Positions 1 to 64,000 of a stretch of 64,000 nt of DNA are shown one piece after another (the stretch's first letter is position 1; every line of letters begins with the position of its first letter). Location: contig CASDOR010000015.1 in NCBI GenBank assembly GCA_949282135.1, forward strand, positions 8,773 to 72,772, given 5' to 3'. The DNA is from an uncultured Christensenella sp. (GTDB lineage: Bacteria > Bacillota > Clostridia > Christensenellales > UBA1242). The position numbers were made by a program, and so were the translations under genes. The notes under the pieces are model-generated. The model did not search any database. It was not told the origin of the DNA and saw only the letters and a list, made by a program, of their open reading frames with translations.

Positions 1-366
1 TTAGAAGCAATTTATAGTGTGATTTTAAACAATTTTGACTACCAAAATCTTGTGAAAAATGCAAAGGTTATTGCTTACTACAAAAATTTTGTTGAAAATG
101 AACAAATTAGTCTAAAAGACGTTATCTCAAACCTTGCTGAAAAAGAAAATGCAAATGAAATTTCACTAACTGATTTTTACCGCTTTTCTGCTCAAAATGA
201 CTATACTCTATCTTCAAATTATAATGAAGAAGAAAGCCAAGAACTAGACGAAGAAAACCAAAAACTAGATGAAAAAGAAAAAGCTAAAAATAGCGTCAAC
301 GAGTATTACCATAATTTCAAGGGACAAAACAAAAACAAAGACCTCGAAGAACCCCTTGCAAGATAA
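1..366 (+). CDS. 3' part of a hypothetical protein (runs in from before the window)
   Basis: Frame 1 is open from base 1 to TAA at 364-366; acidic/Lys-rich C-terminus. Confidence 0.7.
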   Translation, partial: LEAIYSVILNNFDYQNLVKNAKVIAYYKNFVENEQISLKDVISNLAEKENANEISLTDFYRFSAQNDYTLSSNYNEEESQELDEENQKLDEKEKAKNSVNEYYHNFKGQNKNKDLEEPLAR

Positions 367-397
367 TTAAAACTTCCCCCAAAACAAACACAAAGTC

Positions 398-570
398 TTA
401 GTGACATATACAAACTCAAAATCTTGGTGATATATACAAACTGAAAACTTGGTAACATATACAAGTTAAAAACTTAGTGACATATACAAGCAAAGAATTT
501 AATAACAAAAACAAACTAAAAGTTTGGTGACATATGTAAACCAAAAGCCTTAGCAAAATAAATAAATGCA
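398..570. repeat. Degenerate ~25-bp tandem repeat (TTRGTGACATATACAAACTNAAAA-like), ~6-7 copies
   Basis: Repeated units visible directly. Confidence 0.75.
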
Positions 571-866
571 AGATTTTGATAAGTTATACCTATCATTACA
601 AAACCCATAAGGCAATAAAAGCATAAAGAAAAACCACTTGCAAATAATTAAAAACCCCAACATAAAGCCTAAACATCAGTAACATAAACAAGCCTAAATT
701 TGATGATATATGTAAACCAAAAGCCCTAGCAAAATAAATAAATTCAAACTTGTGACAAATTATACTCACCATTACAGAACCTATAAGACAATAAAAAAGA
801 CCAAAAAACTCAATAATTTGTGACATATAATACTTATAAACTAGTTTTTAAAAATAATATAAACTC

Positions 867-906
867 AAAAAAGCCTCAAAGAGCTAATCTCCTTGAAGCT
901 TTTTTC
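867..906. terminator. Probable bidirectional intrinsic terminator between convergent genes
   Basis: A-tract, imperfect stem AAGCCTCAA...TTGAAGCTT, T-tract. Confidence 0.55.
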
Positions 907-977
907 TTTAACTTCTAACCACCCTTCACCTCTCGCCTTTCCTACTCCACCTCTCCCTATCTCATCCCTAACAACTT

Positions 978-3900
978 TTACTCAATAGGCACAGGCTTCC
1001 CAGTCACCTCATCATGCTTCCATTCCCCCGCCCAATACACAGGTCTATTAGAATAATTCCAACTAGAATACCACCCACTAGGCTGACTACTCGCCTCGCA
1101 ATAAATTGTGAGACTACTGCAATTATAAAATGTCTGATATCCTATACTCGTAACACTCTCTGGGATTGTAATAGAGGTGAGACTATTGCAAGAAGAAAAT
1201 GCACCCTCCCCTATACTAGTAACACTATCTGGGATTGTAATAGAGGTGAGACTTCTGCAATGCCTAAATGCCTGATATCCTATACTAGTGACTCCCTCTG
1301 GTATTGTAATACTCGTCAAACTACTGCAACTAGAAAATGCAGCAACTCCTATACTTGTGACACTATCTGGTATTTTAATAGAGGTGAGACTACTGCAATT
1401 ATAAAATGCATCATTTCCTATACTTGTGACAGTATCTGGTATTGTAATAGAGGTTAGACTCTTGCAATAATAAAATGTACAATTTCCTATACTCGTAACT
1501 CCCTCTGGTATTGTAATAGAAGTTAGACTCTCGCAATAATGAAATGCAAATTCTCCTATACTCGTAACAGTATTTGGTATTGTAATAGAGGTGAGACTAC
1601 TGCAACTCTCAAATGCAGAATTTCCTATACTTGTGACACAATTAGGTATTACAACACTAGTAATATTTGAATCATAATAGAATGCATACTCATATATCTC
1701 GTATGTATTACAATCAAAACCTGTTTCTTTATTTACCTCGTCAATACTTGGTAAGGTTAATTCTTTTTCACTACCTGTATAGCTTAGTAGATACATTATG
1801 CCATTATTGTAATAAAAAATGTAATCACCATCTACCACTTTTTGTACTAAATCTGTATCTTTGTCTGTATATACATAATCTGCATAATTACCTACAAAGC
1901 CATTATCCCAACTTCCTGCTGTTATATTTAATCCTTCACTCCCTGTTAAATCATATACCTCTACTAGTTTATAACAACCACTAAATGCAGAACTTCCTAT
2001 ACTCGTGACACTACTTGGGATTGTAATAGAGGTAAGACTACTGCAATCAGAAAATGCAGAATCTCCTATACTTGTAAGCATTGAGTTATCTCCAAAGGTT
2101 ACAGTTTTAAGACTACGGCAATCAGTAAATGCAGAATCTCCTATACTTGTAAGTTGTGAGTTATCTCCAAAGGTTACAGTTTTAAGACTACTGCAATTAT
2201 AAAATGCTTCACCTCCTATACTCGTGACACAATTAGGTATTACAACACTAGTAATATTTTTATTTTCATAGAACGCATACTCGTATATCTCATAGGTATC
2301 GCCACTAAAATCTTTAAATACCTCTTTTACTTTATCAATACTTGGTAATTTTAATTCTTTTTCACTACCTGTATAACTTAGTAGATACAGTATGTCATTA
2401 TTGTAATAAAAAATGTAATCACCATCTACCTCTTTTTGTACTAAATCAGTATCTTTGTCTGTATATACGTAATCTGCATAATAACCTACATAACCATTGT
2501 CAGTACTTCCTGCTGTTATATTTAGTCCGTCACTCCCTGTTAAATCATATACCTCTACCAGTTTATAGCAACCACTAAATGCAGAACTTCCTATACTCGT
2601 GACACTACTTGGTATTATAATAGAGGTAAGACTGCTGCAATCAGAAAATGCACCAGCTTCTATACGTGAAACAGAACTAGGTATTGTAATAGAGGTAAGA
2701 CTTTCGCAATACTTAAATACAGAATCTCCTATATTTGTGATTCCAACTGGAATTGTAATGGAGGTGAGACTTTCGCAAGAAAAAAACGCAGAATTTCCTA
2801 TACTCGTGACACTATCTGGTATTGAAATAGAGGTGAGACTACTGCACATACTAAATGCAGAATTTCCTATACTCGTGACACTATTTGGTATTGTAATTGA
2901 GGCGAGACTACTGCAAGAAGAAAATGTAGAATTTCCTATACTCGTAACTCCCTCTGGGATTGTAATTGATGTGAGACTAGTGCAAAACATAAACACCCCA
3001 TTTCCCATAGTTCTAAGGGTGCTAGGCAAAGTTATCTCTTCTATAGCTGGACTCTCAATCAAATTATACAAAGTTCCAAAAGCTTCATCCCCTATCTCTT
3101 CAAGTTTTGTATCTTCTAAATTGATTGTTTTTAAACTTGAGCAACAAGCAAATGACATCGCCCCTATACTAGTTAAATTTGAATCCACTTCAAACTCTAC
3201 ATTTGTTAAGCCTATACAACTCATAAATGCACCAATCCCAATATTCTTAACATTCTTTGGTATGGTTATTCTTTGAAGATATATATTTGCATAATCTTCT
3301 AATGCAGCTCCTCCACCTGGCAGCATAAAAATCATGTAATAAAAAAGATATTTTGAAAAAGCCCCACCTTGAATACTAATACAATCTGCGTGTATGGTGA
3401 CATTATCTGCTTTTAGGTTTGTATCAACGAGTATTGCGTGTTCATTATTTTCTGTTGGTAAATAATAACCATTTCCATATTTTACGGTGTCAAGTCTAGA
3501 ACACAACATAAATGCCTCACCGCCGACATACTCTACACTACCTGGTATGATTATATTCGTAAGAGTCGCGCATCCTGCAAATGCCCCACCCAGAATTTCT
3601 GACATCATATCAAATTTTGAATTAATAATCTTTGTACTATTTGGAATCACAACAGTTTCTATTTTTGCTATTTTAAGTTCTCCTCCTCCCGTCATTGCTG
3701 ATGACATATCACCAAACGCGTTATATGGGATGTCGACTACGTCGTGTGAGATTATTACGTTTGGAGAAGTGTTAAGTAGTGGTGCGTTTGCAAAGTCGGA
3801 GTTATGTACGTTTGGAGTTAGGAAAACTGAGTAAAGAGTAAGGTTTTCACTACTTTTTGGTACGTCGTACCAAATTGGATTATCTTCCGTTGAGACATAA

Positions 3901-4319
3901 TATCTAGAGTCGGTTTCACTAAAGATAAAGTCTGGATTCTCTGGGTCCTGTTGTGGGTCAATAAAGGAAGAGTTGGTTGAGAAGAAGTAAAACTCTCTTC
4001 CCTCACTACTTGTAATTTCATCTAGATTTGTGACTATTCCATTTTTTATCGTTGGTACTGTTCCGTCAATTCTAAATTTTGTTTTATCTTCGTTTAGAAC
4101 CACCTTAGTATTATCTGTACTAAAATTTGACCCTTCGTTTCTAGCAAAGGTTAGTATGACATTAGGACTTTCCTCTTGCACTTCATATTCAACTTTAATA
4201 TCGTTGTAATACTTTTTATTTATTGCGTCTACTACAATAAATATTGTAAGCACAGCAAAAACTCCCATTACAACAAGTAAAAGTACTGAAGTAAGTAAAT
4301 TCCTCTTTGAACTGCCCAT
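978..4319 (-). CDS. BspA-like (LRR_5/TpLRR) leucine-rich-repeat surface protein with N-terminal membrane anchor
   Basis: Many 23-aa CSSLTSITIPxSVTSIGxxAF repeats; N-terminal hydrophobic helix; start moved to MGSSKRN (ATG at 4319) to match the paralogue and upstream AAGGAG. Confidence 0.92.
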   Translation of the reverse strand: MGSSKRNLLTSVLLLVVMGVFAVLTIFIVVDAINKKYYNDIKVEYEVQEESPNVILTFARNEGSNFSTDNTKVVLNEDKTKFRIDGTVPTIKNGIVTNLDEITSSEGREFYFFSTNSSFIDPQQDPENPDFIFSETDSRYYVSTEDNPIWYDVPKSSENLTLYSVFLTPNVHNSDFANAPLLNTSPNVIISHDVVDIPYNAFGDMSSAMTGGGELKIAKIETVVIPNSTKIINSKFDMMSEILGGAFAGCATLTNIIIPGSVEYVGGEAFMLCSRLDTVKYGNGYYLPTENNEHAILVDTNLKADNVTIHADCISIQGGAFSKYLFYYMIFMLPGGGAALEDYANIYLQRITIPKNVKNIGIGAFMSCIGLTNVEFEVDSNLTSIGAMSFACCSSLKTINLEDTKLEEIGDEAFGTLYNLIESPAIEEITLPSTLRTMGNGVFMFCTSLTSITIPEGVTSIGNSTFSSCSSLASITIPNSVTSIGNSAFSMCSSLTSISIPDSVTSIGNSAFFSCESLTSITIPVGITNIGDSVFKYCESLTSITIPSSVSRIEAGAFSDCSSLTSIIIPSSVTSIGSSAFSGCYKLVEVYDLTGSDGLNITAGSTDNGYVGYYADYVYTDKDTDLVQKEVDGDYIFYYNNDILYLLSYTGSEKELKLPSIDKVKEVFKDFSGDTYEIYEYAFYENKNITSVVIPNCVTSIGGEAFYNCSSLKTVTFGDNSQLTSIGDSAFTDCRSLKTVTFGDNSMLTSIGDSAFSDCSSLTSITIPSSVTSIGSSAFSGCYKLVEVYDLTGSEGLNITAGSWDNGFVGNYADYVYTDKDTDLVQKVVDGDYIFYYNNGIMYLLSYTGSEKELTLPSIDEVNKETGFDCNTYEIYEYAFYYDSNITSVVIPNCVTSIGNSAFESCSSLTSITIPNTVTSIGEFAFHYCESLTSITIPEGVTSIGNCTFYYCKSLTSITIPDTVTSIGNDAFYNCSSLTSIKIPDSVTSIGVAAFSSCSSLTSITIPEGVTSIGYQAFRHCRSLTSITIPDSVTSIGEGAFSSCNSLTSITIPESVTSIGYQTFYNCSSLTIYCEASSQPSGWYSSWNYSNRPVYWAGEWKHDEVTGKPVPIE

Positions 4320-4701
4320 ATTCTTCTTAAACACTCCTTTATCATTAGTTTTTAAAATTTTAAAAATTTTATAACACAAGCAACTTTAAATTTTATATTA
4401 TATTTTAATAAAATCTCACATAAAAATCAATTAAATTTAAATAAAATGTGGCGAGACACAAAAAGTTTAGTTATAATATGATAAAGTACAAAAAATATAT
4501 TTAAATGAAGTATAGTAAAAAAACAAATAAATTTAAAAAAAATATGGCAAGACACAAAAAAAAGAGGGGCGGGCTTTTTTGTAAAACCGAGTATTCTATA
4601 AAAAAACAATTAAATTTAAATATAATATGTAAAATATAAATAAGCTTAAACATAATATAGCAATAATATAAATAATAAAATATGGCAAGACACAAAAAAG
4701 A

Positions 4702-4836
4702 GGGGCGGGCTTTTTTGTAAAACCGAGTATGGTTTTACAAAAAGGGGCAAGGCTAGGGAGACTTCCCTCGCCTTGCCCCATGCTTTTGTTTTCTGAGCCT
4801 AAAAAGGCAAAGAAAACAAAAGCATAAGCCCGCCCC
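4702..4836. repeat. Four-way-junction (cloverleaf) element, copy 1
   Basis: Outer stem GGGGCGGGCT/AGCCCGCCCC enclosing three hairpins; truncated duplicate at ~4565-4595. Confidence 0.85.
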
Positions 4837-4837
4837 G

Positions 4838-5070
4838 TAATAAATTAACAAATGACCTTAGAACATAAATGTAAAAGACGTCTATCTTTTTAATGGTGTG
4901 GAGCTATAACAAATTAATAAATGACCTTAGAACATAAATGTAAAAGACGTCTATATATTTAATGGTGTGGAGCCTATAACAAATTAATAAATGACCTTAG
5001 AACATAAATGTAAAAGATGTCTATCTATTTAATGGTGTGGAGCTATAACAAATTAATAAATAACCTTAGG
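4838..5070. repeat. ~70-bp tandem repeat, ~3.3 copies
   Basis: AAATGACCTTAGAACATAAATGTAAAAGAYGTCTAT...GGTGTGGAGC repeated. Confidence 0.9.
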
Positions 5071-5127
5071 CAGAACTTAAATAGCAAAATAAGACATATT
5101 AATAAATGACCTTTGGACAAGAATAGC

Positions 5128-5161
5128 AAAAAAGACTTAAACTAACTATAAGTCTTTTTTT
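5128..5161 (-). terminator. Intrinsic terminator downstream of rarA
   Basis: AAAAAAGACTTA...TAAGTCTTTTTT inverted repeat. Confidence 0.7.
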
Positions 5162-5184
5162 GTCATAAGAAATGCTTTTAAGGG

Positions 5185-6474
5185 TTATTTGTCTTTTTTA
5201 AACATAAATTTTTTACGTTTTAGGTTCTTTTCTCGCCCATTCTCGCTTGGGGTGTAATAAATTCTATCTTTTAAAATCTTTGGAAGATATTCTTGAGCGA
5301 CATATCCTCCAAAGTCATGTGGGTACAAATATCCGCCTGTTTTATCATCATTAATAGAAGGATGATTTTTTAACCTATTTGGCACAACCGCATCTCTAGT
5401 TTTTTCCGCATCTAAAAGTGCTTTATCTTTTGCTATTAAAACTGAATTTGACTTGTCCGCCTCACACGCGTAAATTATTGCATGACTGAGAGTCAGTAAA
5501 CACTCCGGTTCGCCAAGCTTTTCGGCACTATACAAACTACAGCATGCAAGAAGGAGTGCATTACTGTCCGCCATACCTATGTCCTCGCTAGCATGAGCAA
5601 TAAGCCTGCGAGCTATAATTCTTGGGTCGCAACCAGCTTTTATAAGTCTTGCAAAGTAGTAGAGTGCCGCATCGGTGTCACTTCCACGAATGCTTTTACA
5701 AAACGCAGACAAAATGTCGTAATACATAGTCGTATCTGTACTAAGAGGAAGCTTACCAATGCTGTCATATGCTATTTCTTTTGTAATATGTATTTTTTTG
5801 TCTTTACCAAGATTTGTTGTTTTAACTGCAAGTTCAAGCCCATTAAGTGCCGACCTTATGTCTCCACCGCAGGCATATGCAAAATAGTCAAGCGCATCCT
5901 TATCTACCTCAACTGGCAAATTTCCAAGTCCGCGTTCGGTGTCTGCTACCGCTTTTGTTAAAGCCAAAATTACATCTTCTTTTTCAATCCCTTTAAACTC
6001 AAACACTCGGCAACGTGATACAATAGCACGAGTCATTGACGTGTACGGATTTTCTGTTGTCGAACCTATAAATATTATGTGCCCCTCCTCCATTGCCTGA
6101 AGCACAGAATCGCTTTGTGCCTTGCTCCACCTATGGCATTCGTCTAAAAAGAGATAAGTCTTTCTATTAAACAACTCAAAGTCCTTTTTTGCCTTGTCAA
6201 TAACCGCCTTTGCCTCTGCTACCCCACTTGATACTGCGTTAAGTTTAACAATTTCGCCATTTGAAAGGTTTGCAATAATGTGTGCAAGACTTGTTTTTCC
6301 TGTCCCAGGTGGACCATAAAAAATACAACTCCCAAGCACCCCTGCACGAATTGCTCTATCAAGAAGAGAGTCTTTGTGTACAATATGTTTTTGCCCTACG
6401 AACTCCTCAAGAGTCCTAGGTCTCATTCGTTCACTCAAAGGTCTGTTTTTCTCAAAATTTGAATAGTATTCCAT
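5185..6474 (-). CDS. rarA: Replication-associated recombination protein A (RarA/MgsA AAA+ ATPase)
   Basis: PLSERMRP, GPPGTGKT, LDECHR, STTENP, KSIRGSD, SEDIG, YLYPHDF motifs. Confidence 0.97.
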   Translation of the reverse strand: MEYYSNFEKNRPLSERMRPRTLEEFVGQKHIVHKDSLLDRAIRAGVLGSCIFYGPPGTGKTSLAHIIANLSNGEIVKLNAVSSGVAEAKAVIDKAKKDFELFNRKTYLFLDECHRWSKAQSDSVLQAMEEGHIIFIGSTTENPYTSMTRAIVSRCRVFEFKGIEKEDVILALTKAVADTERGLGNLPVEVDKDALDYFAYACGGDIRSALNGLELAVKTTNLGKDKKIHITKEIAYDSIGKLPLSTDTTMYYDILSAFCKSIRGSDTDAALYYFARLIKAGCDPRIIARRLIAHASEDIGMADSNALLLACCSLYSAEKLGEPECLLTLSHAIIYACEADKSNSVLIAKDKALLDAEKTRDAVVPNRLKNHPSINDDKTGGYLYPHDFGGYVAQEYLPKILKDRIYYTPSENGREKNLKRKKFMFKKDK

Positions 6475-6481
6475 GTTTCAT

Positions 6482-6510
6482 ATCTTACCACATCCGCCCC
6501 ACTTTTGCAA
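6482..6510 (-). promoter_or_regulatory. Sigma-A-type promoter of rarA (likely leaderless)
   Basis: TTGCAA-17bp-TAAGAT with upstream TG, ending 7 nt before ATG; no SD. Confidence 0.65.
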
Positions 6511-6616
6511 GTTTTGTAATAGTATAAAATCTAGCTAAGTTTTTACAAGGCTCAAATTTTGTAGAAAAGGTGAAAGACCAAATGAAAAACAAAGAGAGTT
6601 TACTAGTATCTTAAGA

Positions 6617-6716
6617 CCCCGTGAAAGCCTCTTTCACGGGGTAAGGCGAAAAAAGCGAATGTTAAAAGCTGGCAGTTTTGAGTATACTGCCAGTTGCTAA
6701 ATTCGCTTTTTTTCGC
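6617..6716. repeat. Structured double-hairpin element, type B copy 1
   Basis: CCCCGTGAAAG/CTTTCACGGGG hairpin, then GCGAAAAAAGCGAAT...ATTCGCTTTTTTTCGC long stem. Confidence 0.7.
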
Positions 6717-6717
6717 T

Positions 6718-6814
6718 GGAGGGTGGGCATTTTTGTAAAACTCAAGTTTTACAAAAATTAGATGCTTAAAAGCATCTAGTTTTGTGCCTCCGTCACAAAA
6801 CTGCCCACCCCTCC
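6718..6814. repeat. Four-way-junction element, copy 2
   Basis: GGGTGGGCA/TGCCCACCC outer stem plus three hairpins. Confidence 0.85.
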
Positions 6815-6882
6815 TTTATAAAAAAAATAACAAAAACAAACAAAAGACCAATGAGAATCTCCGCGAAAAACAAACTCCGGGG

Positions 6883-6988
6883 TCCCCACAAAAGATGCCT
6901 TTTGTGGGGAGAGGCGGAAAAAACGAATTAAAGACAAAGGGGGTTTGCGAATAACAAACCCCCTGTCGCCATATTCGTTTTTTCCGCC
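6883..6988. repeat. Structured double-hairpin element, type B copy 2
   Basis: CCCCACAAAAG/CTTTTGTGGGG hairpin, then GGCGGAAAAAACGAAT...ATTCGTTTTTTCCGCC. Confidence 0.7.
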
Positions 6989-7043
6989 CGGACGTGCAAA
7001 TTTTGTCTTTTACTGTCATATAAGTAACTAAAGCGAGGTTTTT

Positions 7044-7742
7044 ATGATAGTTGAAAGTTTTATGTCTTTTATGAACAAGATCATGCTTTTTTCCGCTTAC
7101 GTCAACAATGCATCCAATTTTCCAAAGCCACTAAGTCCAAAAGAAGAACGAGAATGTTTTATACAAATCAAAAATGGAGATAAGCACGCAAAAGACAAAC
7201 TACTCACCCATAACCTTAGACTCGTAGTCCACGTAGCAAAAAAATACAGCGGAACAGTTGAAAGTGACGACCTAATTTCTGTTGGTTCAATAGGACTTAT
7301 AAAAGCAGTAAACACCTTTGACTATGATAAAAATACTCAATTCTCGACCTATGCGGCAAGATGCATAGAAAATGAAATATTAATGCTACTTAGAGTCAAC
7401 AAAAAGCACAATGCAGTCATATCTCTTAATGAATCTCTCGGCAAAGACAAAGACGGAAATGACGTAACCTGGCAAGACATTATACCAAGCGACGAGGATG
7501 TGTCAGAAAACGTAGAAAACGCAGTACTCAGCCAAAACCTAATAAAACTAGCAAAAGAGTCACTTTCAAATCGAGAGTTTGAAATTTTAACACTTAGATA
7601 TGGACTTGGCTCCTCCCCTGCATATACTCAGCGAGAAATTGCAAAAAAACTTAACATTTCTCGCTCCTACATAAGTAGACTTGAAAAGAAAGCTCTTGAT
7701 ATAATAAGGAACAAGGTTAAAAGAGAAAAATTTTATTTTTAA
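7044..7742 (+). CDS. sigK: Sporulation sigma factor sigma-K (pro-form, uninterrupted)
   Basis: Hydrophobic pro-peptide then FPKPLS, HNLRLVVHVAKKY, TYAARCIENEILM, TQREIAKKLNISRSYISRLEKKAL. Confidence 0.92.
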   Translation: MIVESFMSFMNKIMLFSAYVNNASNFPKPLSPKEERECFIQIKNGDKHAKDKLLTHNLRLVVHVAKKYSGTVESDDLISVGSIGLIKAVNTFDYDKNTQFSTYAARCIENEILMLLRVNKKHNAVISLNESLGKDKDGNDVTWQDIIPSDEDVSENVENAVLSQNLIKLAKESLSNREFEILTLRYGLGSSPAYTQREIAKKLNISRSYISRLEKKALDIIRNKVKREKFYF

Positions 7743-7789
7743 TTAAACTATTAAATTAATAAAAAACAAAAATTTCCGGATTTTTCCCA

Positions 7790-8292
7790 ACAAAATAAAA
7801 TAAGGAGTGTTATTCACACTCCTCTATTATACTCAAAGTGTTTGTAGGGGAAAATAAAACTAGCTCTATACTCCATTTTAGTTTCCGTTTTGGTTAGTTT
7901 CATACCTTACTCATATTTTGCGTTATTATTTTGCGGTCTACACACACAATAAAATAAGGAGTGTTATTCACACTCCTCTATTTTACTCAAAGTGTTTGTA
8001 GGGGAAAATAAAACTAGCTCTATACCCTATTCTAATTTTCGTTTTGATTAGTTTCTTCGCTTATTTTAATTTTGCGTTATTATTTTGCGGTCTACACACA
8101 CAATAAAATAAGGAGTGTTATTCACACTCCTCTATTTTACTCAAAGTGTTTGTAGGGGAAAATAAAGCTAGCTCTATACCCCTTTTTAGTTTCCGTTTTG
8201 GTGAGTTTCTTCCCTTACTCATGTTTTGCTTTATTATTTTACGCTCTACACACACAATAAAATAAGGAGTGTTATTCACACTCCTCTATTAT
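7790..8292. repeat. 154-bp tandem repeat (~3.3 units), each carrying a terminator-like hairpin AGGAGTG-ttattca-CACTCCT
   Basis: Hairpin starts at 7803, 7957, 8111, 8265; lies between convergent sigK and rnpB. Confidence 0.9.
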
Positions 8293-8294
8293 CT

Positions 8295-8877
8295 AAAGTG
8301 TAGACCGTAAGCCGGGTTCTGTTTTTGGTGGTCATCTATCTAGGTCTATTGTTGCCAATAGACTCAAGCGACACTTTTAAGAAATCTAGCGGACCGCTTT
8401 AAAACGATTTCTTTTAGTCTTGCTTCGGGTGGGGTTTACATGGCAATGACTATCACTAGCCACTCGGTGAGCTTTTACCTCGCCTTTCCACCTGAACAAA
8501 GGTTATAACCTGCCAAAGAAATAAAAAACTAAAGATAATTTAAATAATTTGTTAACTTTATCAAGTTTTAGCCCCAAAATTGTATTTCTACAACAACTGG
8601 AAAACCTCATAAAAAAGTAAAAAATAATGTTTTTAAATAAAAGGAGTCGATTCTAGTATTAAGTATAAATTCTACCAGAATAAGATATTTAATCTTCGAC
8701 AAATATCAAAAAATTGTTATAAAATGGGCAGTATAAAAAATAACCTTTGTTGTCTATTTCTGTTGCACTATCCTTAGAGTTGCCTCCACTGAAAGTTAAT
8801 CAGCACCCTGTCCTACGAAGCCCGGACTTTCCTCATACTAAGCCTCACACCTAGCATGCGACCACCCGTCTACCTTC
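8295..8877 (-). ncRNA. rnpB: RNase P RNA (type A-like) with enlarged P12
   Basis: Minus strand reads GAGGAAAGTCCGGGC...AGTGCAACAGAAA...GGTGGAAAGG...AAACCCC...GCAAG...ACAGAACCCGGCTTA; P1 GTAGAC/GTCTAC. Confidence 0.95.
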
Positions 8878-8887
8878 AGACGTAAGT

Positions 8888-8916
8888 ATTTTAGCATACA
8901 AACCACCACTTGTCAA
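8888..8916 (-). promoter_or_regulatory. Sigma-A promoter of rnpB
   Basis: TTGACA-17bp-TAAAAT just upstream of P1. Confidence 0.85.
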
Positions 8917-9107
8917 TACGTTTTCTTGAATTAAAAAAGAACTCTGTCATAACGCGGATTTTTACTTGAATTATATTTGTTTTTTATGCCAAAAACATAA
9001 AATAGCATGTTTTTTGAATAAACACGCCAAAACAAAAAATTAAAAAGAGTACTAGAAAATAAACTCAAAGTACCCTTTTAAATCAACAATAAAAAATTGT
9101 AATTTTT

Positions 9108-11306
9108 TTAGATAATTGTCACAATAGGAATAATCATTGGGCGACGTTTTGTACGTTTTGTGAAGAACGATTGAGTCGTCTTTCTGACATAGGTTTCAAG
9201 CTCAACTCTATTTTTAAAAGTCCCAAAATCGACGTCTTTAAATGTCTCAAATAAATTCTTTTGTGCACTTCCAAGCACTAACCCTGCCTCATCCTCGTAA
9301 ACAAAACCCTTTGCTCTAAAGTAAGGTTTTGACGCAATATGGTTTGTTTTCTTGTTAATTCTAAGATTAATTACACAAACACCGCTTCGTGACAAATTTA
9401 GCCTATCACGTATAACGTCACTATTTACACTGGCAATAGCAGTACCGTCTTTGACCATATCACCTGCTGGGACATTACCTGCAACCTTTATAAAGTCAGG
9501 TGCAAGTTCAACCTGCATACCAAGCTCAGGAATAATAATATTTCTCTCCTTCATCCCATATTCCATAGCAACAAGTTGTTGATTTTTGAGATGTCTATAC
9601 TCTCCATGAACAGGAATAAAAAACTTTGGATGCGCTAGAGAAAGCATAATTTTAATTTCTTCTTTATACGCATGCCCTGATGCGTGGACTTTCATATCTT
9701 CATTTGTAATAATCTTGCAATTTTTTCTATAAAGCTGGTTAATAAGATTATTTACATTTCTTTCATTCCCAGGAATTGGCGAAGAAGACAAAACAACTAC
9801 GTCGTCCTCATCTAACTTTACTTTTTCAAAATCATCAAGAGAAATCCTACTAAGGGCACTCATTACCTCCCCTTGAGACCCGGTTGAAATAATGACTATT
9901 TCTTTATTTTCATACCTATCGACCTCATCAATGTCAATGATTTGCTCTTTGTTGTACTTTATCTCGCCCTGCTTCATTGCCATTTCAGAAACTGTCAGCA
10001 TACTTCTACCAGTAAAAGCAACCTTTCTTTTGTACTTTTCTGCTTGGTCAATAATTTGTTGCATACGTCTGATGTTTGATGCAAAGGTCGCAATGATAAT
10101 GCGTTTATTTTTATTAGCCTCAAAAATTTCCTTAAAACTATTCCCAACAACCGACTCGCTAACAGAAAATCCTTGACGCTCGACATTAGTACTATCGCAC
10201 ATGAGAAGAAGCACCCCACGTCTACCAATTTCAGCAATCCTCTTTAAGTCGCAATAGTCTCCTTTGACAGGTGTTCCGTCAATTTTAAAGTCTCCAGTAT
10301 GGAAAATAGTGCCAAGCTTTGTTGTAATGCTAAGTCCAAATGCCCCCGGAATTGAGTGCGTAACCGATACAAATTCGACCGTAAATTCTCCGACTTTGAC
10401 AGTTGAGCCAGCATCCACCTTTTTAAGTGTCACACTGTCCATGTCAATACGCGCTTCTCTAAGTTTTCCGTCAATAAGCCCAAGACTTATACCACTACCA
10501 TAAATAGTAGGATTTGCGACCTTTAGCACCTGCAAAATCCCACCTATGTGGTCCTCATGTCCGTGTGTAATAAAAAGTGCACGAAGCTTGTTCTTGTTTT
10601 GCTCTAAATAGGTTAAATCTTGAAGAACACTATCAACCCCAGGAAGTGTCTCATCTGGAAAACTCTGCCCCGCGTCAATCATTATCATGTCGTTTTCATA
10701 TTCAATTAAGGTCATATTTTTACCAATTTCACCTATTCCACCAATAAATGAAATGCGTATATTACTCTTTTTTAAATCTTGCGAACTACTCACTTCTTCT
10801 TTTTGCTTGAAAAAAATGCTAGCTTCCTCTTTTCTTTTCTTGTTTTGCCTTTTTTTCCAAATATGCCACTCTTCCCCTGGCTTTACAGTGGAAAGTTTAA
10901 CTTTGTTTTCTTTTTTGTTTTCTTTTTTATTCGAAACATTTTTTGGATTTTGATTTTTTTTGCCTTGTGCTTTATCAAGCTTTACTTTGTTGTTTTTTTT
11001 GCTATTACTCTTTTTCGCCAAATTTTGTTTAGTGGAATTTGAATTTGCTAAATTTTGCTTAGTAGAATTTGAATTTGCCAAATTTTGCTTAGTAGAATTT
11101 GAATTTGCCAAATTTTGTTTTCTAGAACTAGACTTAGCTAAGTTTAGCTTAGCCTCTACCTTTTTGCCGGCTCTCTGTGTCCCTGTTGCATGATAAGTAG
11201 TTCTTCTCTGCCCTTCTTCTTTACTTGGAAACCATTGTGGTAAACGATTTGTCATTTTGTAAGTACCACTAGCCTTATTTTTTTCAGTATCTTCATTGTT
11301 TGCCAT
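9108..11306 (-). CDS. rnj: Ribonuclease J with ~180-aa Lys/Asn-rich N-terminal extension
   Basis: GGIGEIGKNMT, THGHEDHIG, HTGDFK, DSTN, HASGHA, PVHGEYRH, KRRPMIIP. Confidence 0.96.
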   Translation of the reverse strand: MANNEDTEKNKASGTYKMTNRLPQWFPSKEEGQRRTTYHATGTQRAGKKVEAKLNLAKSSSRKQNLANSNSTKQNLANSNSTKQNLANSNSTKQNLAKKSNSKKNNKVKLDKAQGKKNQNPKNVSNKKENKKENKVKLSTVKPGEEWHIWKKRQNKKRKEEASIFFKQKEEVSSSQDLKKSNIRISFIGGIGEIGKNMTLIEYENDMIMIDAGQSFPDETLPGVDSVLQDLTYLEQNKNKLRALFITHGHEDHIGGILQVLKVANPTIYGSGISLGLIDGKLREARIDMDSVTLKKVDAGSTVKVGEFTVEFVSVTHSIPGAFGLSITTKLGTIFHTGDFKIDGTPVKGDYCDLKRIAEIGRRGVLLLMCDSTNVERQGFSVSESVVGNSFKEIFEANKNKRIIIATFASNIRRMQQIIDQAEKYKRKVAFTGRSMLTVSEMAMKQGEIKYNKEQIIDIDEVDRYENKEIVIISTGSQGEVMSALSRISLDDFEKVKLDEDDVVVLSSSPIPGNERNVNNLINQLYRKNCKIITNEDMKVHASGHAYKEEIKIMLSLAHPKFFIPVHGEYRHLKNQQLVAMEYGMKERNIIIPELGMQVELAPDFIKVAGNVPAGDMVKDGTAIASVNSDVIRDRLNLSRSGVCVINLRINKKTNHIASKPYFRAKGFVYEDEAGLVLGSAQKNLFETFKDVDFGTFKNRVELETYVRKTTQSFFTKRTKRRPMIIPIVTII

Positions 11307-11851
11307 TTTAATTATTTTTTCTCCTTTTTTTTGATAAATTTAAATGTTTAATCAATATTTTTACGCAAAAATACTACACTTAAGCTTTTTCTTCCTTTTT
11401 ATTTTATAAGTCGTCACATAAAAAATTTATTTTTTTACCTACCAAATAGTTTTAAAAACTCTTATTAAAAAAAATAGTTATAAGTTTTAAGCAAATTCTA
11501 GCATAATAAAAGCTTAAATTTGATATTAGTTTAACAAAAATTTGGCGTCAGTTTAACAAATAAACTTAACTAGTCTTTACCTCAAATTAACTTTTTGCCT
11601 TCATAAACTCTAAAAAGACAAAATTTAAAATAAATCTTATACTTTGTGTAATACTTTTAACCTAAATTTAAAAAACATTAATTACAGGTTTTGCTTTATT
11701 ACCTTAATTAAAATAGAGTGTATCATAGTTTAAAAAATTTTTCAATCATTTTTTATTTAATTTTGTGAGTAAATCTAACAACTTTTATTTTTTTTACAAC
11801 CTAAGACTTCCTCAATGTTTTCATTGACAAAAAAGGAAGAATTAGAAATTT

Positions 11852-12793
11852 TTATAATAAAAACTTTAATTTTTCAATATCTTGAGACTCCTCAAAAGTC
11901 TCAGGTCTTGCAAGAGTGTCTGTATAAATGTAATACCTTCCCCCTTGTGCTGAAAAGAAGCCGACCATATGAAAAACAATAAACATAAATATTGTAAATG
12001 GAATGGTAACTATAAGCCCTATTGTCAGTGTAAACACGCAAAACAAAAGGTTTAAAGCAAACGCAATTAGAACAAGCAAAATACTTGTTGAAAAAATGCT
12101 ACCGAACTTTCTACTGACAAACCTAAAACTTTCTTTCAACGCAGAAAACACCCCTACTTCAAGTGTCGTGTACGCAGGAGCAAAGCAAGAAAACAACGTA
12201 GTCTTAAGTGAAATAAAAAGAAGCATCACCGCAAGGATAAAGACGTCTAGTAGAAAATACAATACATTTCCCATAGTCGCAAGGCGGACCATCAAGTAAA
12301 CAAGGGACACTATAATAATGTTAAAAGGAAGCATAACAAGGTATTTTGTAAGTGCAAATTTAAGACTTTTCTTAAAAGACTTAAAGTATCTTCCTGTAAA
12401 AGAATAATTTGTTTGTGAAGCCATGTAGCCATAAATAGCTTCACTTGCAGGAAGAATTGCAAGGTCAAGTGCAACCGGCAAAATTAAGAAAACAAAGAGC
12501 CCCATAAATACATAGTTAAAGGTGTAACTTGACGATGACATAATCTCAAGTATAGTCATATTCACCTCTTCAAAAGTGCGTGCGGTCGTTACAGGACTAG
12601 AACTAAAAAGATTATTTACAATTTCAAGCAAATCACCAAAAACGTTTGCAGAGTTTAGTTCTGACAAAATTGGATATGCCACCACCCCACAAAAAAGAAT
12701 GGTTACAAAAATACAAATGGCAGAGTAGCAAAGTAGCTTCCAAACTACAGAAAAATTGGTAATAATCAATCTAAAAGTATTGCGAAATATCAT
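11852..12793 (-). CDS. Polytopic membrane protein, unknown function
   Basis: 313 aa with ~6 hydrophobic segments. Confidence 0.8.
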   Translation of the reverse strand: MIFRNTFRLIITNFSVVWKLLCYSAICIFVTILFCGVVAYPILSELNSANVFGDLLEIVNNLFSSSPVTTARTFEEVNMTILEIMSSSSYTFNYVFMGLFVFLILPVALDLAILPASEAIYGYMASQTNYSFTGRYFKSFKKSLKFALTKYLVMLPFNIIIVSLVYLMVRLATMGNVLYFLLDVFILAVMLLFISLKTTLFSCFAPAYTTLEVGVFSALKESFRFVSRKFGSIFSTSILLVLIAFALNLLFCVFTLTIGLIVTIPFTIFMFIVFHMVGFFSAQGGRYYIYTDTLARPETFEESQDIEKLKFLL

Positions 12794-13035
12794 TTTATCT
12801 AAACCTTTAAATGAAATTAATATAAAAATATAAAAAACAATTAATTGCTTGTCACCACAAATTTGTTAGTCTAACACTTTTTAAAAAAGTCATAATAAAA
12901 CATAAATAATATTTACCTACTCAGTATACAATACATATCTCCCTTTTGCAAACACTTTTTACACTTATATTAAATAAGTTTTTTTATAATAAAAAAGAAG
13001 ATGGACTTATTTATTTCCATCTTCCCTTATCTGTT

Positions 13036-13767
13036 TTAATTATCACCTACATCGTTTTTAGCTTCATCTACATTTTGAGCTTCATCCTCATTTTGAGTTT
13101 CATCTACATTTTGAGCTTCATCCTCATTTTGAACTTCATCTACATTTTGAGTTTCATCTACATTTTGAGTTTCATCTACATTTTTTTGCATTTTTGAGGT
13201 CAAATCTTCCATAATTTCATCCTTTAAGCTTTCTTTTTTGTATTTACCTCTATTTAAAACTCCAAAATAAACAAGAACACATAAAAGTATACTTACAGCT
13301 TCTATCACAAAACTTAATTCAAAATTTACATTAAAGTAAACAAGTACGCCTTGAACACCGCCAAATATAAAGGCTAAAACTACCACCCAAAAACCCAGTG
13401 ACTTATACCACTTTTTGCTGTCATTCGCTCCCTCTAAATTTGTTTCGCTTTCTTCTAAATTCTCTTTGCCTTCTTCTAAACTGCTTTCATTTTGCTCTAA
13501 ATTAGGCCCTGTTTCTTCTAATGCTGTCTCAAAGTCTTCTAATGCCTCCTCGTCTAAACTTTCAAGTAAACTCGTTTTAGTTTTCTCTAAAGTCTCCTCG
13601 CTAACACTTTGAAACAAGGTCGTCTCATTTAGACCTTCGCTACCTGACAACGCACTATCATCTACCTCTACTAATTCCTTGTTTTTAGTTTCTAAAGTTT
13701 CATTTTTACCACATTTTAAAACATTTTCATTAATATTTTCTTCTTGAATAGGAGTTTTTTTACTCAT
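13036..13767 (-). CDS. Two-TM holin-like membrane protein with acidic repeat extensions
   Basis: KWYKSLGFW plus two TM helices; overlaps the BhlA holin stop; C-terminal 6-aa DETQNV repeats. Confidence 0.55.
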   Translation of the reverse strand: MSKKTPIQEENINENVLKCGKNETLETKNKELVEVDDSALSGSEGLNETTLFQSVSEETLEKTKTSLLESLDEEALEDFETALEETGPNLEQNESSLEEGKENLEESETNLEGANDSKKWYKSLGFWVVVLAFIFGGVQGVLVYFNVNFELSFVIEAVSILLCVLVYFGVLNRGKYKKESLKDEIMEDLTSKMQKNVDETQNVDETQNVDEVQNEDEAQNVDETQNEDEAQNVDEAKNDVGDN

Positions 13768-13981
13768 TTTTACCTCCCTTTTTTATTAGCGAGGTGCGAA
13801 TTTCTCTTATGTCTTCCTTTATGTCCATAACGGTATCTAAGTGGCTATTTAACTTTGAAATGGTGTCCTGGTACTTCTTTTCCCTTTTTGCACTATCATT
13901 TAAAAGATAAACTAAAAGTCCAACAAACAGCATTGCCCAAATACCATTAGTGACCGCTTGACTAAAAATTTCTTCCCACAT
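13760..13981 (-). CDS. BhlA/UviB-family holin-like peptide
   Basis: GIWAMLFVGLLVYLLNDSAKREKKYQDTISKL matches the family pattern; GAGGTG SD. Confidence 0.85.
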   Translation of the reverse strand: MWEEIFSQAVTNGIWAMLFVGLLVYLLNDSAKREKKYQDTISKLNSHLDTVMDIKEDIREIRTSLIKKGGKNE

Positions 13982-14258
13982 CTAACACCTCTTGCCTTTA
14001 ATTCCCTAAAAGAATCCTAAATTCCTCTTTTAGTTCCTTTTCACTTATTTTTTTATTTTTCTCCATTTTTCACCTCACTTTTGTTAAAAAAACTATTTTT
14101 TTGGCGAAATAATTGCAGTTCTAACCTCAAAAAGCATAAAAAACTTGCTTCTTTACTTATAAAAAGCCTAAAAACTAAACTCCAAACCATTTTACTTAAC
14201 ATAAAGCTGAGCAAAACCAAAATTTTAATTAGTTTTTATTAAAAAAAACATTATTTTT

Positions 14259-15758
14259 TTAATTTTCAACCTTAAATCTAAGTTGCAAATTCTCAATATG
14301 TAAATTTCCAGAATTTGTAAATATTTTAAAGCTAAATTCTTTTCCCGGTAAATTTATGCTTAACCTTTGAAGATTGTCTTTTGCGGGCACGTCTATTTCT
14401 TTACTTCTTTTGTCTGACGTAACAAGTATTTTTGCCGGATACTTAGACAATAAGTAAATGTCTTTAAGTATTTTATTTTTGTCCCTTGAATCTAGAGTTA
14501 TTACACCACTTTCCCAGCTAGAGCTTAAGTTTGTATCTACTATTTTACATTCATCGGTTAGTTGATATAAAAGCTTTTTATTTCTTAGCGCAACAATTAA
14601 TTTTGATAAAAACAAATCATTTATTGCTACCATTGAACACACATCTATACCTTTTATAATAGTGTAAGTGTTGTCCTCTATATTAAATTCAATAAGTGCA
14701 TTGTTTATAGCTTCTTCATTCTCTATGCTACCATCATCAATATTTGATTGTGTTACAAGCCCATTATCAAGTCCTACTTTTTCAAAATCAAGATGACAAG
14801 CAATGTACAATTTTTTGTTAAAAAAACAAATACTTGCATCAAGTTGCTCCCTGTCAAGCAAACTTGAAATATTTAGTTCTAGCTTTTTTATGTCTACCCC
14901 ATCAAGAGAATACAAACCATCCTCGCATAAAAAGTAAATTAAATCTCCGCACTTACACGCAGTATTTGCATAGATTTTTGAGCCTGAAGTATAAATATTT
15001 GTTGCAAAATATTCATCACTTGAGGAATATGCACTTATCTTTGATATGCCATAGTCCTCAAAAACATAAATACTATCTTTAAAACTTACAAGCTTTCTAA
15101 GACTTCCTTTATAATCATTAAGTTCAATACTACCAGCATCATCACTACTTATAACATTTTTCTTCCAATCAAGAGGATTTTTATTTGAACTATACCTTAT
15201 AATATTGTCTTTTGAGGCATCTATCGCAAAAAGTCTATCACCGTGTAGACAAATTGACCTAAAATATGGTGCGTCTTCCACCTCGTAAATTGGGTCATCA
15301 CAATACCAAACAACTAGAGGTCTATCTTCAAAAGCAAAACCAATAACACTGTCCTCTTCAACCGTAAAATTAATGGTTGTTGGGATTGAAGAATAAACCG
15401 TATTACTAAGGCTTGCAAACTCGCCAATATGTGCAAACTCAGCAGAAAAATATAGCTTTCCATCATTTCCAAGTGCTACAAGGAGATATTCCTGACAATT
15501 ATTTGGTATGCTATAGTAGGTATAGTGCCAAATCTTAACAAATGAAAAAGTTTGCTCAAACATTACGTATTCGGTTCTGTCTGTCATAAGTGCTGGTAAA
15601 GTTAAAACTTCAAAGCCCTTTCCACTACTTAAAACTCCGTGTTTTACTTGAGTATTAAAACTTGCCCTACAATTCTTGTCCACAACATATTTACTTCTAT
15701 CTAAATCCATTTTTGACTCAAAAGACTCTAAGTTTATTCTTTCTTCCTTGTATTCCAT
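14259..15758 (-). CDS. Putative podophage-type tail nozzle / DNA-stabilisation protein (beta-propeller)
   Basis: 499 aa beta-rich (HGDRLF, IRYS..NPLDW, SSWESG); follows the adaptor in the head cluster; call is from size, position and motif feel. Confidence 0.6.
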   Translation of the reverse strand: MEYKEERINLESFESKMDLDRSKYVVDKNCRASFNTQVKHGVLSSGKGFEVLTLPALMTDRTEYVMFEQTFSFVKIWHYTYYSIPNNCQEYLLVALGNDGKLYFSAEFAHIGEFASLSNTVYSSIPTTINFTVEEDSVIGFAFEDRPLVVWYCDDPIYEVEDAPYFRSICLHGDRLFAIDASKDNIIRYSSNKNPLDWKKNVISSDDAGSIELNDYKGSLRKLVSFKDSIYVFEDYGISKISAYSSSDEYFATNIYTSGSKIYANTACKCGDLIYFLCEDGLYSLDGVDIKKLELNISSLLDREQLDASICFFNKKLYIACHLDFEKVGLDNGLVTQSNIDDGSIENEEAINNALIEFNIEDNTYTIIKGIDVCSMVAINDLFLSKLIVALRNKKLLYQLTDECKIVDTNLSSSWESGVITLDSRDKNKILKDIYLLSKYPAKILVTSDKRSKEIDVPAKDNLQRLSINLPGKEFSFKIFTNSGNLHIENLQLRFKVEN

Positions 15759-15765
15759 ATTATTC

Positions 15766-16350
15766 TTAAATCCACCTTTTAGTCTTAATTGTCGTACCTT
15801 GTTGCATAGTATTTGATAGTCCGTCCGTGTAATACCCTGCTAAACGTTCAGCATCATCATAAATCTCACATAAATTTAGATACTCACTAGCAACTCCAAG
15901 TGCAATTATTCTTGTGCCCACGTTGTAAAAAGCTTTTATTTCGTCATTTAACTCTAGAGTTGGTGGAATTATAGTGTAGTCAATAAACACTTTTTTGCCA
16001 TGGCTATTAAAAATTATCGTTTCCCCAACCTCAGCAAAAAGAATGTCCTCTAAATTTTCATCATACACCCTTAAAACCTTATTTATCTTATTTCCAGTAA
16101 GCGACTCAAGCTTTATACTTGTGTGGCCCTTAGAACCCAATAACACATAAGTCTCTTTTATCTGAAATTTTGTTAGTGCAAGTTCGTTTATAGTGTTGTT
16201 AAGTGCTAGCATTAATGTATCAAACTTTTTTTTGGTGTCCTCCGATGCGTTTAAAGTTTGAAGGTCAGCATTTTCCTCAAAATACATAGACAAATCATCA
16301 TAAATGTTTAGATAGTTTGAAGCAACTTTTAATATTTCAACAACTTTCAT
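15766..16350 (-). CDS. Putative head-tail adaptor (tail tubular A / P22 gp4-like position)
   Basis: 194 aa helix-beta-helix layout (LNNTINELA...IIALGVASEYL); position after capsid. Confidence 0.55.
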   Translation of the reverse strand: MKVVEILKVASNYLNIYDDLSMYFEENADLQTLNASEDTKKKFDTLMLALNNTINELALTKFQIKETYVLLGSKGHTSIKLESLTGNKINKVLRVYDENLEDILFAEVGETIIFNSHGKKVFIDYTIIPPTLELNDEIKAFYNVGTRIIALGVASEYLNLCEIYDDAERLAGYYTDGLSNTMQQGTTIKTKRWI

Positions 16351-16402
16351 CTTTTTTCTCCTTTTAAGTAAAAATCTTTTAGAGCATATTATTAAACGAC
16401 CT

Positions 16403-16768
16403 TTAAATCCAACGCGTTTGATTTATGTTATCAAAACTTACGTCTTTCCCCTTTTTGTCTGCATAATCTAAATAGTCATTTAGTGTGGTTTTTGCGTGCA
16501 TAGCTATAGTTTCTTCTTCTTTTTGCCTTAATTTACTGTTATTTTCTTTGATAAATGAAAAAATTTTTTTTGCATTTCTAATATGCGTTTTGTATGCTTT
16601 ATCAATGGCACTTTTATCTAGTCTTTTGCCGATCATAAAAGAAAAAACGCTCCCACAAAATACCTCATAAACTTTTTTTGTTTTATCAAAATAAATTTGA
16701 TAATTTTTATCTACTTTCTTTATTCTATTTGTTATGTTATACAAGTCATGTTTTATTAAAGTTTTCAT
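16403..16768 (-). CDS. Hypothetical protein of the phage-like module
   Basis: 121 aa, AGGAG SD, between capsid and adaptor. Confidence 0.75.
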   Translation of the reverse strand: MKTLIKHDLYNITNRIKKVDKNYQIYFDKTKKVYEVFCGSVFSFMIGKRLDKSAIDKAYKTHIRNAKKIFSFIKENNSKLRQKEEETIAMHAKTTLNDYLDYADKKGKDVSFDNINQTRWI

Positions 16769-16828
16769 ATGTTAATTCTCCTAGAAAATAAAATTAAAAA
16801 GACAAATTCAAACTATAGTTATGAGACC

Positions 16829-16943
16829 GCGTGCGGGAAGTAAAATTTTAAAACACAAGGTTTTAAAATTTTCTTTGCCCATTTGCACGCAAATGGGCAA
16901 ACTTAGACTTTTTTCTCAAAAAAAGTCTAAACTTCCCGCACGC
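16829..16943. repeat. Four-way-junction element, copy 3
   Basis: GCGTGCGGGAAGT/ACTTCCCGCACGC outer stem plus three hairpins. Confidence 0.85.
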
Positions 16944-17029
16944 AACTAAAACTAAAGTCTCAAAACCTATTAAAATTTCTTGTTTAGACACTCTTAAAAT
17001 TATAACTAAAAGATTTTTTTACACATTTA

Positions 17030-18211
17030 TTAATTTGTCGTCTTAATGTTTGAAATCTTGCCTTGTGCACCAGGTCTGTCACATACAAGTTCTGCGTACT
17101 TTACAAGTGTTGCAGAATATGTAGGAGTTGTGCTTGATGGAATTAAAATACTTCCATTTTCAGTTTCAAGCCATTCCCAATCACAAAGTTGATGAAGAAT
17201 AAAGTCCTTAGTGTTAAGTAGATACATTGTTCCGTCCTCAACAAATCTCTCATAAACAACAGGAATACCTGCATAAGTCATAGTTTTATAACCGCCCTGA
17301 AGAGTAGACATATCAATGTTACGCCTATTTTCTGATAAATAACTTTGATAAGCAGTCCTAACATCCCCAGACACTGCAATAAAGTCGACCTGTTCCCCAG
17401 TCTCTTCCTCAATAGAGTTAAGTGCTGTTTGAATCATGCTATCACTAATGCTTGCCCCAGTAGCATTCGCGTTTACATATGGATAAAGCCAAGGATACGC
17501 ACTTCTATCTACGCCATAAAGCATTTCTGCCCCAGTACTTGTATCAAAAATTCTCTTTATACCTGTAATTTCATTGTCCTTTGAACCGCTTGCATAAAGC
17601 TTATTTCCATCGGCAATTGTAACTTCACTATCAAATACAACCTTTTTGTTTTGCCTGTCAACATAAGTGATAGTAGCCCCTGTTTTTGTAAAGCTTGAAC
17701 CATTATATACGTCAACCTTCATCCCTTCAACCAAGTTTTTAACTGAATCATATGTAATAATAGTCTCGTCCTCTTCGCCTTCTGTCACCTTTGCGGTTGC
17801 AAGAAGGCCTGTCCCATCCCCATAAAGCATACGACCAAGATTAAACGCACTTGACTTAATAAGACTCTCCATTTCGTCATTAAGCAAATTTACAAAAGCC
17901 CCAGTGTTTGATGCACTTGCCCTAATTGCCTTATCTGATAAAGCAATAGTACCATATAGGTTTTTAAGCCCTGTTTTGAATTGCACAAATTTGTGACCAC
18001 TTGCAGAAGGCAAGTTCCCATCTTCCGTACCAGAAGCTATACCCCCATTCAAGCCATAAGGTGCTAGTTTAATTATTTCTTTACCATATACGTCTTTGCT
18101 ACTTTGCTTAATTTGTGAAAGTAATGCGTTTGCCTTAATGTTAAGTTGTTCACTTAAAACTCCAAGATATACACTCTTTAGTGCCTCTTGTGCTGAATTT
18201 AATGTTATCAT
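17030..18211 (-). CDS. Phage major capsid protein (HK97 fold likely)
   Basis: 393 aa; EDGNLP, LYGTIALSDKAI, RMLYGDGTG, YAGIPVV..F...GTMYLLN, L..YAEL..DRP.AQG patterns; follows portal and scaffold. Confidence 0.85.
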   Translation of the reverse strand: MITLNSAQEALKSVYLGVLSEQLNIKANALLSQIKQSSKDVYGKEIIKLAPYGLNGGIASGTEDGNLPSASGHKFVQFKTGLKNLYGTIALSDKAIRASASNTGAFVNLLNDEMESLIKSSAFNLGRMLYGDGTGLLATAKVTEGEEDETIITYDSVKNLVEGMKVDVYNGSSFTKTGATITYVDRQNKKVVFDSEVTIADGNKLYASGSKDNEITGIKRIFDTSTGAEMLYGVDRSAYPWLYPYVNANATGASISDSMIQTALNSIEEETGEQVDFIAVSGDVRTAYQSYLSENRRNIDMSTLQGGYKTMTYAGIPVVYERFVEDGTMYLLNTKDFILHQLCDWEWLETENGSILIPSSTTPTYSATLVKYAELVCDRPGAQGKISNIKTTN

Positions 18212-18250
18212 TTCTTTTTCTCCCCTTTTTTTGTGTTTTCTCGTGCCAGC

Positions 18251-18712
18251 TTAATTTTTTCTTTTGTCAAACATATCTTTAACTATACTTTCCGCCTCCT
18301 CAAGTGTATGCGGTTTACTTATAGGACTTATCACACTTCCGCCACCCCTATCACTACTGATAAGCTTTGGCGAAGCAGGCAAAATTAACTCGTCAAAATA
18401 CCTTGCAATAAGTTTGTCTTTAAGCTCTTTGTTGTTTAAGATATATTCTTGAAGTAACCTTTCTCTTTCCGCGCTCGAAAGAGTCTCTTCTTGATTTGAA
18501 AGTAGTTTGGGTGAGTTTGCCTCATTTTCCTCGTACTCTTTCTTGAGAGCACTATACGCCTGACACTTTTTCGTATACTCACTCTCTAAATTGTTGTAGG
18601 CAGTAAAAAGACTATCTGCGTCTTTAAACTTGCCATATTTGGAGCTAGTGTCAAGAGGTTTAGCATTTTCCTCTATTGAATTTTCTACTAGTTGTTCCAA
18701 ATTTTCATCCAT
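18251..18712 (-). CDS. Putative capsid scaffolding protein
   Basis: YGKFKDADSL..AYNNLE.E.TK motif typical of podophage scaffolds; between portal and capsid. Confidence 0.7.
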   Translation of the reverse strand: MDENLEQLVENSIEENAKPLDTSSKYGKFKDADSLFTAYNNLESEYTKKCQAYSALKKEYEENEANSPKLLSNQEETLSSAERERLLQEYILNNKELKDKLIARYFDELILPASPKLISSDRGGGSVISPISKPHTLEEAESIVKDMFDKRKN

Positions 18713-18894
18713 TTTTGTGTTCTCCTTTTTTCTTTTTTAAAATTTAAATTAATATTGCTTTTTTAAAACCATTAAAATATTTTTGTTGTAATCTTTTATT
18801 TTATAATTACTACCCACTTCTATAATTGGTAGTCTTTAGTTGTTTTAATAAAATTTATAAAGTTTTTTTAAGTTTTTGTGCTTTTTTAAAACCC

Positions 18895-20472
18895 TTACGA
18901 CATTAGTCCAACACCAAAAAGTTCTAGTATCTTCCTTTTAACTTCTTTGTCTATCTCACCATTTTCATTTTTTAATATGTTAGACGCTAGAAGCTGTAAA
19001 ACATGTTCTCTTTTTGAAGATAAACTTTCATATAACGTACTATCTGACATAAACATTATGTCGTCAGTCGTTAGATCCGTATTTTTAAAGTACACCAAAC
19101 TCTTTTTATCATCCGTAGTTCTAAGTAGTCTTGGAGTCACCGCAAATTCCTTATAAAGTCTAAGTATCATTTTGGCAATCTCTTTTACCGCTCTATTTAC
19201 TTCGTCTGCAGTTGTGTTAATTCTAGAAGTATCTTGCTCAATAAGAAGTTCGAGTGCGACCCCACTCATGTTTGTCGAATTAAACCTAGTCGACAAAAGG
19301 TTAGTTACCCCACTTATATCACTAAACTCAGTAAGTAAGCTCTCTTCTTCCTCTTTAAACGCACTAGGTAGTCCCTCTTCATCAAGAAATTGAGGTTTAG
19401 TTGCCCCTTGCTTGTAAACAATGACTTTTCCTGGTTCTAGCCCATCTTGTGATAAGCTTTCTATGTCGACACTTCCGTCCTCAACAGTTAACACTCCGAG
19501 ACTTAGCCTATTCATGTACTCGTGCTTCCTGTTTTTAACTGCGTTATACGCCCTTTGAATAGGAATTAATTTGTCAATAACACTCTGCCCATAAAAACAA
19601 CCCGGCACTCTTAAAGACACTTGTTTTACAAATGGAAAGCCACGTTTGTTGTCTTGTAAGTTTATATAAGGAAGTTCTCCTAAATATAGTAGTTTATCTT
19701 GACAAACAACAATAAGCCTACCATTTGGATATTCGACACTTTCACTTTCGTACTTTTCAATGACAATAGCATGGTCTTTTCTTTTGACACCTTCAATTCC
19801 ACTTCCAGAAAAGTCAATCACGTCTATATCTTCACCCTTGACATTTACTCCCCACTTGTTTCTGATTTCCCTTGTGCTGTATGCCTTTGCGTGAATTATA
19901 CTTTCACAATCTCTAATTTCCTCATTTGCAACACTATCTACGTAAATCTCAAAAGGTGACACCGCATCAATCTCAATTTCACCTTCGTATACTATTTTTC
20001 CGTCCTTGTTATATATCTTCTTGCCTTTTGTTCCATTCCAAATTACTTTGTAAAAACTAGTCCCTGTTATCTCACTCCAAGTTGTTGCTCTTGAAATTAT
20101 TTCACTTAAATTTAATTTCTCATAGCACGAATATAAAATGTCTTGCGATAGTCTTGCAATCTTTTCATCCTCCTCACTTGACGAAGTAGGAATAACGTTC
20201 ATCTCCGGTTTTAAAGTGTTGAGTTTAGCAAGCCTAGTCTCAATTATTGGTGCAATGTGATTAAAAACCTTTCTCTCTTGCCAAAAATATGTCTTATTCG
20301 TAAGCTCAATGTCACTTAAAGAATTAATCCCAACAAATTGGTTACCCAGTAAAAAGTTGTTGTTTAGTCTCCACCTCGCTTCAAAAGGTTTTCTTTCCCT
20401 TTGGCGAATTAAAAAATCTTCTTGTACACTTCTCACTAAGTCCTCAATATACTCGTCCTTTTTCTTTTTCAT
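18895..20472 (-). CDS. Phage portal protein (P22-like)
   Basis: 525 aa; FNHIAPIIE, VSPFEIYVD, FYGQSVID.LIPIQ..YN, ISGV, SGVAL motifs. Confidence 0.85.
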   Translation of the reverse strand: MKKKKDEYIEDLVRSVQEDFLIRQRERKPFEARWRLNNNFLLGNQFVGINSLSDIELTNKTYFWQERKVFNHIAPIIETRLAKLNTLKPEMNVIPTSSSEEDEKIARLSQDILYSCYEKLNLSEIISRATTWSEITGTSFYKVIWNGTKGKKIYNKDGKIVYEGEIEIDAVSPFEIYVDSVANEEIRDCESIIHAKAYSTREIRNKWGVNVKGEDIDVIDFSGSGIEGVKRKDHAIVIEKYESESVEYPNGRLIVVCQDKLLYLGELPYINLQDNKRGFPFVKQVSLRVPGCFYGQSVIDKLIPIQRAYNAVKNRKHEYMNRLSLGVLTVEDGSVDIESLSQDGLEPGKVIVYKQGATKPQFLDEEGLPSAFKEEEESLLTEFSDISGVTNLLSTRFNSTNMSGVALELLIEQDTSRINTTADEVNRAVKEIAKMILRLYKEFAVTPRLLRTTDDKKSLVYFKNTDLTTDDIMFMSDSTLYESLSSKREHVLQLLASNILKNENGEIDKEVKRKILELFGVGLMS

Positions 20473-20919
20473 CTTTTCCTCCCTCCTTTAAGTTTTTTTT
20501 GTCCTCTCACAGTCCTACTTTAATTTTAAATTATATAAATATGCGTTTTCAAATTTCACTGCCAACTTTTTTTTAAAATTATTTTTTAACCCCCCAAAAA
20601 CCCCTTATTTTTAGGCAAGACTCAAAAATTAAATTTAAGCTTTCTGACTTAAGAAAAAAACGAAAAAACATCTTCTTACAATTCACAGAATGTAAAGACT
20701 AAGTGGTTTTTTATAATGTTATGAATAACTAATTAAACTCTTTTATAAGACTAGACAAAAAATTTAATAAGATAGAAAAAATATCACCCCACATAAGCAA
20801 ACCAGTTTCTAGCTTTTTTTAATTGGTTTGTATTGCATAATCAAGTACCTCATTTTGTAACATTAATAGTAAATCTCCCTTTAACTATCTTGCATTACAA
20901 AAACCGGTCTCTTGCCAAA

Positions 20920-21039
20920 CGGGCGGGCTCTCCTTGTTGTAAAATTTTAATTTTACAACAAGGGCGGAGGGATGCGAGACAAGTCTCGCATCCCCCGCCT
21001 TTTTGTTGCAAACTTGCAACAAAAAGTAGAGCCCGTCCG
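20920..21039. repeat. Four-way-junction element, copy 4
   Basis: CGGGCGGGCTCT/AGAGCCCGTCCG outer stem plus three hairpins. Confidence 0.85.
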
Positions 21040-21472
21040 CCTTAAAAATAATTTTTATACCTCTAACTAGTAAAAAAAAGAGAGCTTTTTAACCCAATAG
21101 GTTACTTAAAACTCTCTACATACAAAATAAAAACTAATACTTATAATAATACAAAATATATCTATTTTTTTTATTTTTAAAACAATACTGTGACCTTGTG
21201 TCTTTTTTTAGTTTTTATAATCTCATATATTATATTTTGCGTGTTATTAAATTATATATATCTACACTCTATAAAAACTCTCTATCTTTTTTATTAAAAC
21301 TAAAAATTTTATATGGGGTCGTTATTATATTTCAAAGTGACATTGTTGTACTTCTATTTATTTACCAAAATTAATATGACCTCTTAAAATAAAAAAAGCA
21401 CAACATAAATTTTATGTTGCACGCTCTTCTTTATAACTCGCACAAAAAACAAAAAGGTAACTTGAAACAAAA

Positions 21473-21814
21473 TTACCTTTGTTCTTTAATATTAGTTGCC
21501 TTACCTGAAAGACCTCTTAGGTAAAATAATTTTGCCCTTCTTACTTTACCTTTTTTAAGGACATCAATTCTATCAATTCTTGGACTATGAAGAGGAAAAG
21601 TCCTTTCAACACCTACTCCAAAAGAAATACGTCTAACTGTGAAGTTTTCTCTTATTCCACCATTTTTACGTGCAATAACAGTCCCCTCATAACCTTGAAC
21701 TCTTTCCTTATTTCCCTCTTTAATCTTATAATAAACCTTGACAGTGTCTCCAATGCCAAACTCAGGTATAGAATCTTTAATATTTTCCTTTTCAATAACA
21801 TCAATAAGGTTCAT
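21473..21814 (-). CDS. rplS: 50S ribosomal protein L19
   Basis: [38 protein letters not shown]; start MNLID after GGAGG. Confidence 0.98.
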
Positions 21815-21843
21815 TTTCTTGCCTCCATTTTCAAATGCAAAAT

Positions 21844-21872
21844 ATATTAACATAACATAACAAAAATTGCAA
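21844..21872 (-). promoter_or_regulatory. Sigma-A-type promoter of rplS
   Basis: TTGCAA-17bp-TAATAT with TG extension. Confidence 0.6.
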
Positions 21873-21901
21873 GCATTTTTTTATAACAAAAACAAATTTT
21901 A

Positions 21902-22267
21902 TTAAAAAATGTTCTCTAAATGCTCTATTTTAAAATTATCATCCGCCCCAATTATTGACACGCAGTCAAATCTCACAAAAACTTTATTATAAAGTCCTTT
22001 GTATTTTAAATAAGACACGGCACAATCTCTAATCTTTTTTTGCTTACGAGAAGTTATTGCCTCAAGTGGCAGACCATACTCTACACTATCTCTAGTTTTA
22101 ACCTCAACAAAAATAAACAAGTCGTCTTTTTGGGCAACAATATCTATCTCACCAACAAAATTTTTCATATTTTTTTCTACTATTTTGTAACCCTGCCGAA
22201 CAAGATAGTGACACGCAATGTCCTCTCCTATTATGCCGAGTTCCTTTCCTCTTTCTTTTTTAGACAT
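21902..22267 (-). CDS. yraN: YraN (UPF0102) PD-(D/E)xK-family protein
   Basis: G..GED.A..YL, GEIDIVA, FVEVKTR, RFD. Confidence 0.93.
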   Translation of the reverse strand: MSKKERGKELGIIGEDIACHYLVRQGYKIVEKNMKNFVGEIDIVAQKDDLFIFVEVKTRDSVEYGLPLEAITSRKQKKIRDCAVSYLKYKGLYNKVFVRFDCVSIIGADDNFKIEHLENIF

Positions 22268-22519
22268 GCCCTTTTCCCTTTATCTATATCTTAAAACCTC
22301 TTTTTTTAACCCAAAATGTGTTTCTCTTTTTCTCTAAAAACTCATAAAACAAAATGTATTTCTCTTTACCTTTAAAACTCATAATGCAAAAACATTTTTC
22401 TTTTTTTCTTTAAAACTCATAGCACAAAAAGTTTTTCCATTTATATAGTAAGCTTAAAAACACAAAATGTTTCAATCTTTATTTACAGCTTATAAGCTCT
22501 TAATTTTAAATAACCAGTT

Positions 22520-23110
22520 TTAAACAAAATGCTTTATAAAACTATCTCTATGTATCTCACACTTGCCATATTTTTTTAAAAGTTCTATGTGCTCTTTTGT
22601 ACCATACCCTTTGTGCTTTTCAAAATGGTACTCTGGGTAAACACTTGCTAGCTCCACCATTTTTCTGTCCCTATAAACTTTTGCAAGTATTGACGCAGCA
22701 GCTATATTATAGCTTAAACTATCTCCATGAATAATTGCCTCTTCCTTATGCCCACTACCCAGTTTCACCGCATCAATTAAAACAATGTCCGGAGTTAAGT
22801 TTAATTCCTCAAGAGCCTTTTTCATACCAAGTTTTGTCGCCTCAAGTATGTTAATTTTATCAATAGTCTTTGCGTTTATTTCAACAATTGAGTACGCTAG
22901 CGCTGTATTTATGATTTTGTCAAATAGCATTTCTCGTTTTTTAGGCGAAAGCTTTTTGCTGTCATTAATTCCGTCAATGATTTTATCTTTCCTTAGCGGC
23001 ATAACAACGCACGCACAAACAACCGGACCTGCAAGAGGACCACGACCTGCCTCGTCAATTCCAGCGACAACACCATATTTGTCACAATACTTTTTATCAA
23101 ACTCAAACAT
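22520..23110 (-). CDS. rnhB: Ribonuclease HII
   Basis: GIDEAGRGPLAGPV, DSKKL, AAASILAKV.RD, HKGYGT. Confidence 0.97.
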   Translation of the reverse strand: MFEFDKKYCDKYGVVAGIDEAGRGPLAGPVVCACVVMPLRKDKIIDGINDSKKLSPKKREMLFDKIINTALAYSIVEINAKTIDKINILEATKLGMKKALEELNLTPDIVLIDAVKLGSGHKEEAIIHGDSLSYNIAAASILAKVYRDRKMVELASVYPEYHFEKHKGYGTKEHIELLKKYGKCEIHRDSFIKHFV

Positions 23111-23116
23111 TTTTTA

Positions 23117-23971
23117 TCAGTCTAGGAAAATTTTACCCAGCCTCCCTTTCCTAAAATCATCTAAAATAAGCTTTGCACACCTATCATAGTCGAGTTCGTC
23201 TCGCTTTAGAATTGCACCCCTTGACACGCAAATCTTTTCAAAGGTAACAAGGGTCTCTTCCCCATCTTCAATTTTAATGTTGTACCTATTTTCAATTAAA
23301 TGTTTATATTTTTTTGACATGTCTAAAATAAAACTAAATGCAATATTAGCTAAATCAAGCACTTCGTCTCTAATGCTTCCAATGTAGGCAAGATTTCTTG
23401 CAACTTTGTCATCGTCAAAAGATGGCCAAAGAGTCCCAGGCGTATCAAGAAGTATAAGCCCCTCTTTTGTCGCAACCCACTGCTTGCCTTTTGTAACCCC
23501 AGGTCTATTGCCAGTCACCGTCTTAGCACTTTTGCATAAGTTGTTTATAAGTGTACTTTTTCCCACATTTGGGACACCTACAACCATAGCCTTTAAAGAA
23601 TAATTTATTCCTTTATCACTCTTACTAGCTATTTTTTCTTTCATCAAATCTCTTGCAATAGAAAAAATCTTTTTGCCGGAATTAGACTCTGTCGCGTTAA
23701 GCATTATGACGTAAGAATTTTTGTCTTTTAGTTTGCTTTTAACACCTTCTAAGTCCTTCAAGTCAACAAAGTCTACCTTTGTTATAACATATATAATTTT
23801 TTTGTTTTGAGCAAGCTTCGAAAGTTTTGGATTAAGACATGAAAGAGGTGCACGTGCATCAAGACAATAAAGTATAATGTCAACATTCTGTAATTCCTTC
23901 TCCATTTGACGAAGAGCCTTTGTCATATGCCCCGGAAACCATTGAATCGGACTATTATTCATTTTTGTCAT
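23117..23971 (-). CDS. rbgA: Ribosome biogenesis GTPase RbgA/YlqF
   Basis: IQWFPGHM, DARAP, GVPNVGKS, PGVT, DTPG; start may instead be ATG at 23962. Confidence 0.96.
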   Translation of the reverse strand: MTKMNNSPIQWFPGHMTKALRQMEKELQNVDIILYCLDARAPLSCLNPKLSKLAQNKKIIYVITKVDFVDLKDLEGVKSKLKDKNSYVIMLNATESNSGKKIFSIARDLMKEKIASKSDKGINYSLKAMVVGVPNVGKSTLINNLCKSAKTVTGNRPGVTKGKQWVATKEGLILLDTPGTLWPSFDDDKVARNLAYIGSIRDEVLDLANIAFSFILDMSKKYKHLIENRYNIKIEDGEETLVTFEKICVSRGAILKRDELDYDRCAKLILDDFRKGRLGKIFLD

Positions 23972-24998
23972 TATCTCCTATATTTTTTGCTTCATTTAAA
24001 AAATTATCAAAATCAGATTTGTATAATTTATCTTGTTTTACTTTAAATTTATTATATTCTCTATAGGCAAGTTCTTGTGCGACCTTAGCAGATATTTTTC
24101 CGGCATTATGTAGGATTTCTTTTCCGTTAAATTGTAAAAAAGTATTTAATTTTTCTACCCAATCTTTCATAGTCATCGCATTATGATTTTCAGCTTGTAA
24201 TTCAGCATAATCTAAATACATAGTAACAATTCTATTTAAAGCCTTTAATTCATTTTCATCTAAATAGTTTTTTGCAATATCAACATCATATCTATATATT
24301 GGACCATCAGGTGAATTTTTCCAGTTAGTTAAACCCATATGCTCTTTATTAGAATCAACTCTTTTATATATAATTTCAGCTGCTGTTTGACCAGTTATTG
24401 CAAAGTGCAACTTGTTCTGTACAGTTTTAAAAAAATCTTTAGTTATTTCTGAATCCTTATCATAATCTACACTACATGATGAATATATATCAGTAATTTT
24501 TTGATAAAATCTTCTTTCGCTAGAACGAATATTTCTAATACGTTCTAACATTTCTTCAAAATAATCTTCACCGAAAATATAATTAGGATTTTTTAATCTT
24601 TCATCATCTATGATAAATCCTTTAATCATATATTCTTTCAAGACTTTTGTAGCCCAAATTCTAAAATTTGTAGCCTTTTTTGAATTAACACGATATCCAA
24701 CAGCAATAATCATATCTAAATTATAAATTTTAGGTTTCCTTCCACCAGAACTTCTGTCGGAAATTTCGACAGAAGTCTCTTTACTAAGTTCGCCTTCTTT
24801 TAAAATATTATTGATGTGTTCTGTAATAGTACTCCTCGCTGTTCCAAATAACTCAGCAATCAAATCTTGCGTTAACCATAAATCATTATTAATTAACATT
24901 ACATTAACATTAACATCATTATTTCCATCTCTATATATTAAAAAATCATGAGTTGTGACTTGTAAATGATTATTTGGATTTGTTTTATTACTATTCAT
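23955..24998 (-). CDS. RhuM-family (virulence RhuM) DNA-binding protein
   Basis: WLTQ..IAELF, YNLDMIIAVGYRVNS, FRIWAT, IRSSERRFYQKITDIY, VQNKLH, AKNYL. Confidence 0.92.
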   Translation of the reverse strand: MNSNKTNPNNHLQVTTHDFLIYRDGNNDVNVNVMLINNDLWLTQDLIAELFGTARSTITEHINNILKEGELSKETSVEISDRSSGGRKPKIYNLDMIIAVGYRVNSKKATNFRIWATKVLKEYMIKGFIIDDERLKNPNYIFGEDYFEEMLERIRNIRSSERRFYQKITDIYSSCSVDYDKDSEITKDFFKTVQNKLHFAITGQTAAEIIYKRVDSNKEHMGLTNWKNSPDGPIYRYDVDIAKNYLDENELKALNRIVTMYLDYAELQAENHNAMTMKDWVEKLNTFLQFNGKEILHNAGKISAKVAQELAYREYNKFKVKQDKLYKSDFDNFLNEAKNIGDNDKNE

Positions 24999-25246
24999 AA
25001 GTTACACCTTCTTTATAATTAACTGATATAGTGGTTTACTTTATAGTATCAACTAAAATGTTTACCCTATTTTCTAATAAAAATTGCTTATTTTGTTAAT
25101 TTTTCGCCATTATTATAAAAGTCTCTCAAGAAAAAATTGAAAAATCTTTATTATGCAAAGATGTTATAAAAACTTGTACAATAAACCTTATAAAAACTTT
25201 CACGTAAACAAAAAACTTTTATTTAACCCCATTTTATTTTGTTAGT

Positions 25247-25337
25247 AATAAATATAAGTCACCGCAATTCTTGTAATAAATATAAGTCACCGCAATTCTT
25301 GTGATAAATATAAGTCACCGCAATACTTGTAATAAAT
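25247..25337. repeat. 28-bp tandem repeat x3 (TAATAAATATAAGTCACCGCAATTCTTG)
   Basis: Directly visible, just downstream of the trmD stop. Confidence 0.9.
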
Positions 25338-25338
25338 T

Positions 25339-26049
25339 TTAACGTAAAAATAAATATCTATTTTGTCTTTTTTTGCAATAATCTTTATAGAGGTCAGGTC
25401 GTCTAAGCTTTGTAATTTCAAGAGCTTTTTCAAGCCTCCAATTATTTATTTCTTTATGATTGCCACTAGTTAAAACCTCTGGGACTTTAAGTCCCCTAAA
25501 AACTTGCGGTCTAGTGTACTGCGGATATTCTAAAAGTCCATTTGAAAAGGATTCTTCCTCTGTCGTTATATTATTCCCAAGCACATTTGGAATATATCTT
25601 GAAATGCTGTCAATAAGTACCATAGCTGGGATTTCACCACCTGTTAAAACATAATCCCCAATCGAAATCTCCTCGTCCACGCATAAATCAATTATTCTTT
25701 CGTCAATCCCCTCGTAGTGTCCGCAAATGAGTATAAGTTCTTTTTGAGTTTTTGCTAGTTCGACAACTTTTTCCTGCGTCAAAACTTTACCTCTTGGCGA
25801 CAAATAAATTGTGTAACTCTTGTCCGTTTTAACACTACTTATCGCATCAAAAAGAGGCTGAGGGGTCATAATCATACCAGCCCCTCCTCCATAAGAATAG
25901 TCATCACACCTTTTATTATTATCAAGCGAATAGTCCCTAATGTTTACAATATTAATTTCAATTAAATTTTTCTCTTGCGCTCTCTTTAGAATACTTGCGT
26001 TAAGGCTCTCAAACATTTCAGGAAAAAGAGTTAAAATAGTTATTTTCAT
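25339..26049 (-). CDS. trmD: tRNA (guanine-N1)-methyltransferase
   Basis: LTLFPEMF, YGGGAGM, CGHYEGIDER, SIGDYVLTGGE, LEYPQYTRP. Confidence 0.98.
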   Translation of the reverse strand: MKITILTLFPEMFESLNASILKRAQEKNLIEINIVNIRDYSLDNNKRCDDYSYGGGAGMIMTPQPLFDAISSVKTDKSYTIYLSPRGKVLTQEKVVELAKTQKELILICGHYEGIDERIIDLCVDEEISIGDYVLTGGEIPAMVLIDSISRYIPNVLGNNITTEEESFSNGLLEYPQYTRPQVFRGLKVPEVLTSGNHKEINNWRLEKALEITKLRRPDLYKDYCKKRQNRYLFLR

Positions 26050-26531
26050 ATAATAACCTCGTCAAGCTTTTTCTCGTTCACAACCACTCTTTTATTTTGC
26101 GTGTCAACACTAATAATGATATTTTTGAGGTATGGAAAACTAAAACTCGCCCCAGTTCTGACTAAATTTATAATGTCAGCACTGCCATATCTTTCTACAC
26201 TTTCAATCCTGCCCCTGTAATCCCCCTTATCATCATACACGTCAGCGTTTATTAGGTCTTGAATAAGATATTCTCCGTCTTTTCTTAAAACCTCTTCGTC
26301 TACCTTTAAAGTTTTGTTCCTAAGTCTCTCTGCCTCGTCAATACTATTTACCTCACTAAAGGTCAAATACAAAAAGCCTTTGTAAAACCTAAGACTTACT
26401 ATCGTGTAGAGCACGCCATCTATATAAACATTTTTAACCTCATGCCAAAAAGAGACGTCTTTATTAAACATTTCAAGTTTGACTTCCCCTTTTAAACCAT
26501 GAGGTTTTAAAATCTTTGCTATTTCAATCAT
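26046..26531 (-). CDS. rimM: 16S rRNA processing protein RimM
   Basis: KPHGLKGEVK, PRC-barrel C-terminus, synteny. Confidence 0.93.
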   Translation of the reverse strand: MIEIAKILKPHGLKGEVKLEMFNKDVSFWHEVKNVYIDGVLYTIVSLRFYKGFLYLTFSEVNSIDEAERLRNKTLKVDEEVLRKDGEYLIQDLINADVYDDKGDYRGRIESVERYGSADIINLVRTGASFSFPYLKNIIISVDTQNKRVVVNEKKLDEVII

Positions 26532-26544
26532 ATTTTCTTACTTT

Positions 26545-26732
26545 TTTTAAACTACTTTTTTATTTTAAAAACTACTTTTATATTCTAAAAATTTTTCTTT
26601 TGCTTAAAAACTACTTCTTAATTTTTAAAACTACTTTTTTAATTTTAAAATTTACTTCTTAATATTTAAAACTACTTCTTTTGCTTAAAAACTACTTCTT
26701 AATTTTTAAAACTACTTTTTTAATTTTAAAAT
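26545..26732. repeat. ~20-bp AT-rich tandem repeat (AAAAACTACTTYTTAATTTT)
   Basis: ~9 degenerate copies. Confidence 0.75.
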
Positions 26733-26963
26733 TTACTTCTTAATTTTAAAAATTACTTTTTTATCACTATTTGAATTTGCCGAATGTAAAATTGCTCTGA
26801 TTGCTTGTGCGACTTTGCCATTCTTACCAATAATTTTGCCAACTTCCTCGTCAGCAACACTTACTTCAAATACTATAGCGTTTTCCTCTTCCTTTTTCTC
26901 AATAGTTACTTTGTCCTTTTCCTCAATAAGGCTTTCAACTATAAATCTAAGTAATTCTTCCAT
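26733..26963 (-). CDS. khpA: KH-domain RNA-binding protein KhpA/YlqC
   Basis: GKIIGKNGKVAQAIR; follows rpsP. Confidence 0.92.
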   Translation of the reverse strand: MEELLRFIVESLIEEKDKVTIEKKEEENAIVFEVSVADEEVGKIIGKNGKVAQAIRAILHSANSNSDKKVIFKIKK

Positions 26964-26986
26964 TTTTTCTCCTTTTTATTTAAGTT

Positions 26987-27292
26987 TTAAGCCTTTTTTG
27001 CGTCTTTTTTCTTTGGAACAATTTTTTTACTAGCATAAGGTTTTGGATTTTCTACAATCCCAGCTTTAACAAGCAAAGTCCTTGCAGTCTCAGTTGGTTG
27101 TGCCCCGTTTTTTAGCCAAGTCAGAGTCTTTTCTTTGTCAAGTTTTAAGTTATTAGTTGCAACTAGTGGATTAAAATACCCAAGACTATCAATAACTTTT
27201 CCATCTCTACTTGTCCTTGCATCTGCAACAACTACTCTGTAAAAAGGACTTTTCTTATCCCCCATTCTTGTAAGTCTAATCTTAACTGCCAT
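26987..27292 (-). CDS. rpsP: 30S ribosomal protein S16
   Basis: [28 protein letters not shown]; start after AAGGAG. Confidence 0.98.
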
Positions 27293-27374
27293 TTCTTTCT
27301 CTCCTTTGTTTAGTTTATATATCTTCAAATTTTTTTTAATTAAAAATTTGTAAAAACCTATCTATTAAAACTTT

Positions 27375-27690
27375 TTAAAAACTTCGCCCTCTTTGAAAGT
27401 TATTTAAGCTTTAAAACCGCCACCTCTAGATAAATGTTTTAAGTAAGTCGCATCTTATAAAAACTCACCCATTTTTCAAAGTCTCGCCCTCATTTTAGCC
27501 TTCGCCCCTTTAAGTCTGACCCTCAAAAAAACTTGCTTTCATAAAACTCGCCTACTCCCATTTAAGCCTGACCCTCAAAAAACTTGCTTTCATAAAACTC
27601 GCCTACTCCCCTTTAAGCCTGACCCCGGAGAAGTTGCCCCCCTGAAAGCTTGACCCCCTGAAAGCTTGACCCCCCTGAAAGCTTGACCCC
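27375..27690. repeat. Short degenerate repeats (AAAGCTTGACCCC / AAAACTCGCCC) downstream of ffh
   Basis: Directly visible; same family as downstream of recA. Confidence 0.75.
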
Positions 27691-29003
27691 TAGAATTTGA
27701 GACCTCTAAAGTTGCCACCTTTGACACGTTTCATCATAAGCTTGCTTTGTTCAAAACTCTTAAGAAGTCTATTGACATCTTGAATTTGTGTCCCACTACC
27801 ATTTGCAATCCTCTTTTTCTGACCTGCTTTAATAATGTCAGGATTTCTCCTTTCTCGCACCGTCATACTCTGAATAATCGCCTTATTCCTTGCAAGTTCC
27901 TTTTCGTCAACCTGCATGCCTTTCATTTTACCACTCATGCCAGGAATCATATTTATTATGTCATTTATGTTCCCCATTTTGTTTAGCTTTTCCATTTGAG
28001 AAAGATAATCCTCAAAGGTAAAGCTACTCTCTCTAAACTTCTTCTCTAGCTTCTTCGCCTCTTCCTCACTCACCGCACTTTGTGCTTTTTCAATAAGAGT
28101 TAGAACGTCACCCATGCCTAGAATTCTAGATGCCATTCTGTCTGGATAAAAAGGTTCAATGTCACCTAACTTCTCGCCTGTGCCACAAAACTTAATAGGC
28201 TTTTTAACAACTTCGCTTATGCTTAGTGCTGCTCCGCCTCTTGTGTCTCCGTCAAGTTTTGTAAGTATCACACCGCTTAAATCTAAGGTCTCGTCAAAAG
28301 TCTTTGCTACGTTTACTGACTCCTGCCCATTCATAGCATCAACAACTAAAAGAATTTCAGTAGGCTTTACTGCATTTTTTATTCTAACAAGCTCGTCCAT
28401 AAGTTCCTTGTCTATGCTAAGTCGCCCAGCAGTGTCAATAATGACAGTGTCATACATCTTCTTATTTGCCTCAAGTATTGCCTCTTTGCAAGTCTTTACT
28501 ACGTCTTGCTTGCCCTTCTCAAAAACCTCTACGTTAGCTCCTTTCCCAACAACTTTAAGTTGCTCAATCGCCGCCGGTCTATAAATGTCACAACCAACAA
28601 GCATTGGACGTTTGCCTTGAGTTTTTAGCATCATGGCAAGTTTTCCGCACATTGTCGTCTTACCACTACCTTGAAGTCCACATAACATAATAATTGTTGG
28701 AGGTGCACTTGAGACAGCTAACTTGCTGTTTGCCCCTCCCATAAGAGATATAAGTTCTTCATTCACTATCTTTATAACTTGCTGTCCAGGGGTCAAACTA
28801 TTTAAAACTTCTTGTCCGACCGCCTTTTCACTCACCCTCTTTATGAAATCTTTTGCAACAAGATAGTTTACGTCAGCCTCAAGTAGTGCAACACGAATTT
28901 CACGCATTGCATCCCTTATCTCAAGTTCAGTGAGTTTTCCTCTTTTGGTCAGGTGCGAAAAAATGTGATTAAGTCTAAGTGACAAATTAGAAAACATCCC
29001 CAT
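27690..29003 (-). CDS. ffh: Signal recognition particle protein
   Basis: LLEADV, GLQGSGKTT, DIYRPAA, DTAGR, TKLDGDTRGGAALS, RIANGSG. Confidence 0.98.
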   Translation of the reverse strand: MGMFSNLSLRLNHIFSHLTKRGKLTELEIRDAMREIRVALLEADVNYLVAKDFIKRVSEKAVGQEVLNSLTPGQQVIKIVNEELISLMGGANSKLAVSSAPPTIIMLCGLQGSGKTTMCGKLAMMLKTQGKRPMLVGCDIYRPAAIEQLKVVGKGANVEVFEKGKQDVVKTCKEAILEANKKMYDTVIIDTAGRLSIDKELMDELVRIKNAVKPTEILLVVDAMNGQESVNVAKTFDETLDLSGVILTKLDGDTRGGAALSISEVVKKPIKFCGTGEKLGDIEPFYPDRMASRILGMGDVLTLIEKAQSAVSEEEAKKLEKKFRESSFTFEDYLSQMEKLNKMGNINDIINMIPGMSGKMKGMQVDEKELARNKAIIQSMTVRERRNPDIIKAGQKKRIANGSGTQIQDVNRLLKSFEQSKLMMKRVKGGNFRGLKF

Positions 29004-29336
29004 CTACATTACCTCCAGTGCCTCATTTAAAACTTGCACAACTAAGTCTTTACTCGCATTGCTATTAAGCAAAGTTATGCTTTTTTCGATTTTACCTCTA
29101 AGCTCGTCAAATTTCTTGAGGAGTTTAAGTTTCTCTTCATACTCTTCAAGTATAGCAATCGTTCGCTTAATCAAATCATTTATTGCTTGACGCGAAGAAT
29201 TATACAATATCGCCAGCTCGCTAATAGAAATGTTTTGATAAACAAAGCCTGACAAGACAAGCCTTTGCTTTTCCGTTAAAAGTGGCGAATAAAAATCAAA
29301 CAATAAACTTACCCTAAGACTTTCTTCTATTCTCAT
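29004..29336 (-). CDS. ylxM: YlxM (UPF0122) HTH protein
   Basis: LFDFYSPLLTEKQ, SRQAIND.IKR, LEEYEEKL; directly upstream of ffh. Confidence 0.92.
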   Translation of the reverse strand: MRIEESLRVSLLFDFYSPLLTEKQRLVLSGFVYQNISISELAILYNSSRQAINDLIKRTIAILEEYEEKLKLLKKFDELRGKIEKSITLLNSNASKDLVVQVLNEALEVM

Positions 29337-29356
29337 ATCTTCCTATTACAACAATA

Positions 29357-29411
29357 TGTAAAGTAAATTTACTTTACAAACTAATTATATGTATTTTTCT
29401 TTCCCTGTCAA
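29357..29411 (-). promoter_or_regulatory. ylxM-ffh promoter with palindromic operator-like site
   Basis: TTGACA-16bp-TATAAT (29411-29384); perfect 22-bp palindrome TGTAAAGTAAATTTACTTTACA at 29357-29378. Confidence 0.75.
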
Positions 29412-29655
29412 GAACTTTTATTAAAATATTTATATTAAATTTAATTGGTAGATAAAATATGATTAATTTATAAATATTACATATAATAATAGACTTAAAT
29501 TAAATATGAAAAATAAAACCTATTTTTAGTAAATATGTAAAATTTGGCAAGACGCATAACCTTTGATATAGGAATAAAACTAATAAGGCAATATGTATAA
29601 AAAACTTGATAAATACCTAAACTCATGTAGATAGATAAAAATAATATAATAATAC

Positions 29656-29773
29656 GGGGCGGGCGGTTTTTTGTAAAACTTAAGTTTTACAAAAAAGTGA
29701 TGCTTTGTTACCACAAAGCATCACCTTTTGTGCTTTTTTTAAAAAGAAAAAAGCACAAAACTCCGCCCGCCCC
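29656..29773. repeat. Four-way-junction element, copy 5
   Basis: GGGGCGGGCGG/CCGCCCGCCCC outer stem plus three hairpins. Confidence 0.85.
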
Positions 29774-29920
29774 ACTTTTCTTCTCCTACCCCTTTTTTCT
29801 TCCTCCTCTTTTTTTCTCTCCCCTACACCTGTTTTAAATTCTCACACAAAAATAGGTCATAATTAATGTTAAATTTTTCTCTTCTTTACAATAACAAAAT
29901 CCGCCTTATAAACCCACCTC

Positions 29921-30223
29921 TTATTTATTTTTAAGGTCATTTATAAGTTCAAAAAGTCTGTCTTTTTCTACTTCAAGTTCTTCATCACTCATCTTACTAA
30001 AGTCTTTTTCATTTTTAAGGCTTAGTAAAATCTTAATCGACTCAACATCAGGATTTGCCACTTTTACAGTAGTTTTGCAAGACTTAAGTCTCTTCTCTCC
30101 TTTTTCATCATACACATATTCACTAATCGACTCGCTAGACTTTGCCCCTTTAACAAGCCTAAGAAGTGCTTCAACCACAATTTCTATTTGCTTAGCATTT
30201 GTCAGTTTTTCCTCTTTTTTCAT
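29921..30223 (-). CDS. Putative terminase small subunit-like protein
   Basis: VEALL...KG...K.T.K...PDVESIKILL resembles the Firmicute phage TerS oligomerisation motif; adjacent to TerL. Confidence 0.6.
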   Translation of the reverse strand: MKKEEKLTNAKQIEIVVEALLRLVKGAKSSESISEYVYDEKGEKRLKSCKTTVKVANPDVESIKILLSLKNEKDFSKMSDEELEVEKDRLFELINDLKNK

Positions 30224-30550
30224 CTTCTTTTTTCACCTCTCTTTTGTTTTACTTAAATATTTTTCACATTTTTGTATTTTTCACCACATAAATTATAACT
30301 CGTCTTTTTACCTCAAAAACACCATATTTTATTGCCAGTACTATTCAAACCTTACTCTCATTCTAACACCCATGATTTGTCATTTTATCATAAAAACCTA
30401 CCCTTATTATGTCCAAAGTTTCACTTGGCCTTATTTAGTTACAAAAAAATCCGCTTACACTTACTCATTGCCTTATAGGCTGGTAAAGAGTTTCTTATAA
30501 CCCCTCTCTTTTTTACAAGTACTCTTTTTAGTTTTCACCTACCACAACTT

Positions 30551-31987
30551 CTATTCAAAACTTAAATGTCTACGTTTATTTTTTAAAATCATACTTTCTT
30601 TGTATTTTTCAAGCCTTGTTTTTTTTCGCTCATGCGCGGCAGGTCTTGTCATAAGATAATACCTAAGTTCATCCAAACTATGGTCATCTTTTTTTACTGG
30701 ATTATCTCCCCCTCCCCAAAAATATGATTTAATTTCTCTTATCATGTTTACACAGTTCTTAAAAATAAAAAGCCTACTTACCCCGTCTGCATTTTTAAGA
30801 TAACTCTTCACAACCGCTATTCCAGAAAAGAGGTCTTTATTGACTTTAGTGTTTACATTTATGCCCCTTTCATTAAATAACTCTGCCACACTCTTTATTC
30901 CATTTAAAGTCCTTTGCCCTGCCGCGCTATCTATTAGTGCTGAATACTTATTAAATCCGTCAACTTTCCAATTGAGCTCGCTACAAATCTCTTTTATTTT
31001 GTTTGCATGATAATCAATATCTCTATTCTTTTCGTAGTGCTCGCGAATAACATAAACATTTCCATCAAAGTCAACCGCGTACCAGTGACAAGCTAAAGGA
31101 TTATTAAGCCCCGGGTCAATTGATATGTTGTCATACCACTCTTTTGGTACATTAAAAGGCTCAATTACATTTACATTTTCGTCAAACTCACTATACACTA
31201 GCCCACTTGACAAAACAAATCTCCCATACTTTCTACTTTCGAGTTCTTCACTTGACATGCTCTCACTAAAAAACTTAATTTCCTTTCTATCTAAAAACGG
31301 ATTGTCCTCCCAGGTCATTGTCTCATACCAAACTTCACTGCTGTTTTTGTCGTTTAAATAAATCTCATTATATACCCAGCTAAGCCCCTTAAGTGGTGTC
31401 ATAGTTCCAAAAATGTCCCCCTGTTTATCTAAAACTCTCATGCGACACTCCATGTATATTTCTTCGTCAGGCTCTTCGTCAAACCACACATAATCAAGAC
31501 TTGCCCCTTGAAATTTTTCTCTTCCCTGGTCACAACTCTTAAAACCAATTGTCGACACCCCACCAAACACATTTTTTATTTTTATGTAGTCTATAACTCC
31601 GCTTTCTGGGTAGTCTTTCTTCCCCTGTTGCATAACAACCTCAACAATCCACTCTTTTTTAAGGTAATGTAAAATCTTTTTTTGTGCGACATCTCTTTGA
31701 ACTTGCCTTGATAAACTTACAACCCACCCTATCGTGTCTCGTTTATTTTTTCTAAATGGATGACAACCCCTTGCCATATATACAGTCTCAACCGCTCCGC
31801 ACTCAGTCTTTCCCGTTCTATTTCCGCCAAACACCCAGCGGTTACGCTTTTTGCACTTGTGAAATTCAAGTTGTTTTAAATGTTTTATTTCTCCTCTATT
31901 ATAATTAAATAAGGCATCTTCCTCTTTTCTCTTTTTAAGCTCTAGGTAAAGTTTTTGAAGTCGGTCAACAAGCTTAAATTTTTCCAT
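30551..31987 (-). CDS. Phage terminase large subunit
   Basis: Walker A GGNRTGKT, Walker B VWFDEEP, motif C TMTP, nuclease IDPG and DDHSLDELRY. Confidence 0.93.
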   Translation of the reverse strand: MEKFKLVDRLQKLYLELKKRKEEDALFNYNRGEIKHLKQLEFHKCKKRNRWVFGGNRTGKTECGAVETVYMARGCHPFRKNKRDTIGWVVSLSRQVQRDVAQKKILHYLKKEWIVEVVMQQGKKDYPESGVIDYIKIKNVFGGVSTIGFKSCDQGREKFQGASLDYVWFDEEPDEEIYMECRMRVLDKQGDIFGTMTPLKGLSWVYNEIYLNDKNSSEVWYETMTWEDNPFLDRKEIKFFSESMSSEELESRKYGRFVLSSGLVYSEFDENVNVIEPFNVPKEWYDNISIDPGLNNPLACHWYAVDFDGNVYVIREHYEKNRDIDYHANKIKEICSELNWKVDGFNKYSALIDSAAGQRTLNGIKSVAELFNERGINVNTKVNKDLFSGIAVVKSYLKNADGVSRLFIFKNCVNMIREIKSYFWGGGDNPVKKDDHSLDELRYYLMTRPAAHERKKTRLEKYKESMILKNKRRHLSFE

Positions 31988-32294
31988 GTCTTTTCTTCCC
32001 TCCTTTTGTTTGTTTTTTTACCCTTTCCTTCTCCTTTTTTTTAAAAAAACTTTCAATTTAAATAGGTCTTAAGTTACAAAAAAATAAATGCTAACTAGTT
32101 TAAATTTTAAGCAACTTGACAATAATTAAGTGGCGAAAAAAATTTTAATATTTTAAAAACTTCACCTTATTTATGATAATCTATAAAACCTCTAAACTTC
32201 ACAAAATATTGTTTTTTTTGCCAAACTTTTTGTAGCTAAATAGAATACAATTACTTTGACCAACAGACGATTAAATAAAAGGAGAAATTTACGT

Positions 32295-33134
32295 ATGAAA
32301 GTTAAAAATAGGTTTTTAACTTTTATTTTTATATGTTTACTTGTTTTGTCTCAAAACTGGCTTTTATTTTTTAGTATAAGTACAAATGCTTACGCAAAAC
32401 TTACTACCTTTGTCTACGCACGAGTAAACATGCCGGGAGTTAATTTATATAAAACAACCAACCCAACAAGTAGTAATGTCTACTTTGAAATTCCAAAAAC
32501 TTACTTTGTTTTACTTATTGCCGATTTTAACGAATTGTTTTATAAAGCTCAGTATAGAGATGTCGTAGGCTACGTTTTAAAAGACGAGGTCATCCCAGTT
32601 AAAGAGACTCCTAATTCCCCATATTTAGAGGACCACTCAGTTTACGTTTTTTCAAGGGATGGACTAGATATAATGTCGTCCCCAAATGAAAGTGCTTATA
32701 TAGTGACAACTACTGACCTTTATGACGACCTATCTTACTACGGTGAAAGACAGGGCTATGAAAAGGCACAAGGACGAGGAGAAACCTGGTTTTATGTCAA
32801 AACAAATAATGGAACTTTTGGTTATGTCTATGCAGGACTTTGCGAAAGTGACAACATAATTACCGAAAATACCGAAGTCACGACCGAAGTAAAAGACCCT
32901 TTTCTTGATAACGACTCCTCTTATCTATATAATCTTGTAGACCTGCCAGCTGGTCTCAAAATCCTTTTAATATCTCTTGTGATTTTACCAGCAGTTATTT
33001 TGCTATTTTTAATGTTTAGACCAATTCTCTTAGAAAAATACTTAAAATCAAAAAGCCCAAAAGTTACTAAACGTGAACGCAAAAACAAAACTATCAAACA
33101 AATTCAAGAACTCACTGACGATAGTAGCCTTTAG
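32295..33134 (+). CDS. Exported protein with SH3b-like segments and C-terminal TM helix
   Basis: Signal-like N-terminus; YKAQY....GYV and WFYV.....GYV motifs; TM plus basic tail; AAGGAG SD. Confidence 0.7.
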   Translation: MKVKNRFLTFIFICLLVLSQNWLLFFSISTNAYAKLTTFVYARVNMPGVNLYKTTNPTSSNVYFEIPKTYFVLLIADFNELFYKAQYRDVVGYVLKDEVIPVKETPNSPYLEDHSVYVFSRDGLDIMSSPNESAYIVTTTDLYDDLSYYGERQGYEKAQGRGETWFYVKTNNGTFGYVYAGLCESDNIITENTEVTTEVKDPFLDNDSSYLYNLVDLPAGLKILLISLVILPAVILLFLMFRPILLEKYLKSKSPKVTKRERKNKTIKQIQELTDDSSL

Positions 33135-33323
33135 TGTTCGTTAGCGTCTTTTTTAGCACGTATCACCCCTCGCGTACTTTTTTATTAACACTAAGTAATA
33201 AAGCTTTCATACTATAGTTATCTAGCCTTAAATCAAACTTAAGTCTTCTAACCTTTTTTAGAATAATTTTACAAATAATTTCTTTAGAGATTATACCTCT
33301 TTTTATGTATTAGTCTCGCTTTT

Positions 33324-33362
33324 ACCTCTTTTTTGGCTTAATTTTGTGCCAAAAAAAGAGGT
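33324..33362. terminator. Inverted repeat / bidirectional terminator
   Basis: ACCTCTTTTTTGGC...GCCAAAAAAAGAGGT between convergent genes. Confidence 0.65.
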
Positions 33363-33380
33363 TAGAGACACTTCAGAATA

Positions 33381-33959
33381 CTAAATCTTTCTTAATTTCC
33401 TTATTATAAACTCGCAAATTAAGTCACCTTTTAAATCAATATCTCCACCTTTATTTTTGAACTCTGACACGTTGTTTAAAATGTCAGTTAAAAGCATCTC
33501 TCCAAAAATTTCTTTTGACACCTCCCTGTTTTCTACTATTTTTTTAAAAAAATGTCTTTTAAATAAGTCAAGTGCTCTTGTTATTTTTCTGTAAAATCCC
33601 CTTTCGCTTATATTAAACAACTTTAAACAAGTATCTTTTTTTAAATTGTCAATATATCTTGCACTGATAAGCCTAATGTCAGTGTCTGAAAGTAAATTTA
33701 AACTTTCATCAATAAAAAGTTTAAGATTAATTAATGCCACCTTTTTATTTGTTAGTCTTATTATCTTTTCCCCATTTTCTTCTATATGCGTTAATTCAGG
33801 CAAGAAAATAGTGGCGCTTGCTTTTGCCACAACTAAAGAATCAATGCTACTAGCAATCTTTGGCAAAAGAGAATAAGCTGATAAACAGATTTTACATAGT
33901 TCTAAAAAATTATCTTCATTATTTGTTGTTGTTAATTTCTCATTTGTTAATTCTTTCAT
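33381..33959 (-). CDS. ArpU/RinA-like phage late transcriptional activator (sigma-70 region-4-type HTH)
   Basis: IDESLNLL...D..LI.ARYID...ISERGFYRK..RAL pattern. Confidence 0.6.
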   Translation of the reverse strand: MKELTNEKLTTTNNEDNFLELCKICLSAYSLLPKIASSIDSLVVAKASATIFLPELTHIEENGEKIIRLTNKKVALINLKLFIDESLNLLSDTDIRLISARYIDNLKKDTCLKLFNISERGFYRKITRALDLFKRHFFKKIVENREVSKEIFGEMLLTDILNNVSEFKNKGGDIDLKGDLICEFIIRKLRKI

Positions 33960-34598
33960 TTTTTGCCCCCTTTACTTCATACAATTTACTCTTTATAATG
34001 TGACAATCCATGTCCACTTTAAAAGAAAATTTTATATAATCTTAGTATTTTTTGCCTATTTATAAGTTTTTTTGTCATTTTTCCAACTAGTCTTTAAAAC
34101 TCTTTTTTATGTAGTAAAAAATTATATTAAAATAAAATATTTGAGTTTTATTTTTATTTTTTATAACTCAGCTTACCTCTCGCCCTTAAAATATATTTTT
34201 AAACCTAAAAGACACTCGCTAAAAAAATTTTTCTATTCTTGCCCACTTTTTAGACTTAAAATATATATCTGATTCTTTGTAATTTAAAGCATAGTTAGTT
34301 TTTATTTAGTACCTCCTTTATTTTTTCTACCTATTTTAATTGTGAAATACCTCTAACCTCTTTTTCAAATTTTACCGGCAACTTTTTTGCTATTTTATTT
34401 TTTTTAGTTATAAATTAGTCCTTGTCTTTATAAATATGCTTTTATTTTTTTACATAAAATAGCTTACCATTTTTGTAAAAACCTCTTTTTTAAAGTATAA
34501 GAAAAATAAAAAATAAAAAGGTAAAAATAAATTTCTACCCTCTGTTATTATTCTAAAATTCATTCTACACTACATAAACTAGTTCTTCTGTCAAACGT

Positions 34599-34733
34599 GC
34601 GGGCTCCCCTCGTTGTAAAATTTCAATTTTACAACGAGGGCGGAGGTGCGAAGGGGGGGGAGGCACAAGCCTCCCTCCCCCCCTTCGCCCGCTCCGCCTT
34701 TTTGTTGCAAACCTGCAACAAAAAGGGACCCGC
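34599..34733. repeat. Four-way-junction element, copy 6 (closest to copy 4)
   Basis: GCGGG/CCCGC outer stem; CTCGTTGTAAAAT/ATTTTACAACGAG; long G/C hairpin; CTTTTTGTTGCA/TGCAACAAAAAG. Confidence 0.85.
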
Positions 34734-34979
34734 CCTCCTTTCATCCCTGAATCAGTGTCTCCCTCCTCACCCTTATTCTTTCACCCACCCCATTTTACTT
34801 CCTTTTTTTATAAGGATTATATTATGATAAATTTTTATAACTAAATAATTATAAGCATCAATAACTTATTATTTATAACTATTTATTTATCGCTAATTAT
34901 TTATAACTATTTATCACTAATTATTTATAATTTTGTATTTAGCTATTTTTTACAACTATTATTTGTCTCAAAAAAACCT

Positions 34980-35627
34980 TTATGCTCTCTCTTCTTTTTG
35001 AGGACAGTCTAACTCATCAACACTGATTTTATTAACAGAAATTTCATACGCAGTTTTAGTAATTGTATCAAAATCATTTAACTTCTTTTGATACTCTCTA
35101 CTTTGTATTCTACCAACTAAGTTAACTTTTTGCCCAACCTCTAAGTCTCTTGCAAACCTCGCATTTCTTCCCCAAACAATACAAGGAAGATAATCCGACT
35201 TATTATATGCCCTATTAACGGCAATAAGTATGTCACAAATTTCCCTTCCAAACGGTGTCATCCTAAAAACTGGCGCTTTACAAATGTAGCCAGAAAGTTC
35301 AACAATATTTGGATTCATAGTATCGTCAAGCTGAATTATGTTTCTAACAAAAACATTTAAAATGAGTTTACTTTTGCCCTCTTCCAGCTTATTAAAACTC
35401 CTAAATTGCCCTTGAATACTAATCTCTTTTCCTATCTCAAAATCTTGGTGATAAAGAAGTTTTTCAGAAATAATAATTGGAATTATGTCATAGTTATTTG
35501 ATAGCCTTTCAACTCTCAGTTTTAATTCATAAAACCCTTCACCAAAGGCTTCATGACTAAATTCCAAACTTGATACAACCTCTCCTTTTAAAAAAACTTT
35601 GTTGTTTTCCATTAATTCGTAATTCAT
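34980..35627 (-). CDS. ssb: Clostridial double-OB-fold single-stranded DNA-binding protein
   Basis: NNKVFLKG, RLS...DIIP, R.TPFGREICD, DYLPCIVWGRNA, GRIQSREY. Confidence 0.9.
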   Translation of the reverse strand: MNYELMENNKVFLKGEVVSSLEFSHEAFGEGFYELKLRVERLSNNYDIIPIIISEKLLYHQDFEIGKEISIQGQFRSFNKLEEGKSKLILNVFVRNIIQLDDTMNPNIVELSGYICKAPVFRMTPFGREICDILIAVNRAYNKSDYLPCIVWGRNARFARDLEVGQKVNLVGRIQSREYQKKLNDFDTITKTAYEISVNKISVDELDCPQKEERA

Positions 35628-35692
35628 CTATTTTTCTCCTTTTTGTTTTTTTAAGTTTTTACAATTTTTTATTTTTTTAATCTAAAAATACT

Positions 35693-36472
35693 TTAAGCAC
35701 AACTCACTTGCCTGCCTGTATTATCAATTGTGTAGTTTTCCTTTAAAAGTAAATCACTTACCTTTACAAATTCATACCCTCGAGCTTTTAAAACTCCAAT
35801 TACGCTCGGCAACGCCTCAACAATATGGTCTGCGTTGTTGTGACAAAGTATAATTGACCCAGACCCCACTTTCTTTAAAATGTTGTTTGAAATTGTACTT
35901 GCACTAATACCCTTCCAATCAAGACTGTCGACATCCCACTGAATAGTTTGAAGTTTTAACTCCTCAGATATACTTATTACATTATTATTATATGACCCAA
36001 AAGGTGCTCTAAATAATGTCACCTCTTTTTGCGTAATATTTTCAATTTTAGCCTTTGACTGTGAAAGCTCAAGCCTAATTTGACTATCTGACAACTTCAC
36101 AAAGTCCGGATGTGTATTGCTATGAGTTCCTATTTCAAAGCCCTCGTCACTAATCTTTTTTGTGAGTGCCTCGTTTTTATCAACCCACATACCGACTAAG
36201 AAAAAAGTCGCAGTTATGTCCTCTTCTTTTAAAATTCTTATTATGTCCTCTGTTTTATCACTCCCCCACGCGGCATCAAAAGTTATTGCAATTTGCTTAT
36301 TATTATTTTCAGTACAATAAATTGGTAGTTTCCTTTTTTGTGATAGAAAAACGCTTCCGAGTTTCTCTTCGTCATTTAAAGGTAAAGTTAGCATACATAA
36401 GCACAAAAACATAAATGCCATAAATAAAATTAAACTAGACTTGATAACAATAAATGTATTACGCCTTTTCAT
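35693..36472 (-). CDS. Polysaccharide deacetylase, PdaB-like (sporulation)
   Basis: ITFDAAWG, ATFFLVG.W, HSNTHP, FRAPFG, WDVDSLDWK, GSIILCHN; N-terminal TM. Confidence 0.9.
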   Translation of the reverse strand: MKRRNTFIVIKSSLILFMAFMFLCLCMLTLPLNDEEKLGSVFLSQKRKLPIYCTENNNKQIAITFDAAWGSDKTEDIIRILKEEDITATFFLVGMWVDKNEALTKKISDEGFEIGTHSNTHPDFVKLSDSQIRLELSQSKAKIENITQKEVTLFRAPFGSYNNNVISISEELKLQTIQWDVDSLDWKGISASTISNNILKKVGSGSIILCHNNADHIVEALPSVIGVLKARGYEFVKVSDLLLKENYTIDNTGRQVSCA

Positions 36473-36719
36473 ATTACACCCTTTTGAACCTTGTTATTTG
36501 GTAGATTTTAGCCCTTTTTGTCAAAAAAACAAAAAAACTTCTAATAAATATCTACGAAATTTTAGACGAGTTTATAACTAAAAAGTTTGTCGTAACATAA
36601 ATAAAAAAAACTACAACTTTAAAAACATAATAACTAAAAGACTCTATACGCAAGACTAAAACACACAAAAACCCCATCACAAACTGATAGATTTCTATCT
36701 TACCCTTTTCTTCCCCTCT

Positions 36720-37110
36720 CTTTATTTTTTTAAAACAAAAGTCAAAAAATTTAAAAACCCTTAAAAATATAAAAAAATATCATAATATAAATTAAAAAAT
36801 TCAAAAAACCTAAAAAAACATAAAAAATGCTATCATAAAAGTCAAAAAAATTCAAAAAACTTTTAAGAATCATAAAAATTCTATCATAATAGCTCAAAAA
36901 CCCATTAAAATCATAAAAAAAACATTATAATAGGTCAAAAAACCTAAAAATTCATAAAAAATGCTATCATAATAGTCAAAAAAATTCAAAAAACTTTTAA
37001 GAATCATAAAAATCCTATCATAATAGCTCAAAAACCCATTAAAAACATAAAAATCCTATCATAACAGGTCAAAAAATCCATTAAAATCATAAAAAACCTA
37101 TCATAAACTG
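36720..37110. repeat. A-rich degenerate ~35-45-bp tandem repeats (CTATCATAATAG...CATAAAAA)
   Basis: Directly visible. Confidence 0.7.
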
Positions 37111-37219
37111 ATAGATTTTTGTATTATTTGTTTTTTTTATTTTTTAAAACAAGTCTTTTAGCTAAAAAGACCAACGCCTACTTAAATAGAAATTAAAAAA
37201 GCCTAAAATCACAAACTAT

Positions 37220-37753
37220 TCAATTTGATTTAAAAAGTTGTTGGATATTAGGATCTAGAATTATCACCTTAGCGTTTTTCTTGTAGGCATAATTTATTGT
37301 GTTCTTAGTGCCACCCCCACCACCTCTATAACATGCGACAACCACACTTGACGAGTCCACCATAAACTTATTCCTATCAAGCATGCAACCATCATAATAC
37401 TCGTTTGATAAAACCACCTTGTCATCACAATTTGTAACCAAACTATTATATTTTGCCTTATATTTTTCTCCCCACCTATCACTTTGCGTAAGACAAGGAA
37501 TAACAGCAATAACCCGAATCAAAAATGCATCTTTATCACGCATTTCTTGTAAAACCTCAGCCCCAATCATATCAAAGCCGAGCGCCATACCAACAAGAAA
37601 ATTTTTTATTCCCTTTTGAACTAATTTTTTAAAGACCTCTTTTAGGTCCTTTTTAAAACTCACACATAACTCGCTCTCTTCATTATACCCCCAAGGAAGT
37701 CCTTTTGGTCTATGCCCAGTTAGGCAAGCTGTTACCTCTTTATCTAATTCCAT
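37220..37753 (-). CDS. SLOG-superfamily (DUF1273/YpsA-like) protein
   Basis: TGHRP, GMALGFD, RNKFMVD.S, GGT.NTI.YA. Confidence 0.88.
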   Translation of the reverse strand: MELDKEVTACLTGHRPKGLPWGYNEESELCVSFKKDLKEVFKKLVQKGIKNFLVGMALGFDMIGAEVLQEMRDKDAFLIRVIAVIPCLTQSDRWGEKYKAKYNSLVTNCDDKVVLSNEYYDGCMLDRNKFMVDSSSVVVACYRGGGGGTKNTINYAYKKNAKVIILDPNIQQLFKSN

Positions 37754-38149
37754 TTTTTATCCTTTTTTGTTTATAATAAGGTTTTTTAGTTCGAAAAATC
37801 TAAAATTTTATGCCTTCTTTTCTTTTATCTTCTCTCTTTTTTTAAAACCAACAAAACTACTAAGAAAATATAAACTTAACTTCGACCTATTATAGCCTTT
37901 TTTCACTAGAAAATCACTTTAAAACTTGCTCTAGAAAATAAAAACTTATTCGCTTTTTAAACCCATAATCTTAGTTTAAAACAAACCCAACCAATAAGCA
38001 AACAAAAAAACCATTTTAAAATTATTATGATAATAAAAAGTTTATTTAAGACACTTATAAATATAATTTGTTTTTAAAGCTTTTTCACTAAGCACTATGT
38101 AACACAAATGCCATTTTTTGTCAAAGTTTTCTTTATAAATTACCTAAAA

Positions 38150-41131
38150 TCATTTACTTAAAATTATTTTTAGCTTTCTTTTTTTGTTTTTAACTAAACT
38201 TATATTTAAACTATTGTGACTCGCATCAAACACATATTCCCCTCGAATTTTAAACCTCTTCATGTTTTTTGGAAGTACTAAAGTTAAATTTCTATCTTTT
38301 AAAGAGTATAATTCTAATTTTAAAACTCGCCTTTTAACATTTACAACCTCTTGAACTTTTAATGCACTATCAACAGAGTAGTTGCTTAATTTTAGCTTAC
38401 TAAAACCTTCTAGAAATGCCCCATTAATGTACAGTTTATTACTTGTACTAGATAAAAACATATTATAAATAAGCCTTATAAATATGTAATTTTGAACAAA
38501 ACTAAACTCATTTTCATTTGCTTTACCAATTCTGCCCAGTCCAAAATTAAATATGTCATCATTTTGAAAAGTTAAATTTGATTTTAAAAAGACCTTTAAA
38601 AGAATGTTCATAATTGTGTTTCCGCTTTTTATGTCACCACACGTTAATAAAAGAAGCACAATTTTAAGCACCTCGCTAGACGAAAAACCTCCAACTGCCG
38701 ACATAAATACAAATTTTGCACTATTACCAACAACCATGTCATAATCACTTGTCGTATCAATTTTTCTCACACCAAAATTAAACGGAAAAAGAAAGTCAAT
38801 CTCGCAATTTGTGCTTTTAGGCGATATTAGATTTGTTTGATATTCCTTTATAATCCCACCGCTTGAAACCTCAAGACTAGGAATTGCCTGCAACTTTTTG
38901 TCTAGAGAGTCATCATAACCTTTATGCAGTATCTCAAGACATTTTTTATAAATCACAAACACAACCCTCGCACTTGCAAAGTCACTAGCAAGACTATGTG
39001 CGAGCTTATTTCCCGTATCACGACATAAATTATTTCCTAAAACACCAAAGCTAGACTCATACGTACCTGTTACGCTTTTTGTAAAAAAGTTGTTGTAAAA
39101 TTCATATACCCCTCTAACAAAATCAAAAGAAAGACCAAGTATTTCCTCGTCACCAGTTACTTTAAAGTATTCATATATAAGAAGCACAATAAGACTAGCC
39201 CCATTTTTATCTAGCACCAAAAGGTCATCTGTACCTTTTAATAAATACACCCCATTCTTATCATACAAATTTTTTGATACAATTCTATATTTGTCTGTGT
39301 TTTTTACAATGTCTAAAATATATTCTTTAATAAACCCTGTCTCGTCTTTTTTTGTATAAAGCAAACTTAAAAGCGAATAAACCGCATCAACATAGTTTAC
39401 TTTATTAAAAGAAAAATTTTTAAACACCCCATTTTCCTTCCTCAAACTCTTCTCTTCATTATGAGCACCAACATTTTCTTCCCCCAAGCTCTCCTTGTTA
39501 CCACTTAAACCACCATTTTCATTAGTTAAACCACCAGTTTTACCATCTAAACAACCATTTTCATTAGAAAAAGTACATTTTTTATCACTTAAATTAGCTT
39601 TTTTTTCATTTAAGCTAGGTCTTTCATTAGCAAAACCACCATTTTCAGCATAAAAACCACAACTTCCTCCGCCTAAACCACCAGTTTTACCATCTAAACC
39701 ACCAATTCTAGCACAAAAATCACCATTTGGATTTGATAAACCACCATTTTTCTTGTCTAAACAGCCATTTTTACCATCTAAACCATCATTTTCGCTATCT
39801 AAACCACCAATTCCAGCACAAAAATCACCGTTTTTATTTGATAAATTACAATTTTTATCACTTAAATTAGCTTTTTGCTCATTTAAACCAGCATTTTCAT
39901 CAAAAAAGTAGTCATATTTTGTAGCCTTTATAATAAAAGGCAAAAGATTTAAAAGTGAACAAGAATAATTAAATATGTTTTTTATTAAGTTTGTAGGCAC
40001 TTGCCCCTGCTTAAAAAGGAAGATTTGTTCTTCTATGCTCCTATCTTGATTTTTCAAAAAAAATTCAACTTGAGTATTCTTAACTTCCTTTTCTTGATTT
40101 TCTTTTTGACCTGCTTTAAAATAAGGCACACTTAGATTTAAAACCGAGCTAGTAGAGCCCTCTATCTGAAAACCATTTTTATTAGTTACTATTTCTCCGT
40201 CAGTTTTAAGACTAAGTACAAGGGCAACATTGCCATCAAAAATCTTAAACTCGTTTCTACCATTATGTTCTATTTTTATATCTTCACGTTCTTCTATCTC
40301 AAACCTAAAGCTACATTTTTTGTTTTTAGAAGTAATCTTAATAAAGAGGTTATTTTGATAAACATAAACCTTTCTAAATATTTCATTTTCATCTAAAGAA
40401 GCAAGCGTGTTTATAGACGCGTCTTTAGTATCTAAAACCCTTCTATAATTTGAGGCAATCCCCATGTCTTGTATCTCAATTTTAAAATTTACATACCTAA
40501 CATTGTAATCCTTTGTAATATAAGTGTGATTACTAAAAGCTTTAACAAACTCCTCTATCTTGCCAAATTCTTTATTTTGATAAAAACTTTCAAGCATCTT
40601 AAACTTGCTAGTTTTATCATTTTTTTGCATCCCTTTTTCATTTAAACTATTTTCATTTTCTATATTTTTTTCGAAACTTTCACCTAAACTAGCCTTGTTT
40701 TCACCTATATTTGTTTCATTACCGTTACAAGTATCTTGTTTACTTGTTTTATTATGAGTTAAATTTGTAGCACTACTACTAAATTCTACCTCTCTACTAG
40801 TTATATTTATGCTTTCATTTTGCTTTAAAGTTGCTACTCTTTCACTTGCGTTTGTCTGAGATTCTGCTTCACTTAAAATTGTTTCAATTTGAGTTTTACT
40901 TAAGTCCGTTTGAGTTTTTGCTAATTTTGTTTCACATACTCCTATGCTACTTTGTTCAAAACTCGCTTCACCCTTGGAAGCTACTTTTGATAAATAATAT
41001 ACTTCAATCTCGTCCTTTTTTGCGTAGTTTGTAGAACAAACTATTAAGTCCTCACTCCCACAAAAAAGTGCGTCATTATGACTTGCACTTGGACTAACAA
41101 AAAAAATTTCATTTCCTCTTCGTCTTTTCAA
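38150..41131 (-). CDS. Highly diverged GH95 (alpha-1,2-L-fucosidase)-like protein with low-complexity insertions
   Basis: Colinear echoes of GH95 motifs: YRRVLD; YEYFKVTGD.E.L...EFY..F; GIIKEY; GFS; NMFLSS...LYI..A. Confidence 0.55.
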   Translation of the reverse strand: MKRRRGNEIFFVSPSASHNDALFCGSEDLIVCSTNYAKKDEIEVYYLSKVASKGEASFEQSSIGVCETKLAKTQTDLSKTQIETILSEAESQTNASERVATLKQNESINITSREVEFSSSATNLTHNKTSKQDTCNGNETNIGENKASLGESFEKNIENENSLNEKGMQKNDKTSKFKMLESFYQNKEFGKIEEFVKAFSNHTYITKDYNVRYVNFKIEIQDMGIASNYRRVLDTKDASINTLASLDENEIFRKVYVYQNNLFIKITSKNKKCSFRFEIEEREDIKIEHNGRNEFKIFDGNVALVLSLKTDGEIVTNKNGFQIEGSTSSVLNLSVPYFKAGQKENQEKEVKNTQVEFFLKNQDRSIEEQIFLFKQGQVPTNLIKNIFNYSCSLLNLLPFIIKATKYDYFFDENAGLNEQKANLSDKNCNLSNKNGDFCAGIGGLDSENDGLDGKNGCLDKKNGGLSNPNGDFCARIGGLDGKTGGLGGGSCGFYAENGGFANERPSLNEKKANLSDKKCTFSNENGCLDGKTGGLTNENGGLSGNKESLGEENVGAHNEEKSLRKENGVFKNFSFNKVNYVDAVYSLLSLLYTKKDETGFIKEYILDIVKNTDKYRIVSKNLYDKNGVYLLKGTDDLLVLDKNGASLIVLLIYEYFKVTGDEEILGLSFDFVRGVYEFYNNFFTKSVTGTYESSFGVLGNNLCRDTGNKLAHSLASDFASARVVFVIYKKCLEILHKGYDDSLDKKLQAIPSLEVSSGGIIKEYQTNLISPKSTNCEIDFLFPFNFGVRKIDTTSDYDMVVGNSAKFVFMSAVGGFSSSEVLKIVLLLLTCGDIKSGNTIMNILLKVFLKSNLTFQNDDIFNFGLGRIGKANENEFSFVQNYIFIRLIYNMFLSSTSNKLYINGAFLEGFSKLKLSNYSVDSALKVQEVVNVKRRVLKLELYSLKDRNLTLVLPKNMKRFKIRGEYVFDASHNSLNISLVKNKKRKLKIILSK

Positions 41132-41329
41132 AAAATATACCTCTTTTAAGTATATTTTATGTTGAATTCTACTATTTATTTACCAAAATAAAACTATAAA
41201 GCTTCAAAACTTTTAACTAAAATAAACTTCTATTTATGCTTTCCCTTTCCCTCGTCCGTTTTTGCTACACCTATCCTTTAAAAAATAACAACTTAAAAAA
41301 ACATTCACCCTAATTGCCATTTTAAAAGA

Positions 41330-41540
41330 CAAATCAAAAGTTGTCTTTTTTAAATGATACACCCATCATTATTGCTTAAAAATAGACAAACTTTTAAACC
41401 TATTCCTTATCTATTTTGCTATAAAGCATTACAAAAGTTGTCTTTTATAATGCAAGCTACTAATAAATTCACCACATTTTCCGTTTAAAAAAAACAAATC
41501 AAAAGTTGTCTTTTTTAAATGATACACCCATCATTATCAC
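41330..41540. repeat. Local direct duplication (AAATCAAAAGTTGTCTTTTTTAAATGATACACCCATCATTAT twice)
   Basis: Copies at ~41330 and ~41495. Confidence 0.8.
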
Positions 41541-41589
41541 CTAAAAAAACTCCTAAATTAATTTCTTAACTATTTTGCTATAGAGTATT

Positions 41590-41901
41590 TCATAACGCAA
41601 GCCGTTCAAAAAAATAGTGTTTTTTATCTTCGTCAAGTTTTACTTCGCTAAAAACTTTTCTCAAAAACACTTTATCATTTTCACTTAAAAAAAGACTTTC
41701 AAGTGCAACCGTTTTCTTGAGTCCTACCCCACCATTTTTACCCATACGAGTAAAAGTAGGAATCCCGGCACTCTCTAGTTCGTCAAGATACCTATAAACA
41801 CTTCTTGTAGAAATCTCAAACTTATCTGCCAAAACTCTTGCTGGCACAATGTCATATCTTCCAAGTTCAAGTAAAATTGCAAACGTTAAATATTTCTTCA
41901 T
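41590..41901 (-). CDS. HTH_11 (YafY-like) regulator lacking a WYL domain
   Basis: A..LADKFEISTRSVYRYLDEL..AGIP.....GKNGG. Confidence 0.85.
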   Translation of the reverse strand: MKKYLTFAILLELGRYDIVPARVLADKFEISTRSVYRYLDELESAGIPTFTRMGKNGGVGLKKTVALESLFLSENDKVFLRKVFSEVKLDEDKKHYFFERLAL

Positions 41902-42114
41902 CCTCTTCCCACACTCTCCTAGCTTGAAATTTTTTCTTTAGTAGACTTTTTTACCTAAAACTCAAATTTTAGTAAAAACGAAACTTTTGATTTGTTTAAT
42001 AAAGGTCTCAGGTAAATCACTTTTACAAAATAAGTTTATCTAGCCACCTTTTGTATTTAATTATAAAACTACTCAATTTTTCTCCTCTCCTATTTAATAA
42101 AATATTTGTTTTAT

Positions 42115-42128
42115 CGAACATTTGTTCT
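42115..42128. promoter_or_regulatory. Firmicute LexA (SOS/Cheo) box
   Basis: CGAACATTTGTTCT matches GAAC-N4-GTTC. Confidence 0.65.
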
Positions 42129-42176
42129 ATAAAAGTTTTTTAAAAAAAGGGAAAACACCCCTCTTTTGTTTATTTT

Positions 42177-42206
42177 ATTATATCACCCTAAAAAAAAGAA
42201 TGTCAA
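42177..42206 (-). promoter_or_regulatory. Consensus sigma-A promoter upstream of the HTH gene
   Basis: TTGACA-18bp-TATAAT with TGn extension. Confidence 0.75.
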
Positions 42207-42473
42207 TTAATTTTATTATTAATATAAAAAAACTTTTTTTAGCTTGCTTATTTTATTATTGTTAACTTTGTAAAAACTTTCTTTTGTTTGTTTTTAATTA
42301 TATTCCTAAACATTTTCCTTCTTTTTACTTATTTTTTTGCTCGCACTAACAAGCAAAAACTCATACAAATAACAATATAAAAGTTGGTCTCCCTCTTTTT
42401 AAATGCTCAACGAATACGTGTGATAAAGGCCGCTAGACTATAATTGTAGAGTCATAGACGTGTAGATAAAACT

Positions 42474-42677
42474 GGTAGACCCGTAGTGCCGATAGACTCG
42501 TAGTACCAATAGACTCGTAGTGCCGATAGACTCGTAGTGCCGATAGACTCGTAATGTCGGTAGACTTGTGTAGAATTAGTAGTTATGTGTTGAGTCGGTA
42601 GACTCGTAGTTGAGTCGGTAGATTTGTGTAGTATTAGTAGTTATGTTTTGAGTCGGTAGACTTGTAGTGTCGGTAGT
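42474..42677. repeat. 17-bp tandem repeat (TAGACTCGTAGTGCCGA), degenerating rightwards
   Basis: Directly visible; G-rich on +, unlike its surroundings. Confidence 0.85.
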
Positions 42678-42883
42678 CTCTTTTCAAAAAATAAAATGGC
42701 TTTATGCTTGCGTTAAAACTTTAATTGCATTAGAACAGAAAACACCGTGTGAAGACCAAAGAGTTGTAAACAATTATGAAGAAATAATGGAAGACATTTT
42801 TTGTTATATTGAAAAAGTTGAAAACGAGGAAAAATATTTATTTTAGTTTGTTCCTCTTGACATTTATGGGGCTTAATAATTAA

Positions 42884-42914
42884 AAAAGGAGTAGTCGTTA
42901 TTGACTACTCCTTT
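42884..42914. terminator. Bidirectional terminator
   Basis: AAAGGAGTAGTC-gttatt-GACTACTCCTTT. Confidence 0.75.
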
Positions 42915-43046
42915 GGGTTATAGTTCGTATGTGTTTTGTTAAAACTGACACACTGCGTTATACAGTTTGACAATCCGTTTAACTTTGAAAGTAATTCAAA
43001 AAGATTTTCGCCGTTATCAGCTTTTATTTGACCACTCTTTTGAATT

Positions 43047-43436
43047 TTACATTTTACTTAAAATGTTTTTCTTTTCTTTTTCATATTCTTCTTTTGATAT
43101 AACGCCTCTATTTTGCAAGTCGTTCAAATATGTTAATTGTTCTGTCGTGCTTTGTTTTGGGCTTTCATTTTCTAAGTGACTATTTATTTTTTCTAACTCA
43201 CAAACTTTCAAAATATGAACTATCAAAAATGAAATAAAGGTGCTAAAACTAAGTAAAACAGTGGCTGATGCAATATAAAAATATATTGCATCTTGTTCGT
43301 GGTTCACGCTAAGAATAATGCCACCACATAACAAAAATACGCTAACAAATAATGTTAACGCAAACAAAATGATAATTGTTGTTTCAACAAACTTTCGTGA
43401 AATTATGCGATTGCTAGGTTGCCCATTCTTACTCAT
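43047..43436 (-). CDS. Two-TM SHOCT-domain protein
   Basis: L..L.DL...GVISKEEYEKEKK.IL C-terminus. Confidence 0.85.
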   Translation of the reverse strand: MSKNGQPSNRIISRKFVETTIIILFALTLFVSVFLLCGGIILSVNHEQDAIYFYIASATVLLSFSTFISFLIVHILKVCELEKINSHLENESPKQSTTEQLTYLNDLQNRGVISKEEYEKEKKNILSKM

Positions 43437-43636
43437 TTTTTACCTCCGCGACTTAAAATTTCTGTTTTTTTCTCATTGTATTCTTGTTCAGTTATTAAGC
43501 CCTTTTCTCTAAGTTCGTTTAATTCTGCAAGCGGGTTTTCGCCTTTTGATGATTTCTTTGTCCACACCTTTGCTGCAATTAAAACGATTGCTGTGACCAA
43601 AACTGCCACACCGAACGCGAAAAATGCGTATATCAT
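43433..43636 (-). CDS. Single-TM SHOCT-domain protein
   Basis: L.EL.EKGLITEQEYNEKK.EIL; GGAGG SD. Confidence 0.85.
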   Translation of the reverse strand: MIYAFFAFGVAVLVTAIVLIAAKVWTKKSSKGENPLAELNELREKGLITEQEYNEKKTEILSRGGKK

Positions 43637-43749
43637 TTTTACCTCCTATTTCCATTAAAACTTAAAAAAATATATTAGTCCAATTGGAGTGCACCCCAAA
43701 ACTAGCTTAGTATTTTGTAAGACCTTTTGTGTCCATATTTTTAATTAGA

Positions 43750-45168
43750 TTATGCGTTATCCTTTGAAACAACAATATCACTTTCTTGTATGGTGTAAGC
43801 ATCAAGTTGTTCTAAACTTTCTTCCTCTCCTCTTTCAACAACAAACGCAACACTATCACCTACTCTTAATCTCACCGCAAATTCGTTTAAGTCGTACGAA
43901 AGTTTAAAATCAACTTGCCACGAACTTCCGTCTAAACGCGTCACCACCGCGCCAACTATTTTATCTTGAACTTTTACACCCATTTTATCTGCCACACTAC
44001 CGCTTGTAACCTCTGTTACCTCAGCATCAACCGACAGTGTAGTAATCCCTGTAGTCTCGTCATAGTCACTGCTTGAATTAGTTGTTCTATCTAGCATCAC
44101 ACCAAATACAACTTTCCTAACGCCAACACTTTCTCCGTTTCCGCTCTCATAACTTTCAATTATATTTTTGCTAACCGCCTCGGCTAAGTTTGAATAAATT
44201 GCATTCCCCAGACCTTCGTAGCCTACTGCCATGTATTTTGCGTTTGCAATTCCAACGAGTTCTCCTGACATGTTGAAAACACCACCGCCGCTGTTACCTT
44301 TGTTAATTGATGCATCAAGCCTAAACCCTATTGTTACTCTTGTCTCACCTGCGACATTTACGGTAGTAATTTCATTTACTTTACTTATAACTCCCTGCGT
44401 TATTGAAAGCAAATTGCCCTTTGCATTTCCAATAGCAACCACTTCTTCACCAAGATGAATTTCACTCGAATCTCCAAAGGTCGCAGGAATTATGTCTCTG
44501 TTTTCTATCTTTTCAAATTCTTCACCACTCACCTTTAACACTGCAAGGTCATACTCGGCACTGCCACCAATGTAACTAGCTTTAAAACCGTCATTATAAA
44601 GGTTTTGCGTCTTATCCTCGTCCACTGTCAAGTTTTCATATCCATATGTATAACAATAAATTTCATTCCCAATTTCATAAACATAATTGTTATTTACTAC
44701 TTTTTGAGTCACAACAACGTGATAATTGGTCAGAATATAAGCATAATTCTCTTCTTTATTTAACTCAATAACTACACCACTTCCGCAAGAAAAATAGCCA
44801 ACTTGGTCTGTCGGAATAAAGATTGATACAACAGAGTTAATACATTTATTAGCCACTTCCTCTACAGTCGTGTCAGACGAAGCTAAGAAGTAATCTTTTA
44901 GAAACTCCTCATACCCTTCCTTGGTATTTTCATATAAACCAAATTCTACAGCCTTTTCAAAAAGACTTTCAGCAGTAAGCTCTCCATCTTCACCATCCAC
45001 CCCATTACTGCCCTCTAAACTTTCAAGCCACTCCTCTTCAGTACCAATAAAGCCATGTTCAACTGCAATATCATATGCACTTTTACCTGGTGCGTCAGTA
45101 CAAGCAAATAGAAATCCCCCACAAAGACATATAATTAAACTCATTATAATTGCTTTAAATTTTTTCAT
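43750..45168 (-). CDS. HtrA/S1C serine protease lipoprotein with PDZ domain
   Basis: Lipobox LFAC; TNYH, DLAVL, GNSGG triad; start MKKFK at 45168. Confidence 0.9.
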   Translation of the reverse strand: MKKFKAIIMSLIICLCGGFLFACTDAPGKSAYDIAVEHGFIGTEEEWLESLEGSNGVDGEDGELTAESLFEKAVEFGLYENTKEGYEEFLKDYFLASSDTTVEEVANKCINSVVSIFIPTDQVGYFSCGSGVVIELNKEENYAYILTNYHVVVTQKVVNNNYVYEIGNEIYCYTYGYENLTVDEDKTQNLYNDGFKASYIGGSAEYDLAVLKVSGEEFEKIENRDIIPATFGDSSEIHLGEEVVAIGNAKGNLLSITQGVISKVNEITTVNVAGETRVTIGFRLDASINKGNSGGGVFNMSGELVGIANAKYMAVGYEGLGNAIYSNLAEAVSKNIIESYESGNGESVGVRKVVFGVMLDRTTNSSSDYDETTGITTLSVDAEVTEVTSGSVADKMGVKVQDKIVGAVVTRLDGSSWQVDFKLSYDLNEFAVRLRVGDSVAFVVERGEEESLEQLDAYTIQESDIVVSKDNA

Positions 45169-45223
45169 ATTCCCTTTGTCCTTTTTCTCTTGTTTGTTAG
45201 TCACTACTCCTGCTAAACTAGAC

Positions 45224-45314
45224 GGGCAGGGAAGCAAAATTTTTATTTCCATAAAAATTTTGAAAAAACTCCGTTTTTTTTAAAAGCTCTAAAGAGAGCT
45301 TTTCTTCCCTGCCC
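45224..45314. repeat. Four-way-junction element, copy 7 (compact)
   Basis: GGGCAGGGAAG/CTTCCCTGCCC outer stem plus three hairpins. Confidence 0.8.
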
Positions 45315-45574
45315 ACCCATAATTATATGGTTATGAAAATTTGTTTGACCCACCTTAAAACCTGCCCACCCATAATTATTATGTTTAAAATTAAATAAAT
45401 TTTTCTTCAAAAATAAAATTACATGAGCTACAACAAATTTTTAATGTAAACCTATATAAAAACCTAAAAAAACCCATACTTTTCTTTAACCTTAGCCTCT
45501 ACCTAAAACCTCGCCACCTTTAATGCCTCAAGCTCAAGCCTACAAAACCAAATCTGTTAAATGTCAGCCTCAAC

Positions 45575-45877
45575 AAAAAAAACTCGCCCCCTCTTCAAAG
45601 CTCGCCCCTCTTAAAAATTTGCCCATCTTTAAAAACTTGACTCCCTTTAAAAACTTGCCACCTTAGACCTGACCCTCTTAAAAGCTTGACCCCCTTAGAA
45701 GCTTGACCCTCTTAAAAATTTGCCCATCTTAAAAGCTTGCCCATCTTTAAAAACTTGACTCCCTTTAAAAACTTGCCACCTTAGACCTGACCCCCTTAGA
45801 AGCTTGACCCCCTTTAAAAACTTGCCACCTTAGACCTGACCCCTTAGAAGCTTGACCCCCTTAGAAGCTTGACCCCG
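45575..45877. repeat. ~15-17-bp tandem repeats (AGAAGCTTGACCCCCTT / AAAACTTGCCACCTT) downstream of recA
   Basis: Directly visible. Confidence 0.85.
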
Positions 45878-45878
45878 G

Positions 45879-47003
45879 TTAGTCTTTTGGAGTAGTATCT
45901 TTTGCAGTTTCAGTATCGTCATTCTTTCTAGTACCAAAAATAGGATATTTGCTATCTGCGTCAATGTATTCCTTAATCCCATTTTCAATAATCTCTTTAA
46001 TGTCAGGATGTCTATCGAGATAATTTTTTGCATTTTCTTTACCTTGCCCAATTTTGTCACCATTATAGGCAAACCATGCCCCACTCTTTTCAATCAAGCC
46101 ACATTCAACACCAAGGTCGAGTATGCATCCTGTATTTGACACACCTTTACCATAAATAATGTCAAAATCAGCACTCTTATATGGAGAAGCAAGTTTATTT
46201 TTGACAATCTTAATCCTTGTCCTATTACCAATAATCTCGCTTCCGTCTTTTATGGAATCAATTCTTCTAACGTCAAGCCTAATGCTCGCGTAAAACTTAA
46301 GTGCCTTACCACCAGCAGTAGTTTCAGGCGACCCAAACATAACCCCAACCTTATCTCTAAGTTGGTTAATGAAAATAACACACGTATTACTCTTGTTAAT
46401 GACTCCTGCAAGCTTTCTCATTGCCTGCGACATAAGACGTGCCTGAAGCCCAATAAAATTATCCCCCATTTCGCCATCAAGCTCTGCCTTAGGTGCAAGT
46501 GCCGCCACCGAGTCAATAACAATAATGTCAAACGCGTTACTCTGAATAAGTTCATCACAAATATCAAGTGCCTGCTCGCCGCTATCTGGCTGAGAAACAT
46601 AAAGTTCATCAAGGTCAACCCCAAGATTTTCAGCATAAATAGGGTCAAGTGCGTGCTCCGCATCAATAAATGCCGCCGTACCACCCATTTTTTGTGCCTC
46701 TGCTATAACGTGAAGTGCAACCGTCGTCTTACCGCTTGATTCTGGCCCATAAATTTCAGTAATCCTACCACGAGGAATCCCACCAATACCAGTAGCTATG
46801 TCAAGCACTAAGCACCCACTTGGAATAACATCCACCTTTTCGTGCTTTTGCTCCCCCATTTTCATGATAGCACCCTTACCAAACTCTTTTTCAATTTGAA
46901 GAATCGCCATTTGGGCACGTTTCATCTTTTCTTCTTTTGTCGTAGGCTTTGGCAGAACAGACCTCTCTTTGCCTTTCTTCTTGCTTTCTGTTTCATCACT
47001 CAT
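45879..47003 (-). CDS. recA: Recombinase A
   Basis: [42 protein letters not shown]. Confidence 0.99.
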
Positions 47004-47049
47004 ATTCTTTCTTCCTCACTCTTTTTTGTTAGTCACTTTTCCGTAACCC

Positions 47050-47079
47050 ATTATACAATACTTTCAAATATTTTGTAAA
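47050..47079 (-). promoter_or_regulatory. recA promoter
   Basis: TTTACA-18bp-TATAAT. Confidence 0.6.
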
Positions 47080-47119
47080 CATTTTAAAGGTCACTTTTGT
47101 AACTTGTACCTAAAAATCT

Positions 47120-47350
47120 AGCCGCTCACTTTTATAATTCACCTTTTTAAATGTAAATACTTACTTTTAAGACTCGCCCCTTAAAATGCAAATACTCACT
47201 TTTACTGCTCACCTCTTAGAAGTAAATATTCACTTTTACTGCTCGCCTCTTAAAATGTAAACACTCACTTTTACTGCTCGCCCCTTAAAATGTAAATACT
47301 CACTTTTATAATTCACCTCTTAAAACGTAAATACTCACTTTTACTGCTTA
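47120..47350. repeat. ~35-bp tandem repeat x6 (AAATACTCACTTTTACTGCTCGCCCCTTAAAATGT)
   Basis: Directly visible between parC and recA. Confidence 0.85.
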
Positions 47351-47533
47351 TATCTAAAAGACTAAAAGGTGGATTACAAATAATATTTTTTGTACCTAAA
47401 AAACTATCTTTTTCCTTTTATAACTTGCACCTAAAAACTGTCTGTTCACTTTTCTAGCCTGCACCTAAAAACTAAAAAGTCACTAAGTTATAAAAGCTAC
47501 AAAACCTACAAACTTTTTAAGCTCGCCTTTTCT

Positions 47534-50500
47534 TTAGGTTATACAACTATACACATTTTTGACAAGCATTAACTTTTTCGACCTATCAAAAGGTTTGCCC
47601 TTGTCAAGCCTTGGACAAATATGCACAAGGTCAGATGACTTATGATAGAAATTATTACTCGAGTCAAACACGCAAATAGTCCTAGAATCCGTCACAACCG
47701 AACTAAACGCAATTTGGTCGCTTGAAAGTTTCAAACCTTTCCTATATCTTGCACTTTCTTCAATATTTGCAACAACTACTCGTTTTGACAAACCATTGCT
47801 ACAAATAACTAAAATCTCACCTTCGCTATTTATAGTCGACGAAACCGACGTGCAGTAGTCATTAGTCGAAAGCATTATTCCCTTCACCCCACCAGCGACA
47901 CGGCCTTGGAGTGGAATGTTATCACTTTTTGCGTTCAAAACAAAACCATCACGAGTTACAAAAACTAAGTTATAACTCTCTTTTTCTTTTTCAACACAGA
48001 TAAGTTCGTCACCCTCTTTAAGCTTTATGCCCTGATAGGACGACTTAAGAAGCGTGTACTCGCTCTTTTCCGTCTTTTTTATCATACCAAAACGAGTGTA
48101 GAACATGAGATTGCCTTTTTCCTTCATTTCCTCTTCGCTAAATACAGCTATAATGTGCTCGCCCTTCTTTAGCCCCTTAAATATAGACCAGTCCGCCACC
48201 CCACGGTCAGCATACTTTGTCTCATTTAGCATCGTCATCTTTGCCTTGTGGACATTTCCCATATTTGTAAACGCAAGAAGTGTCACAAGATTTGTCGCCG
48301 GGAACCTAATAGTCACAAGCTGACTTAAAGGACTATCATCCTCAATCTCCCTTTTTGATAAGTTGTAATTTTTAGCACTTACCACCTTTAAATTTTCCTC
48401 AGCGGTCTTAAGTAAATAAAGCTCTTTTGCAACGACCTCTTTTTCCTGCTCTTCCTCAATCTTTAAGGTCTCGTGCCCCTCTTTTAAGTAGCCGGTATTT
48501 CTCTTTGTTGCATACTTTTTCTTAATCTCAAGCATTTCAACACACACCACTTCAAACTGCTTTTTGGTCGAATTTACAATCTCAGTGTACTTTTTAATTA
48601 ACCTTTCAAGCTCTTTGAGTTCCTCTTCTAATTTGTAAACCTCAAGACTTGTAAGCCTTGCAAGCCTCATATCAAGAATAGCCTGCGCTTGCCTGTCACT
48701 AAGCTTAAACTTTTCCTTAAGACGAGTTTTTGCAACACTAGTATTTTCACTAGTCTTAATAATTTTAACCACCGCATCAATGTTTCTAATGGCAATAATA
48801 AGCCCCTCTAGAATATGTGCCCTCTCAAGTGCTTGCTCAAGGTCGTATTTGGTTCTACGAAGTACAACTTCCCTTTGATACTCAGCATAATATGAAATAA
48901 TGTCAAGAAGCCCCATTTGCTTTGGCTTACCATTTGCAATAGCTACCATATTGACCCCAAAAGTCCCTTGAAGGTCGGTATTTTTAAGAAGTGAATTATA
49001 AATCTTTTTTACACTCGCATCTTTTTTGAGTTTTATAACCGCACGAATACCTTCCCTGTCAGACTCGTCTCTTACGTCTTGAATACCTGTTAGATTATAC
49101 CTTTCTTCTTCCTTTAGTGTAGCAATTTTTTGAAGAAGTACAGCTTTGTTTACTTGATATGGAAGTTCAGTAATAACAATACTCTTTTTTCCGTCATTTC
49201 CGTCCTCAATATGCATTTTTGCCCTCATGTAAATCTTGCCTCGCCCAGTCGAATATGCCTCGTACAATTCTGACGAACTCAAAATATACCCACCAGTTGG
49301 AAAATCCGGGCCCTTAATGATTTTTAGCATTTCTTTTAAGGTTATTTTTGGATTTTTAATGTAGGCTACAACTCCGTCTATAGTCTCCCCTAGATTATGA
49401 GGCGGAATATTTGTCGCAAGCCCAACCGCAATACCAGTCGAACCATTAACAAGTAGATTTGGAAAACGACCTGGAAGCATTTCCGGTTCTTTCAAAGAGT
49501 CGTCAAAGTTTAACCCCCACCTGACAGTATTTTTGTCAAGGTCGCGTAATAGTTCAAGCGCAAGAGGAGAAAGCCTTGCCTCCGTGTACCTCATTGCCGC
49601 CGCATCGTCACCGTCAATACTACCAAAGTTACCATGCCCATCAACTAAAACCTCATTGCAGTTAAAAGGTTGGGCAAGTCTTACCATAGCATCATAAACA
49701 CTACTGTCACCATGTGGGTGATATTTACCTAAGCAGTCACCGACAATCCTCGCCGATTTTTTGTAAGGCTTGTCTGGAGTGTTGCCAAGCTCAAACATGT
49801 CATAAAGTATTCTTCTTTGAACAGGCTTCAAACCATCCTCTACTCTAGGAAGTGCCCTATCAAGAATAACGTGCTCCGAATAAGGTATCATTGACTCATG
49901 TAAAACCGTGTCAATAGTCTTGTAAAGCATGCCATCAACTATCTCTTCAGTGTCACTAAAATATGTCTTTTCAACGTCAGTTTTTTTAATGGTCTTAATC
50001 CCACCAAAAACGTCTTTTCCTCGGCTTACTTCTACTTCACCTACCCCTCTATTTAGGTTTTTTATTTCCTCTCTAGCACGTGCATCTATGTCAAAAATGT
50101 CCTCTATGTCAAACTCCGTGTCTTCATCCTCTATATTTCTTTTAGAAGTGTTTTTAGTACTATTTTCACCCTTTTTTGTGCCAGTACTACGCAAAGAACT
50201 AACACTTGTTTTGCTTTTTTCTAAACTCTCTTTTGCTTTTTTTTGCTTTAATTTGATTTCATTTTTAGAAGCTTTTACGTCTAACTTGTCTACCTTTTTA
50301 CTCCCTATATTGTCCTCTTTTTTTGCCTTCTTGGTTACCCCTTTTGTCTCCTCTTTTTTTACCTTTAAAGCTTTTTCTCGCGTGCTCTCTTTTGTGGTTT
50401 TAATAGCCCCACTCATATTAAAGGTGCTTGATTTTTCTTTTTTTACCTTCTCCTGATAAGTCGCCTTTTTTGGTGCAGGTTTTGAGGAGTCTACTTTCGA

Positions 50501-50839
50501 AGAAACTTTTTTTAAACCGCTTTCCTTTCCAGCACTTGACACACGACTAAGAAGAGCTTGCTCCCTTAAATCTCTATCATCTTTACTTAAACCTTTACTC
50601 ATTTTACTTAGTAGTTCTTTCTTATCGTCTTTTTTCTTCATATTGTCCTCATCTTCTAAAATATTATCAAATCCAATTTGTCCATCAACTAGTCCACCGT
50701 CTCTCTCTTCGTCTTCTTTTTCGTCATCGTTTTCATCATAGTTTCTATAAAAAAGCTCACTAATGTCTATCTGCCCATCTATTACAAAGTCATCTCTTTT
50801 TTCTTCGCCTAAACCTTGCGTTTTATTTTCGTCATCCAC
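47534..50839 (-). CDS. parC: Type IIA topoisomerase subunit A (ParC-like) with ~300-aa N-terminal extension
   Basis: [31 protein letters not shown]; no canonical GyrA-box at the start of the CTD. Confidence 0.85.
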
Positions 50840-51183
50840 GGCTTTCCCTTCTTATTTTCAAAAAGTCCAATTTTCTTCATTTTTTTGCTTTTCCTTTATA
50901 AAACTATGATTTATTGTATTTGTAGACTAGCTGTATTTTTATATCTTTTCTAATTAGCTACATTTTCATATGCTTGTAGACATACTTTTATTTTAATATG
51001 TTTGTTTGCAGCCTAGCTGTATTTTAATTTTATAGTCTTGCTTTAATTTTACTATGTTTATAACCTAGCTGTATTTTGCTTTATAAATTAGCACCATATT
51101 TTGCTTTTTATAGTCTTGCTTTTGTATTTGCTTTTTATTTGTAGTTAGGTTATGTTAACTAAAATTTTGTAAAATGTTCTAGA

Positions 51184-53133
51184 TTACCTTGCTTTTTCTT
51201 CAAACTTAATAAAGCTATCTTCCTTATCAAAGTCAACATATTCAGCAAGATATTTTTTTCTTGCGTCAATGTCGTTACCCATTAGAGTTGTGATAAGTTT
51301 TTCAGCATTTGCAATATCGTCAATACCAACTCTAACTAAAGTCCTACGTTCTGGGTCCATAGTAGTTTCCCATAATTGGTCAGCATTCATTTCCCCAAGA
51401 CCTTTATATCTTTGAAGAGAATAACCTTTACCAAATTTTTTTATCACCCCCGGCAGTTCCTTATCAGAATACACGTATTCAATCTGCCCTTTTTTCTCCA
51501 CCTTATAAAGTGGTGGAAGTCCAATATAAACATGCCCTTGAGTGACAAGCTCCTTCATATACCTAAAGAAGAACGTCAAAAGAATTGACCTAATGTGTGC
51601 ACCGTCTTGGTCAGCATCAGATAAAATTATCACCTTATGAAATTTAAGTGAATTTAAATCAAAATCATCCCCAATACCAGTACCAAGACTTGCAATTATT
51701 GTCCTAATTTCCTCATTTGCAAGAACTTGGTCAAGACGTTTTTTCTCAGCATTAAGAGGCTTACCACGAAGAGGAAGAATTGCCTGAAAGCTCCTATCTC
51801 TTGCCTGTTTTGCAGTACCTCCAGCACTGTTTCCTTCGACTATAAATAATTCGTTAAGCTCTGGCTTCCTTCCAGAACACACCGCAAGTTTGCCAATAAG
51901 GCTAGAATTTTCAATGCTATTTTTTTGACGAGTAAGTTCCTTTGCCTTTTTGGTCGCAAGTCTTACCCTTTGCGCTTCTTTTGCCTTTTGCATAATTTGG
52001 TTTGCAATGCTACCATTTTCCTTTCTATCAAAGAACCTTGTTAGCTCGCTCACCACCATATTCTCAACTATACCCTTAACCTCAGGATTACCAAGTTTTG
52101 TCTTTGTCTGCCCCTCAAACTCAATGTCCCTCATTTTAATTGACAAAACTGCACTTAACCCCTCTTTGTAGTCGTCAGGGAGCAAATTTTCTTCTTTGTC
52201 TTTTAGTAAATTTAGTTTTCTAGCAATAGTATTCATTGCCTTAGTAAGCCCTGACCTAAGCCCCGCCTCGTGTGTACCGCCCTCAGTTGTCGGAATATTG
52301 TTTACATAAGAAAAAACACTTTCATTATAACTATTTGTGTAAACGAGTGCCAAACTCATTTTAAGCCTATCGCACTCACTTTCAATATATAGCGGTGGAC
52401 GGAAAAGAGGTGTCTTTGCATCATTTAAGTAGTCAATAAAATCAACAAGTCCGCCTTTGTACTTGTATATATTTTCTTCCCCTGTCACTTCGTCATTAAA
52501 AATAATCTCTAGCCCTTTATTTAAAAAAGCGAGTTCCTTAAGCCTCTTTTTAATAACACCACTCTCAAGCTTATTTTCATTAAAAATACGAGCGTCCGGC
52601 ATAAAGGTAATCACACTACCTGTTCTTGAAGTGCTCCCAACAACTTTTAGGTCCTTGTACTTTACTCCACCATGTACTTTGCCCTTTTTGTCAGCGGTGC
52701 TTCTAAAACCAATTTCGTAAATCTTTCCGTCTCTATAAATGCGAGCATCAAGATACTCACTAAGCGCATTAGTAACACTCGCCCCAACTCCGTGCAAACC
52801 GCCAGAATAGGAATAGTTATGACTATCAAACTTTCCGCCAGCATGAAGCTTTGTAAAAACGAGCTCCGCCCCAGACACCTTATAGGTTGGATGAATGTCA
52901 ACAGGAATACCTCTTCCGTCATCTTCAACAGTCGCCGAACCATCTTTATGAAGAGTAACTATAATTTTACTACCATACCCATTTGAAATCTCGTCAATCG
53001 AGTTGTCTACAATCTCCCATAAAATATGGTGTACACCTTTACTACCAGTACTACCAATATACATGCCGGGTCTAAGCCTTACCGCATCAAGACCTTCTAG
53101 AACAACCAAATCCTTTGCGTTATATTCTTTCAA
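51184..53133 (-). CDS. parE: Type IIA topoisomerase subunit B (ParE-like)
   Basis: RPGMYIG, EIVDNS, SGGLHGVG, VEGNSAGG, PLRGK, DADQDG, RYKGLGEM. Confidence 0.85.
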   Translation of the reverse strand: MKEYNAKDLVVLEGLDAVRLRPGMYIGSTGSKGVHHILWEIVDNSIDEISNGYGSKIIVTLHKDGSATVEDDGRGIPVDIHPTYKVSGAELVFTKLHAGGKFDSHNYSYSGGLHGVGASVTNALSEYLDARIYRDGKIYEIGFRSTADKKGKVHGGVKYKDLKVVGSTSRTGSVITFMPDARIFNENKLESGVIKKRLKELAFLNKGLEIIFNDEVTGEENIYKYKGGLVDFIDYLNDAKTPLFRPPLYIESECDRLKMSLALVYTNSYNESVFSYVNNIPTTEGGTHEAGLRSGLTKAMNTIARKLNLLKDKEENLLPDDYKEGLSAVLSIKMRDIEFEGQTKTKLGNPEVKGIVENMVVSELTRFFDRKENGSIANQIMQKAKEAQRVRLATKKAKELTRQKNSIENSSLIGKLAVCSGRKPELNELFIVEGNSAGGTAKQARDRSFQAILPLRGKPLNAEKKRLDQVLANEEIRTIIASLGTGIGDDFDLNSLKFHKVIILSDADQDGAHIRSILLTFFFRYMKELVTQGHVYIGLPPLYKVEKKGQIEYVYSDKELPGVIKKFGKGYSLQRYKGLGEMNADQLWETTMDPERRTLVRVGIDDIANAEKLITTLMGNDIDARKKYLAEYVDFDKEDSFIKFEEKAR

Positions 53134-53246
53134 TCGTTTACTGCCTCCTAGAAATACTACTTTTATTGTAATCTAGTTTAGCATATTTTAAAAACTTTTT
53201 CAAATCATATTGTCTAGTTTTTCACGTCTTTTTTAGTCTTTTTCCG

Positions 53247-53592
53247 TGCCAAATCTCCACTTCTACTTTATTGTAACCACGTATCTCCCCATGCCAAATC
53301 TCCACTTCTACCTTGTTGTAACCACGCATCTCTCCCTGCCAAATCTCAACTTCTATGTTGTTGTAACTATATACACCTCAACACCAAATCTCTAACTCCA
53401 TTTTGTTGTAACAGTGTAGCCTCCGCGTCAAATTTCTAATTCTATTTTGTTGTAACCGCGTATCTCTCCCTGCCAAGTCTCCACTTCCACCTTGTTGTAA
53501 CCACGTATCTCCCCATGCCAAATCTCTAATTCTAATTTGTTGTAATAGTATACCGTGCCAAATCTCTAACTCCACTTTGTTGTAACCGTGCA
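53247..53592. repeat. ~45-bp tandem repeat, ~8 copies (TGCCAAATCTC..CTTCTA..TTGTTGTAAC...)
   Basis: Directly visible upstream of parE. Confidence 0.85.
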
Positions 53593-54018
53593 CCACTTAG
53601 CATAAAAGACCCTAAATTTCCTTTTTTTGACCTACAAACTAAAGCCCACCAACTCCTTTATTGAAACACCAAAGCCTACCAAAAAAACTTTTCTTTTTTT
53701 TGACCAAAGTTTGTCTTCAAAAAAATTTCCTTTTTTTGCCCCTCAAGCCAAAAAACCTATCAAAAAAAATAAAAAAAACCTATTAATGAAGTAAAACTTA
53801 GAAGTTTCATCTCAAAAATAGGTCTTTTCCATTTTTCATCGTGCACCTGGCTAAAAAAGGTTTTGTCTTTTGTTTTAAAATTTCTTTTGTTTTTTGTATA
53901 CTTTTATCTTTTGTTCGTTTTTCACTTGTATACTTTTGTGTTTTGTATAATTTATCTTTTGATTATACGTTTGTTTGTTTTTTTGCGTAAATTAAGGTTG
54001 TTTAATAATTTTTTTCAT

Positions 54019-54363
54019 TTATGCTATGTAATAACTTATATCTGTTTGAGTATTGCCTTTAAATTCGTTAAAGCACACAATAACTTTGTTTTTTAAAGGT
54101 GCATATTCATAAAAAGCAACTAAAACATTAAAGTCATCTGGCATTTTGTATCTTACTCTTTCTATGAGTACCGCGTTGTTAGTAGCATCGTCCATATCAA
54201 ATCTTTTTTTACCTTTTGAGTTAATACCAGAACTATCAACTTTTTCATAGTTTTTGTCCATCCACTCTTTAATCTCGCGAGGAAAATCCGAAGTTTCAGA
54301 TATGGTCTTTACTTGCGATAAATGTAGAAACAAATTTTCTTTTGACCCTAGCATCCCCTTCAT
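54019..54363 (-). CDS. Hypothetical protein
   Basis: 114 aa with AAGGAG SD. Confidence 0.7.
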   Translation of the reverse strand: MKGMLGSKENLFLHLSQVKTISETSDFPREIKEWMDKNYEKVDSSGINSKGKKRFDMDDATNNAVLIERVRYKMPDDFNVLVAFYEYAPLKNKVIVCFNEFKGNTQTDISYYIA

Positions 54364-54694
54364 ACACTCCTTTTAATTTAGATTTTTTTGACTTTCACCT
54401 TCTTAAACCAAATGCCACTTAAGCCGTATAACTTCCTGCCTATCTTATGTTACCAACTGTGGAAAAAATTGTAAATAGAATAAATTGTCTTAAAATATAT
54501 TTAAATGACATAAATTGGTGCTTTTTGTCGATTTTTGCACTTGCTTCCCAGAATTTTAGGAATTAAAAAAGCACAAAAGAAACAAACCCCTATTTTTAAG
54601 CCTAAAAAAGCCAAATAAATGTCAAATTTTAACACATAAAATAATACAACAATTTCTAATACCAAACTTTAAAAGTAAAACAAATTAAAACCAT

Positions 54695-54975
54695 AAAAAT
54701 TTACAGCCCAACAATTTAGACCACGTCAATTTAGACCACAACAATTTACAGTCCATCAATTTACAGACATCAATTTACAGACATCAATTTACAGACATCA
54801 ATTTACAGACATCAATTTAGAACACAACAATATAGAGTACAACAATTTAGAGTACAGCAACTTAGAATACAATAATTTAGAGTACAGCAACTTAGAATAC
54901 AATAATTTAGAGTACAACAAATTAGAGTACAGCAATTTAGAGCACAGCAATTTAGAGCACAGCAATTTAGAACAC
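54695..54975. repeat. 14-15-bp tandem repeat, ~18 copies (CAATTTAGAGTACAR / CAATTTACAGACAT)
   Basis: Directly visible. Confidence 0.9.
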
Positions 54976-55082
54976 ACAAAAACAGCCTTAAAAAAACTTT
55001 CCTCTTTCTTCTAAATTTTAAGGAAGGCTTAATTTTTTAAAATCATATAATTTAGCACCGCCCTAACGCTTAAAATAAAAAA

Positions 55083-56147
55083 TTATTTTTTATTTTTCTT
55101 CACAGTGTCTAAAATGACATTTACAATGTTCTCTGCCCCAGAAAAAGCTAAACTCTCATTTTCCTTTGAGACCTTGTAATTGGAACTAGAATTATATAGT
55201 CTATCAATTTCTTCCTCTAATAGTCTTGGTGTAAGTTTTCCTTGAAAAATCATACTCGCCCCATACCTTTCCTTAAAATATTTAGCATTCTCAACTTGAT
55301 CCCCTCGACTTGATTTGCTTTTTGGAAGCGGAATAAGTAGCATTTTCTTATTTAAACTAAGTAACTCGTATATAACACCGCTACCGGCACGAGATACCAC
55401 AATGTCACTAAGTGCAAATAAATGCTCGATTTCATTAGAGTATTCAGCTTGGTAGTAATTGTCACACTCTATTTTTTTGCCCTTGTTTTTTCCGACAATA
55501 TGAATAACATTATATTTTTTTGTTAACTCTTGCACCGCACTAAAAACCACTTCGTTAATAAAACTTGCCCCTGTCGACCCACCAATAAACAAAACATAAG
55601 GACGAGGTCTAGTTAGCTTTGTAATCTCCATTCCGCGTGCCTTGTCGCCTTTTTTAAGCTCCTCCCTAATTGGTGCCCCAGTATAAACACCTTTTTTTAA
55701 CCCCTCTTTTGTCTTTTCAAAGGTCGTGCAAAAAGCCCTAGAGAGTCTATAAATAATCTTATTCGCCCTACCAATACTTAAATCAGACTCATGACTCACA
55801 ATTGGAATTTTACGAAAATACGCCGCAAAACACACCGGCAAAGACACGTAGCCACCTTTTGAAAAAACTATGTCCGGCTTAATTTCATCAAGCATGCTCC
55901 CGGCACTTTTCACCACCTTCAAAAGTTTAAAGGGAAGCAAAAAATTTTTTAATTTGTGCTCTTTGTCTAGCTTAACACTTTCAATTTCATAAAAATCAAT
56001 ATTTTTGTGCTCCATTACAATCTGCTTTTCAATTCCATTTGAACCAATATAGCAAATCTCCCCAAAATGCTTTTCTAGATATGGCAACAAACTAATATTT
56101 GGAATGACATGCCCGCCAGTCCCTCCGCCTGTTAAAACTATTTTCAT
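55083..56147 (-). CDS. murG: MurG glycosyltransferase
   Basis: TGGGTGGHV.P, KGGYVS, HESD, GGSTGA, SRAG, Q.ENA. Confidence 0.95.
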   Translation of the reverse strand: MKIVLTGGGTGGHVIPNISLLPYLEKHFGEICYIGSNGIEKQIVMEHKNIDFYEIESVKLDKEHKLKNFLLPFKLLKVVKSAGSMLDEIKPDIVFSKGGYVSLPVCFAAYFRKIPIVSHESDLSIGRANKIIYRLSRAFCTTFEKTKEGLKKGVYTGAPIREELKKGDKARGMEITKLTRPRPYVLFIGGSTGASFINEVVFSAVQELTKKYNVIHIVGKNKGKKIECDNYYQAEYSNEIEHLFALSDIVVSRAGSGVIYELLSLNKKMLLIPLPKSKSSRGDQVENAKYFKERYGASMIFQGKLTPRLLEEEIDRLYNSSSNYKVSKENESLAFSGAENIVNVILDTVKKNKK

Positions 56148-56574
56148 ACTAGTATTTTATGCATATTTTTACTTTTTAGTTTGAATTTTAAATTAAAATG
56201 TTTTTCTTAAGCAAAAATAAACCCAAAACAAAATAAAAAAGAGGACAAATCCCCTTTTTTAAATAACAAATAATATTATATTCAAATTTTAGTCACAAGC
56301 TACCCACTTACTCTAGCCCGTCCATATAAAACGTTTAACCCTACTCCTAGTCTTAACTGTTGCACCGGCAAAAAAAACTTATAACTTCAAATTTTATTGT
56401 TGCAATTATTGTTTTTTTTGTAACCTTTTAAACTCATACACCAACAAACACTATCTACTCTCCCCCCACATTTTAGCAAGATAATGTTATTAGTCTTGTT
56501 TTAGTTTTATTTACACAAGCTTTTAAGCAAGAAAATTTATAATAGGCGAAATTTTTTAGTCATCAAAAACAAAC

Positions 56575-57042
56575 TTAGTCTAAAATGAGTCCCATGTCAA
56601 GAGTCATGCCAAATTCACTCATCATGTCACCTTCAAGTTCCGCCCCCTTAGCAAACTCACTGGTAATAGAAGCGAGAAATCCGCTAGCCAGTTGCCCAAA
56701 TTTAGTTTTTTTACCCTTGTTTCCAGTCGTATTCTTAAAAATGTTTGCAAAAACTGCACAAATGGTGTTTTGAGCAATCTTAAAAAATAAACTGCTCTTT
56801 TTACCAGTTAAACTCTTAATAAAAACAACATTGTCCCCAAAAGAAACCCTTCTTGTCCCCTCACTAATAAACTCAATTTTGACTGGTGTCTTTTTAAATT
56901 TCTTCCTTTTGTCCACCGGCAAATTAGATAAAATGTACTCTAAAGTCTTATTTTCATAAAACTTCACACACTCACGCACAACCTCGACCTTCTCTTTGTC
57001 ACCTAGTTTTTCCCACTTACTATAACCTTTAAGAAACTCCAT
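56575..57042 (-). CDS. Hypothetical protein
   Basis: 155 aa with AAGGA SD; TTGACA-16bp-TACAAT upstream (57269-57242). Confidence 0.7.
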   Translation of the reverse strand: MEFLKGYSKWEKLGDKEKVEVVRECVKFYENKTLEYILSNLPVDKRKKFKKTPVKIEFISEGTRRVSFGDNVVFIKSLTGKKSSLFFKIAQNTICAVFANIFKNTTGNKGKKTKFGQLASGFLASITSEFAKGAELEGDMMSEFGMTLDMGLILD

Positions 57043-57358
57043 ATTTTCCTTTCCTTTTATTTAGTAGGTTTTTTTTGTTTCCCTAAGCTATCATTTTAAG
57101 CACTTAAATCTTTTTTAAAACTATAAACTTGCTATGAATAAGCTTGAGACAAAAACCAACATGAATTTTAAATATATATATTTTCTAAAACCCCTCACAC
57201 TCAAAAATTTTAACTACCCCTAAAAACTCTCTACCAATCATATTGTACCACACTTAAAAAATTTGTCAAAACACTTTTTTTAACTCCACTCTTCTTGTTT
57301 TCCTAAAAACCTAAACCTCTTTACCCTTCACCCTCTTCATTTTCTCCTTTTATCTCCA

Positions 57359-60300
57359 TTAAATCAACTTAGGCTCTCCAGTCACCTCATCGTATACCCA
57401 AGTAACATTAAGTCCAAAATGTATTGGGCTAAAAGGTAAAGCTAGCATATTAGAACTCCATCCGCTTGGCATGCTCTCAACCTCGCAGTAAACAACTAAT
57501 CTATAGCAACCTGAAAAAACACCATCACCGATAGTTGTGACACTTTCAGGGATTACAACGCTAGCTAACTTTGTGCAGTATGCAAATGCTGCTGCTCCTA
57601 TAGTTGTCACACTTTCAGGTATGCTTACGCTTGTAATATCAAGCCCCGCAAACGCATATGGAGAAATTTCAGTAATTGTATCAGGCAATTCAAGTCTAGT
57701 AATATGCTCACCATTTTCATAAAGCGACACTTTTGCTTTTGAAAAAGAAGCAACAAGCAAATAATAACCGAGTGGAATTTCTCCCCATTCTAAGTAACTT
57801 TCTATACTTTCAATTTCTAATTTTATATTTGATAAACTAGGACAATATGCAAACGTACCTTCTCCTATTATTTTTACACTTGCTGACATGACAATTTCTT
57901 TTAGATTACTGCAATACATAAATGCACCTTCTCCTATAGCTGTCACACTTTCAGGAATTACAATGCTAGCTAAATTTGTGCAGTATGCAAATGCACCTTC
58001 TCCTATAGCTGTCACACTTTCAGGAATTACAATGCTAGCTAAATTTGTGCAGTATGCAAATGCATATTCTCCTATAGCTGTCACACTTTCAGGAATTACA
58101 ATGCTAGCTAAATTTGTGCAGTATGCAAATGCATATTCTCCTATAGTTGTCACACTTTCAGGAATGCTTACGCTTGTAATATCAAGCCCCAAAAAAGCAT
58201 ATGAAGGTATATTAGTAACCGCATCTGGTATTGTAATCTCTGTTAAATGTGTAGCATTTTCATAAAGAGATATGTTTACGTTTATATTTAAAGGGTCACT
58301 TGCATCAGTAAGTATTAATTCAAGGATTTGAAGGGTTAAAGGAACAGGATTTGTTGCCACATTTTCTAAATAACTTTCCAAACTTTCAATTTCTAATTTG
58401 ACATTAACTATATTATAACACCCCTCAAAAGCATTCTCTCCTATACTGGCAACACAACTAGGAATTGTAAGATTAGTAATATTTGTTTTGCCACTAAATG
58501 CTCCCCCAAATATTTGATAGGTATCAAAACTCAAATCAGTAAAAGCAGCTCTTACATCTTCTATGCTTGGTAACGTTACATCGCTTTCATCCCCATTGTA
58601 ACTCTGCAAATACATTGTCCCATTTCTGTATAGAAAAGTATAATCTCCTATATCTTTTGACTCATCAGGATCACCCGGTTGCCCATCAAGACTTGTGTAT
58701 ACATTTTCTGCATAATAGGCTATATAACCAAAATCTCTAGAACCTGCAGTTATATAAAGATTACTTAAGTTATATACCTCTGCCAAATTAATACAACCAT
58801 AAAATGCACTAGATCCAATACTAGTGACACCCTTTGGAACTGTAACAACGGTTATACTTTCATTATAGTAAAAAGCATATTGATATATTCCGTACGTTTG
58901 CCCCTCTTCTAAAGTTGGAAGTGTAATTTTTCCGCCTTGTCCTTGGTAAGCCACTAAATAATGATTGCCATCTAAGCCCTTATACATTATATATTCATTG
59001 TTGTTGCCCGCATAATAGAATCCACTATCTTCAGTTGTTTTTATGCTTTCTGCATAGTATCCTACATAACCATTATCACTACTTCCCGCCTCTATATTAA
59101 GACTACTTAAATTATACACTTCGACTAGTTTATAGCAATAGTCAAATGCATATCTTCCAATACTTACAACACTACTTGGAATTACAACAGATATAAGACC
59201 ATTGCAATTTTGAAATGCATAATTACCAATACTAGTGACACCTTCTGGAATTGTAATAGAAATAAGATCACTACATCTAAAAAAAGCATATTGATATATT
59301 TCGTATGTTTGCCCCTCTTCTAAAGTTGGAAGTGTAATATCTCCGCCTTGCCCTTGATAAGCCATTAAATAATGATTACCATCTAAATCCTCATACATTA
59401 AAAATTCGTTGTTATCTTTTAAATAATAGAAACCAGTTTCTTCTGTTGTTCTTATGGCTTTTGCATAATATCCTACGTAGCCAAAACTAGAAGAGCCTGC
59501 TGTGATGTTAAGATTACTTAAGTTGCGTACCTCAATGAGTTTAGCACAACCAGAAAATGCAGAACTTCCTATACTCGTGACACTCTCTGGTATCGTAATA
59601 TTCGTCAAACTACTGCAATTATAAAATGCACCACTTCCTATACTCTTGACACTATTTGGTATCGTAACACTTGATAAATGTCTTACATTATGAAAAGCAT
59701 AGAATGGAATACTATCCACTTCCTCTGGTATAACTAAATCAGTAACAAGTTCTCCTTTAACATACAAATTCACATCTCGACTTGTGGCACGTAATGGGCT
59801 AGAATAATAGGCATACCATGAAGACAAGTTTTCAAATACAATATTAAGATAACTTGCTACATCTCCTATATAAAGTTCATTAATGTTAGAACAGTCACGA
59901 AAAGCTGAATTGCCTATCTCTGTGACACTACTTGGTATTGTGAAACTAGTAAGATTAGAACACGTATCGAATGCGTAACTTCCTATAGTTTGTAATCTTG
60001 AATTTTCTCCAATATTCACACTCTTTAGACTGCTACACAATCTAAATGCATCACCTCCAATATCTGTAACACTATCTGGAATTGTGACACTCGTCAAACT
60101 ACTGCAACCAGAAAATGCATTATTTCCAATGCTAGTGACACCCTCTGGAATTGTGACACTTACTATATCTTTGGCACCCATAAAAGCCCAATCCGGAATT
60201 GTTGCAATGTTATCTGGCAAAACTAAATCTGTAACAAGTTTTCCTTCTACATATAACCTTCCACCCGGTGCCGATTCGTAACCTTGTAAACTTTTTAGAT

Positions 60301-63300
60301 AACTTTCTAAATTACCTACATATACCTCCTCAACCGACATATTTGTAAACACGCCTGTCCCAATATATGTAATTGAACTAGGTATTGTAATACTTGTAAG
60401 ATCACTAGAGTCATAAAAAGCACTTTCATATATCTTTGTCACACCCTCTGGTATAACTACACTAGTTATATCACGATTTTCACTAAAGGCTCTCTTTTTT
60501 ATAGAATATGTTTGCCCCCCTTCTAAAGTTGGAAGTTCAATATCTCCACCTTCACCTAGATATTTTACTAAATAGTGATTACCATCTATGTCTTTATACA
60601 TTACATACTCATCATTGTCTCCAGCATAGTAAATTTCACTATCTCCCTCTGTGGTCTTTACTTCTATTGCATTCTGCCCTATACTACCATTATCATAATA
60701 ATATAACGTTATGTCAAGACTACTTAGATTAAATATTTCAGCAAGGCTAAAACAGTCATAAAACGCATTACTTCCGATACTTGTTACACATTCTGGTATA
60801 ACTATGCTCGTAATTGTATTGTTTTCATAAAAAGCATACTCATTTATAGTATACGTTTGATTATCATCTAAGGTTGGAAGAGTTAAAACCCCATACTCTC
60901 CTACATAATTTACTAGATAGTGTTTGCCTCTTGAGTCTTCATACATTATGTACTCGTCATTTTCTCCCGCATAGTAAATTCCGCTTTCTGTTGTTTTCCT
61001 TATTTCTATTGCATAATCTCCTACATAACCATGATTACTACTCCCAGCACTTATGCTTAAATTACTTAAGTTACATACTTCAACTAACTTCCTACAGGCA
61101 TTAAAAGCGGCGTTCCCTATTTTATTAACCCCTTTAGGAATTGTTATACTTGAAATATTACAAAATTGAAATGCGTAATTGCCAATACTTGTCAACTTTG
61201 AATCTTCTTTAATACTTACATTATTAAGTTTGTCACAAGATCCAAATGAATAAGTTTCAATTGTCTCAACCGAACTAGGAAGCGAAACACTTGTTAGCAT
61301 ATCAAAACCACAAAATGCATAACTTGGTATAGATGTTACTCCTTCTGGGATCACAAGTTCTGTTGTTTCAACTCCATTAATAAACAACTTTGTATCATCA
61401 CTTAATGGTAGACTCACCCCATACCCAGCATTTAGATAACTCTCAATATTACTTATACTTAATACTTTTAAAGGCTCACTAAGACTAAAAGCTCTTTCTC
61501 CAATACTTACTAAGCTCTCAGAGAATGTAAATGAATATAAACCTGTGCTATTATAAAATGCTCCCACTCCAATACTTTCAAGCATAGGAGCTTCCCCAAA
61601 GGATAAATTATTAAAATTACTAGAAGCAAACGCATAATCTCCTATACTTACAACTCCTGGCAAATTAATATTAGATTCTATAAATTCACAATCATAAAAA
61701 GCACGATCTCCTATATATTCAAGTTTAGAATCCGCCTCGATGGATACGATTTTAATAGCACTTAAATAAAACGCATAATCACCTATACTTACAACCGAAC
61801 TTGGTATTGTGTCAAAATCTGCAAAACTAGAACAACGATAAAACGCATAGTCACCTATACTTACAATCCCATCTAAATTTCTAACACTTGTAAGATTTGA
61901 ACAATAACTAAATGCTCCATCCCCTATACTAGCCACACCATTTGGCATGTCCACACTTCTAATTTTTAAAAAACTAAATGCATAAGCAGGAATTTTAGTA
62001 ATTGTACTTGGTACTTCAATATCTAGCAAAGGCTCTCCGTTTTGAGTAAGAAGAAAATTTTTAGACAAAGTAATTTGTTGTCCATAATTTTCCCCATTAT
62101 AGTTAGCCATAAAAATCTGAAGGGGTAGTGAATAATATTCTGGATTTAACACATAGTCCATATTAAACACACTATCGAGCTCACCAAAATTTATACCAAG
62201 ATTAATATCAGGCAAACTATTAAAATAACCTTCTATACTCTCAATTTCAATATTAATATTTGATAGCCCTGTACAGCCAAAAAAGGCTTGAAATCCAAGA
62301 CTTTCAATAGAACCTGGAATTGTGACATCAGATAAAGTTAAACAATTTGCAAAGGCATGCATTCCAATAGTTTTAAGTGTTTCTGGAAAAGTCACTTCTT
62401 GTAGTGGCACAAACATCTCCCCCACTACACCGCTAATATCACCAAAAGCAAACATTCCTATCTCTTCAAGCTTTGTGTCCTCTAGATTAATTTGCGTTAG
62501 ATTTAAAGAATCACAAAAAGACCCAAAGCCTATTTTCACTAGATGTGAATCTTCCTCAAACGTTACACTACTTAAGGCATTACAAAAAGCAAAAGCACCC
62601 ATTCCAATATTTTTTACGTTTTTTGGTATAGATATATTTTCAAGAGCGACATTATAGTAATCTTCAATAACTAAGTCTCCTTCTGGTTCAGACATAAAAG
62701 GCATATTTAACTGTATAGGAAACATTTTTGAAAAAGATGCCCCTTGAATACTTATACAATCCTCATGTATTTGTGCGTCACTTGTGCGTATATTAGCATC
62801 AACTAGTAGTGCATGTTCATTGTCTTCTGTTGGTATATAGTAAGTATTTTCATACTCCACCTTACCAAGTTTTGTACACAAAGTAAATGCATCCTCACCA
62901 ATATGTTCTACACTACTTGGAATGATTATATCTTGAAGTGATGTGCATCCAAAGAATGCCCCACTTATCATCAAGTAGAGTAGTTTAGAATCAAAACCGC
63001 AATTAGATTCTATACTTTTTACACTATTTGGTATAACTACACTTTCTATTTTAGCACTAACAGAATTGCTACTACTCACCGAAGGACCATGAGCATGTTC
63101 TCCCATGCAAACACTATTATCAAGATCTCCAGTTGAGACTTCCGCGGTAGAAATACAAAACGCGTTATATGGGATGTTGACTACGTCGTGTGAGATTATG
63201 ACATTTGGAGAGGTGCTTAAAAGTGGTGCGTTTGCAAAGTCGGAGTTATGTACGTTTGGAGTTAGGAAAACTGAGTAAAGTGTAAGGTTTTCACTACTCT

Positions 63301-63772
63301 CTGGTACGTCGTACCAAATTGGGTCACTTTCAGTTGACACATAATATCTAGAGTCGGTTTCACTAAAGATAAAGTCTGAATTCTCTGGGTCCTCTTGTGG
63401 GTCAATAAAAGAAGAGTTGGTTGAAAAAAAGTAAAACTCTCTTCCGTCACTACTTGTAAGGTCGTCTAGATTTGTGACTACCCCATTTTCTATCGTTGGT
63501 ACTGTTCCATCAATTCTAAACTTTGTCTCATCCTCAGGGTTTTTCACTGCTTTAACTGTACTTGTTGAAAGTGCACTCCCTTCGTTTCTAGCAAAAGTCA
63601 AAATGACATTATTTAGGTCTTCTTCCTCTTGCACTTCATACTCAACTTTAATGTCGTTGTAATACTTTTTGTTTATTGCATCTACTACAATAAATATTGT
63701 AAGCACAGCAAAGATTCCCATAATTGTAAGCAATAAAGCAGATCTAAGTAAATTTTTCTTTAAACTCCCCAT
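57359..63772 (-). CDS. Large BspA-like (LRR_5) surface protein, paralogue of 978-4319
   Basis: Many TpLRR repeats; N-terminal TM; first ~200 aa nearly identical to the first copy. Confidence 0.92.
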   Translation of the reverse strand: MGSLKKNLLRSALLLTIMGIFAVLTIFIVVDAINKKYYNDIKVEYEVQEEEDLNNVILTFARNEGSALSTSTVKAVKNPEDETKFRIDGTVPTIENGVVTNLDDLTSSDGREFYFFSTNSSFIDPQEDPENSDFIFSETDSRYYVSTESDPIWYDVPESSENLTLYSVFLTPNVHNSDFANAPLLSTSPNVIISHDVVNIPYNAFCISTAEVSTGDLDNSVCMGEHAHGPSVSSSNSVSAKIESVVIPNSVKSIESNCGFDSKLLYLMISGAFFGCTSLQDIIIPSSVEHIGEDAFTLCTKLGKVEYENTYYIPTEDNEHALLVDANIRTSDAQIHEDCISIQGASFSKMFPIQLNMPFMSEPEGDLVIEDYYNVALENISIPKNVKNIGMGAFAFCNALSSVTFEEDSHLVKIGFGSFCDSLNLTQINLEDTKLEEIGMFAFGDISGVVGEMFVPLQEVTFPETLKTIGMHAFANCLTLSDVTIPGSIESLGFQAFFGCTGLSNINIEIESIEGYFNSLPDINLGINFGELDSVFNMDYVLNPEYYSLPLQIFMANYNGENYGQQITLSKNFLLTQNGEPLLDIEVPSTITKIPAYAFSFLKIRSVDMPNGVASIGDGAFSYCSNLTSVRNLDGIVSIGDYAFYRCSSFADFDTIPSSVVSIGDYAFYLSAIKIVSIEADSKLEYIGDRAFYDCEFIESNINLPGVVSIGDYAFASSNFNNLSFGEAPMLESIGVGAFYNSTGLYSFTFSESLVSIGERAFSLSEPLKVLSISNIESYLNAGYGVSLPLSDDTKLFINGVETTELVIPEGVTSIPSYAFCGFDMLTSVSLPSSVETIETYSFGSCDKLNNVSIKEDSKLTSIGNYAFQFCNISSITIPKGVNKIGNAAFNACRKLVEVCNLSNLSISAGSSNHGYVGDYAIEIRKTTESGIYYAGENDEYIMYEDSRGKHYLVNYVGEYGVLTLPTLDDNQTYTINEYAFYENNTITSIVIPECVTSIGSNAFYDCFSLAEIFNLSSLDITLYYYDNGSIGQNAIEVKTTEGDSEIYYAGDNDEYVMYKDIDGNHYLVKYLGEGGDIELPTLEGGQTYSIKKRAFSENRDITSVVIPEGVTKIYESAFYDSSDLTSITIPSSITYIGTGVFTNMSVEEVYVGNLESYLKSLQGYESAPGGRLYVEGKLVTDLVLPDNIATIPDWAFMGAKDIVSVTIPEGVTSIGNNAFSGCSSLTSVTIPDSVTDIGGDAFRLCSSLKSVNIGENSRLQTIGSYAFDTCSNLTSFTIPSSVTEIGNSAFRDCSNINELYIGDVASYLNIVFENLSSWYAYYSSPLRATSRDVNLYVKGELVTDLVIPEEVDSIPFYAFHNVRHLSSVTIPNSVKSIGSGAFYNCSSLTNITIPESVTSIGSSAFSGCAKLIEVRNLSNLNITAGSSSFGYVGYYAKAIRTTEETGFYYLKDNNEFLMYEDLDGNHYLMAYQGQGGDITLPTLEEGQTYEIYQYAFFRCSDLISITIPEGVTSIGNYAFQNCNGLISVVIPSSVVSIGRYAFDYCYKLVEVYNLSSLNIEAGSSDNGYVGYYAESIKTTEDSGFYYAGNNNEYIMYKGLDGNHYLVAYQGQGGKITLPTLEEGQTYGIYQYAFYYNESITVVTVPKGVTSIGSSAFYGCINLAEVYNLSNLYITAGSRDFGYIAYYAENVYTSLDGQPGDPDESKDIGDYTFLYRNGTMYLQSYNGDESDVTLPSIEDVRAAFTDLSFDTYQIFGGAFSGKTNITNLTIPSCVASIGENAFEGCYNIVNVKLEIESLESYLENVATNPVPLTLQILELILTDASDPLNINVNISLYENATHLTEITIPDAVTNIPSYAFLGLDITSVSIPESVTTIGEYAFAYCTNLASIVIPESVTAIGEYAFAYCTNLASIVIPESVTAIGEGAFAYCTNLASIVIPESVTAIGEGAFMYCSNLKEIVMSASVKIIGEGTFAYCPSLSNIKLEIESIESYLEWGEIPLGYYLLVASFSKAKVSLYENGEHITRLELPDTITEISPYAFAGLDITSVSIPESVTTIGAAAFAYCTKLASVVIPESVTTIGDGVFSGCYRLVVYCEVESMPSGWSSNMLALPFSPIHFGLNVTWVYDEVTGEPKLI

Positions 63773-64000
63773 TTTTCTTAACCACTCCTTTATCATTAGT
63801 TTTTTAAAATTTAAAGATTTTTATAACAAGTTTTTATACTACTAATCCCATATTAATAAAAATAATTAAAAAAATCAAATAAATTCAAACAAAATATGGT
63901 AAATTACAGAAAAGCTTAGTTATAATATGATAAAGTACAAAAAATATATTAAAATAAAAAATATATTTAACTGAAATATAGTAAAAAATACAATTAAATT

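Follow-up and report, generated by a model that had tools for sequence, protein, structure and literature searches.

Seven GC-rich, foldable elements are dispersed through AT-rich spacers of the window, by which we mean the whole 64,000-nucleotide stretch of DNA from an uncultured Christensenella sp. that was analyzed here. Are they structured RNAs, mobile DNA or sites of another kind? All seven were found where the original prediction had placed them (Table 1), and in each a GC-rich closing stem encloses three abutting hairpins (H1 to H3). The elements range from 85 to 145 bp, mostly lie shortly after gene 3' ends and have arms of 7-22 bp, much longer than tRNA arms. Folded as RNA, the seven reached z-scores of -8.6 to -14.3 on the plus strand and -7.1 to -14.2 on the minus strand, and DNA parameters returned the same fold (z -9.3 to -14.6); in each case 0/200 shuffles folded equally well. 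An RNALfold scan with a multiloop filter added no further element to the original list for the window, which is thus complete; of the seven it passed over only el6, because of internal bulges. The H1-type hairpin is leftmost on the plus strand in all seven copies, as predicted, but not as a single sequence: el7, and loosely el3, represents a second family with the H1 AAAATTTTTAT, compared with TTGTAAAA in the other window copies. Across H1 and H3, el6 is ~89% identical to el4.

Table 1 Cloverleaf elements and neighboring features, in window coordinates.
Feature	Position	Strand	Description
Truncated A1 left half	4545-4595	+	Has just the closing 5' arm, H1 5' arm and loop; direct reading and pattern match
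el1	4702-4836	+	A1 cloverleaf (a subfamily of family A); closing stem GGGGCGGGC, H1 TTTTTGTAAAAC, GC-rich H2, long H3
69-bp tandem repeat, 3.3 copies	4838-5069	.	Begins 2 nt from el1 closing stem; TRF
Hairpin of a separate repeated family (CCCCAYG...)	6616-6642	.	Left of el2; second copy 6883-6910; the pair is C15 15388-15414 and 15655-15682 (offset 8772); related copies on C4, C7 and C13
el2	6718-6814	+	Family A cloverleaf; lies where rarA and a sigma-factor gene diverge
el3	16829-16943	+	Cloverleaf closed by a B-like stem, GCGTGCGGGAAGT; 87 nt past the major head gene
el4	20920-21039	+	Family A cloverleaf; junction of portal gene and relocated rplS end
rplS...ffh-ylxM block	21442-29436	-	Here between el4 and el5; adjoins ftsY-smc in the sister species G018
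el5	29656-29773	+	Family A cloverleaf; other junction of the relocated ylxM-rplS block; tandem repeat abutting
Short tandem repeat	29775-29824		Abuts el5
el6	34599-34733	+	Family A cloverleaf; H2 long, imperfect, G-rich; 247 nt downstream of SSB-like gene
el7	45224-45314	+	Family B cloverleaf; spacer between recA and HtrA-like protease gene; closing stem GGGCAGGGAAG, H1 AAAATTTTTAT, H2 AAAAAACTCCGTTTTTT

A structural scan of the window's genome (G000; 1.25 Mb, 97.5% complete, with the window on contig C15) found 24 four-way junctions with three hairpins and one five-way junction with four; el6 was added by eye. The filtered matches number 31, of which 24 have three hairpins and six are a weaker two-hairpin form. 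C15 alone yields nine matches (eight with three hairpins), against 0 and 0 in two shuffles of this contig that kept composition within 40-nt blocks. At least two sequence families, A and B, are present in G000. Members of a family share conserved modules, H1 and H2 among them; the outer closing stems are largely copy-specific, and the part shared in G000 is the inner 5-6 bp only. Most copies adjoin housekeeping genes, and the window elements are spaced by ~6 kb with housekeeping operons between them. Four paralogs, el1 among them, each lie 320-380 nt upstream of a BspA-like gene; these four A copies are explained by duplication of the module upstream of the BspA gene, not by transposition.

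Pairing in the elements is strict. Watson-Crick pairs make up ~99% of paired positions, and G-U pairs are equally rare on the forward (12/1216) and reverse (15/1218) strands. The predicted compensatory change is borne out by a CM-fitted alignment of family B, with double changes at 22 of 23 pairs and in 162 cells, compared with five one-sided cells. In this alignment, which is fitted to the model and includes seven rows that are reverse-strand matches of the same loci, 92.4% of cells are paired versus 68.4% in shuffles, and the observed value was reached in 0/500. The stems of A1 paralogs show no double and nearly no single changes despite 19-38% loop divergence. Compared with its paralog C11_17168, el1 is identical at 57/57 pairs and differs at 4/21 unpaired positions; compared with C15_72950, the figures are 56/57 and 8/21. 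Identical stems with divergent loops, together with an H1 loop that varies from 4 to 8 nt across copies, point to a hairpin and away from an operator bound as duplex. Overall, these data support a four-way-junction motif that is non-random, conserved in structure and divergent in sequence, and the elements are best read as defined by their architecture, a GC-rich clamp around a near-perfect three-hairpin four-way junction, and not by sequence.

Strand-symmetric and nearly G-U-free pairing fits single-stranded DNA or a cruciform better than a one-strand non-coding RNA. The reading we favor, at about an even chance, is that the elements are intergenic DNA repeats that are structured, propagate and form a lineage specific to this genus; they would act as folded single-stranded DNA or cruciform. 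The orientation of the elements is polar genome-wide, as had been proposed: on the strand that opposes the leading/gene strand, H1 is the first hairpin in 17 of 20 clearly typed copies. The proposed replichore-polarized signal holds as far as the polarity is concerned, but replication and transcription are inseparable as its cause, because gene strand and GC skew are concordant around almost every element; within ±10 kb of the elements, 82-100% of coding sequence is on the majority strand.

The position of the elements after genes raises an alternative that we consider unlikely, namely that they act in cis as RNA at the 3' ends of operons, where the reverse complement of the 'forward' form would be transcribed and serve as an exonuclease-resistant cap, partial terminator or insulator. 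Most copies are indeed closer to the upstream stop codon than to the start of the next gene, for example priA is followed by a copy at 38 nt, pgk, tpiA and a DUF1848 gene at 112-128 nt, and the head gene, where el3 is retained in two species, at 87 nt. In addition, A-type H2 is a GC hairpin between an A-run and a T-run, terminator-like on either strand (the inner H2 hairpins of el2, el4 and el5 were flagged as such), and the closest published analogue, bcr1, is described as transcribed and carrying compensatory changes (PMC3184786). However, an RNA under selection on one strand would normally tolerate G-U pairs, which stand at ~1% and are as rare on one strand as on the other, and the five one-sided against 162 double changes speak against it as well. 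The loops are the least conserved part, a T-run follows the closing stem in some copies only, and el2 sits between divergent genes. Both rarA and rplS have a simple terminator of their own, that of rplS at 21398-21422, with el1 and el4 further on, so that the elements are unlikely to terminate these genes. Comparison with Rfam, as suggested originally, assigned the elements to no family: at gathering thresholds of release 15 the sole match in the window is RNase P, and the contigs with other copies gave nothing except tmRNA and tRNAs. At E<=5 the elements obtain sub-threshold microRNA-type hairpin matches of 23-32 bits against cut-offs of 60-100. Identity as tRNA or tmRNA was rejected, with ARAGORN finding 0 genes in the window and the element arms reaching 7-22 bp.

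Several results count against the favored reading of propagating DNA repeats. The 39 window ORFs scanned contain no transposase, in agreement with the original prediction. Its suggestion of a REP/HUH-mobilized element found no support: a Y1/HUH transposase (RAYT, PF01797) is matched in 7 of 28 genomes of the genus and in none of the cloverleaf-bearing G000, G018, G009 and G012. A REP/REPIN-RAYT system was rejected on the lack of a RAYT in G000, the three-hairpin junctions and the absence of a shared GTAG or CGTC tag in flanks and ends of 26 copies. IS200/IS605-derived palindromes were likewise rejected, as G000 has no TnpA and, in G013 and G023, the inverted repeats that surround the Y1 genes of the IS200-like elements, e.g., AACCCCCAGA/TCTGGGGGTT, are unlike the arms of the cloverleaves found there. 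The element flanks show neither a target-site duplication nor a conserved tag at the ends, and no autonomous relative was found among the Y1 and tyrosine recombinase families searched. The copy-specific closing stems are also unlike transposase-bound inverted repeats.

Present in several species of a single genus of gut bacteria, the elements are an unusual variant of structured dispersed repeats already known in other bacteria. The repeat bcr1 of the Bacillus cereus group is described as MITE-like, ~155 bp long, intergenic and dispersed, with compensatory changes that keep a 'cruciform-like' structure and a genomic distribution not conserved between relatives (PMC3184786). The likeness is one of kind: both are Firmicute intergenic dispersed repeats with compensatory changes. 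In contrast to bcr1, for which this source reports 5-bp direct repeats, none were seen at the present elements, which are further set apart by a strict junction of three hairpins, GC clamps that vary from copy to copy and the near absence of G-U pairs. REP/BIME and REPIN sequences are likewise short GC-rich extragenic palindromes in spacers, persisting vertically as populations and with orientation effects tied to single-stranded DNA (PMC3116915, PMC3733652, PMC6006769). A REP, however, consists of one hairpin of 20-40 bp, bears a conserved tetranucleotide tag and is accompanied by a RAYT gene, whereas the present elements are four-way junctions of 85-145 bp with no terminal tag and no Y1/HUH in the four genomes named above. 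Like MITEs they are small, non-coding, multi-copy and intergenic; they differ in that no parent insertion sequence and no clear target duplication were found and terminal pairing varies by copy in G000. Mitochondrial GC clusters spread through very AT-rich spacers. These clusters and double-hairpin elements of yeast and other fungi resemble ours as GC-rich palindromic islands in AT-rich genomes (PMC4478555). They are, however, organellar and have other structures, and no descent relation is implied.

The distribution in related species suggests spread and turnover. The A-type H1 palindrome occurs nine times in G000, once in G018, once in G002 and in none of the other 38 genomes searched. CM R1 matches number 16 in G000 and 13 in G018, with single weak ones in six of 26 other genomes of the genus; four of these weak matches are cloverleaves of different sequence. 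Beyond G000 and G018, cloverleaves unrelated in sequence occur in four species of the genus; there are eight in 81 kb of G013:C23 and two in G009:C3, and the three-hairpin form is dominant in other species too. The el3 ortholog in G018 (L034 8363-8482) has 43 of 50 pairs unchanged and two double changes, and a B-like element of G018 occupies the same spacer as el7. Family B in G018 is partly a ~165-nt repeat with GGAAGT/ACTTCC inverted motifs. This unit is MITE-like in its sharp ends, near-identical copies, one tandem pair and an occupied/empty site pair, the last being a single insertion polymorphism (n=1) in which the unit is present in G018 and the corresponding site in G000 contig C14 is empty. 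Only G000 and G018 have a cloverleaf in the spacer that follows the head gene; where this spacer could be read in other species, 21 in number, it contains simple hairpins, tandem repeats or nothing. The best reading is that each species has its own sequence families and that the elements spread and turn over within genomes, mobility of the G000 copies being inferred.

A further alternative is that a mutational process makes the palindromes. In one case an inverted copy of a tRNA-Ser 3' end, split by a two-hairpin insert, forms a cloverleaf, and in G041 the arms homologous to those of el3 H2 and H3 are nested in one hairpin and not set side by side as two. Tandem repeats lie within 50 nt of 7/26 elements, compared with 4.5% for random intervals in large spacers. 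Together with perfect pairing on both strands and copy-specific outer closing stems, this would suit palindromes that stalled forks leave behind through template switching or inverted duplication and that are tolerated without mobility or function. We nevertheless find it improbable that the elements are such by-products. A random process should yield more two-hairpin forms than are seen when 24 of 31 filtered matches have three hairpins, the H1 and H2 modules are conserved within families, and GC-rich stems are maintained although the genome has 32% GC. The near-unchanged A1 stems moreover look like constraint, not arm-to-arm conversion.

Copies of type A are found at all three junctions of the ylxM-rplS relocation: the 8-kb block is bounded by the co-oriented el4 and el5, and the ancestral ftsY locus has a third A copy (C11). 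A block excised between direct sites and then re-integrated would be expected to leave this arrangement. In other strains, contigs of runs X1, X5 and X8 keep el4 but have its flanks replaced exactly outside the element, beyond 20908 and 21048, and in G009 a 3.4-kb stretch lies between two inverted cloverleaf copies. If the elements were sites of folded-DNA recombination that mark movable chromosome segments, like integron attC or single-stranded attP, a tyrosine recombinase or junction-resolving enzyme would act on them; G000 has four Phage_integrase-family matches, on contigs other than the window's. As in attC, a folded single-strand site, structure is conserved with variable sequence and length, and the elements are co-oriented and placed after genes. 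An attC site, however, is a single imperfect hairpin with extrahelical bases, in dense cassette arrays with an adjacent IntI gene, features not seen here. An integron attC identity was rejected on the ~6 kb spacing with housekeeping operons between and the perfect four-way junction. The wider recombination-site reading is very improbable too: only one rearrangement is involved, the ftsY donor site also gained an HTH-BspA module, indicating a complex history, sequence differs strongly among el4, el5 and the C11 copy, no rearrangement against G018 is seen beside most elements, and no recombinase is linked to them.

A packaging or other cis site of a conserved phage-like, possibly gene-transfer-agent-like, head gene cluster is the least credible reading: the portal, major head and terminase genes adjoining el3, el4 and el5 were confirmed and 25 of 28 genomes of the cloverleaf-bearing genus retain the head gene, but beyond this proximity nothing supports the idea, most copies sit beside housekeeping genes far from the head cluster, no cloverleaf was found in 105 kb around head genes and pattern matches of other species, and element families differ between species whose head proteins are 70-89% identical.

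For the favored lineage of propagating DNA repeats, the active form would be folded single-stranded DNA or an extruded cruciform, arising on a strand exposed in replication or repair and recognized by a hypothetical structure-specific host enzyme. Such recognition of folded DNA would explain strict Watson-Crick pairing on both strands, conserved stems with drifting loops and the polar orientation. Replication also seems to be perturbed locally by the stable fold; this would account for the tandem repeats next to elements and for the copies that mark rearrangement junctions. Stem conservation in paralogs, el3 retention in G018 and an architecture persisting across species fit a host function equally well. 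We further consider it possible, though quite unlikely, that the elements are structure-defined DNA sites acting as Holliday-junction mimics, as folded single-stranded DNA or cruciform, which a putative junction-recognizing host enzyme reads. This would drive both the spread of elements and cassette-like relocation as for ylxM-rplS, with vertical inheritance across the genus and arms turning over by strictly Watson-Crick double changes.

All seven elements in the window (el1 to el7, numbered by position) fold as the original prediction described, with one closing stem around three abutting hairpins, H1, H2 and H3, and 0–3 unpaired bases at the junction. Folded as RNA they gave z-scores of −8.6 to −14.3 on the plus strand and −7.1 to −14.2 on the minus strand, and with DNA parameters −9.3 to −14.6; in each case 0 of 200 shuffles folded as well. 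Known RNAs do not explain their identity. At gathering thresholds Rfam matched only the RNase P RNA in the window, at E ≤ 5 the elements received only weak microRNA-type hairpin noise, and ARAGORN detected no tRNA or tmRNA in the window. Membership in a catalogued Rfam family, one of the checks proposed with the prediction, can therefore be set aside. The RNase P RNA (class A, 232 bits) measures 587 nt, and a 154-bp tandem repeat of 3.3 copies abuts its 3' end; an inserted cloverleaf was rejected as the source of its length, the extra ~225 nt being an AT-rich insertion in one stem.

We scanned the whole assembly (G000; 1.25 Mb, 32% GC, 29 contigs, 97.5% complete) using RNALfold followed by a multiloop filter requiring a closing stem of ≥5 bp, branches of ≥6 bp, ≤8 unpaired junction bases and an energy of ≤ −0.33 kcal/mol per nt. 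The filter retained 31 loci, 24 with three hairpins, one with four and six with two. With the identical pipeline the real contig C15, of which the window covers 8773–72772, gave nine hits, compared with none in either of two shuffles that kept composition within 40-nt blocks. El6 escaped the filter owing to bulges in its H2. This genome-wide scan shows that the predicted list is complete for the window but is only a sample of about 26 elements.

Two sequence families, A and B, stand out among these cloverleaves. Family A comprises el1, el2, el4, el5, el6 and five more copies; here the closing stem resembles GGGGCGGGC, H1 is TTTTTGTAAAAC, H2 is GC-rich and variable, and H3 begins TTTTGT. Family B comprises el7, ten more copies and, loosely, el3; its closing stem ends CGGAAG, H1 is AAAATTTTTAT, H2 is AAAAAAACTNCGTTTTTTT and H3 is variable and GC-rich. 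Four A copies (el1 and those at C15 72950, C11 17168 and C26 53993; subfamily A1) are paralogs within a larger duplicated module located 320–380 nt upstream of BspA-like leucine-rich-repeat genes. The BspA-type surface proteins, 585 to 2145 aa long, share a near-identical N-terminus as well as this upstream module. An "empty target hairpin" model was rejected, as none of 74 GC-rich hairpins outside the elements was an uninterrupted long GC hairpin with GGAAG or GGGCGGGC.

Other structured features accompany the cloverleaves in the genome. Also repeated is a third hairpin family, (G)GGTCCCCAYGCAAA...TTTGCRTGGGG, frequently in tandem units of ~105–150 nt; two of its copies flank el2. Starting 440 nt past the tmRNA gene, and upstream of a DUF6291 gene, is a five-way junction of 170 nt in which the closing stem encloses four hairpins (−110 kcal/mol); it may lie at the border of an integrated element. 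On contig C7 an element is built from the 3' end of a tRNA-Ser gene: behind the gene comes an inverted copy of this end, interrupted by an insert of two hairpins. The downstream part recurs as a direct repeat 860 nt further on, and the two copies bracket an isochorismatase-like ORF. A CRISPR array has a period of ~66 nt and ~14 repeats, whose palindromic core is CTCACCCC(A/G)TGTGGGGTGAG.

Locations of the cloverleaf elements and associated features.
Feature	Sequence	Positions
el1	window	4702-4836
el2	window	6718-6814
el3	window	16829-16943
el4	window	20920-21039
el5	window	29656-29773
el6	window	34599-34733
el7	window	45224-45314
RNase P RNA	window (minus strand)	8291-8877
154-bp tandem repeat	window	7790-8301
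Third hairpin family	window	6616-6642, 6883-6910
Third hairpin family	G000 C4	4524-4598, 7251-7276
Third hairpin family	G000 C7	71697-71871
Third hairpin family	G000 C13	33142-33421
Five-way junction	G000 C4	4195-4364
tRNA-Ser with inverted copy	G000 C7	37-182
Direct repeat of downstream part	G000 C7	945-1033
CRISPR array	G000 C21	11295-12173
BspA-type genes	window	978-4379, 57359-63796
BspA-type genes	G000 C11	18164-19921
BspA-type genes	G000 C26	49851-53630
ylxM...rplS block	window	21442-29436
ftsY locus	G000 C11	16951-20193
Phage-type head module	window	14259-20472, 30551-31987
Tandem-repeat spacers (others exist)	window	26535-26763, 36737-37107, 45589-45876, 47125-47345, 53247-53587, 54643-54976
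Inverted cloverleaf pair	G009 C3	79602-79682, 83081-83164

Pairing within the elements is strict whichever strand is read: over 26 elements, G-U accounts for 12 of 1216 pairs in the forward direction and for 15 of 1218 in the reverse. Family alignments with MAFFT misaligned the variable hairpins and closing arms, and we therefore used a junction-anchored tabulation, circular by construction and hence descriptive only, together with an alignment of 33 matches to a covariance model built from 11 B copies. In this alignment, which is fitted to the model, consists of related sequences and includes seven rows that are reverse-strand hits of the same loci, 92.4% of cells pair compared with 68.4% in shuffles, double changes occur at 22 of 23 pairs (162 cells versus 5 one-sided G-U cells) and the covariation score is 0.514, compared with 0.134 in shuffles and 0.04–0.16 when partners were slid; 0 of 500 shuffles reached any observed value. 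The compensatory change predicted between copies is thus borne out for family B in the model-fitted alignment. Close paralogs have drifting loops, frozen stems and no double changes in any comparison: el1 and the copy at C11 17168 share 57/57 stem pairs and differ at 4/21 unpaired positions, and for C15 72950 the values are 56/57 and 8/21. Judged from these sequences, the frozen stems speak for constraint on the stems rather than conversion between arms, which as the keeper of perfect stems is left unsupported by the A1 paralogs. The H1 loop varies from 4 to 8 nt, which is tolerable for a hairpin but not for a duplex operator.

All elements are found in large AT-rich spacers of 261–1206 nt. 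Their neighbors are mostly housekeeping genes (rarA, recA, SSB-like, rplS, ylxM, priA, recR, ftsY, dnaJ, pgk, tpiA, tgt, nrdD and others), with major head, portal and terminase genes as phage-type neighbors. Between co-directional genes the element is usually nearer the upstream stop codon. The simple terminators of rplS and rarA themselves sit between the gene and el4 or el1, respectively, and the inner H2 hairpins of el2, el4 and el5 are terminator-like, the flagged strand varying by element. Defining forward as H1 first and judging the leading strand by GC skew, we found that 17 of 20 copies with a clear type are forward on the other strand (19/24 with four uncertain copies added; 14/17 with the four A1 paralogs counted once, two-sided binomial about 0.013). 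The polar orientation noticed in the window therefore extends genome-wide, but its proposed link to the replichore does not stand on its own, because genes and skew point to the same strand around nearly all elements, making replication and transcription inseparable as causes.

Two of the elements mark the edges of a relocated operon. In the sister species G018, whose genes are about 76–85% identical to those of G000, the order is smc-ftsY-ylxM-ffh-rpsP-rimM-trmD-rplS, as is usual in Firmicutes, and the terminase, portal and head genes are contiguous. In G000 the conserved ylxM-ffh-rpsP-rimM-trmD-rplS block has moved from the side of ftsY into the head-gene cluster, where it lies between the portal gene and a terminase-side ORF with el4 and el5 at its edges; the ftsY locus now holds tandem repeats, an A cloverleaf, an HTH gene and a BspA-like gene. 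Contigs from three sequencing runs (X1, X5 and X8) likewise join el4 to rplS, and that of X5 also ties the portal gene to el4. In these contigs el4 is intact (three differences in 141 nt in X5), with the flanks beyond 20908 and 21048 deleted or replaced. The head module encodes a major head protein (phrog_14242, E 9e-53), a portal and a large terminase. As the head gene occurs in 25 of 28 genus genomes at 70–89% protein identity, sequence conservation points to a particle that is inherited vertically and possibly domesticated (gene-transfer-agent-like), rather than to a prophage acquired recently.

G018 retains an ortholog of el3 in the same place, in which 43 of 50 pairs are unchanged, two are double changes, one is G-U and four are broken in the alignment. 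The spacers corresponding to those of el7 and of the copy at C6 27251 also hold B-like elements. Most B-like copies in G018 are a near-identical ~165-nt unit with sharp ends, present as a tandem pair at one locus. Of the empty sites and target duplications suggested as a check, we found one occupied/empty pair, a G018 copy at a position where G000 has, on C14, an uninterrupted site shortly before a terminator hairpin, but without clear target duplication.

Among other relatives the architecture is found with different sequences. The A-type H1 palindrome occurs nine times in G000, once in G018 as a full A cloverleaf and once, outside a cloverleaf, in G002, and is absent from the other 38 genomes searched; B-type H1 occurs ten times in G000 and seven times in G018. 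R1, a covariance model of the cloverleaves, has 16 matches in G000 and 13 in G018; six of the other 26 genus genomes have one weak match each, and four of these matches (G023, G013, G012 and G009) fold as cloverleaves with quite different arms. A structural scan of 251 kb from five species, a sample biased because each contig was chosen for one weak R1 hit, detected three-hairpin elements in G013 (eight in 81 kb of C23, a family of its own), G009 (two clear ones and a doubtful hit inside coding sequence in 109 kb of C3), G012 (one) and G023 (one) and none in 33 kb of G010; it gave none in a further 105 kb, taken from other loci in 24 species. Thus the architecture is common to several species of the genus and the sequences are species-specific. 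The two related cloverleaves of G009 are mutually inverted and bracket 3.4 kb beside a tRNA gene, as in an invertible or composite segment. In 21 other species whose sequence is readable at this point, the head gene is followed by simple hairpins, by tandem repeats or by no spacer, and in G041 arms homologous to H2 and H3 of el3 make a nested hairpin instead. Searched with one genome per species, the A-type H1 palindrome gave at least 119 loci, none of which among the matches listed passed the cloverleaf filter; in three Congzhengia MAGs the stem motif of this search belongs to a plain terminator, and the B core had no match in the metagenome-contig scan. One uncultured Clostridia MAG outside the set of relatives has a small, multi-copy four-way element (L112, L153 and L156; 7-bp closing stem, hairpins of 4, 12 and 7 bp); its middle hairpin is similar to A-type H1.

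Seven of 26 elements have a tandem-repeat array (period ≥12) within 50 nt, in most cases 0–3 nt from the closing stem, compared with 4.5% of random 100-nt intervals in spacers ≥250 nt. The repeat units beside paralogs differ (69, 56 and 22 bp). Such repeats are abundant in the genome generally: 92 of 289 spacers ≥250 nt hold at least 40 nt of them, which is unusual for a 1.25-Mb genome.

Mobilization by a REP/HUH system, one origin proposed for the elements, is not supported, since no Y1/HUH transposase was found in G000 or in the cloverleaf-bearing G018, G009 and G012. Seven of 28 genus genomes encode such enzymes; in G013 and G023 the hairpins next to the Y1 genes do not resemble the arms of the cloverleaves. 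The four Phage_integrase-family matches in G000 are on other contigs. A DNA-level structured repeat that propagates and decays within the genus fits better than a one-strand ncRNA, because pairing is strictly Watson-Crick and strand-symmetric, stems are conserved with free loops, families are species-specific, an occupied/empty site pair exists, tandem repeats abut the elements and copies lie at rearrangement junctions. Against such a propagating repeat stand the lack of a transposase, target duplication or fixed termini, the persistence of the architecture across species and the constraint on stems; on these grounds the elements may instead have a host role, either as a 3' structure in RNA or as a site of recombination or replication.

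Structured dispersed repeats usually consist of one hairpin, are defined by their sequence and are linked to a known transposase. A keyword search of the open-access literature returned no description of a bacterial cloverleaf or four-way-junction repeat, and one may be in print elsewhere. Among published repeats, the closest analogue that could be confirmed is bcr1 of the Bacillus cereus group, which a review (PMC3184786) describes as a transcribed ~155-bp repeat in which compensatory changes keep a cruciform-like structure.

In practice, assemblies break at these elements, and screens for GC-rich spacers can mistake them for ncRNA genes. The conserved feature here is a near-perfect four-way junction, formed by unrelated sequences in at least six species of one small-genome gut-bacterial genus and without a recognizable partner enzyme. 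If the junction is indeed the recognized form, these repeats would be a tractable case for how bacterial chromosomes use or tolerate folded DNA, what keeps palindromes perfect and how such sites promote the expansion of nearby repeats and the relocation of operons.

Follow-up and report, generated by a model that had tools for sequence, protein, structure and literature searches.

The window, a 64,000-nt stretch of contig CASDOR010000015.1 from an uncultured Christensenella sp. (GCA_949282135.1), carries on its minus strand a set of podovirus-type packaging, head and tail genes, all of whose open reading frames were found where the original prediction had placed them. The large terminase TerL (30551..31987) was said to have intact ATPase and nuclease motifs, and this is borne out both by its families (Terminase_6N, E 1.4e-13; Terminase_6C, 4.2e-5; phrog_2, 6.7e-32) and by its Walker A, Walker B and nuclease Asp motifs, which are invariant across 14 species, as are 204 of its 478 residues. 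The 100-aa frame between TerL and the portal gene (29921..30223) holds a conserved position and is a small-terminase candidate; its TerS-like assignment is tentative, as the window protein gave no match in a family profile search and only one of nine orthologues matched phrog_309 (TerS; E 0.0024). The portal (18895..20472) is of the P22/SU10 type (P22_portal, 2.1e-23; SU10_portal, 2e-12; phrog_156, 3.6e-34) and the major capsid protein (17030..18211) is an HK97-fold, SU10_MCP-like protein (phrog_14242 major head protein, 8.9e-53), the SU10_MCP family itself being carried by atlas neighbours of the capsid and serving as a lead only. Between the two lies an acidic protein (18251..18712) without a match in family searches, which can be regarded as a scaffold candidate by its position, kept in 13 genus relatives.

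Downstream of the capsid gene, a conserved 121-aa protein (16403..16768), found in 43 of 80 order-wide loci, matched no family and no PDB sequence, and neither did the 194-aa (15766..16350) and 499-aa (14259..15758) proteins that follow match any sequence family. Their predicted structures nevertheless match a podovirus-type head-to-tail adaptor and a tail nozzle or hub, respectively, in line with the roles proposed for them. The AlphaFold2 model of the 194-aa protein (pLDDT 86.7) gave the adaptors of KHP30, N4, Pa223, SU10 and crAss001 as its top Foldseek matches in the PDB (E 4.8e-6 to 1e-4), while that of the 499-aa protein, a beta-propeller with a C-terminal beta-sandwich (pLDDT 84.6, pTM 0.86), best matched the Pa223 tail chain 9nwi_Y (E 1.7e-21, TM 0.72), followed by VP1, P22 gp10, SU10 and T7 gp12. 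Neither within the cluster nor next to it did family searches recognise an endolysin, an ejection protein, a tail needle or a fibre or spike for receptor binding. The four-way-junction-like structured repeat noted earlier inside the head cluster is present at 16769..17029, between the capsid and 121-aa genes, with an outer stem around three hairpins (MFE -83.6 kcal/mol), and is partly conserved in G018, the closest relative.

The conserved block begins with a candidate regulator (33381..33959, minus strand) at a position shared by 12 genus relatives. Its frame and place agree with the proposed ArpU/RinA-like activator, whereas the assignment itself is tentative: the protein scored under the cut-off against DUF1492 (E 0.0016, 19 bits, cut-off 21.5) and matched phrog_36 at 3.4e-6, and 3 of 12 orthologues matched DUF1492 (best 2.8e-8), Sigma70_r4_2 and Sigma70_ECF, so that it is a candidate for a sigma-70 region 4/DUF1492 protein of ArpU type. 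On the opposite strand, a probable membrane-anchored SH3b-domain protein (32256..33134; SH3_3, E 7.5e-5, under the cut-off) with hydrophobic segments at both termini is the neighbour of TerL in 38 of 64 TerL-containing loci from across the order. At the other end, one of two genes described as holin-like proved to be a BhlA-family holin (13760..13981, minus strand; PF10960, E 1.2e-16), 57-96% identical in 13 genus relatives, with no match passing the filter in G010. The other (13036..13767, minus strand) encodes a variable acidic-repeat membrane protein with 18-nt tandem repeats and no family above the cut-off; its sole match among 14 relatives, in G018, is partial, no orthologue passed the coverage filter, and its membership of the system is doubtful. 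Housekeeping genes flank the cluster, and all four conserved neighbours lie on the minus strand: upstream, a two-OB-fold SSB-like protein (34980-35627) and a polysaccharide deacetylase, pda (35693-36472), both identified by Pfam; downstream, a multi-pass membrane protein (11852-12793) and RNase J (9108-11306). The pda and SSB-like genes adjoin the cluster in the genus and in 26-27 of 80 order-wide loci, and may be either part of the system or merely old synteny.

In the window, a block of host genes (21442..29436, minus strand) is situated between the TerS-like and portal genes. Family matches confirmed ylxM, ffh, rpsP, the KH-domain gene, rimM, trmD, ylqF/rbgA, rnhB, yraN and rplS, in that order, and added a RhuM-family gene (23955-24998), absent from the earlier list, between trmD and ylqF. 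The block has a promoter-like match to the sigma-70 consensus at 12 of 12 positions (29411-29384) and a terminator-like hairpin (21422-21398), and is collinear with contig C42 of G018. Junction A (29437..29920) is without a G018 counterpart by blastn breakpoints and contains a four-way-junction-like repeat (29640-29790, -71.6 kcal/mol) inside which contigs from other sequencing runs end. Junction B (20473..21441) contains a promoter-like motif (20523-20565, TTGAAA-18-TAAAAT, with an upstream TTGGCAGTGAAA box) and another such repeat (20880-21060). The repeats at the block's two junctions are of the kind seen in the head cluster. By blastn, the first 106 nt upstream of the portal are common to the window and G018, and the portal-to-holin half keeps a promoter-like site older than the split.

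The original prediction had treated this division by the ribosomal/SRP genes as a feature of the system. It is instead a quirk of one species: the cluster is contiguous (about 11 kb), with ffh on a different contig, in all 13 genus relatives with enough contig, G018 included. A self-contained 8-kb housekeeping block appears to have moved in that species. It is very improbable that the split is an assembly artefact which hides, in a metagenome-assembled genome, the contiguous order found in the relatives. In favour of an artefact, the assembly consists of 29 contigs, structured repeats lie at both junctions, and junction A is uncrossed among the listed contigs of other runs, which break off at 29740 and resume at 29747-29830. 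Junction B, however, is spanned by single contigs of two runs from different studies (X5 record 8, 18855-24937; X8 record 20, 19426-23941), both of which lead from the portal into rplS and reach ylqF or RhuM; the TerS-side contigs finish in junction-specific DNA rather than in portal, and the ancestral ffh site, on contig C11 of G000, is filled by other genes mid-contig. Because independent metagenome contigs bridge the portal to rplS, the rearrangement looks real.

Across the genus, the cluster is single-copy, as would be expected of an inherited host trait: TerL turned up in 25 of the 27 other species, and capsid and portal in 24 of the 27 each, with one full-length match apiece. G004 and G015, which miss a cluster gene, are also without the flanking markers, so that the region is probably unassembled there. 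In all ten relatives fetched with flanks the site is the same, gyrB-gyrA-pda-ssb preceding the regulator, the SH3b gene in opposite orientation, TerL and the remaining genes to the holin, and a membrane gene (with or without RNase J) following. All cluster orthologues in 14 species are open frames of conserved length. For the pair G007-G009 (NG86; dS 0.07-0.25), dN/dS was 0.028 for TerL and portal, 0.015 for capsid, 0.038 for nozzle, 0.012 for adaptor, 0.096 for the 121-aa gene, 0.19 for scaffold and 0 for holin, far below 1 and similar to the flank genes (0.005-0.06), whose dS is in the same range. A concatenated tree of TerL, portal, capsid and nozzle from 11 genomes shares all eight internal splits with one built from gyrB, gyrA, rnj and sigma, and this congruence excludes recent independent insertion of the orthologues. 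The system can be lost, since the TerL of G005 breaks off near residue 325 in the middle of a contig and the searches gave neither portal nor capsid for that species; elsewhere the cluster is kept in genus genomes of 0.8-1.3 Mb.

Within the order Christensenellales, the capsid occurs in 191 of 401 sampled species, nearly always as one match, and its presence by family is close to all-or-none (e.g., 20/20, 17/21, 17/20, 6/6 and 10/11, with no match in several other families: 0/21, 0/21, 0/20, 0/20 and 0/20 sampled species). In a tree of 57 capsids, for which 40 of the 191 species had been chosen by eye from the top of the listing to spread the families, the 51 chromosomal sequences, drawn from 16 families, constitute a single clade (SH-aLRT 99) to the exclusion of sequences from viral contigs. 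Capsids group by host family, a label that changes 18 times on this tree, against a minimum of 17 and a shuffled mean of 44.6 (0 of 200 shuffles as low). Free relatives are distant: 4 of 50,697 phage records matched the capsid, at 23-27% identity, and of 141 IMG/VR relatives the 80 listed showed host flank markers only beside clusters with capsid identity of at least 44%, with none beside those at 38% or less. The window's contig has no integrase-family match, in agreement with the original statement for the window, the genome's four matches all lying on other contigs; tRNA genes are absent from the window, no integrase or replication genes lie near the cluster, and the locus has no lysogeny or replication module.

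Across the genus and much of the order, these genes are identifiable, intact, single-copy, fixed in position, vertically inherited and under strong purifying selection. Vertical inheritance and intact upkeep across the order make the cluster a strong candidate for a DNA-packaging particle that belongs to the host, a gene transfer agent (GTA). We consider it probable, with some reserve, that the locus is a domesticated, chromosomally fixed descendant of an SU10/P22-like short-tailed phage that now serves as a GTA-like (viriform) particle system; the earlier proposal of a vertically inherited, non-excisable, selected and phage-derived system is supported, shorn of the split. In such a system, the sigma-like regulator would turn on the TerL, TerS-like, portal, scaffold, capsid, 121-aa, adaptor and nozzle genes, whose products would assemble into a small, stub-tailed capsid; TerL would fill it with DNA by headful, and the BhlA holin would aid particle release through lysis of the producer cell. 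Lacking integrase, replication and lysogeny genes, the locus would neither move nor multiply on its own and would be inherited only with the chromosome. The Christensenella-lineage cluster would thereby produce particles, load them with random host DNA and deliver it. The order across which these phage-particle genes have been kept is one of small-genome gut Clostridia.

The strong selection shows that the cluster has a function, and does not by itself imply that this function is gene transfer. It is possible, though on balance unlikely, that another host benefit was selected: phage interference (diversion of DNA, or virion parts supplied or stolen), a particle that kills or lyses cells, programmed lysis that frees DNA to the population's benefit, or some part in sporulation. 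Any role of benefit to the host would fit the observed purifying selection and vertical descent. In addition, family searches detected no receptor-binding protein; two of the constant neighbours, pda and the SH3b membrane protein, belong to the cell wall or envelope, and a third is the SSB-like protein; and the 1.25-Mb genome contains Spo0A and SpoIVA. What tells against these roles is conservation of the complete DNA-packaging set (portal, adaptor, nozzle and a TerL whose ATPase and nuclease motifs are invariant), for which a pure lysis or killing role would have no need, and the fact that the closest characterised system with such a gene set packages host DNA (PMC12946183).

Dependence on another phage is improbable. 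An element that relied on a helper for tails, fibres and induction, whether a capsid-forming PICI-type satellite or a defective prophage, would account for head and packaging genes unaccompanied by a recognised fibre or endolysin and for a sigma/ArpU-type regulator in front, as in phage late operons; the cluster, however, encodes its own adaptor and nozzle, co-diverges with its host at a chromosomal site fixed across species and families, and lies on a contig devoid of integrase, replication and excision genes. Still harder to credit, and contradicted by the present data, is a decaying, functionless prophage remnant split by chance. The missing lysogeny and replication module, the interrupting host genes in the window species and the truncated TerL of one species would fit decay, whereas the genes are all intact in 14 examined species, their dN/dS (0.01-0.19) resembles that of housekeeping flanks, and the genus retains them in its genomes of 0.8-1.3 Mb, while 191 of the 401 species sampled from the order retain the cluster.

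Among known systems, the domesticated particle system favoured here shares with the podophages SU10/Kuravirus, P22 and Pa223 the P22_portal and SU10_portal families, the adaptor and nozzle folds and, as a lead only, capsid neighbours with SU10_MCP; it differs in being without fibres or spikes, ejection proteins, replication and lysogeny genes, and the nearest deposited phage capsids are only 23-27% identical. The cf-PICIs likewise encode their own capsid, portal and terminase without a full tail, but they are mobile and carry integrase and replication genes, whereas the present locus has neither and occupies a fixed site. PBSX, a defective prophage of Bacillus and likewise a phage-like element fixed in the chromosome of a Firmicute, is contractile-tailed and about 28 kb long, packages host DNA, lyses its producer and kills rather than transfers; as far as family matches go, its structural genes are unrelated to the present ones. 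RcGTA and other alphaproteobacterial GTAs, VSH-1 and BaGTA resemble siphoviruses or myoviruses, having a tape measure and a tail tube; they are frequently multi-locus and experimentally shown to transfer DNA, in contrast to the podovirus-like candidate described here. Like it, they lack integrase and replication genes, and their production is coupled to lysis. They further share with it phage-derived head and packaging genes, vertical inheritance and purifying selection (also cited in PMC12946183).

The earlier statement that no characterised equivalent is known has been overtaken by FpGTA of Faecalibacterium prausnitzii (Borodovich et al. 2026, PMC12946183), a characterised podovirus-like GTA encoded by a 10.5-kb, ten-ORF operon, with particles of ~40 nm containing 8.4-8.9 kb of host DNA; the same paper describes GTA-like packaging for Christensenellaceae MAGs (3 of 25 events) without naming the locus. 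FpGTA required a second operon for fibre/lysis-type parts, and a search of the present genome, short of whole-genome annotation, found no second structural/lysis operon. The two differ in host order, in the position of the TerS-like gene (after TerL in Christensenellales) and in the holin, here in the same locus; FpGTA is also documented by particles, DNA size and proteomics, whereas the present cluster is a candidate. Outside the order, the capsid profile matched 15 of 384 genomes of the class (E<=1e-10) and none in seven families of 12-15 sampled genomes each, which, in a sample that may not include Faecalibacterium, hints at a separate or very distant origin. The two are alike in other respects (PMC12946183): both are compact clusters of roughly 10 kb comprising TerS, TerL, portal, scaffold, major capsid and a few short-tail proteins without replication genes, both are spread through a genus (all genomes in the case of FpGTA) of Gram-positive gut anaerobes of the class Clostridia, and for both a podovirus-like particle is to be expected.

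The phage-derived genes of the window run along the minus strand, in the order of a 192-aa regulator candidate (33381-33959), TerL (30551-31987), a 100-aa TerS-like candidate (29921-30223), a block of host genes (ylxM, ffh, rpsP, KH, rimM, trmD, RhuM, ylqF/rbgA, rnhB, yraN and rplS; 29336-21473), the portal (18895-20472), a 153-aa acidic protein (scaffold), the major capsid protein (17030-18211), proteins of 121, 194 and 499 aa, a BhlA holin (13760-13981) and a 243-aa acidic-repeat membrane protein; an SH3b membrane protein gene (32256-33134) adjoins TerL on the plus strand. Family searches confirmed TerL, portal, capsid, holin and every host gene, and the Walker A, Walker B and nuclease aspartate residues of TerL are invariant in 14 species. 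The 194-aa and 499-aa proteins matched no sequence family and no PDB sequence, and PDB profile searches with orthologue alignments of the 499-, 194- and 121-aa proteins returned nothing below E 0.06. AlphaFold models built from 14 orthologues each (pLDDT 86.7 for the 194-aa and 84.6 for the 499-aa protein) were, in contrast to these sequence searches, matched by Foldseek to the head-to-tail adaptors and tail nozzles of podophages (KHP30, N4, Pa223, SU10, VP1, P22 gp10 and T7 gp12), with best E values against solved podophage tails of 4.8e-6 for the adaptor and 1.7e-21, with a TM score of 0.72, for the nozzle. The models thus predict the core of a podovirus tail, adaptor and nozzle following portal and capsid. 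The virion gene calls of the original prediction are borne out by the family searches, the structural matches and the TerL motifs; its regulator and TerS labels fare less well. The window's regulator scores 19 bits against DUF1492, under the 21.5-bit cut-off, and three of 12 orthologues match DUF1492 (best 2.8e-8) and sigma-70 region 4, the Pfam ArpU model itself being absent among the matches, whereas the TerS candidate yields a weak phrog_309 match (E 0.0024) in one of nine orthologues and no family for the window's own copy.

Within the genus, a single full-length match to each of TerL, capsid and portal was found in 24 to 25 of the 27 other species, at 50 to 89% identity, in agreement with the expectation of single-copy orthologues. 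All cluster orthologues are open frames of conserved length, and the stops flagged within genome-search matches in three relatives (G010, G042 and G009) were not seen in the cut-out frames. The site is equally constant: in all ten relatives whose flanks were fetched, gyrB-type, gyrA-type, polysaccharide deacetylase (pda) and SSB-like genes lie on one side and a conserved membrane protein on the other, beyond which, on contigs of sufficient length, come RNase J and a sigma factor; in one relative (G014) the cluster is inverted beside pda-ssb. Two genomes (G004 and G015) have neither the cluster genes nor the flank markers, so that the region is probably unassembled there. In a third (G005), TerL ends after approximately residue 325 in mid-contig with unrelated DNA beyond, and neither portal nor capsid was found, which makes real loss probable.

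Selection was assessed on an unsaturated pair of relatives (G007 and G009; dS 0.07 to 0.25), for which dN/dS was 0.028 for both TerL and portal, 0.015 for capsid, 0.038 for nozzle, 0.012 for adaptor, 0.096 for the 121-aa protein, 0.19 for scaffold, 0 for holin and 0.023 for the regulator, compared with 0.005 to 0.06 for flanking genes. The cluster values are far from 1, dS is the same in cluster and flanks, and more distant pairs agree with this picture. Maximum-likelihood trees of 11 genomes, one from TerL, portal, capsid and nozzle (2038 columns) and one from four flank genes (2874 columns), had identical topologies, with eight of eight internal splits in common. The conserved site, topology, dN/dS and grouping of capsids by host family together indicate vertical inheritance under purifying selection, as had been predicted. 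The predicted lack of integrase and replication genes held as well: no integrase-family match occurs on the window's contig, no tRNA lies in the window, and no replication genes were recognised when the ORFs of the cluster and its neighbours were scanned for families. The cluster, flanked by housekeeping genes throughout the genus, therefore has no replication, integration or excision genes of its own, and the marks of an integrated prophage, namely integrase, att sites, lysogeny or replication modules and patchy strain-level presence, were not found. The remark that the host is spore forming is plausible, since Spo0A and SpoIVA families are present in the window's own genome, the one genome in which they were checked. 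Genomes of the genus and family measure 0.8 to 1.3 Mb at 95 to 100% estimated completeness, unusually small for a putative spore former.

The headline feature of the original prediction, the splitting of the cluster by ribosomal and SRP genes, is not part of the system. The order TerL-100-aa-portal-scaffold-capsid-121-adaptor-nozzle-holin is contiguous, with no host genes inside, in all 13 relatives whose contigs extend far enough; the distance from TerL to capsid is about 3 kb in every relative, and ffh is on a separate contig. The 13 include the closest relative, G018 (82 to 89% protein identity), whose cluster aligns at the nucleotide level to window positions 30349-29948 and then straight to 20578-18896, its ffh block aligning to 21442-29436. 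In the window's own genome (1.25 Mb, 29 contigs, 97.5% complete), the old site of the ffh block lies in mid-contig between ftsY and a pda-like gene (C11, 16950-20206; locus L134) and is now occupied by an HTH gene and a gene for a 597-aa BspA-type leucine-rich-repeat surface protein. The split arose secondarily, in this species only, and it follows that the cluster tolerates division into two transcription units, from which its halves can work separately.

Misassembly at the junctions was checked against Logan contigs from four metagenome runs (chicken gut or unlabelled), each of a different study, over positions 18500-32000. The portal-side junction (20473..21441) is bridged by independent single contigs of runs X5 (5508 nt) and X8 (4435 nt), which lead from portal into rplS, yraN, rnhB and ylqF and carry spacer indels; we take this junction as demonstrated. 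At the TerS-like side (29437..29920), no crossing was found among the listed contig pieces of the four runs: the ffh-side contig of run X1 stops at 29740 and the TerS-side contigs begin at 29747-29830, within a palindromic repeat whose two outer-stem arms end up on opposite sides of the contig break, and this junction is likely to be real. Runs X5 and X6, labelled RNA-Seq, are probably DNA. Inside the host block, a RhuM-family gene (23955-24998) sits between trmD and ylqF, where relatives have nothing or other DNA; the depth of its contig, 47-109x in two runs against 3-10x around it, implies a gene common to other organisms or present in multiple copies. Approximately ten 20-nt A+T-rich tandem units separate rimM from the KH gene (26507-26788), and G+C-rich repeats of 16 to 52 nt lie between rpsP and ffh (27498-27695), where other strains carry deletions of 60 to 184 nt.

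Structured repeats resembling four-way junctions occur at both host-block junctions, after the capsid gene and upstream of the regulator (20880-21060, 29640-29790, 16769-17029 and 34560-34750), with a partial copy near 6730-6767. Their sequences differ but the architecture is constant, a G+C-rich outer stem around three long hairpins with a minimum free energy of -72 to -100 kcal/mol per 150 to 260 nt, and no Rfam family was matched at the gathering threshold. Short-read contigs break inside these repeats at the host-block junctions. Elsewhere in the window, a class A RNase P RNA (8291-8877, 232 bits) extends over 587 nt where its model has 367 positions, and thus contains large insertions.

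With respect to transcription, the host block has a perfect sigma-70 consensus upstream of ylxM and a terminator-like hairpin past rplS, and a promoter-like site 74 nt upstream of portal is common to G018 and so predates the split. These named sites are only suggestive, the scan as a whole returning 81 sigma-70 sites against 74.6 +/- 9.3 in shuffled sequences, not above chance. The box TTGGCAGTGAAATTTGAAAA (20546-20565) overlaps the promoter-like TTGAAA-18-TAAAAT and recurs elsewhere in the genome (C6:14031-14050, C9:43520-43539, C15:2547-2566 and C29:280-299), its sites preceding portal, groES-groEL, rsmE and a coiled-coil membrane protein gene; at up to four mismatches there are 13 genome sites, one of them upstream of the regulator gene. 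As a marker of a system-specific regulon the box was rejected, since better sites precede groES-groEL, rsmE and the coiled-coil gene. It has the appearance of a strong promoter of general type, and may be a strong promoter or a regulator site common to several genes; compared by eye with the consensus sequences, it fits neither CIRCE nor canonical sigma-54 sites.

Beyond the genus, species-representative genomes contain at least 586 stretches that code for a relative; the taxa given in the record titles of related contigs are Christensenella, Christensenellaceae/Christensenellales, Ca. Onthoplasma, Ca. Borkfalkia and 'CAG:917'. When the order was sampled evenly, the capsid was found in 191 of 401 species (E<=1e-20), nearly always once and near all-or-none by family; about half of the species sampled from this prevalent gut order conserve the cluster. 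The 80 loci that were fetched repeatedly show the arrangement pda-ssb-[regulator]-SH3(-)-TerL…nozzle-[holin]-[membrane gene-RNase J]. A tree of 57 capsids, a sample for which 40 of the 191 matches were chosen from the upper part of the match list to spread families, places 51 chromosomal capsids from 16 families in one clade, outside which fall five viral-contig sequences and one second, prophage-like copy; the host-family label changes 18 times, compared with a minimum of 17 and a shuffled mean of 44.6. Deposited phages gave only four remote capsid matches. Among the 80 IMG/VR relatives listed, host flank markers stand beside clusters with capsid identity of at least 44% and beside none at 38% or below, which identifies the former as the same chromosomal cluster called viral. 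Outside the order, the capsid profile matched 15 of 384 genomes of a class sample (E<=1e-10), nine of them in one family, and missed most other Clostridia families. Two tandem capsid genes occur in some relatives' clusters (G213:C2:8035-9201 and 9219-10367; IMG/VR loci L166, L169, L172 and L176). The second copy in a complete 2.4-Mb genome (L042, G033:C1:2216000-2235900), with a capsid identical to that of IMG/VR contig L191, differs in that its genes are spaced more widely and additional large ORFs lie on the tail side; it is apparently a genuine prophage sharing the head lineage, and a useful outgroup.

The chromosome thus encodes capsid, portal and terminase genes of phage origin, and three properties of the cluster together form the signature of a gene transfer agent (viriform): (i) its gene set covers the assembly, DNA packaging and neck/nozzle closure of a minimal short-tailed particle, and adds a holin; (ii) it is without everything that a phage requires to replicate, integrate and regulate lysogeny; and (iii) it is ancient, fixed in the host and constrained to the degree of housekeeping genes, in genomes that have otherwise lost much. 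Judged from its genes, the cluster is rather probably a GTA-like particle system. That genomes of about 1 Mb retain it speaks for a function of value to the host, and selection for a purpose other than gene transfer, the most serious alternative, would draw on the same constraint; we regard it as unlikely, though well worth keeping in mind. On delivery and uptake, no receptor-binding protein or endolysin was recognised in the cluster, and the ComEC and DprA families, although present, carry little weight, being common in control genomes (10 to 11 of 14). A tblastn search of the window's own genome for a second structural or lysis operon, using tail-side proteins of the two Maliibacterium-like copies (L041 and L042), gave nothing at E<=1e-3 but is uninformative, since even the nozzle-position proteins of these loci were unmatched and such genes diverge too fast for BLAST. 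That the cluster is a decaying remnant has low probability: the truncated TerL of G005 is set against open, length-conserved frames and dN/dS far from 1 elsewhere. The probability of a satellite is likewise low, a packaging-gene set of phage origin being found here at one conserved chromosomal site with host-congruent trees, as is that of an artefact, to which the contig breaks at the TerS-like side might point but the bridged portal-side junction does not. The GTA-like reading can be put to the test at the bench, because the source record of one family protein gives the cultured species Maliibacterium massiliense as its origin; the first copy in that species has cdaA-ybbR at its flank and no integrase close by.

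Gene transfer agents have been well studied only in Alphaproteobacteria. The closest characterised case is FpGTA of Faecalibacterium, published in 2026 as the first podovirus-like GTA (PMC12946183). There, a 10.5-kb operon of ten ORFs encodes TerS, TerL, portal, scaffold, capsid and short-tail proteins (FpGTA I capsid RCH50849.1, portal RCH50851.1), a second operon encodes fibre, RBP, holin and endolysin, and the particles, of about 40 nm, hold 8.4 to 8.9 kb of host DNA; GTA-like packaging was reported for Christensenellaceae MAGs in three of 25 events, and loci were searched in four Oscillospirales MAGs only (PMC12946183). The locus described here is a concrete, evolution-backed candidate for the genes behind that packaging. 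We tentatively propose, at somewhat less than even confidence, that Christensenellales gained a host-owned DNA-packaging particle when a short-tailed phage was captured once, long ago; this particle would have been kept throughout the history of many families, even where spore-former genomes have shrunk to about 1 Mb, would be the source of Christensenellaceae GTA-like packaging in human gut viromes and would have arisen independently of FpGTA; if true, podovirus-type GTAs are a recurrent invention of gut Clostridia. A full-text literature search found no paper describing this locus in Christensenellales. With GTAs established as a kind and a podovirus-like example on record, the cluster is not categorically new; what is new is the host order, the one-locus layout with a holin, the constant SH3b/pda/SSB-like neighbourhood and an unusually deep and clean evolutionary record, with a capsid profile that misses most Clostridia families. 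Compared with FpGTA, the cluster belongs to another order and forms a single locus with its own holin, whereas the FpGTA holin lies in the second operon.
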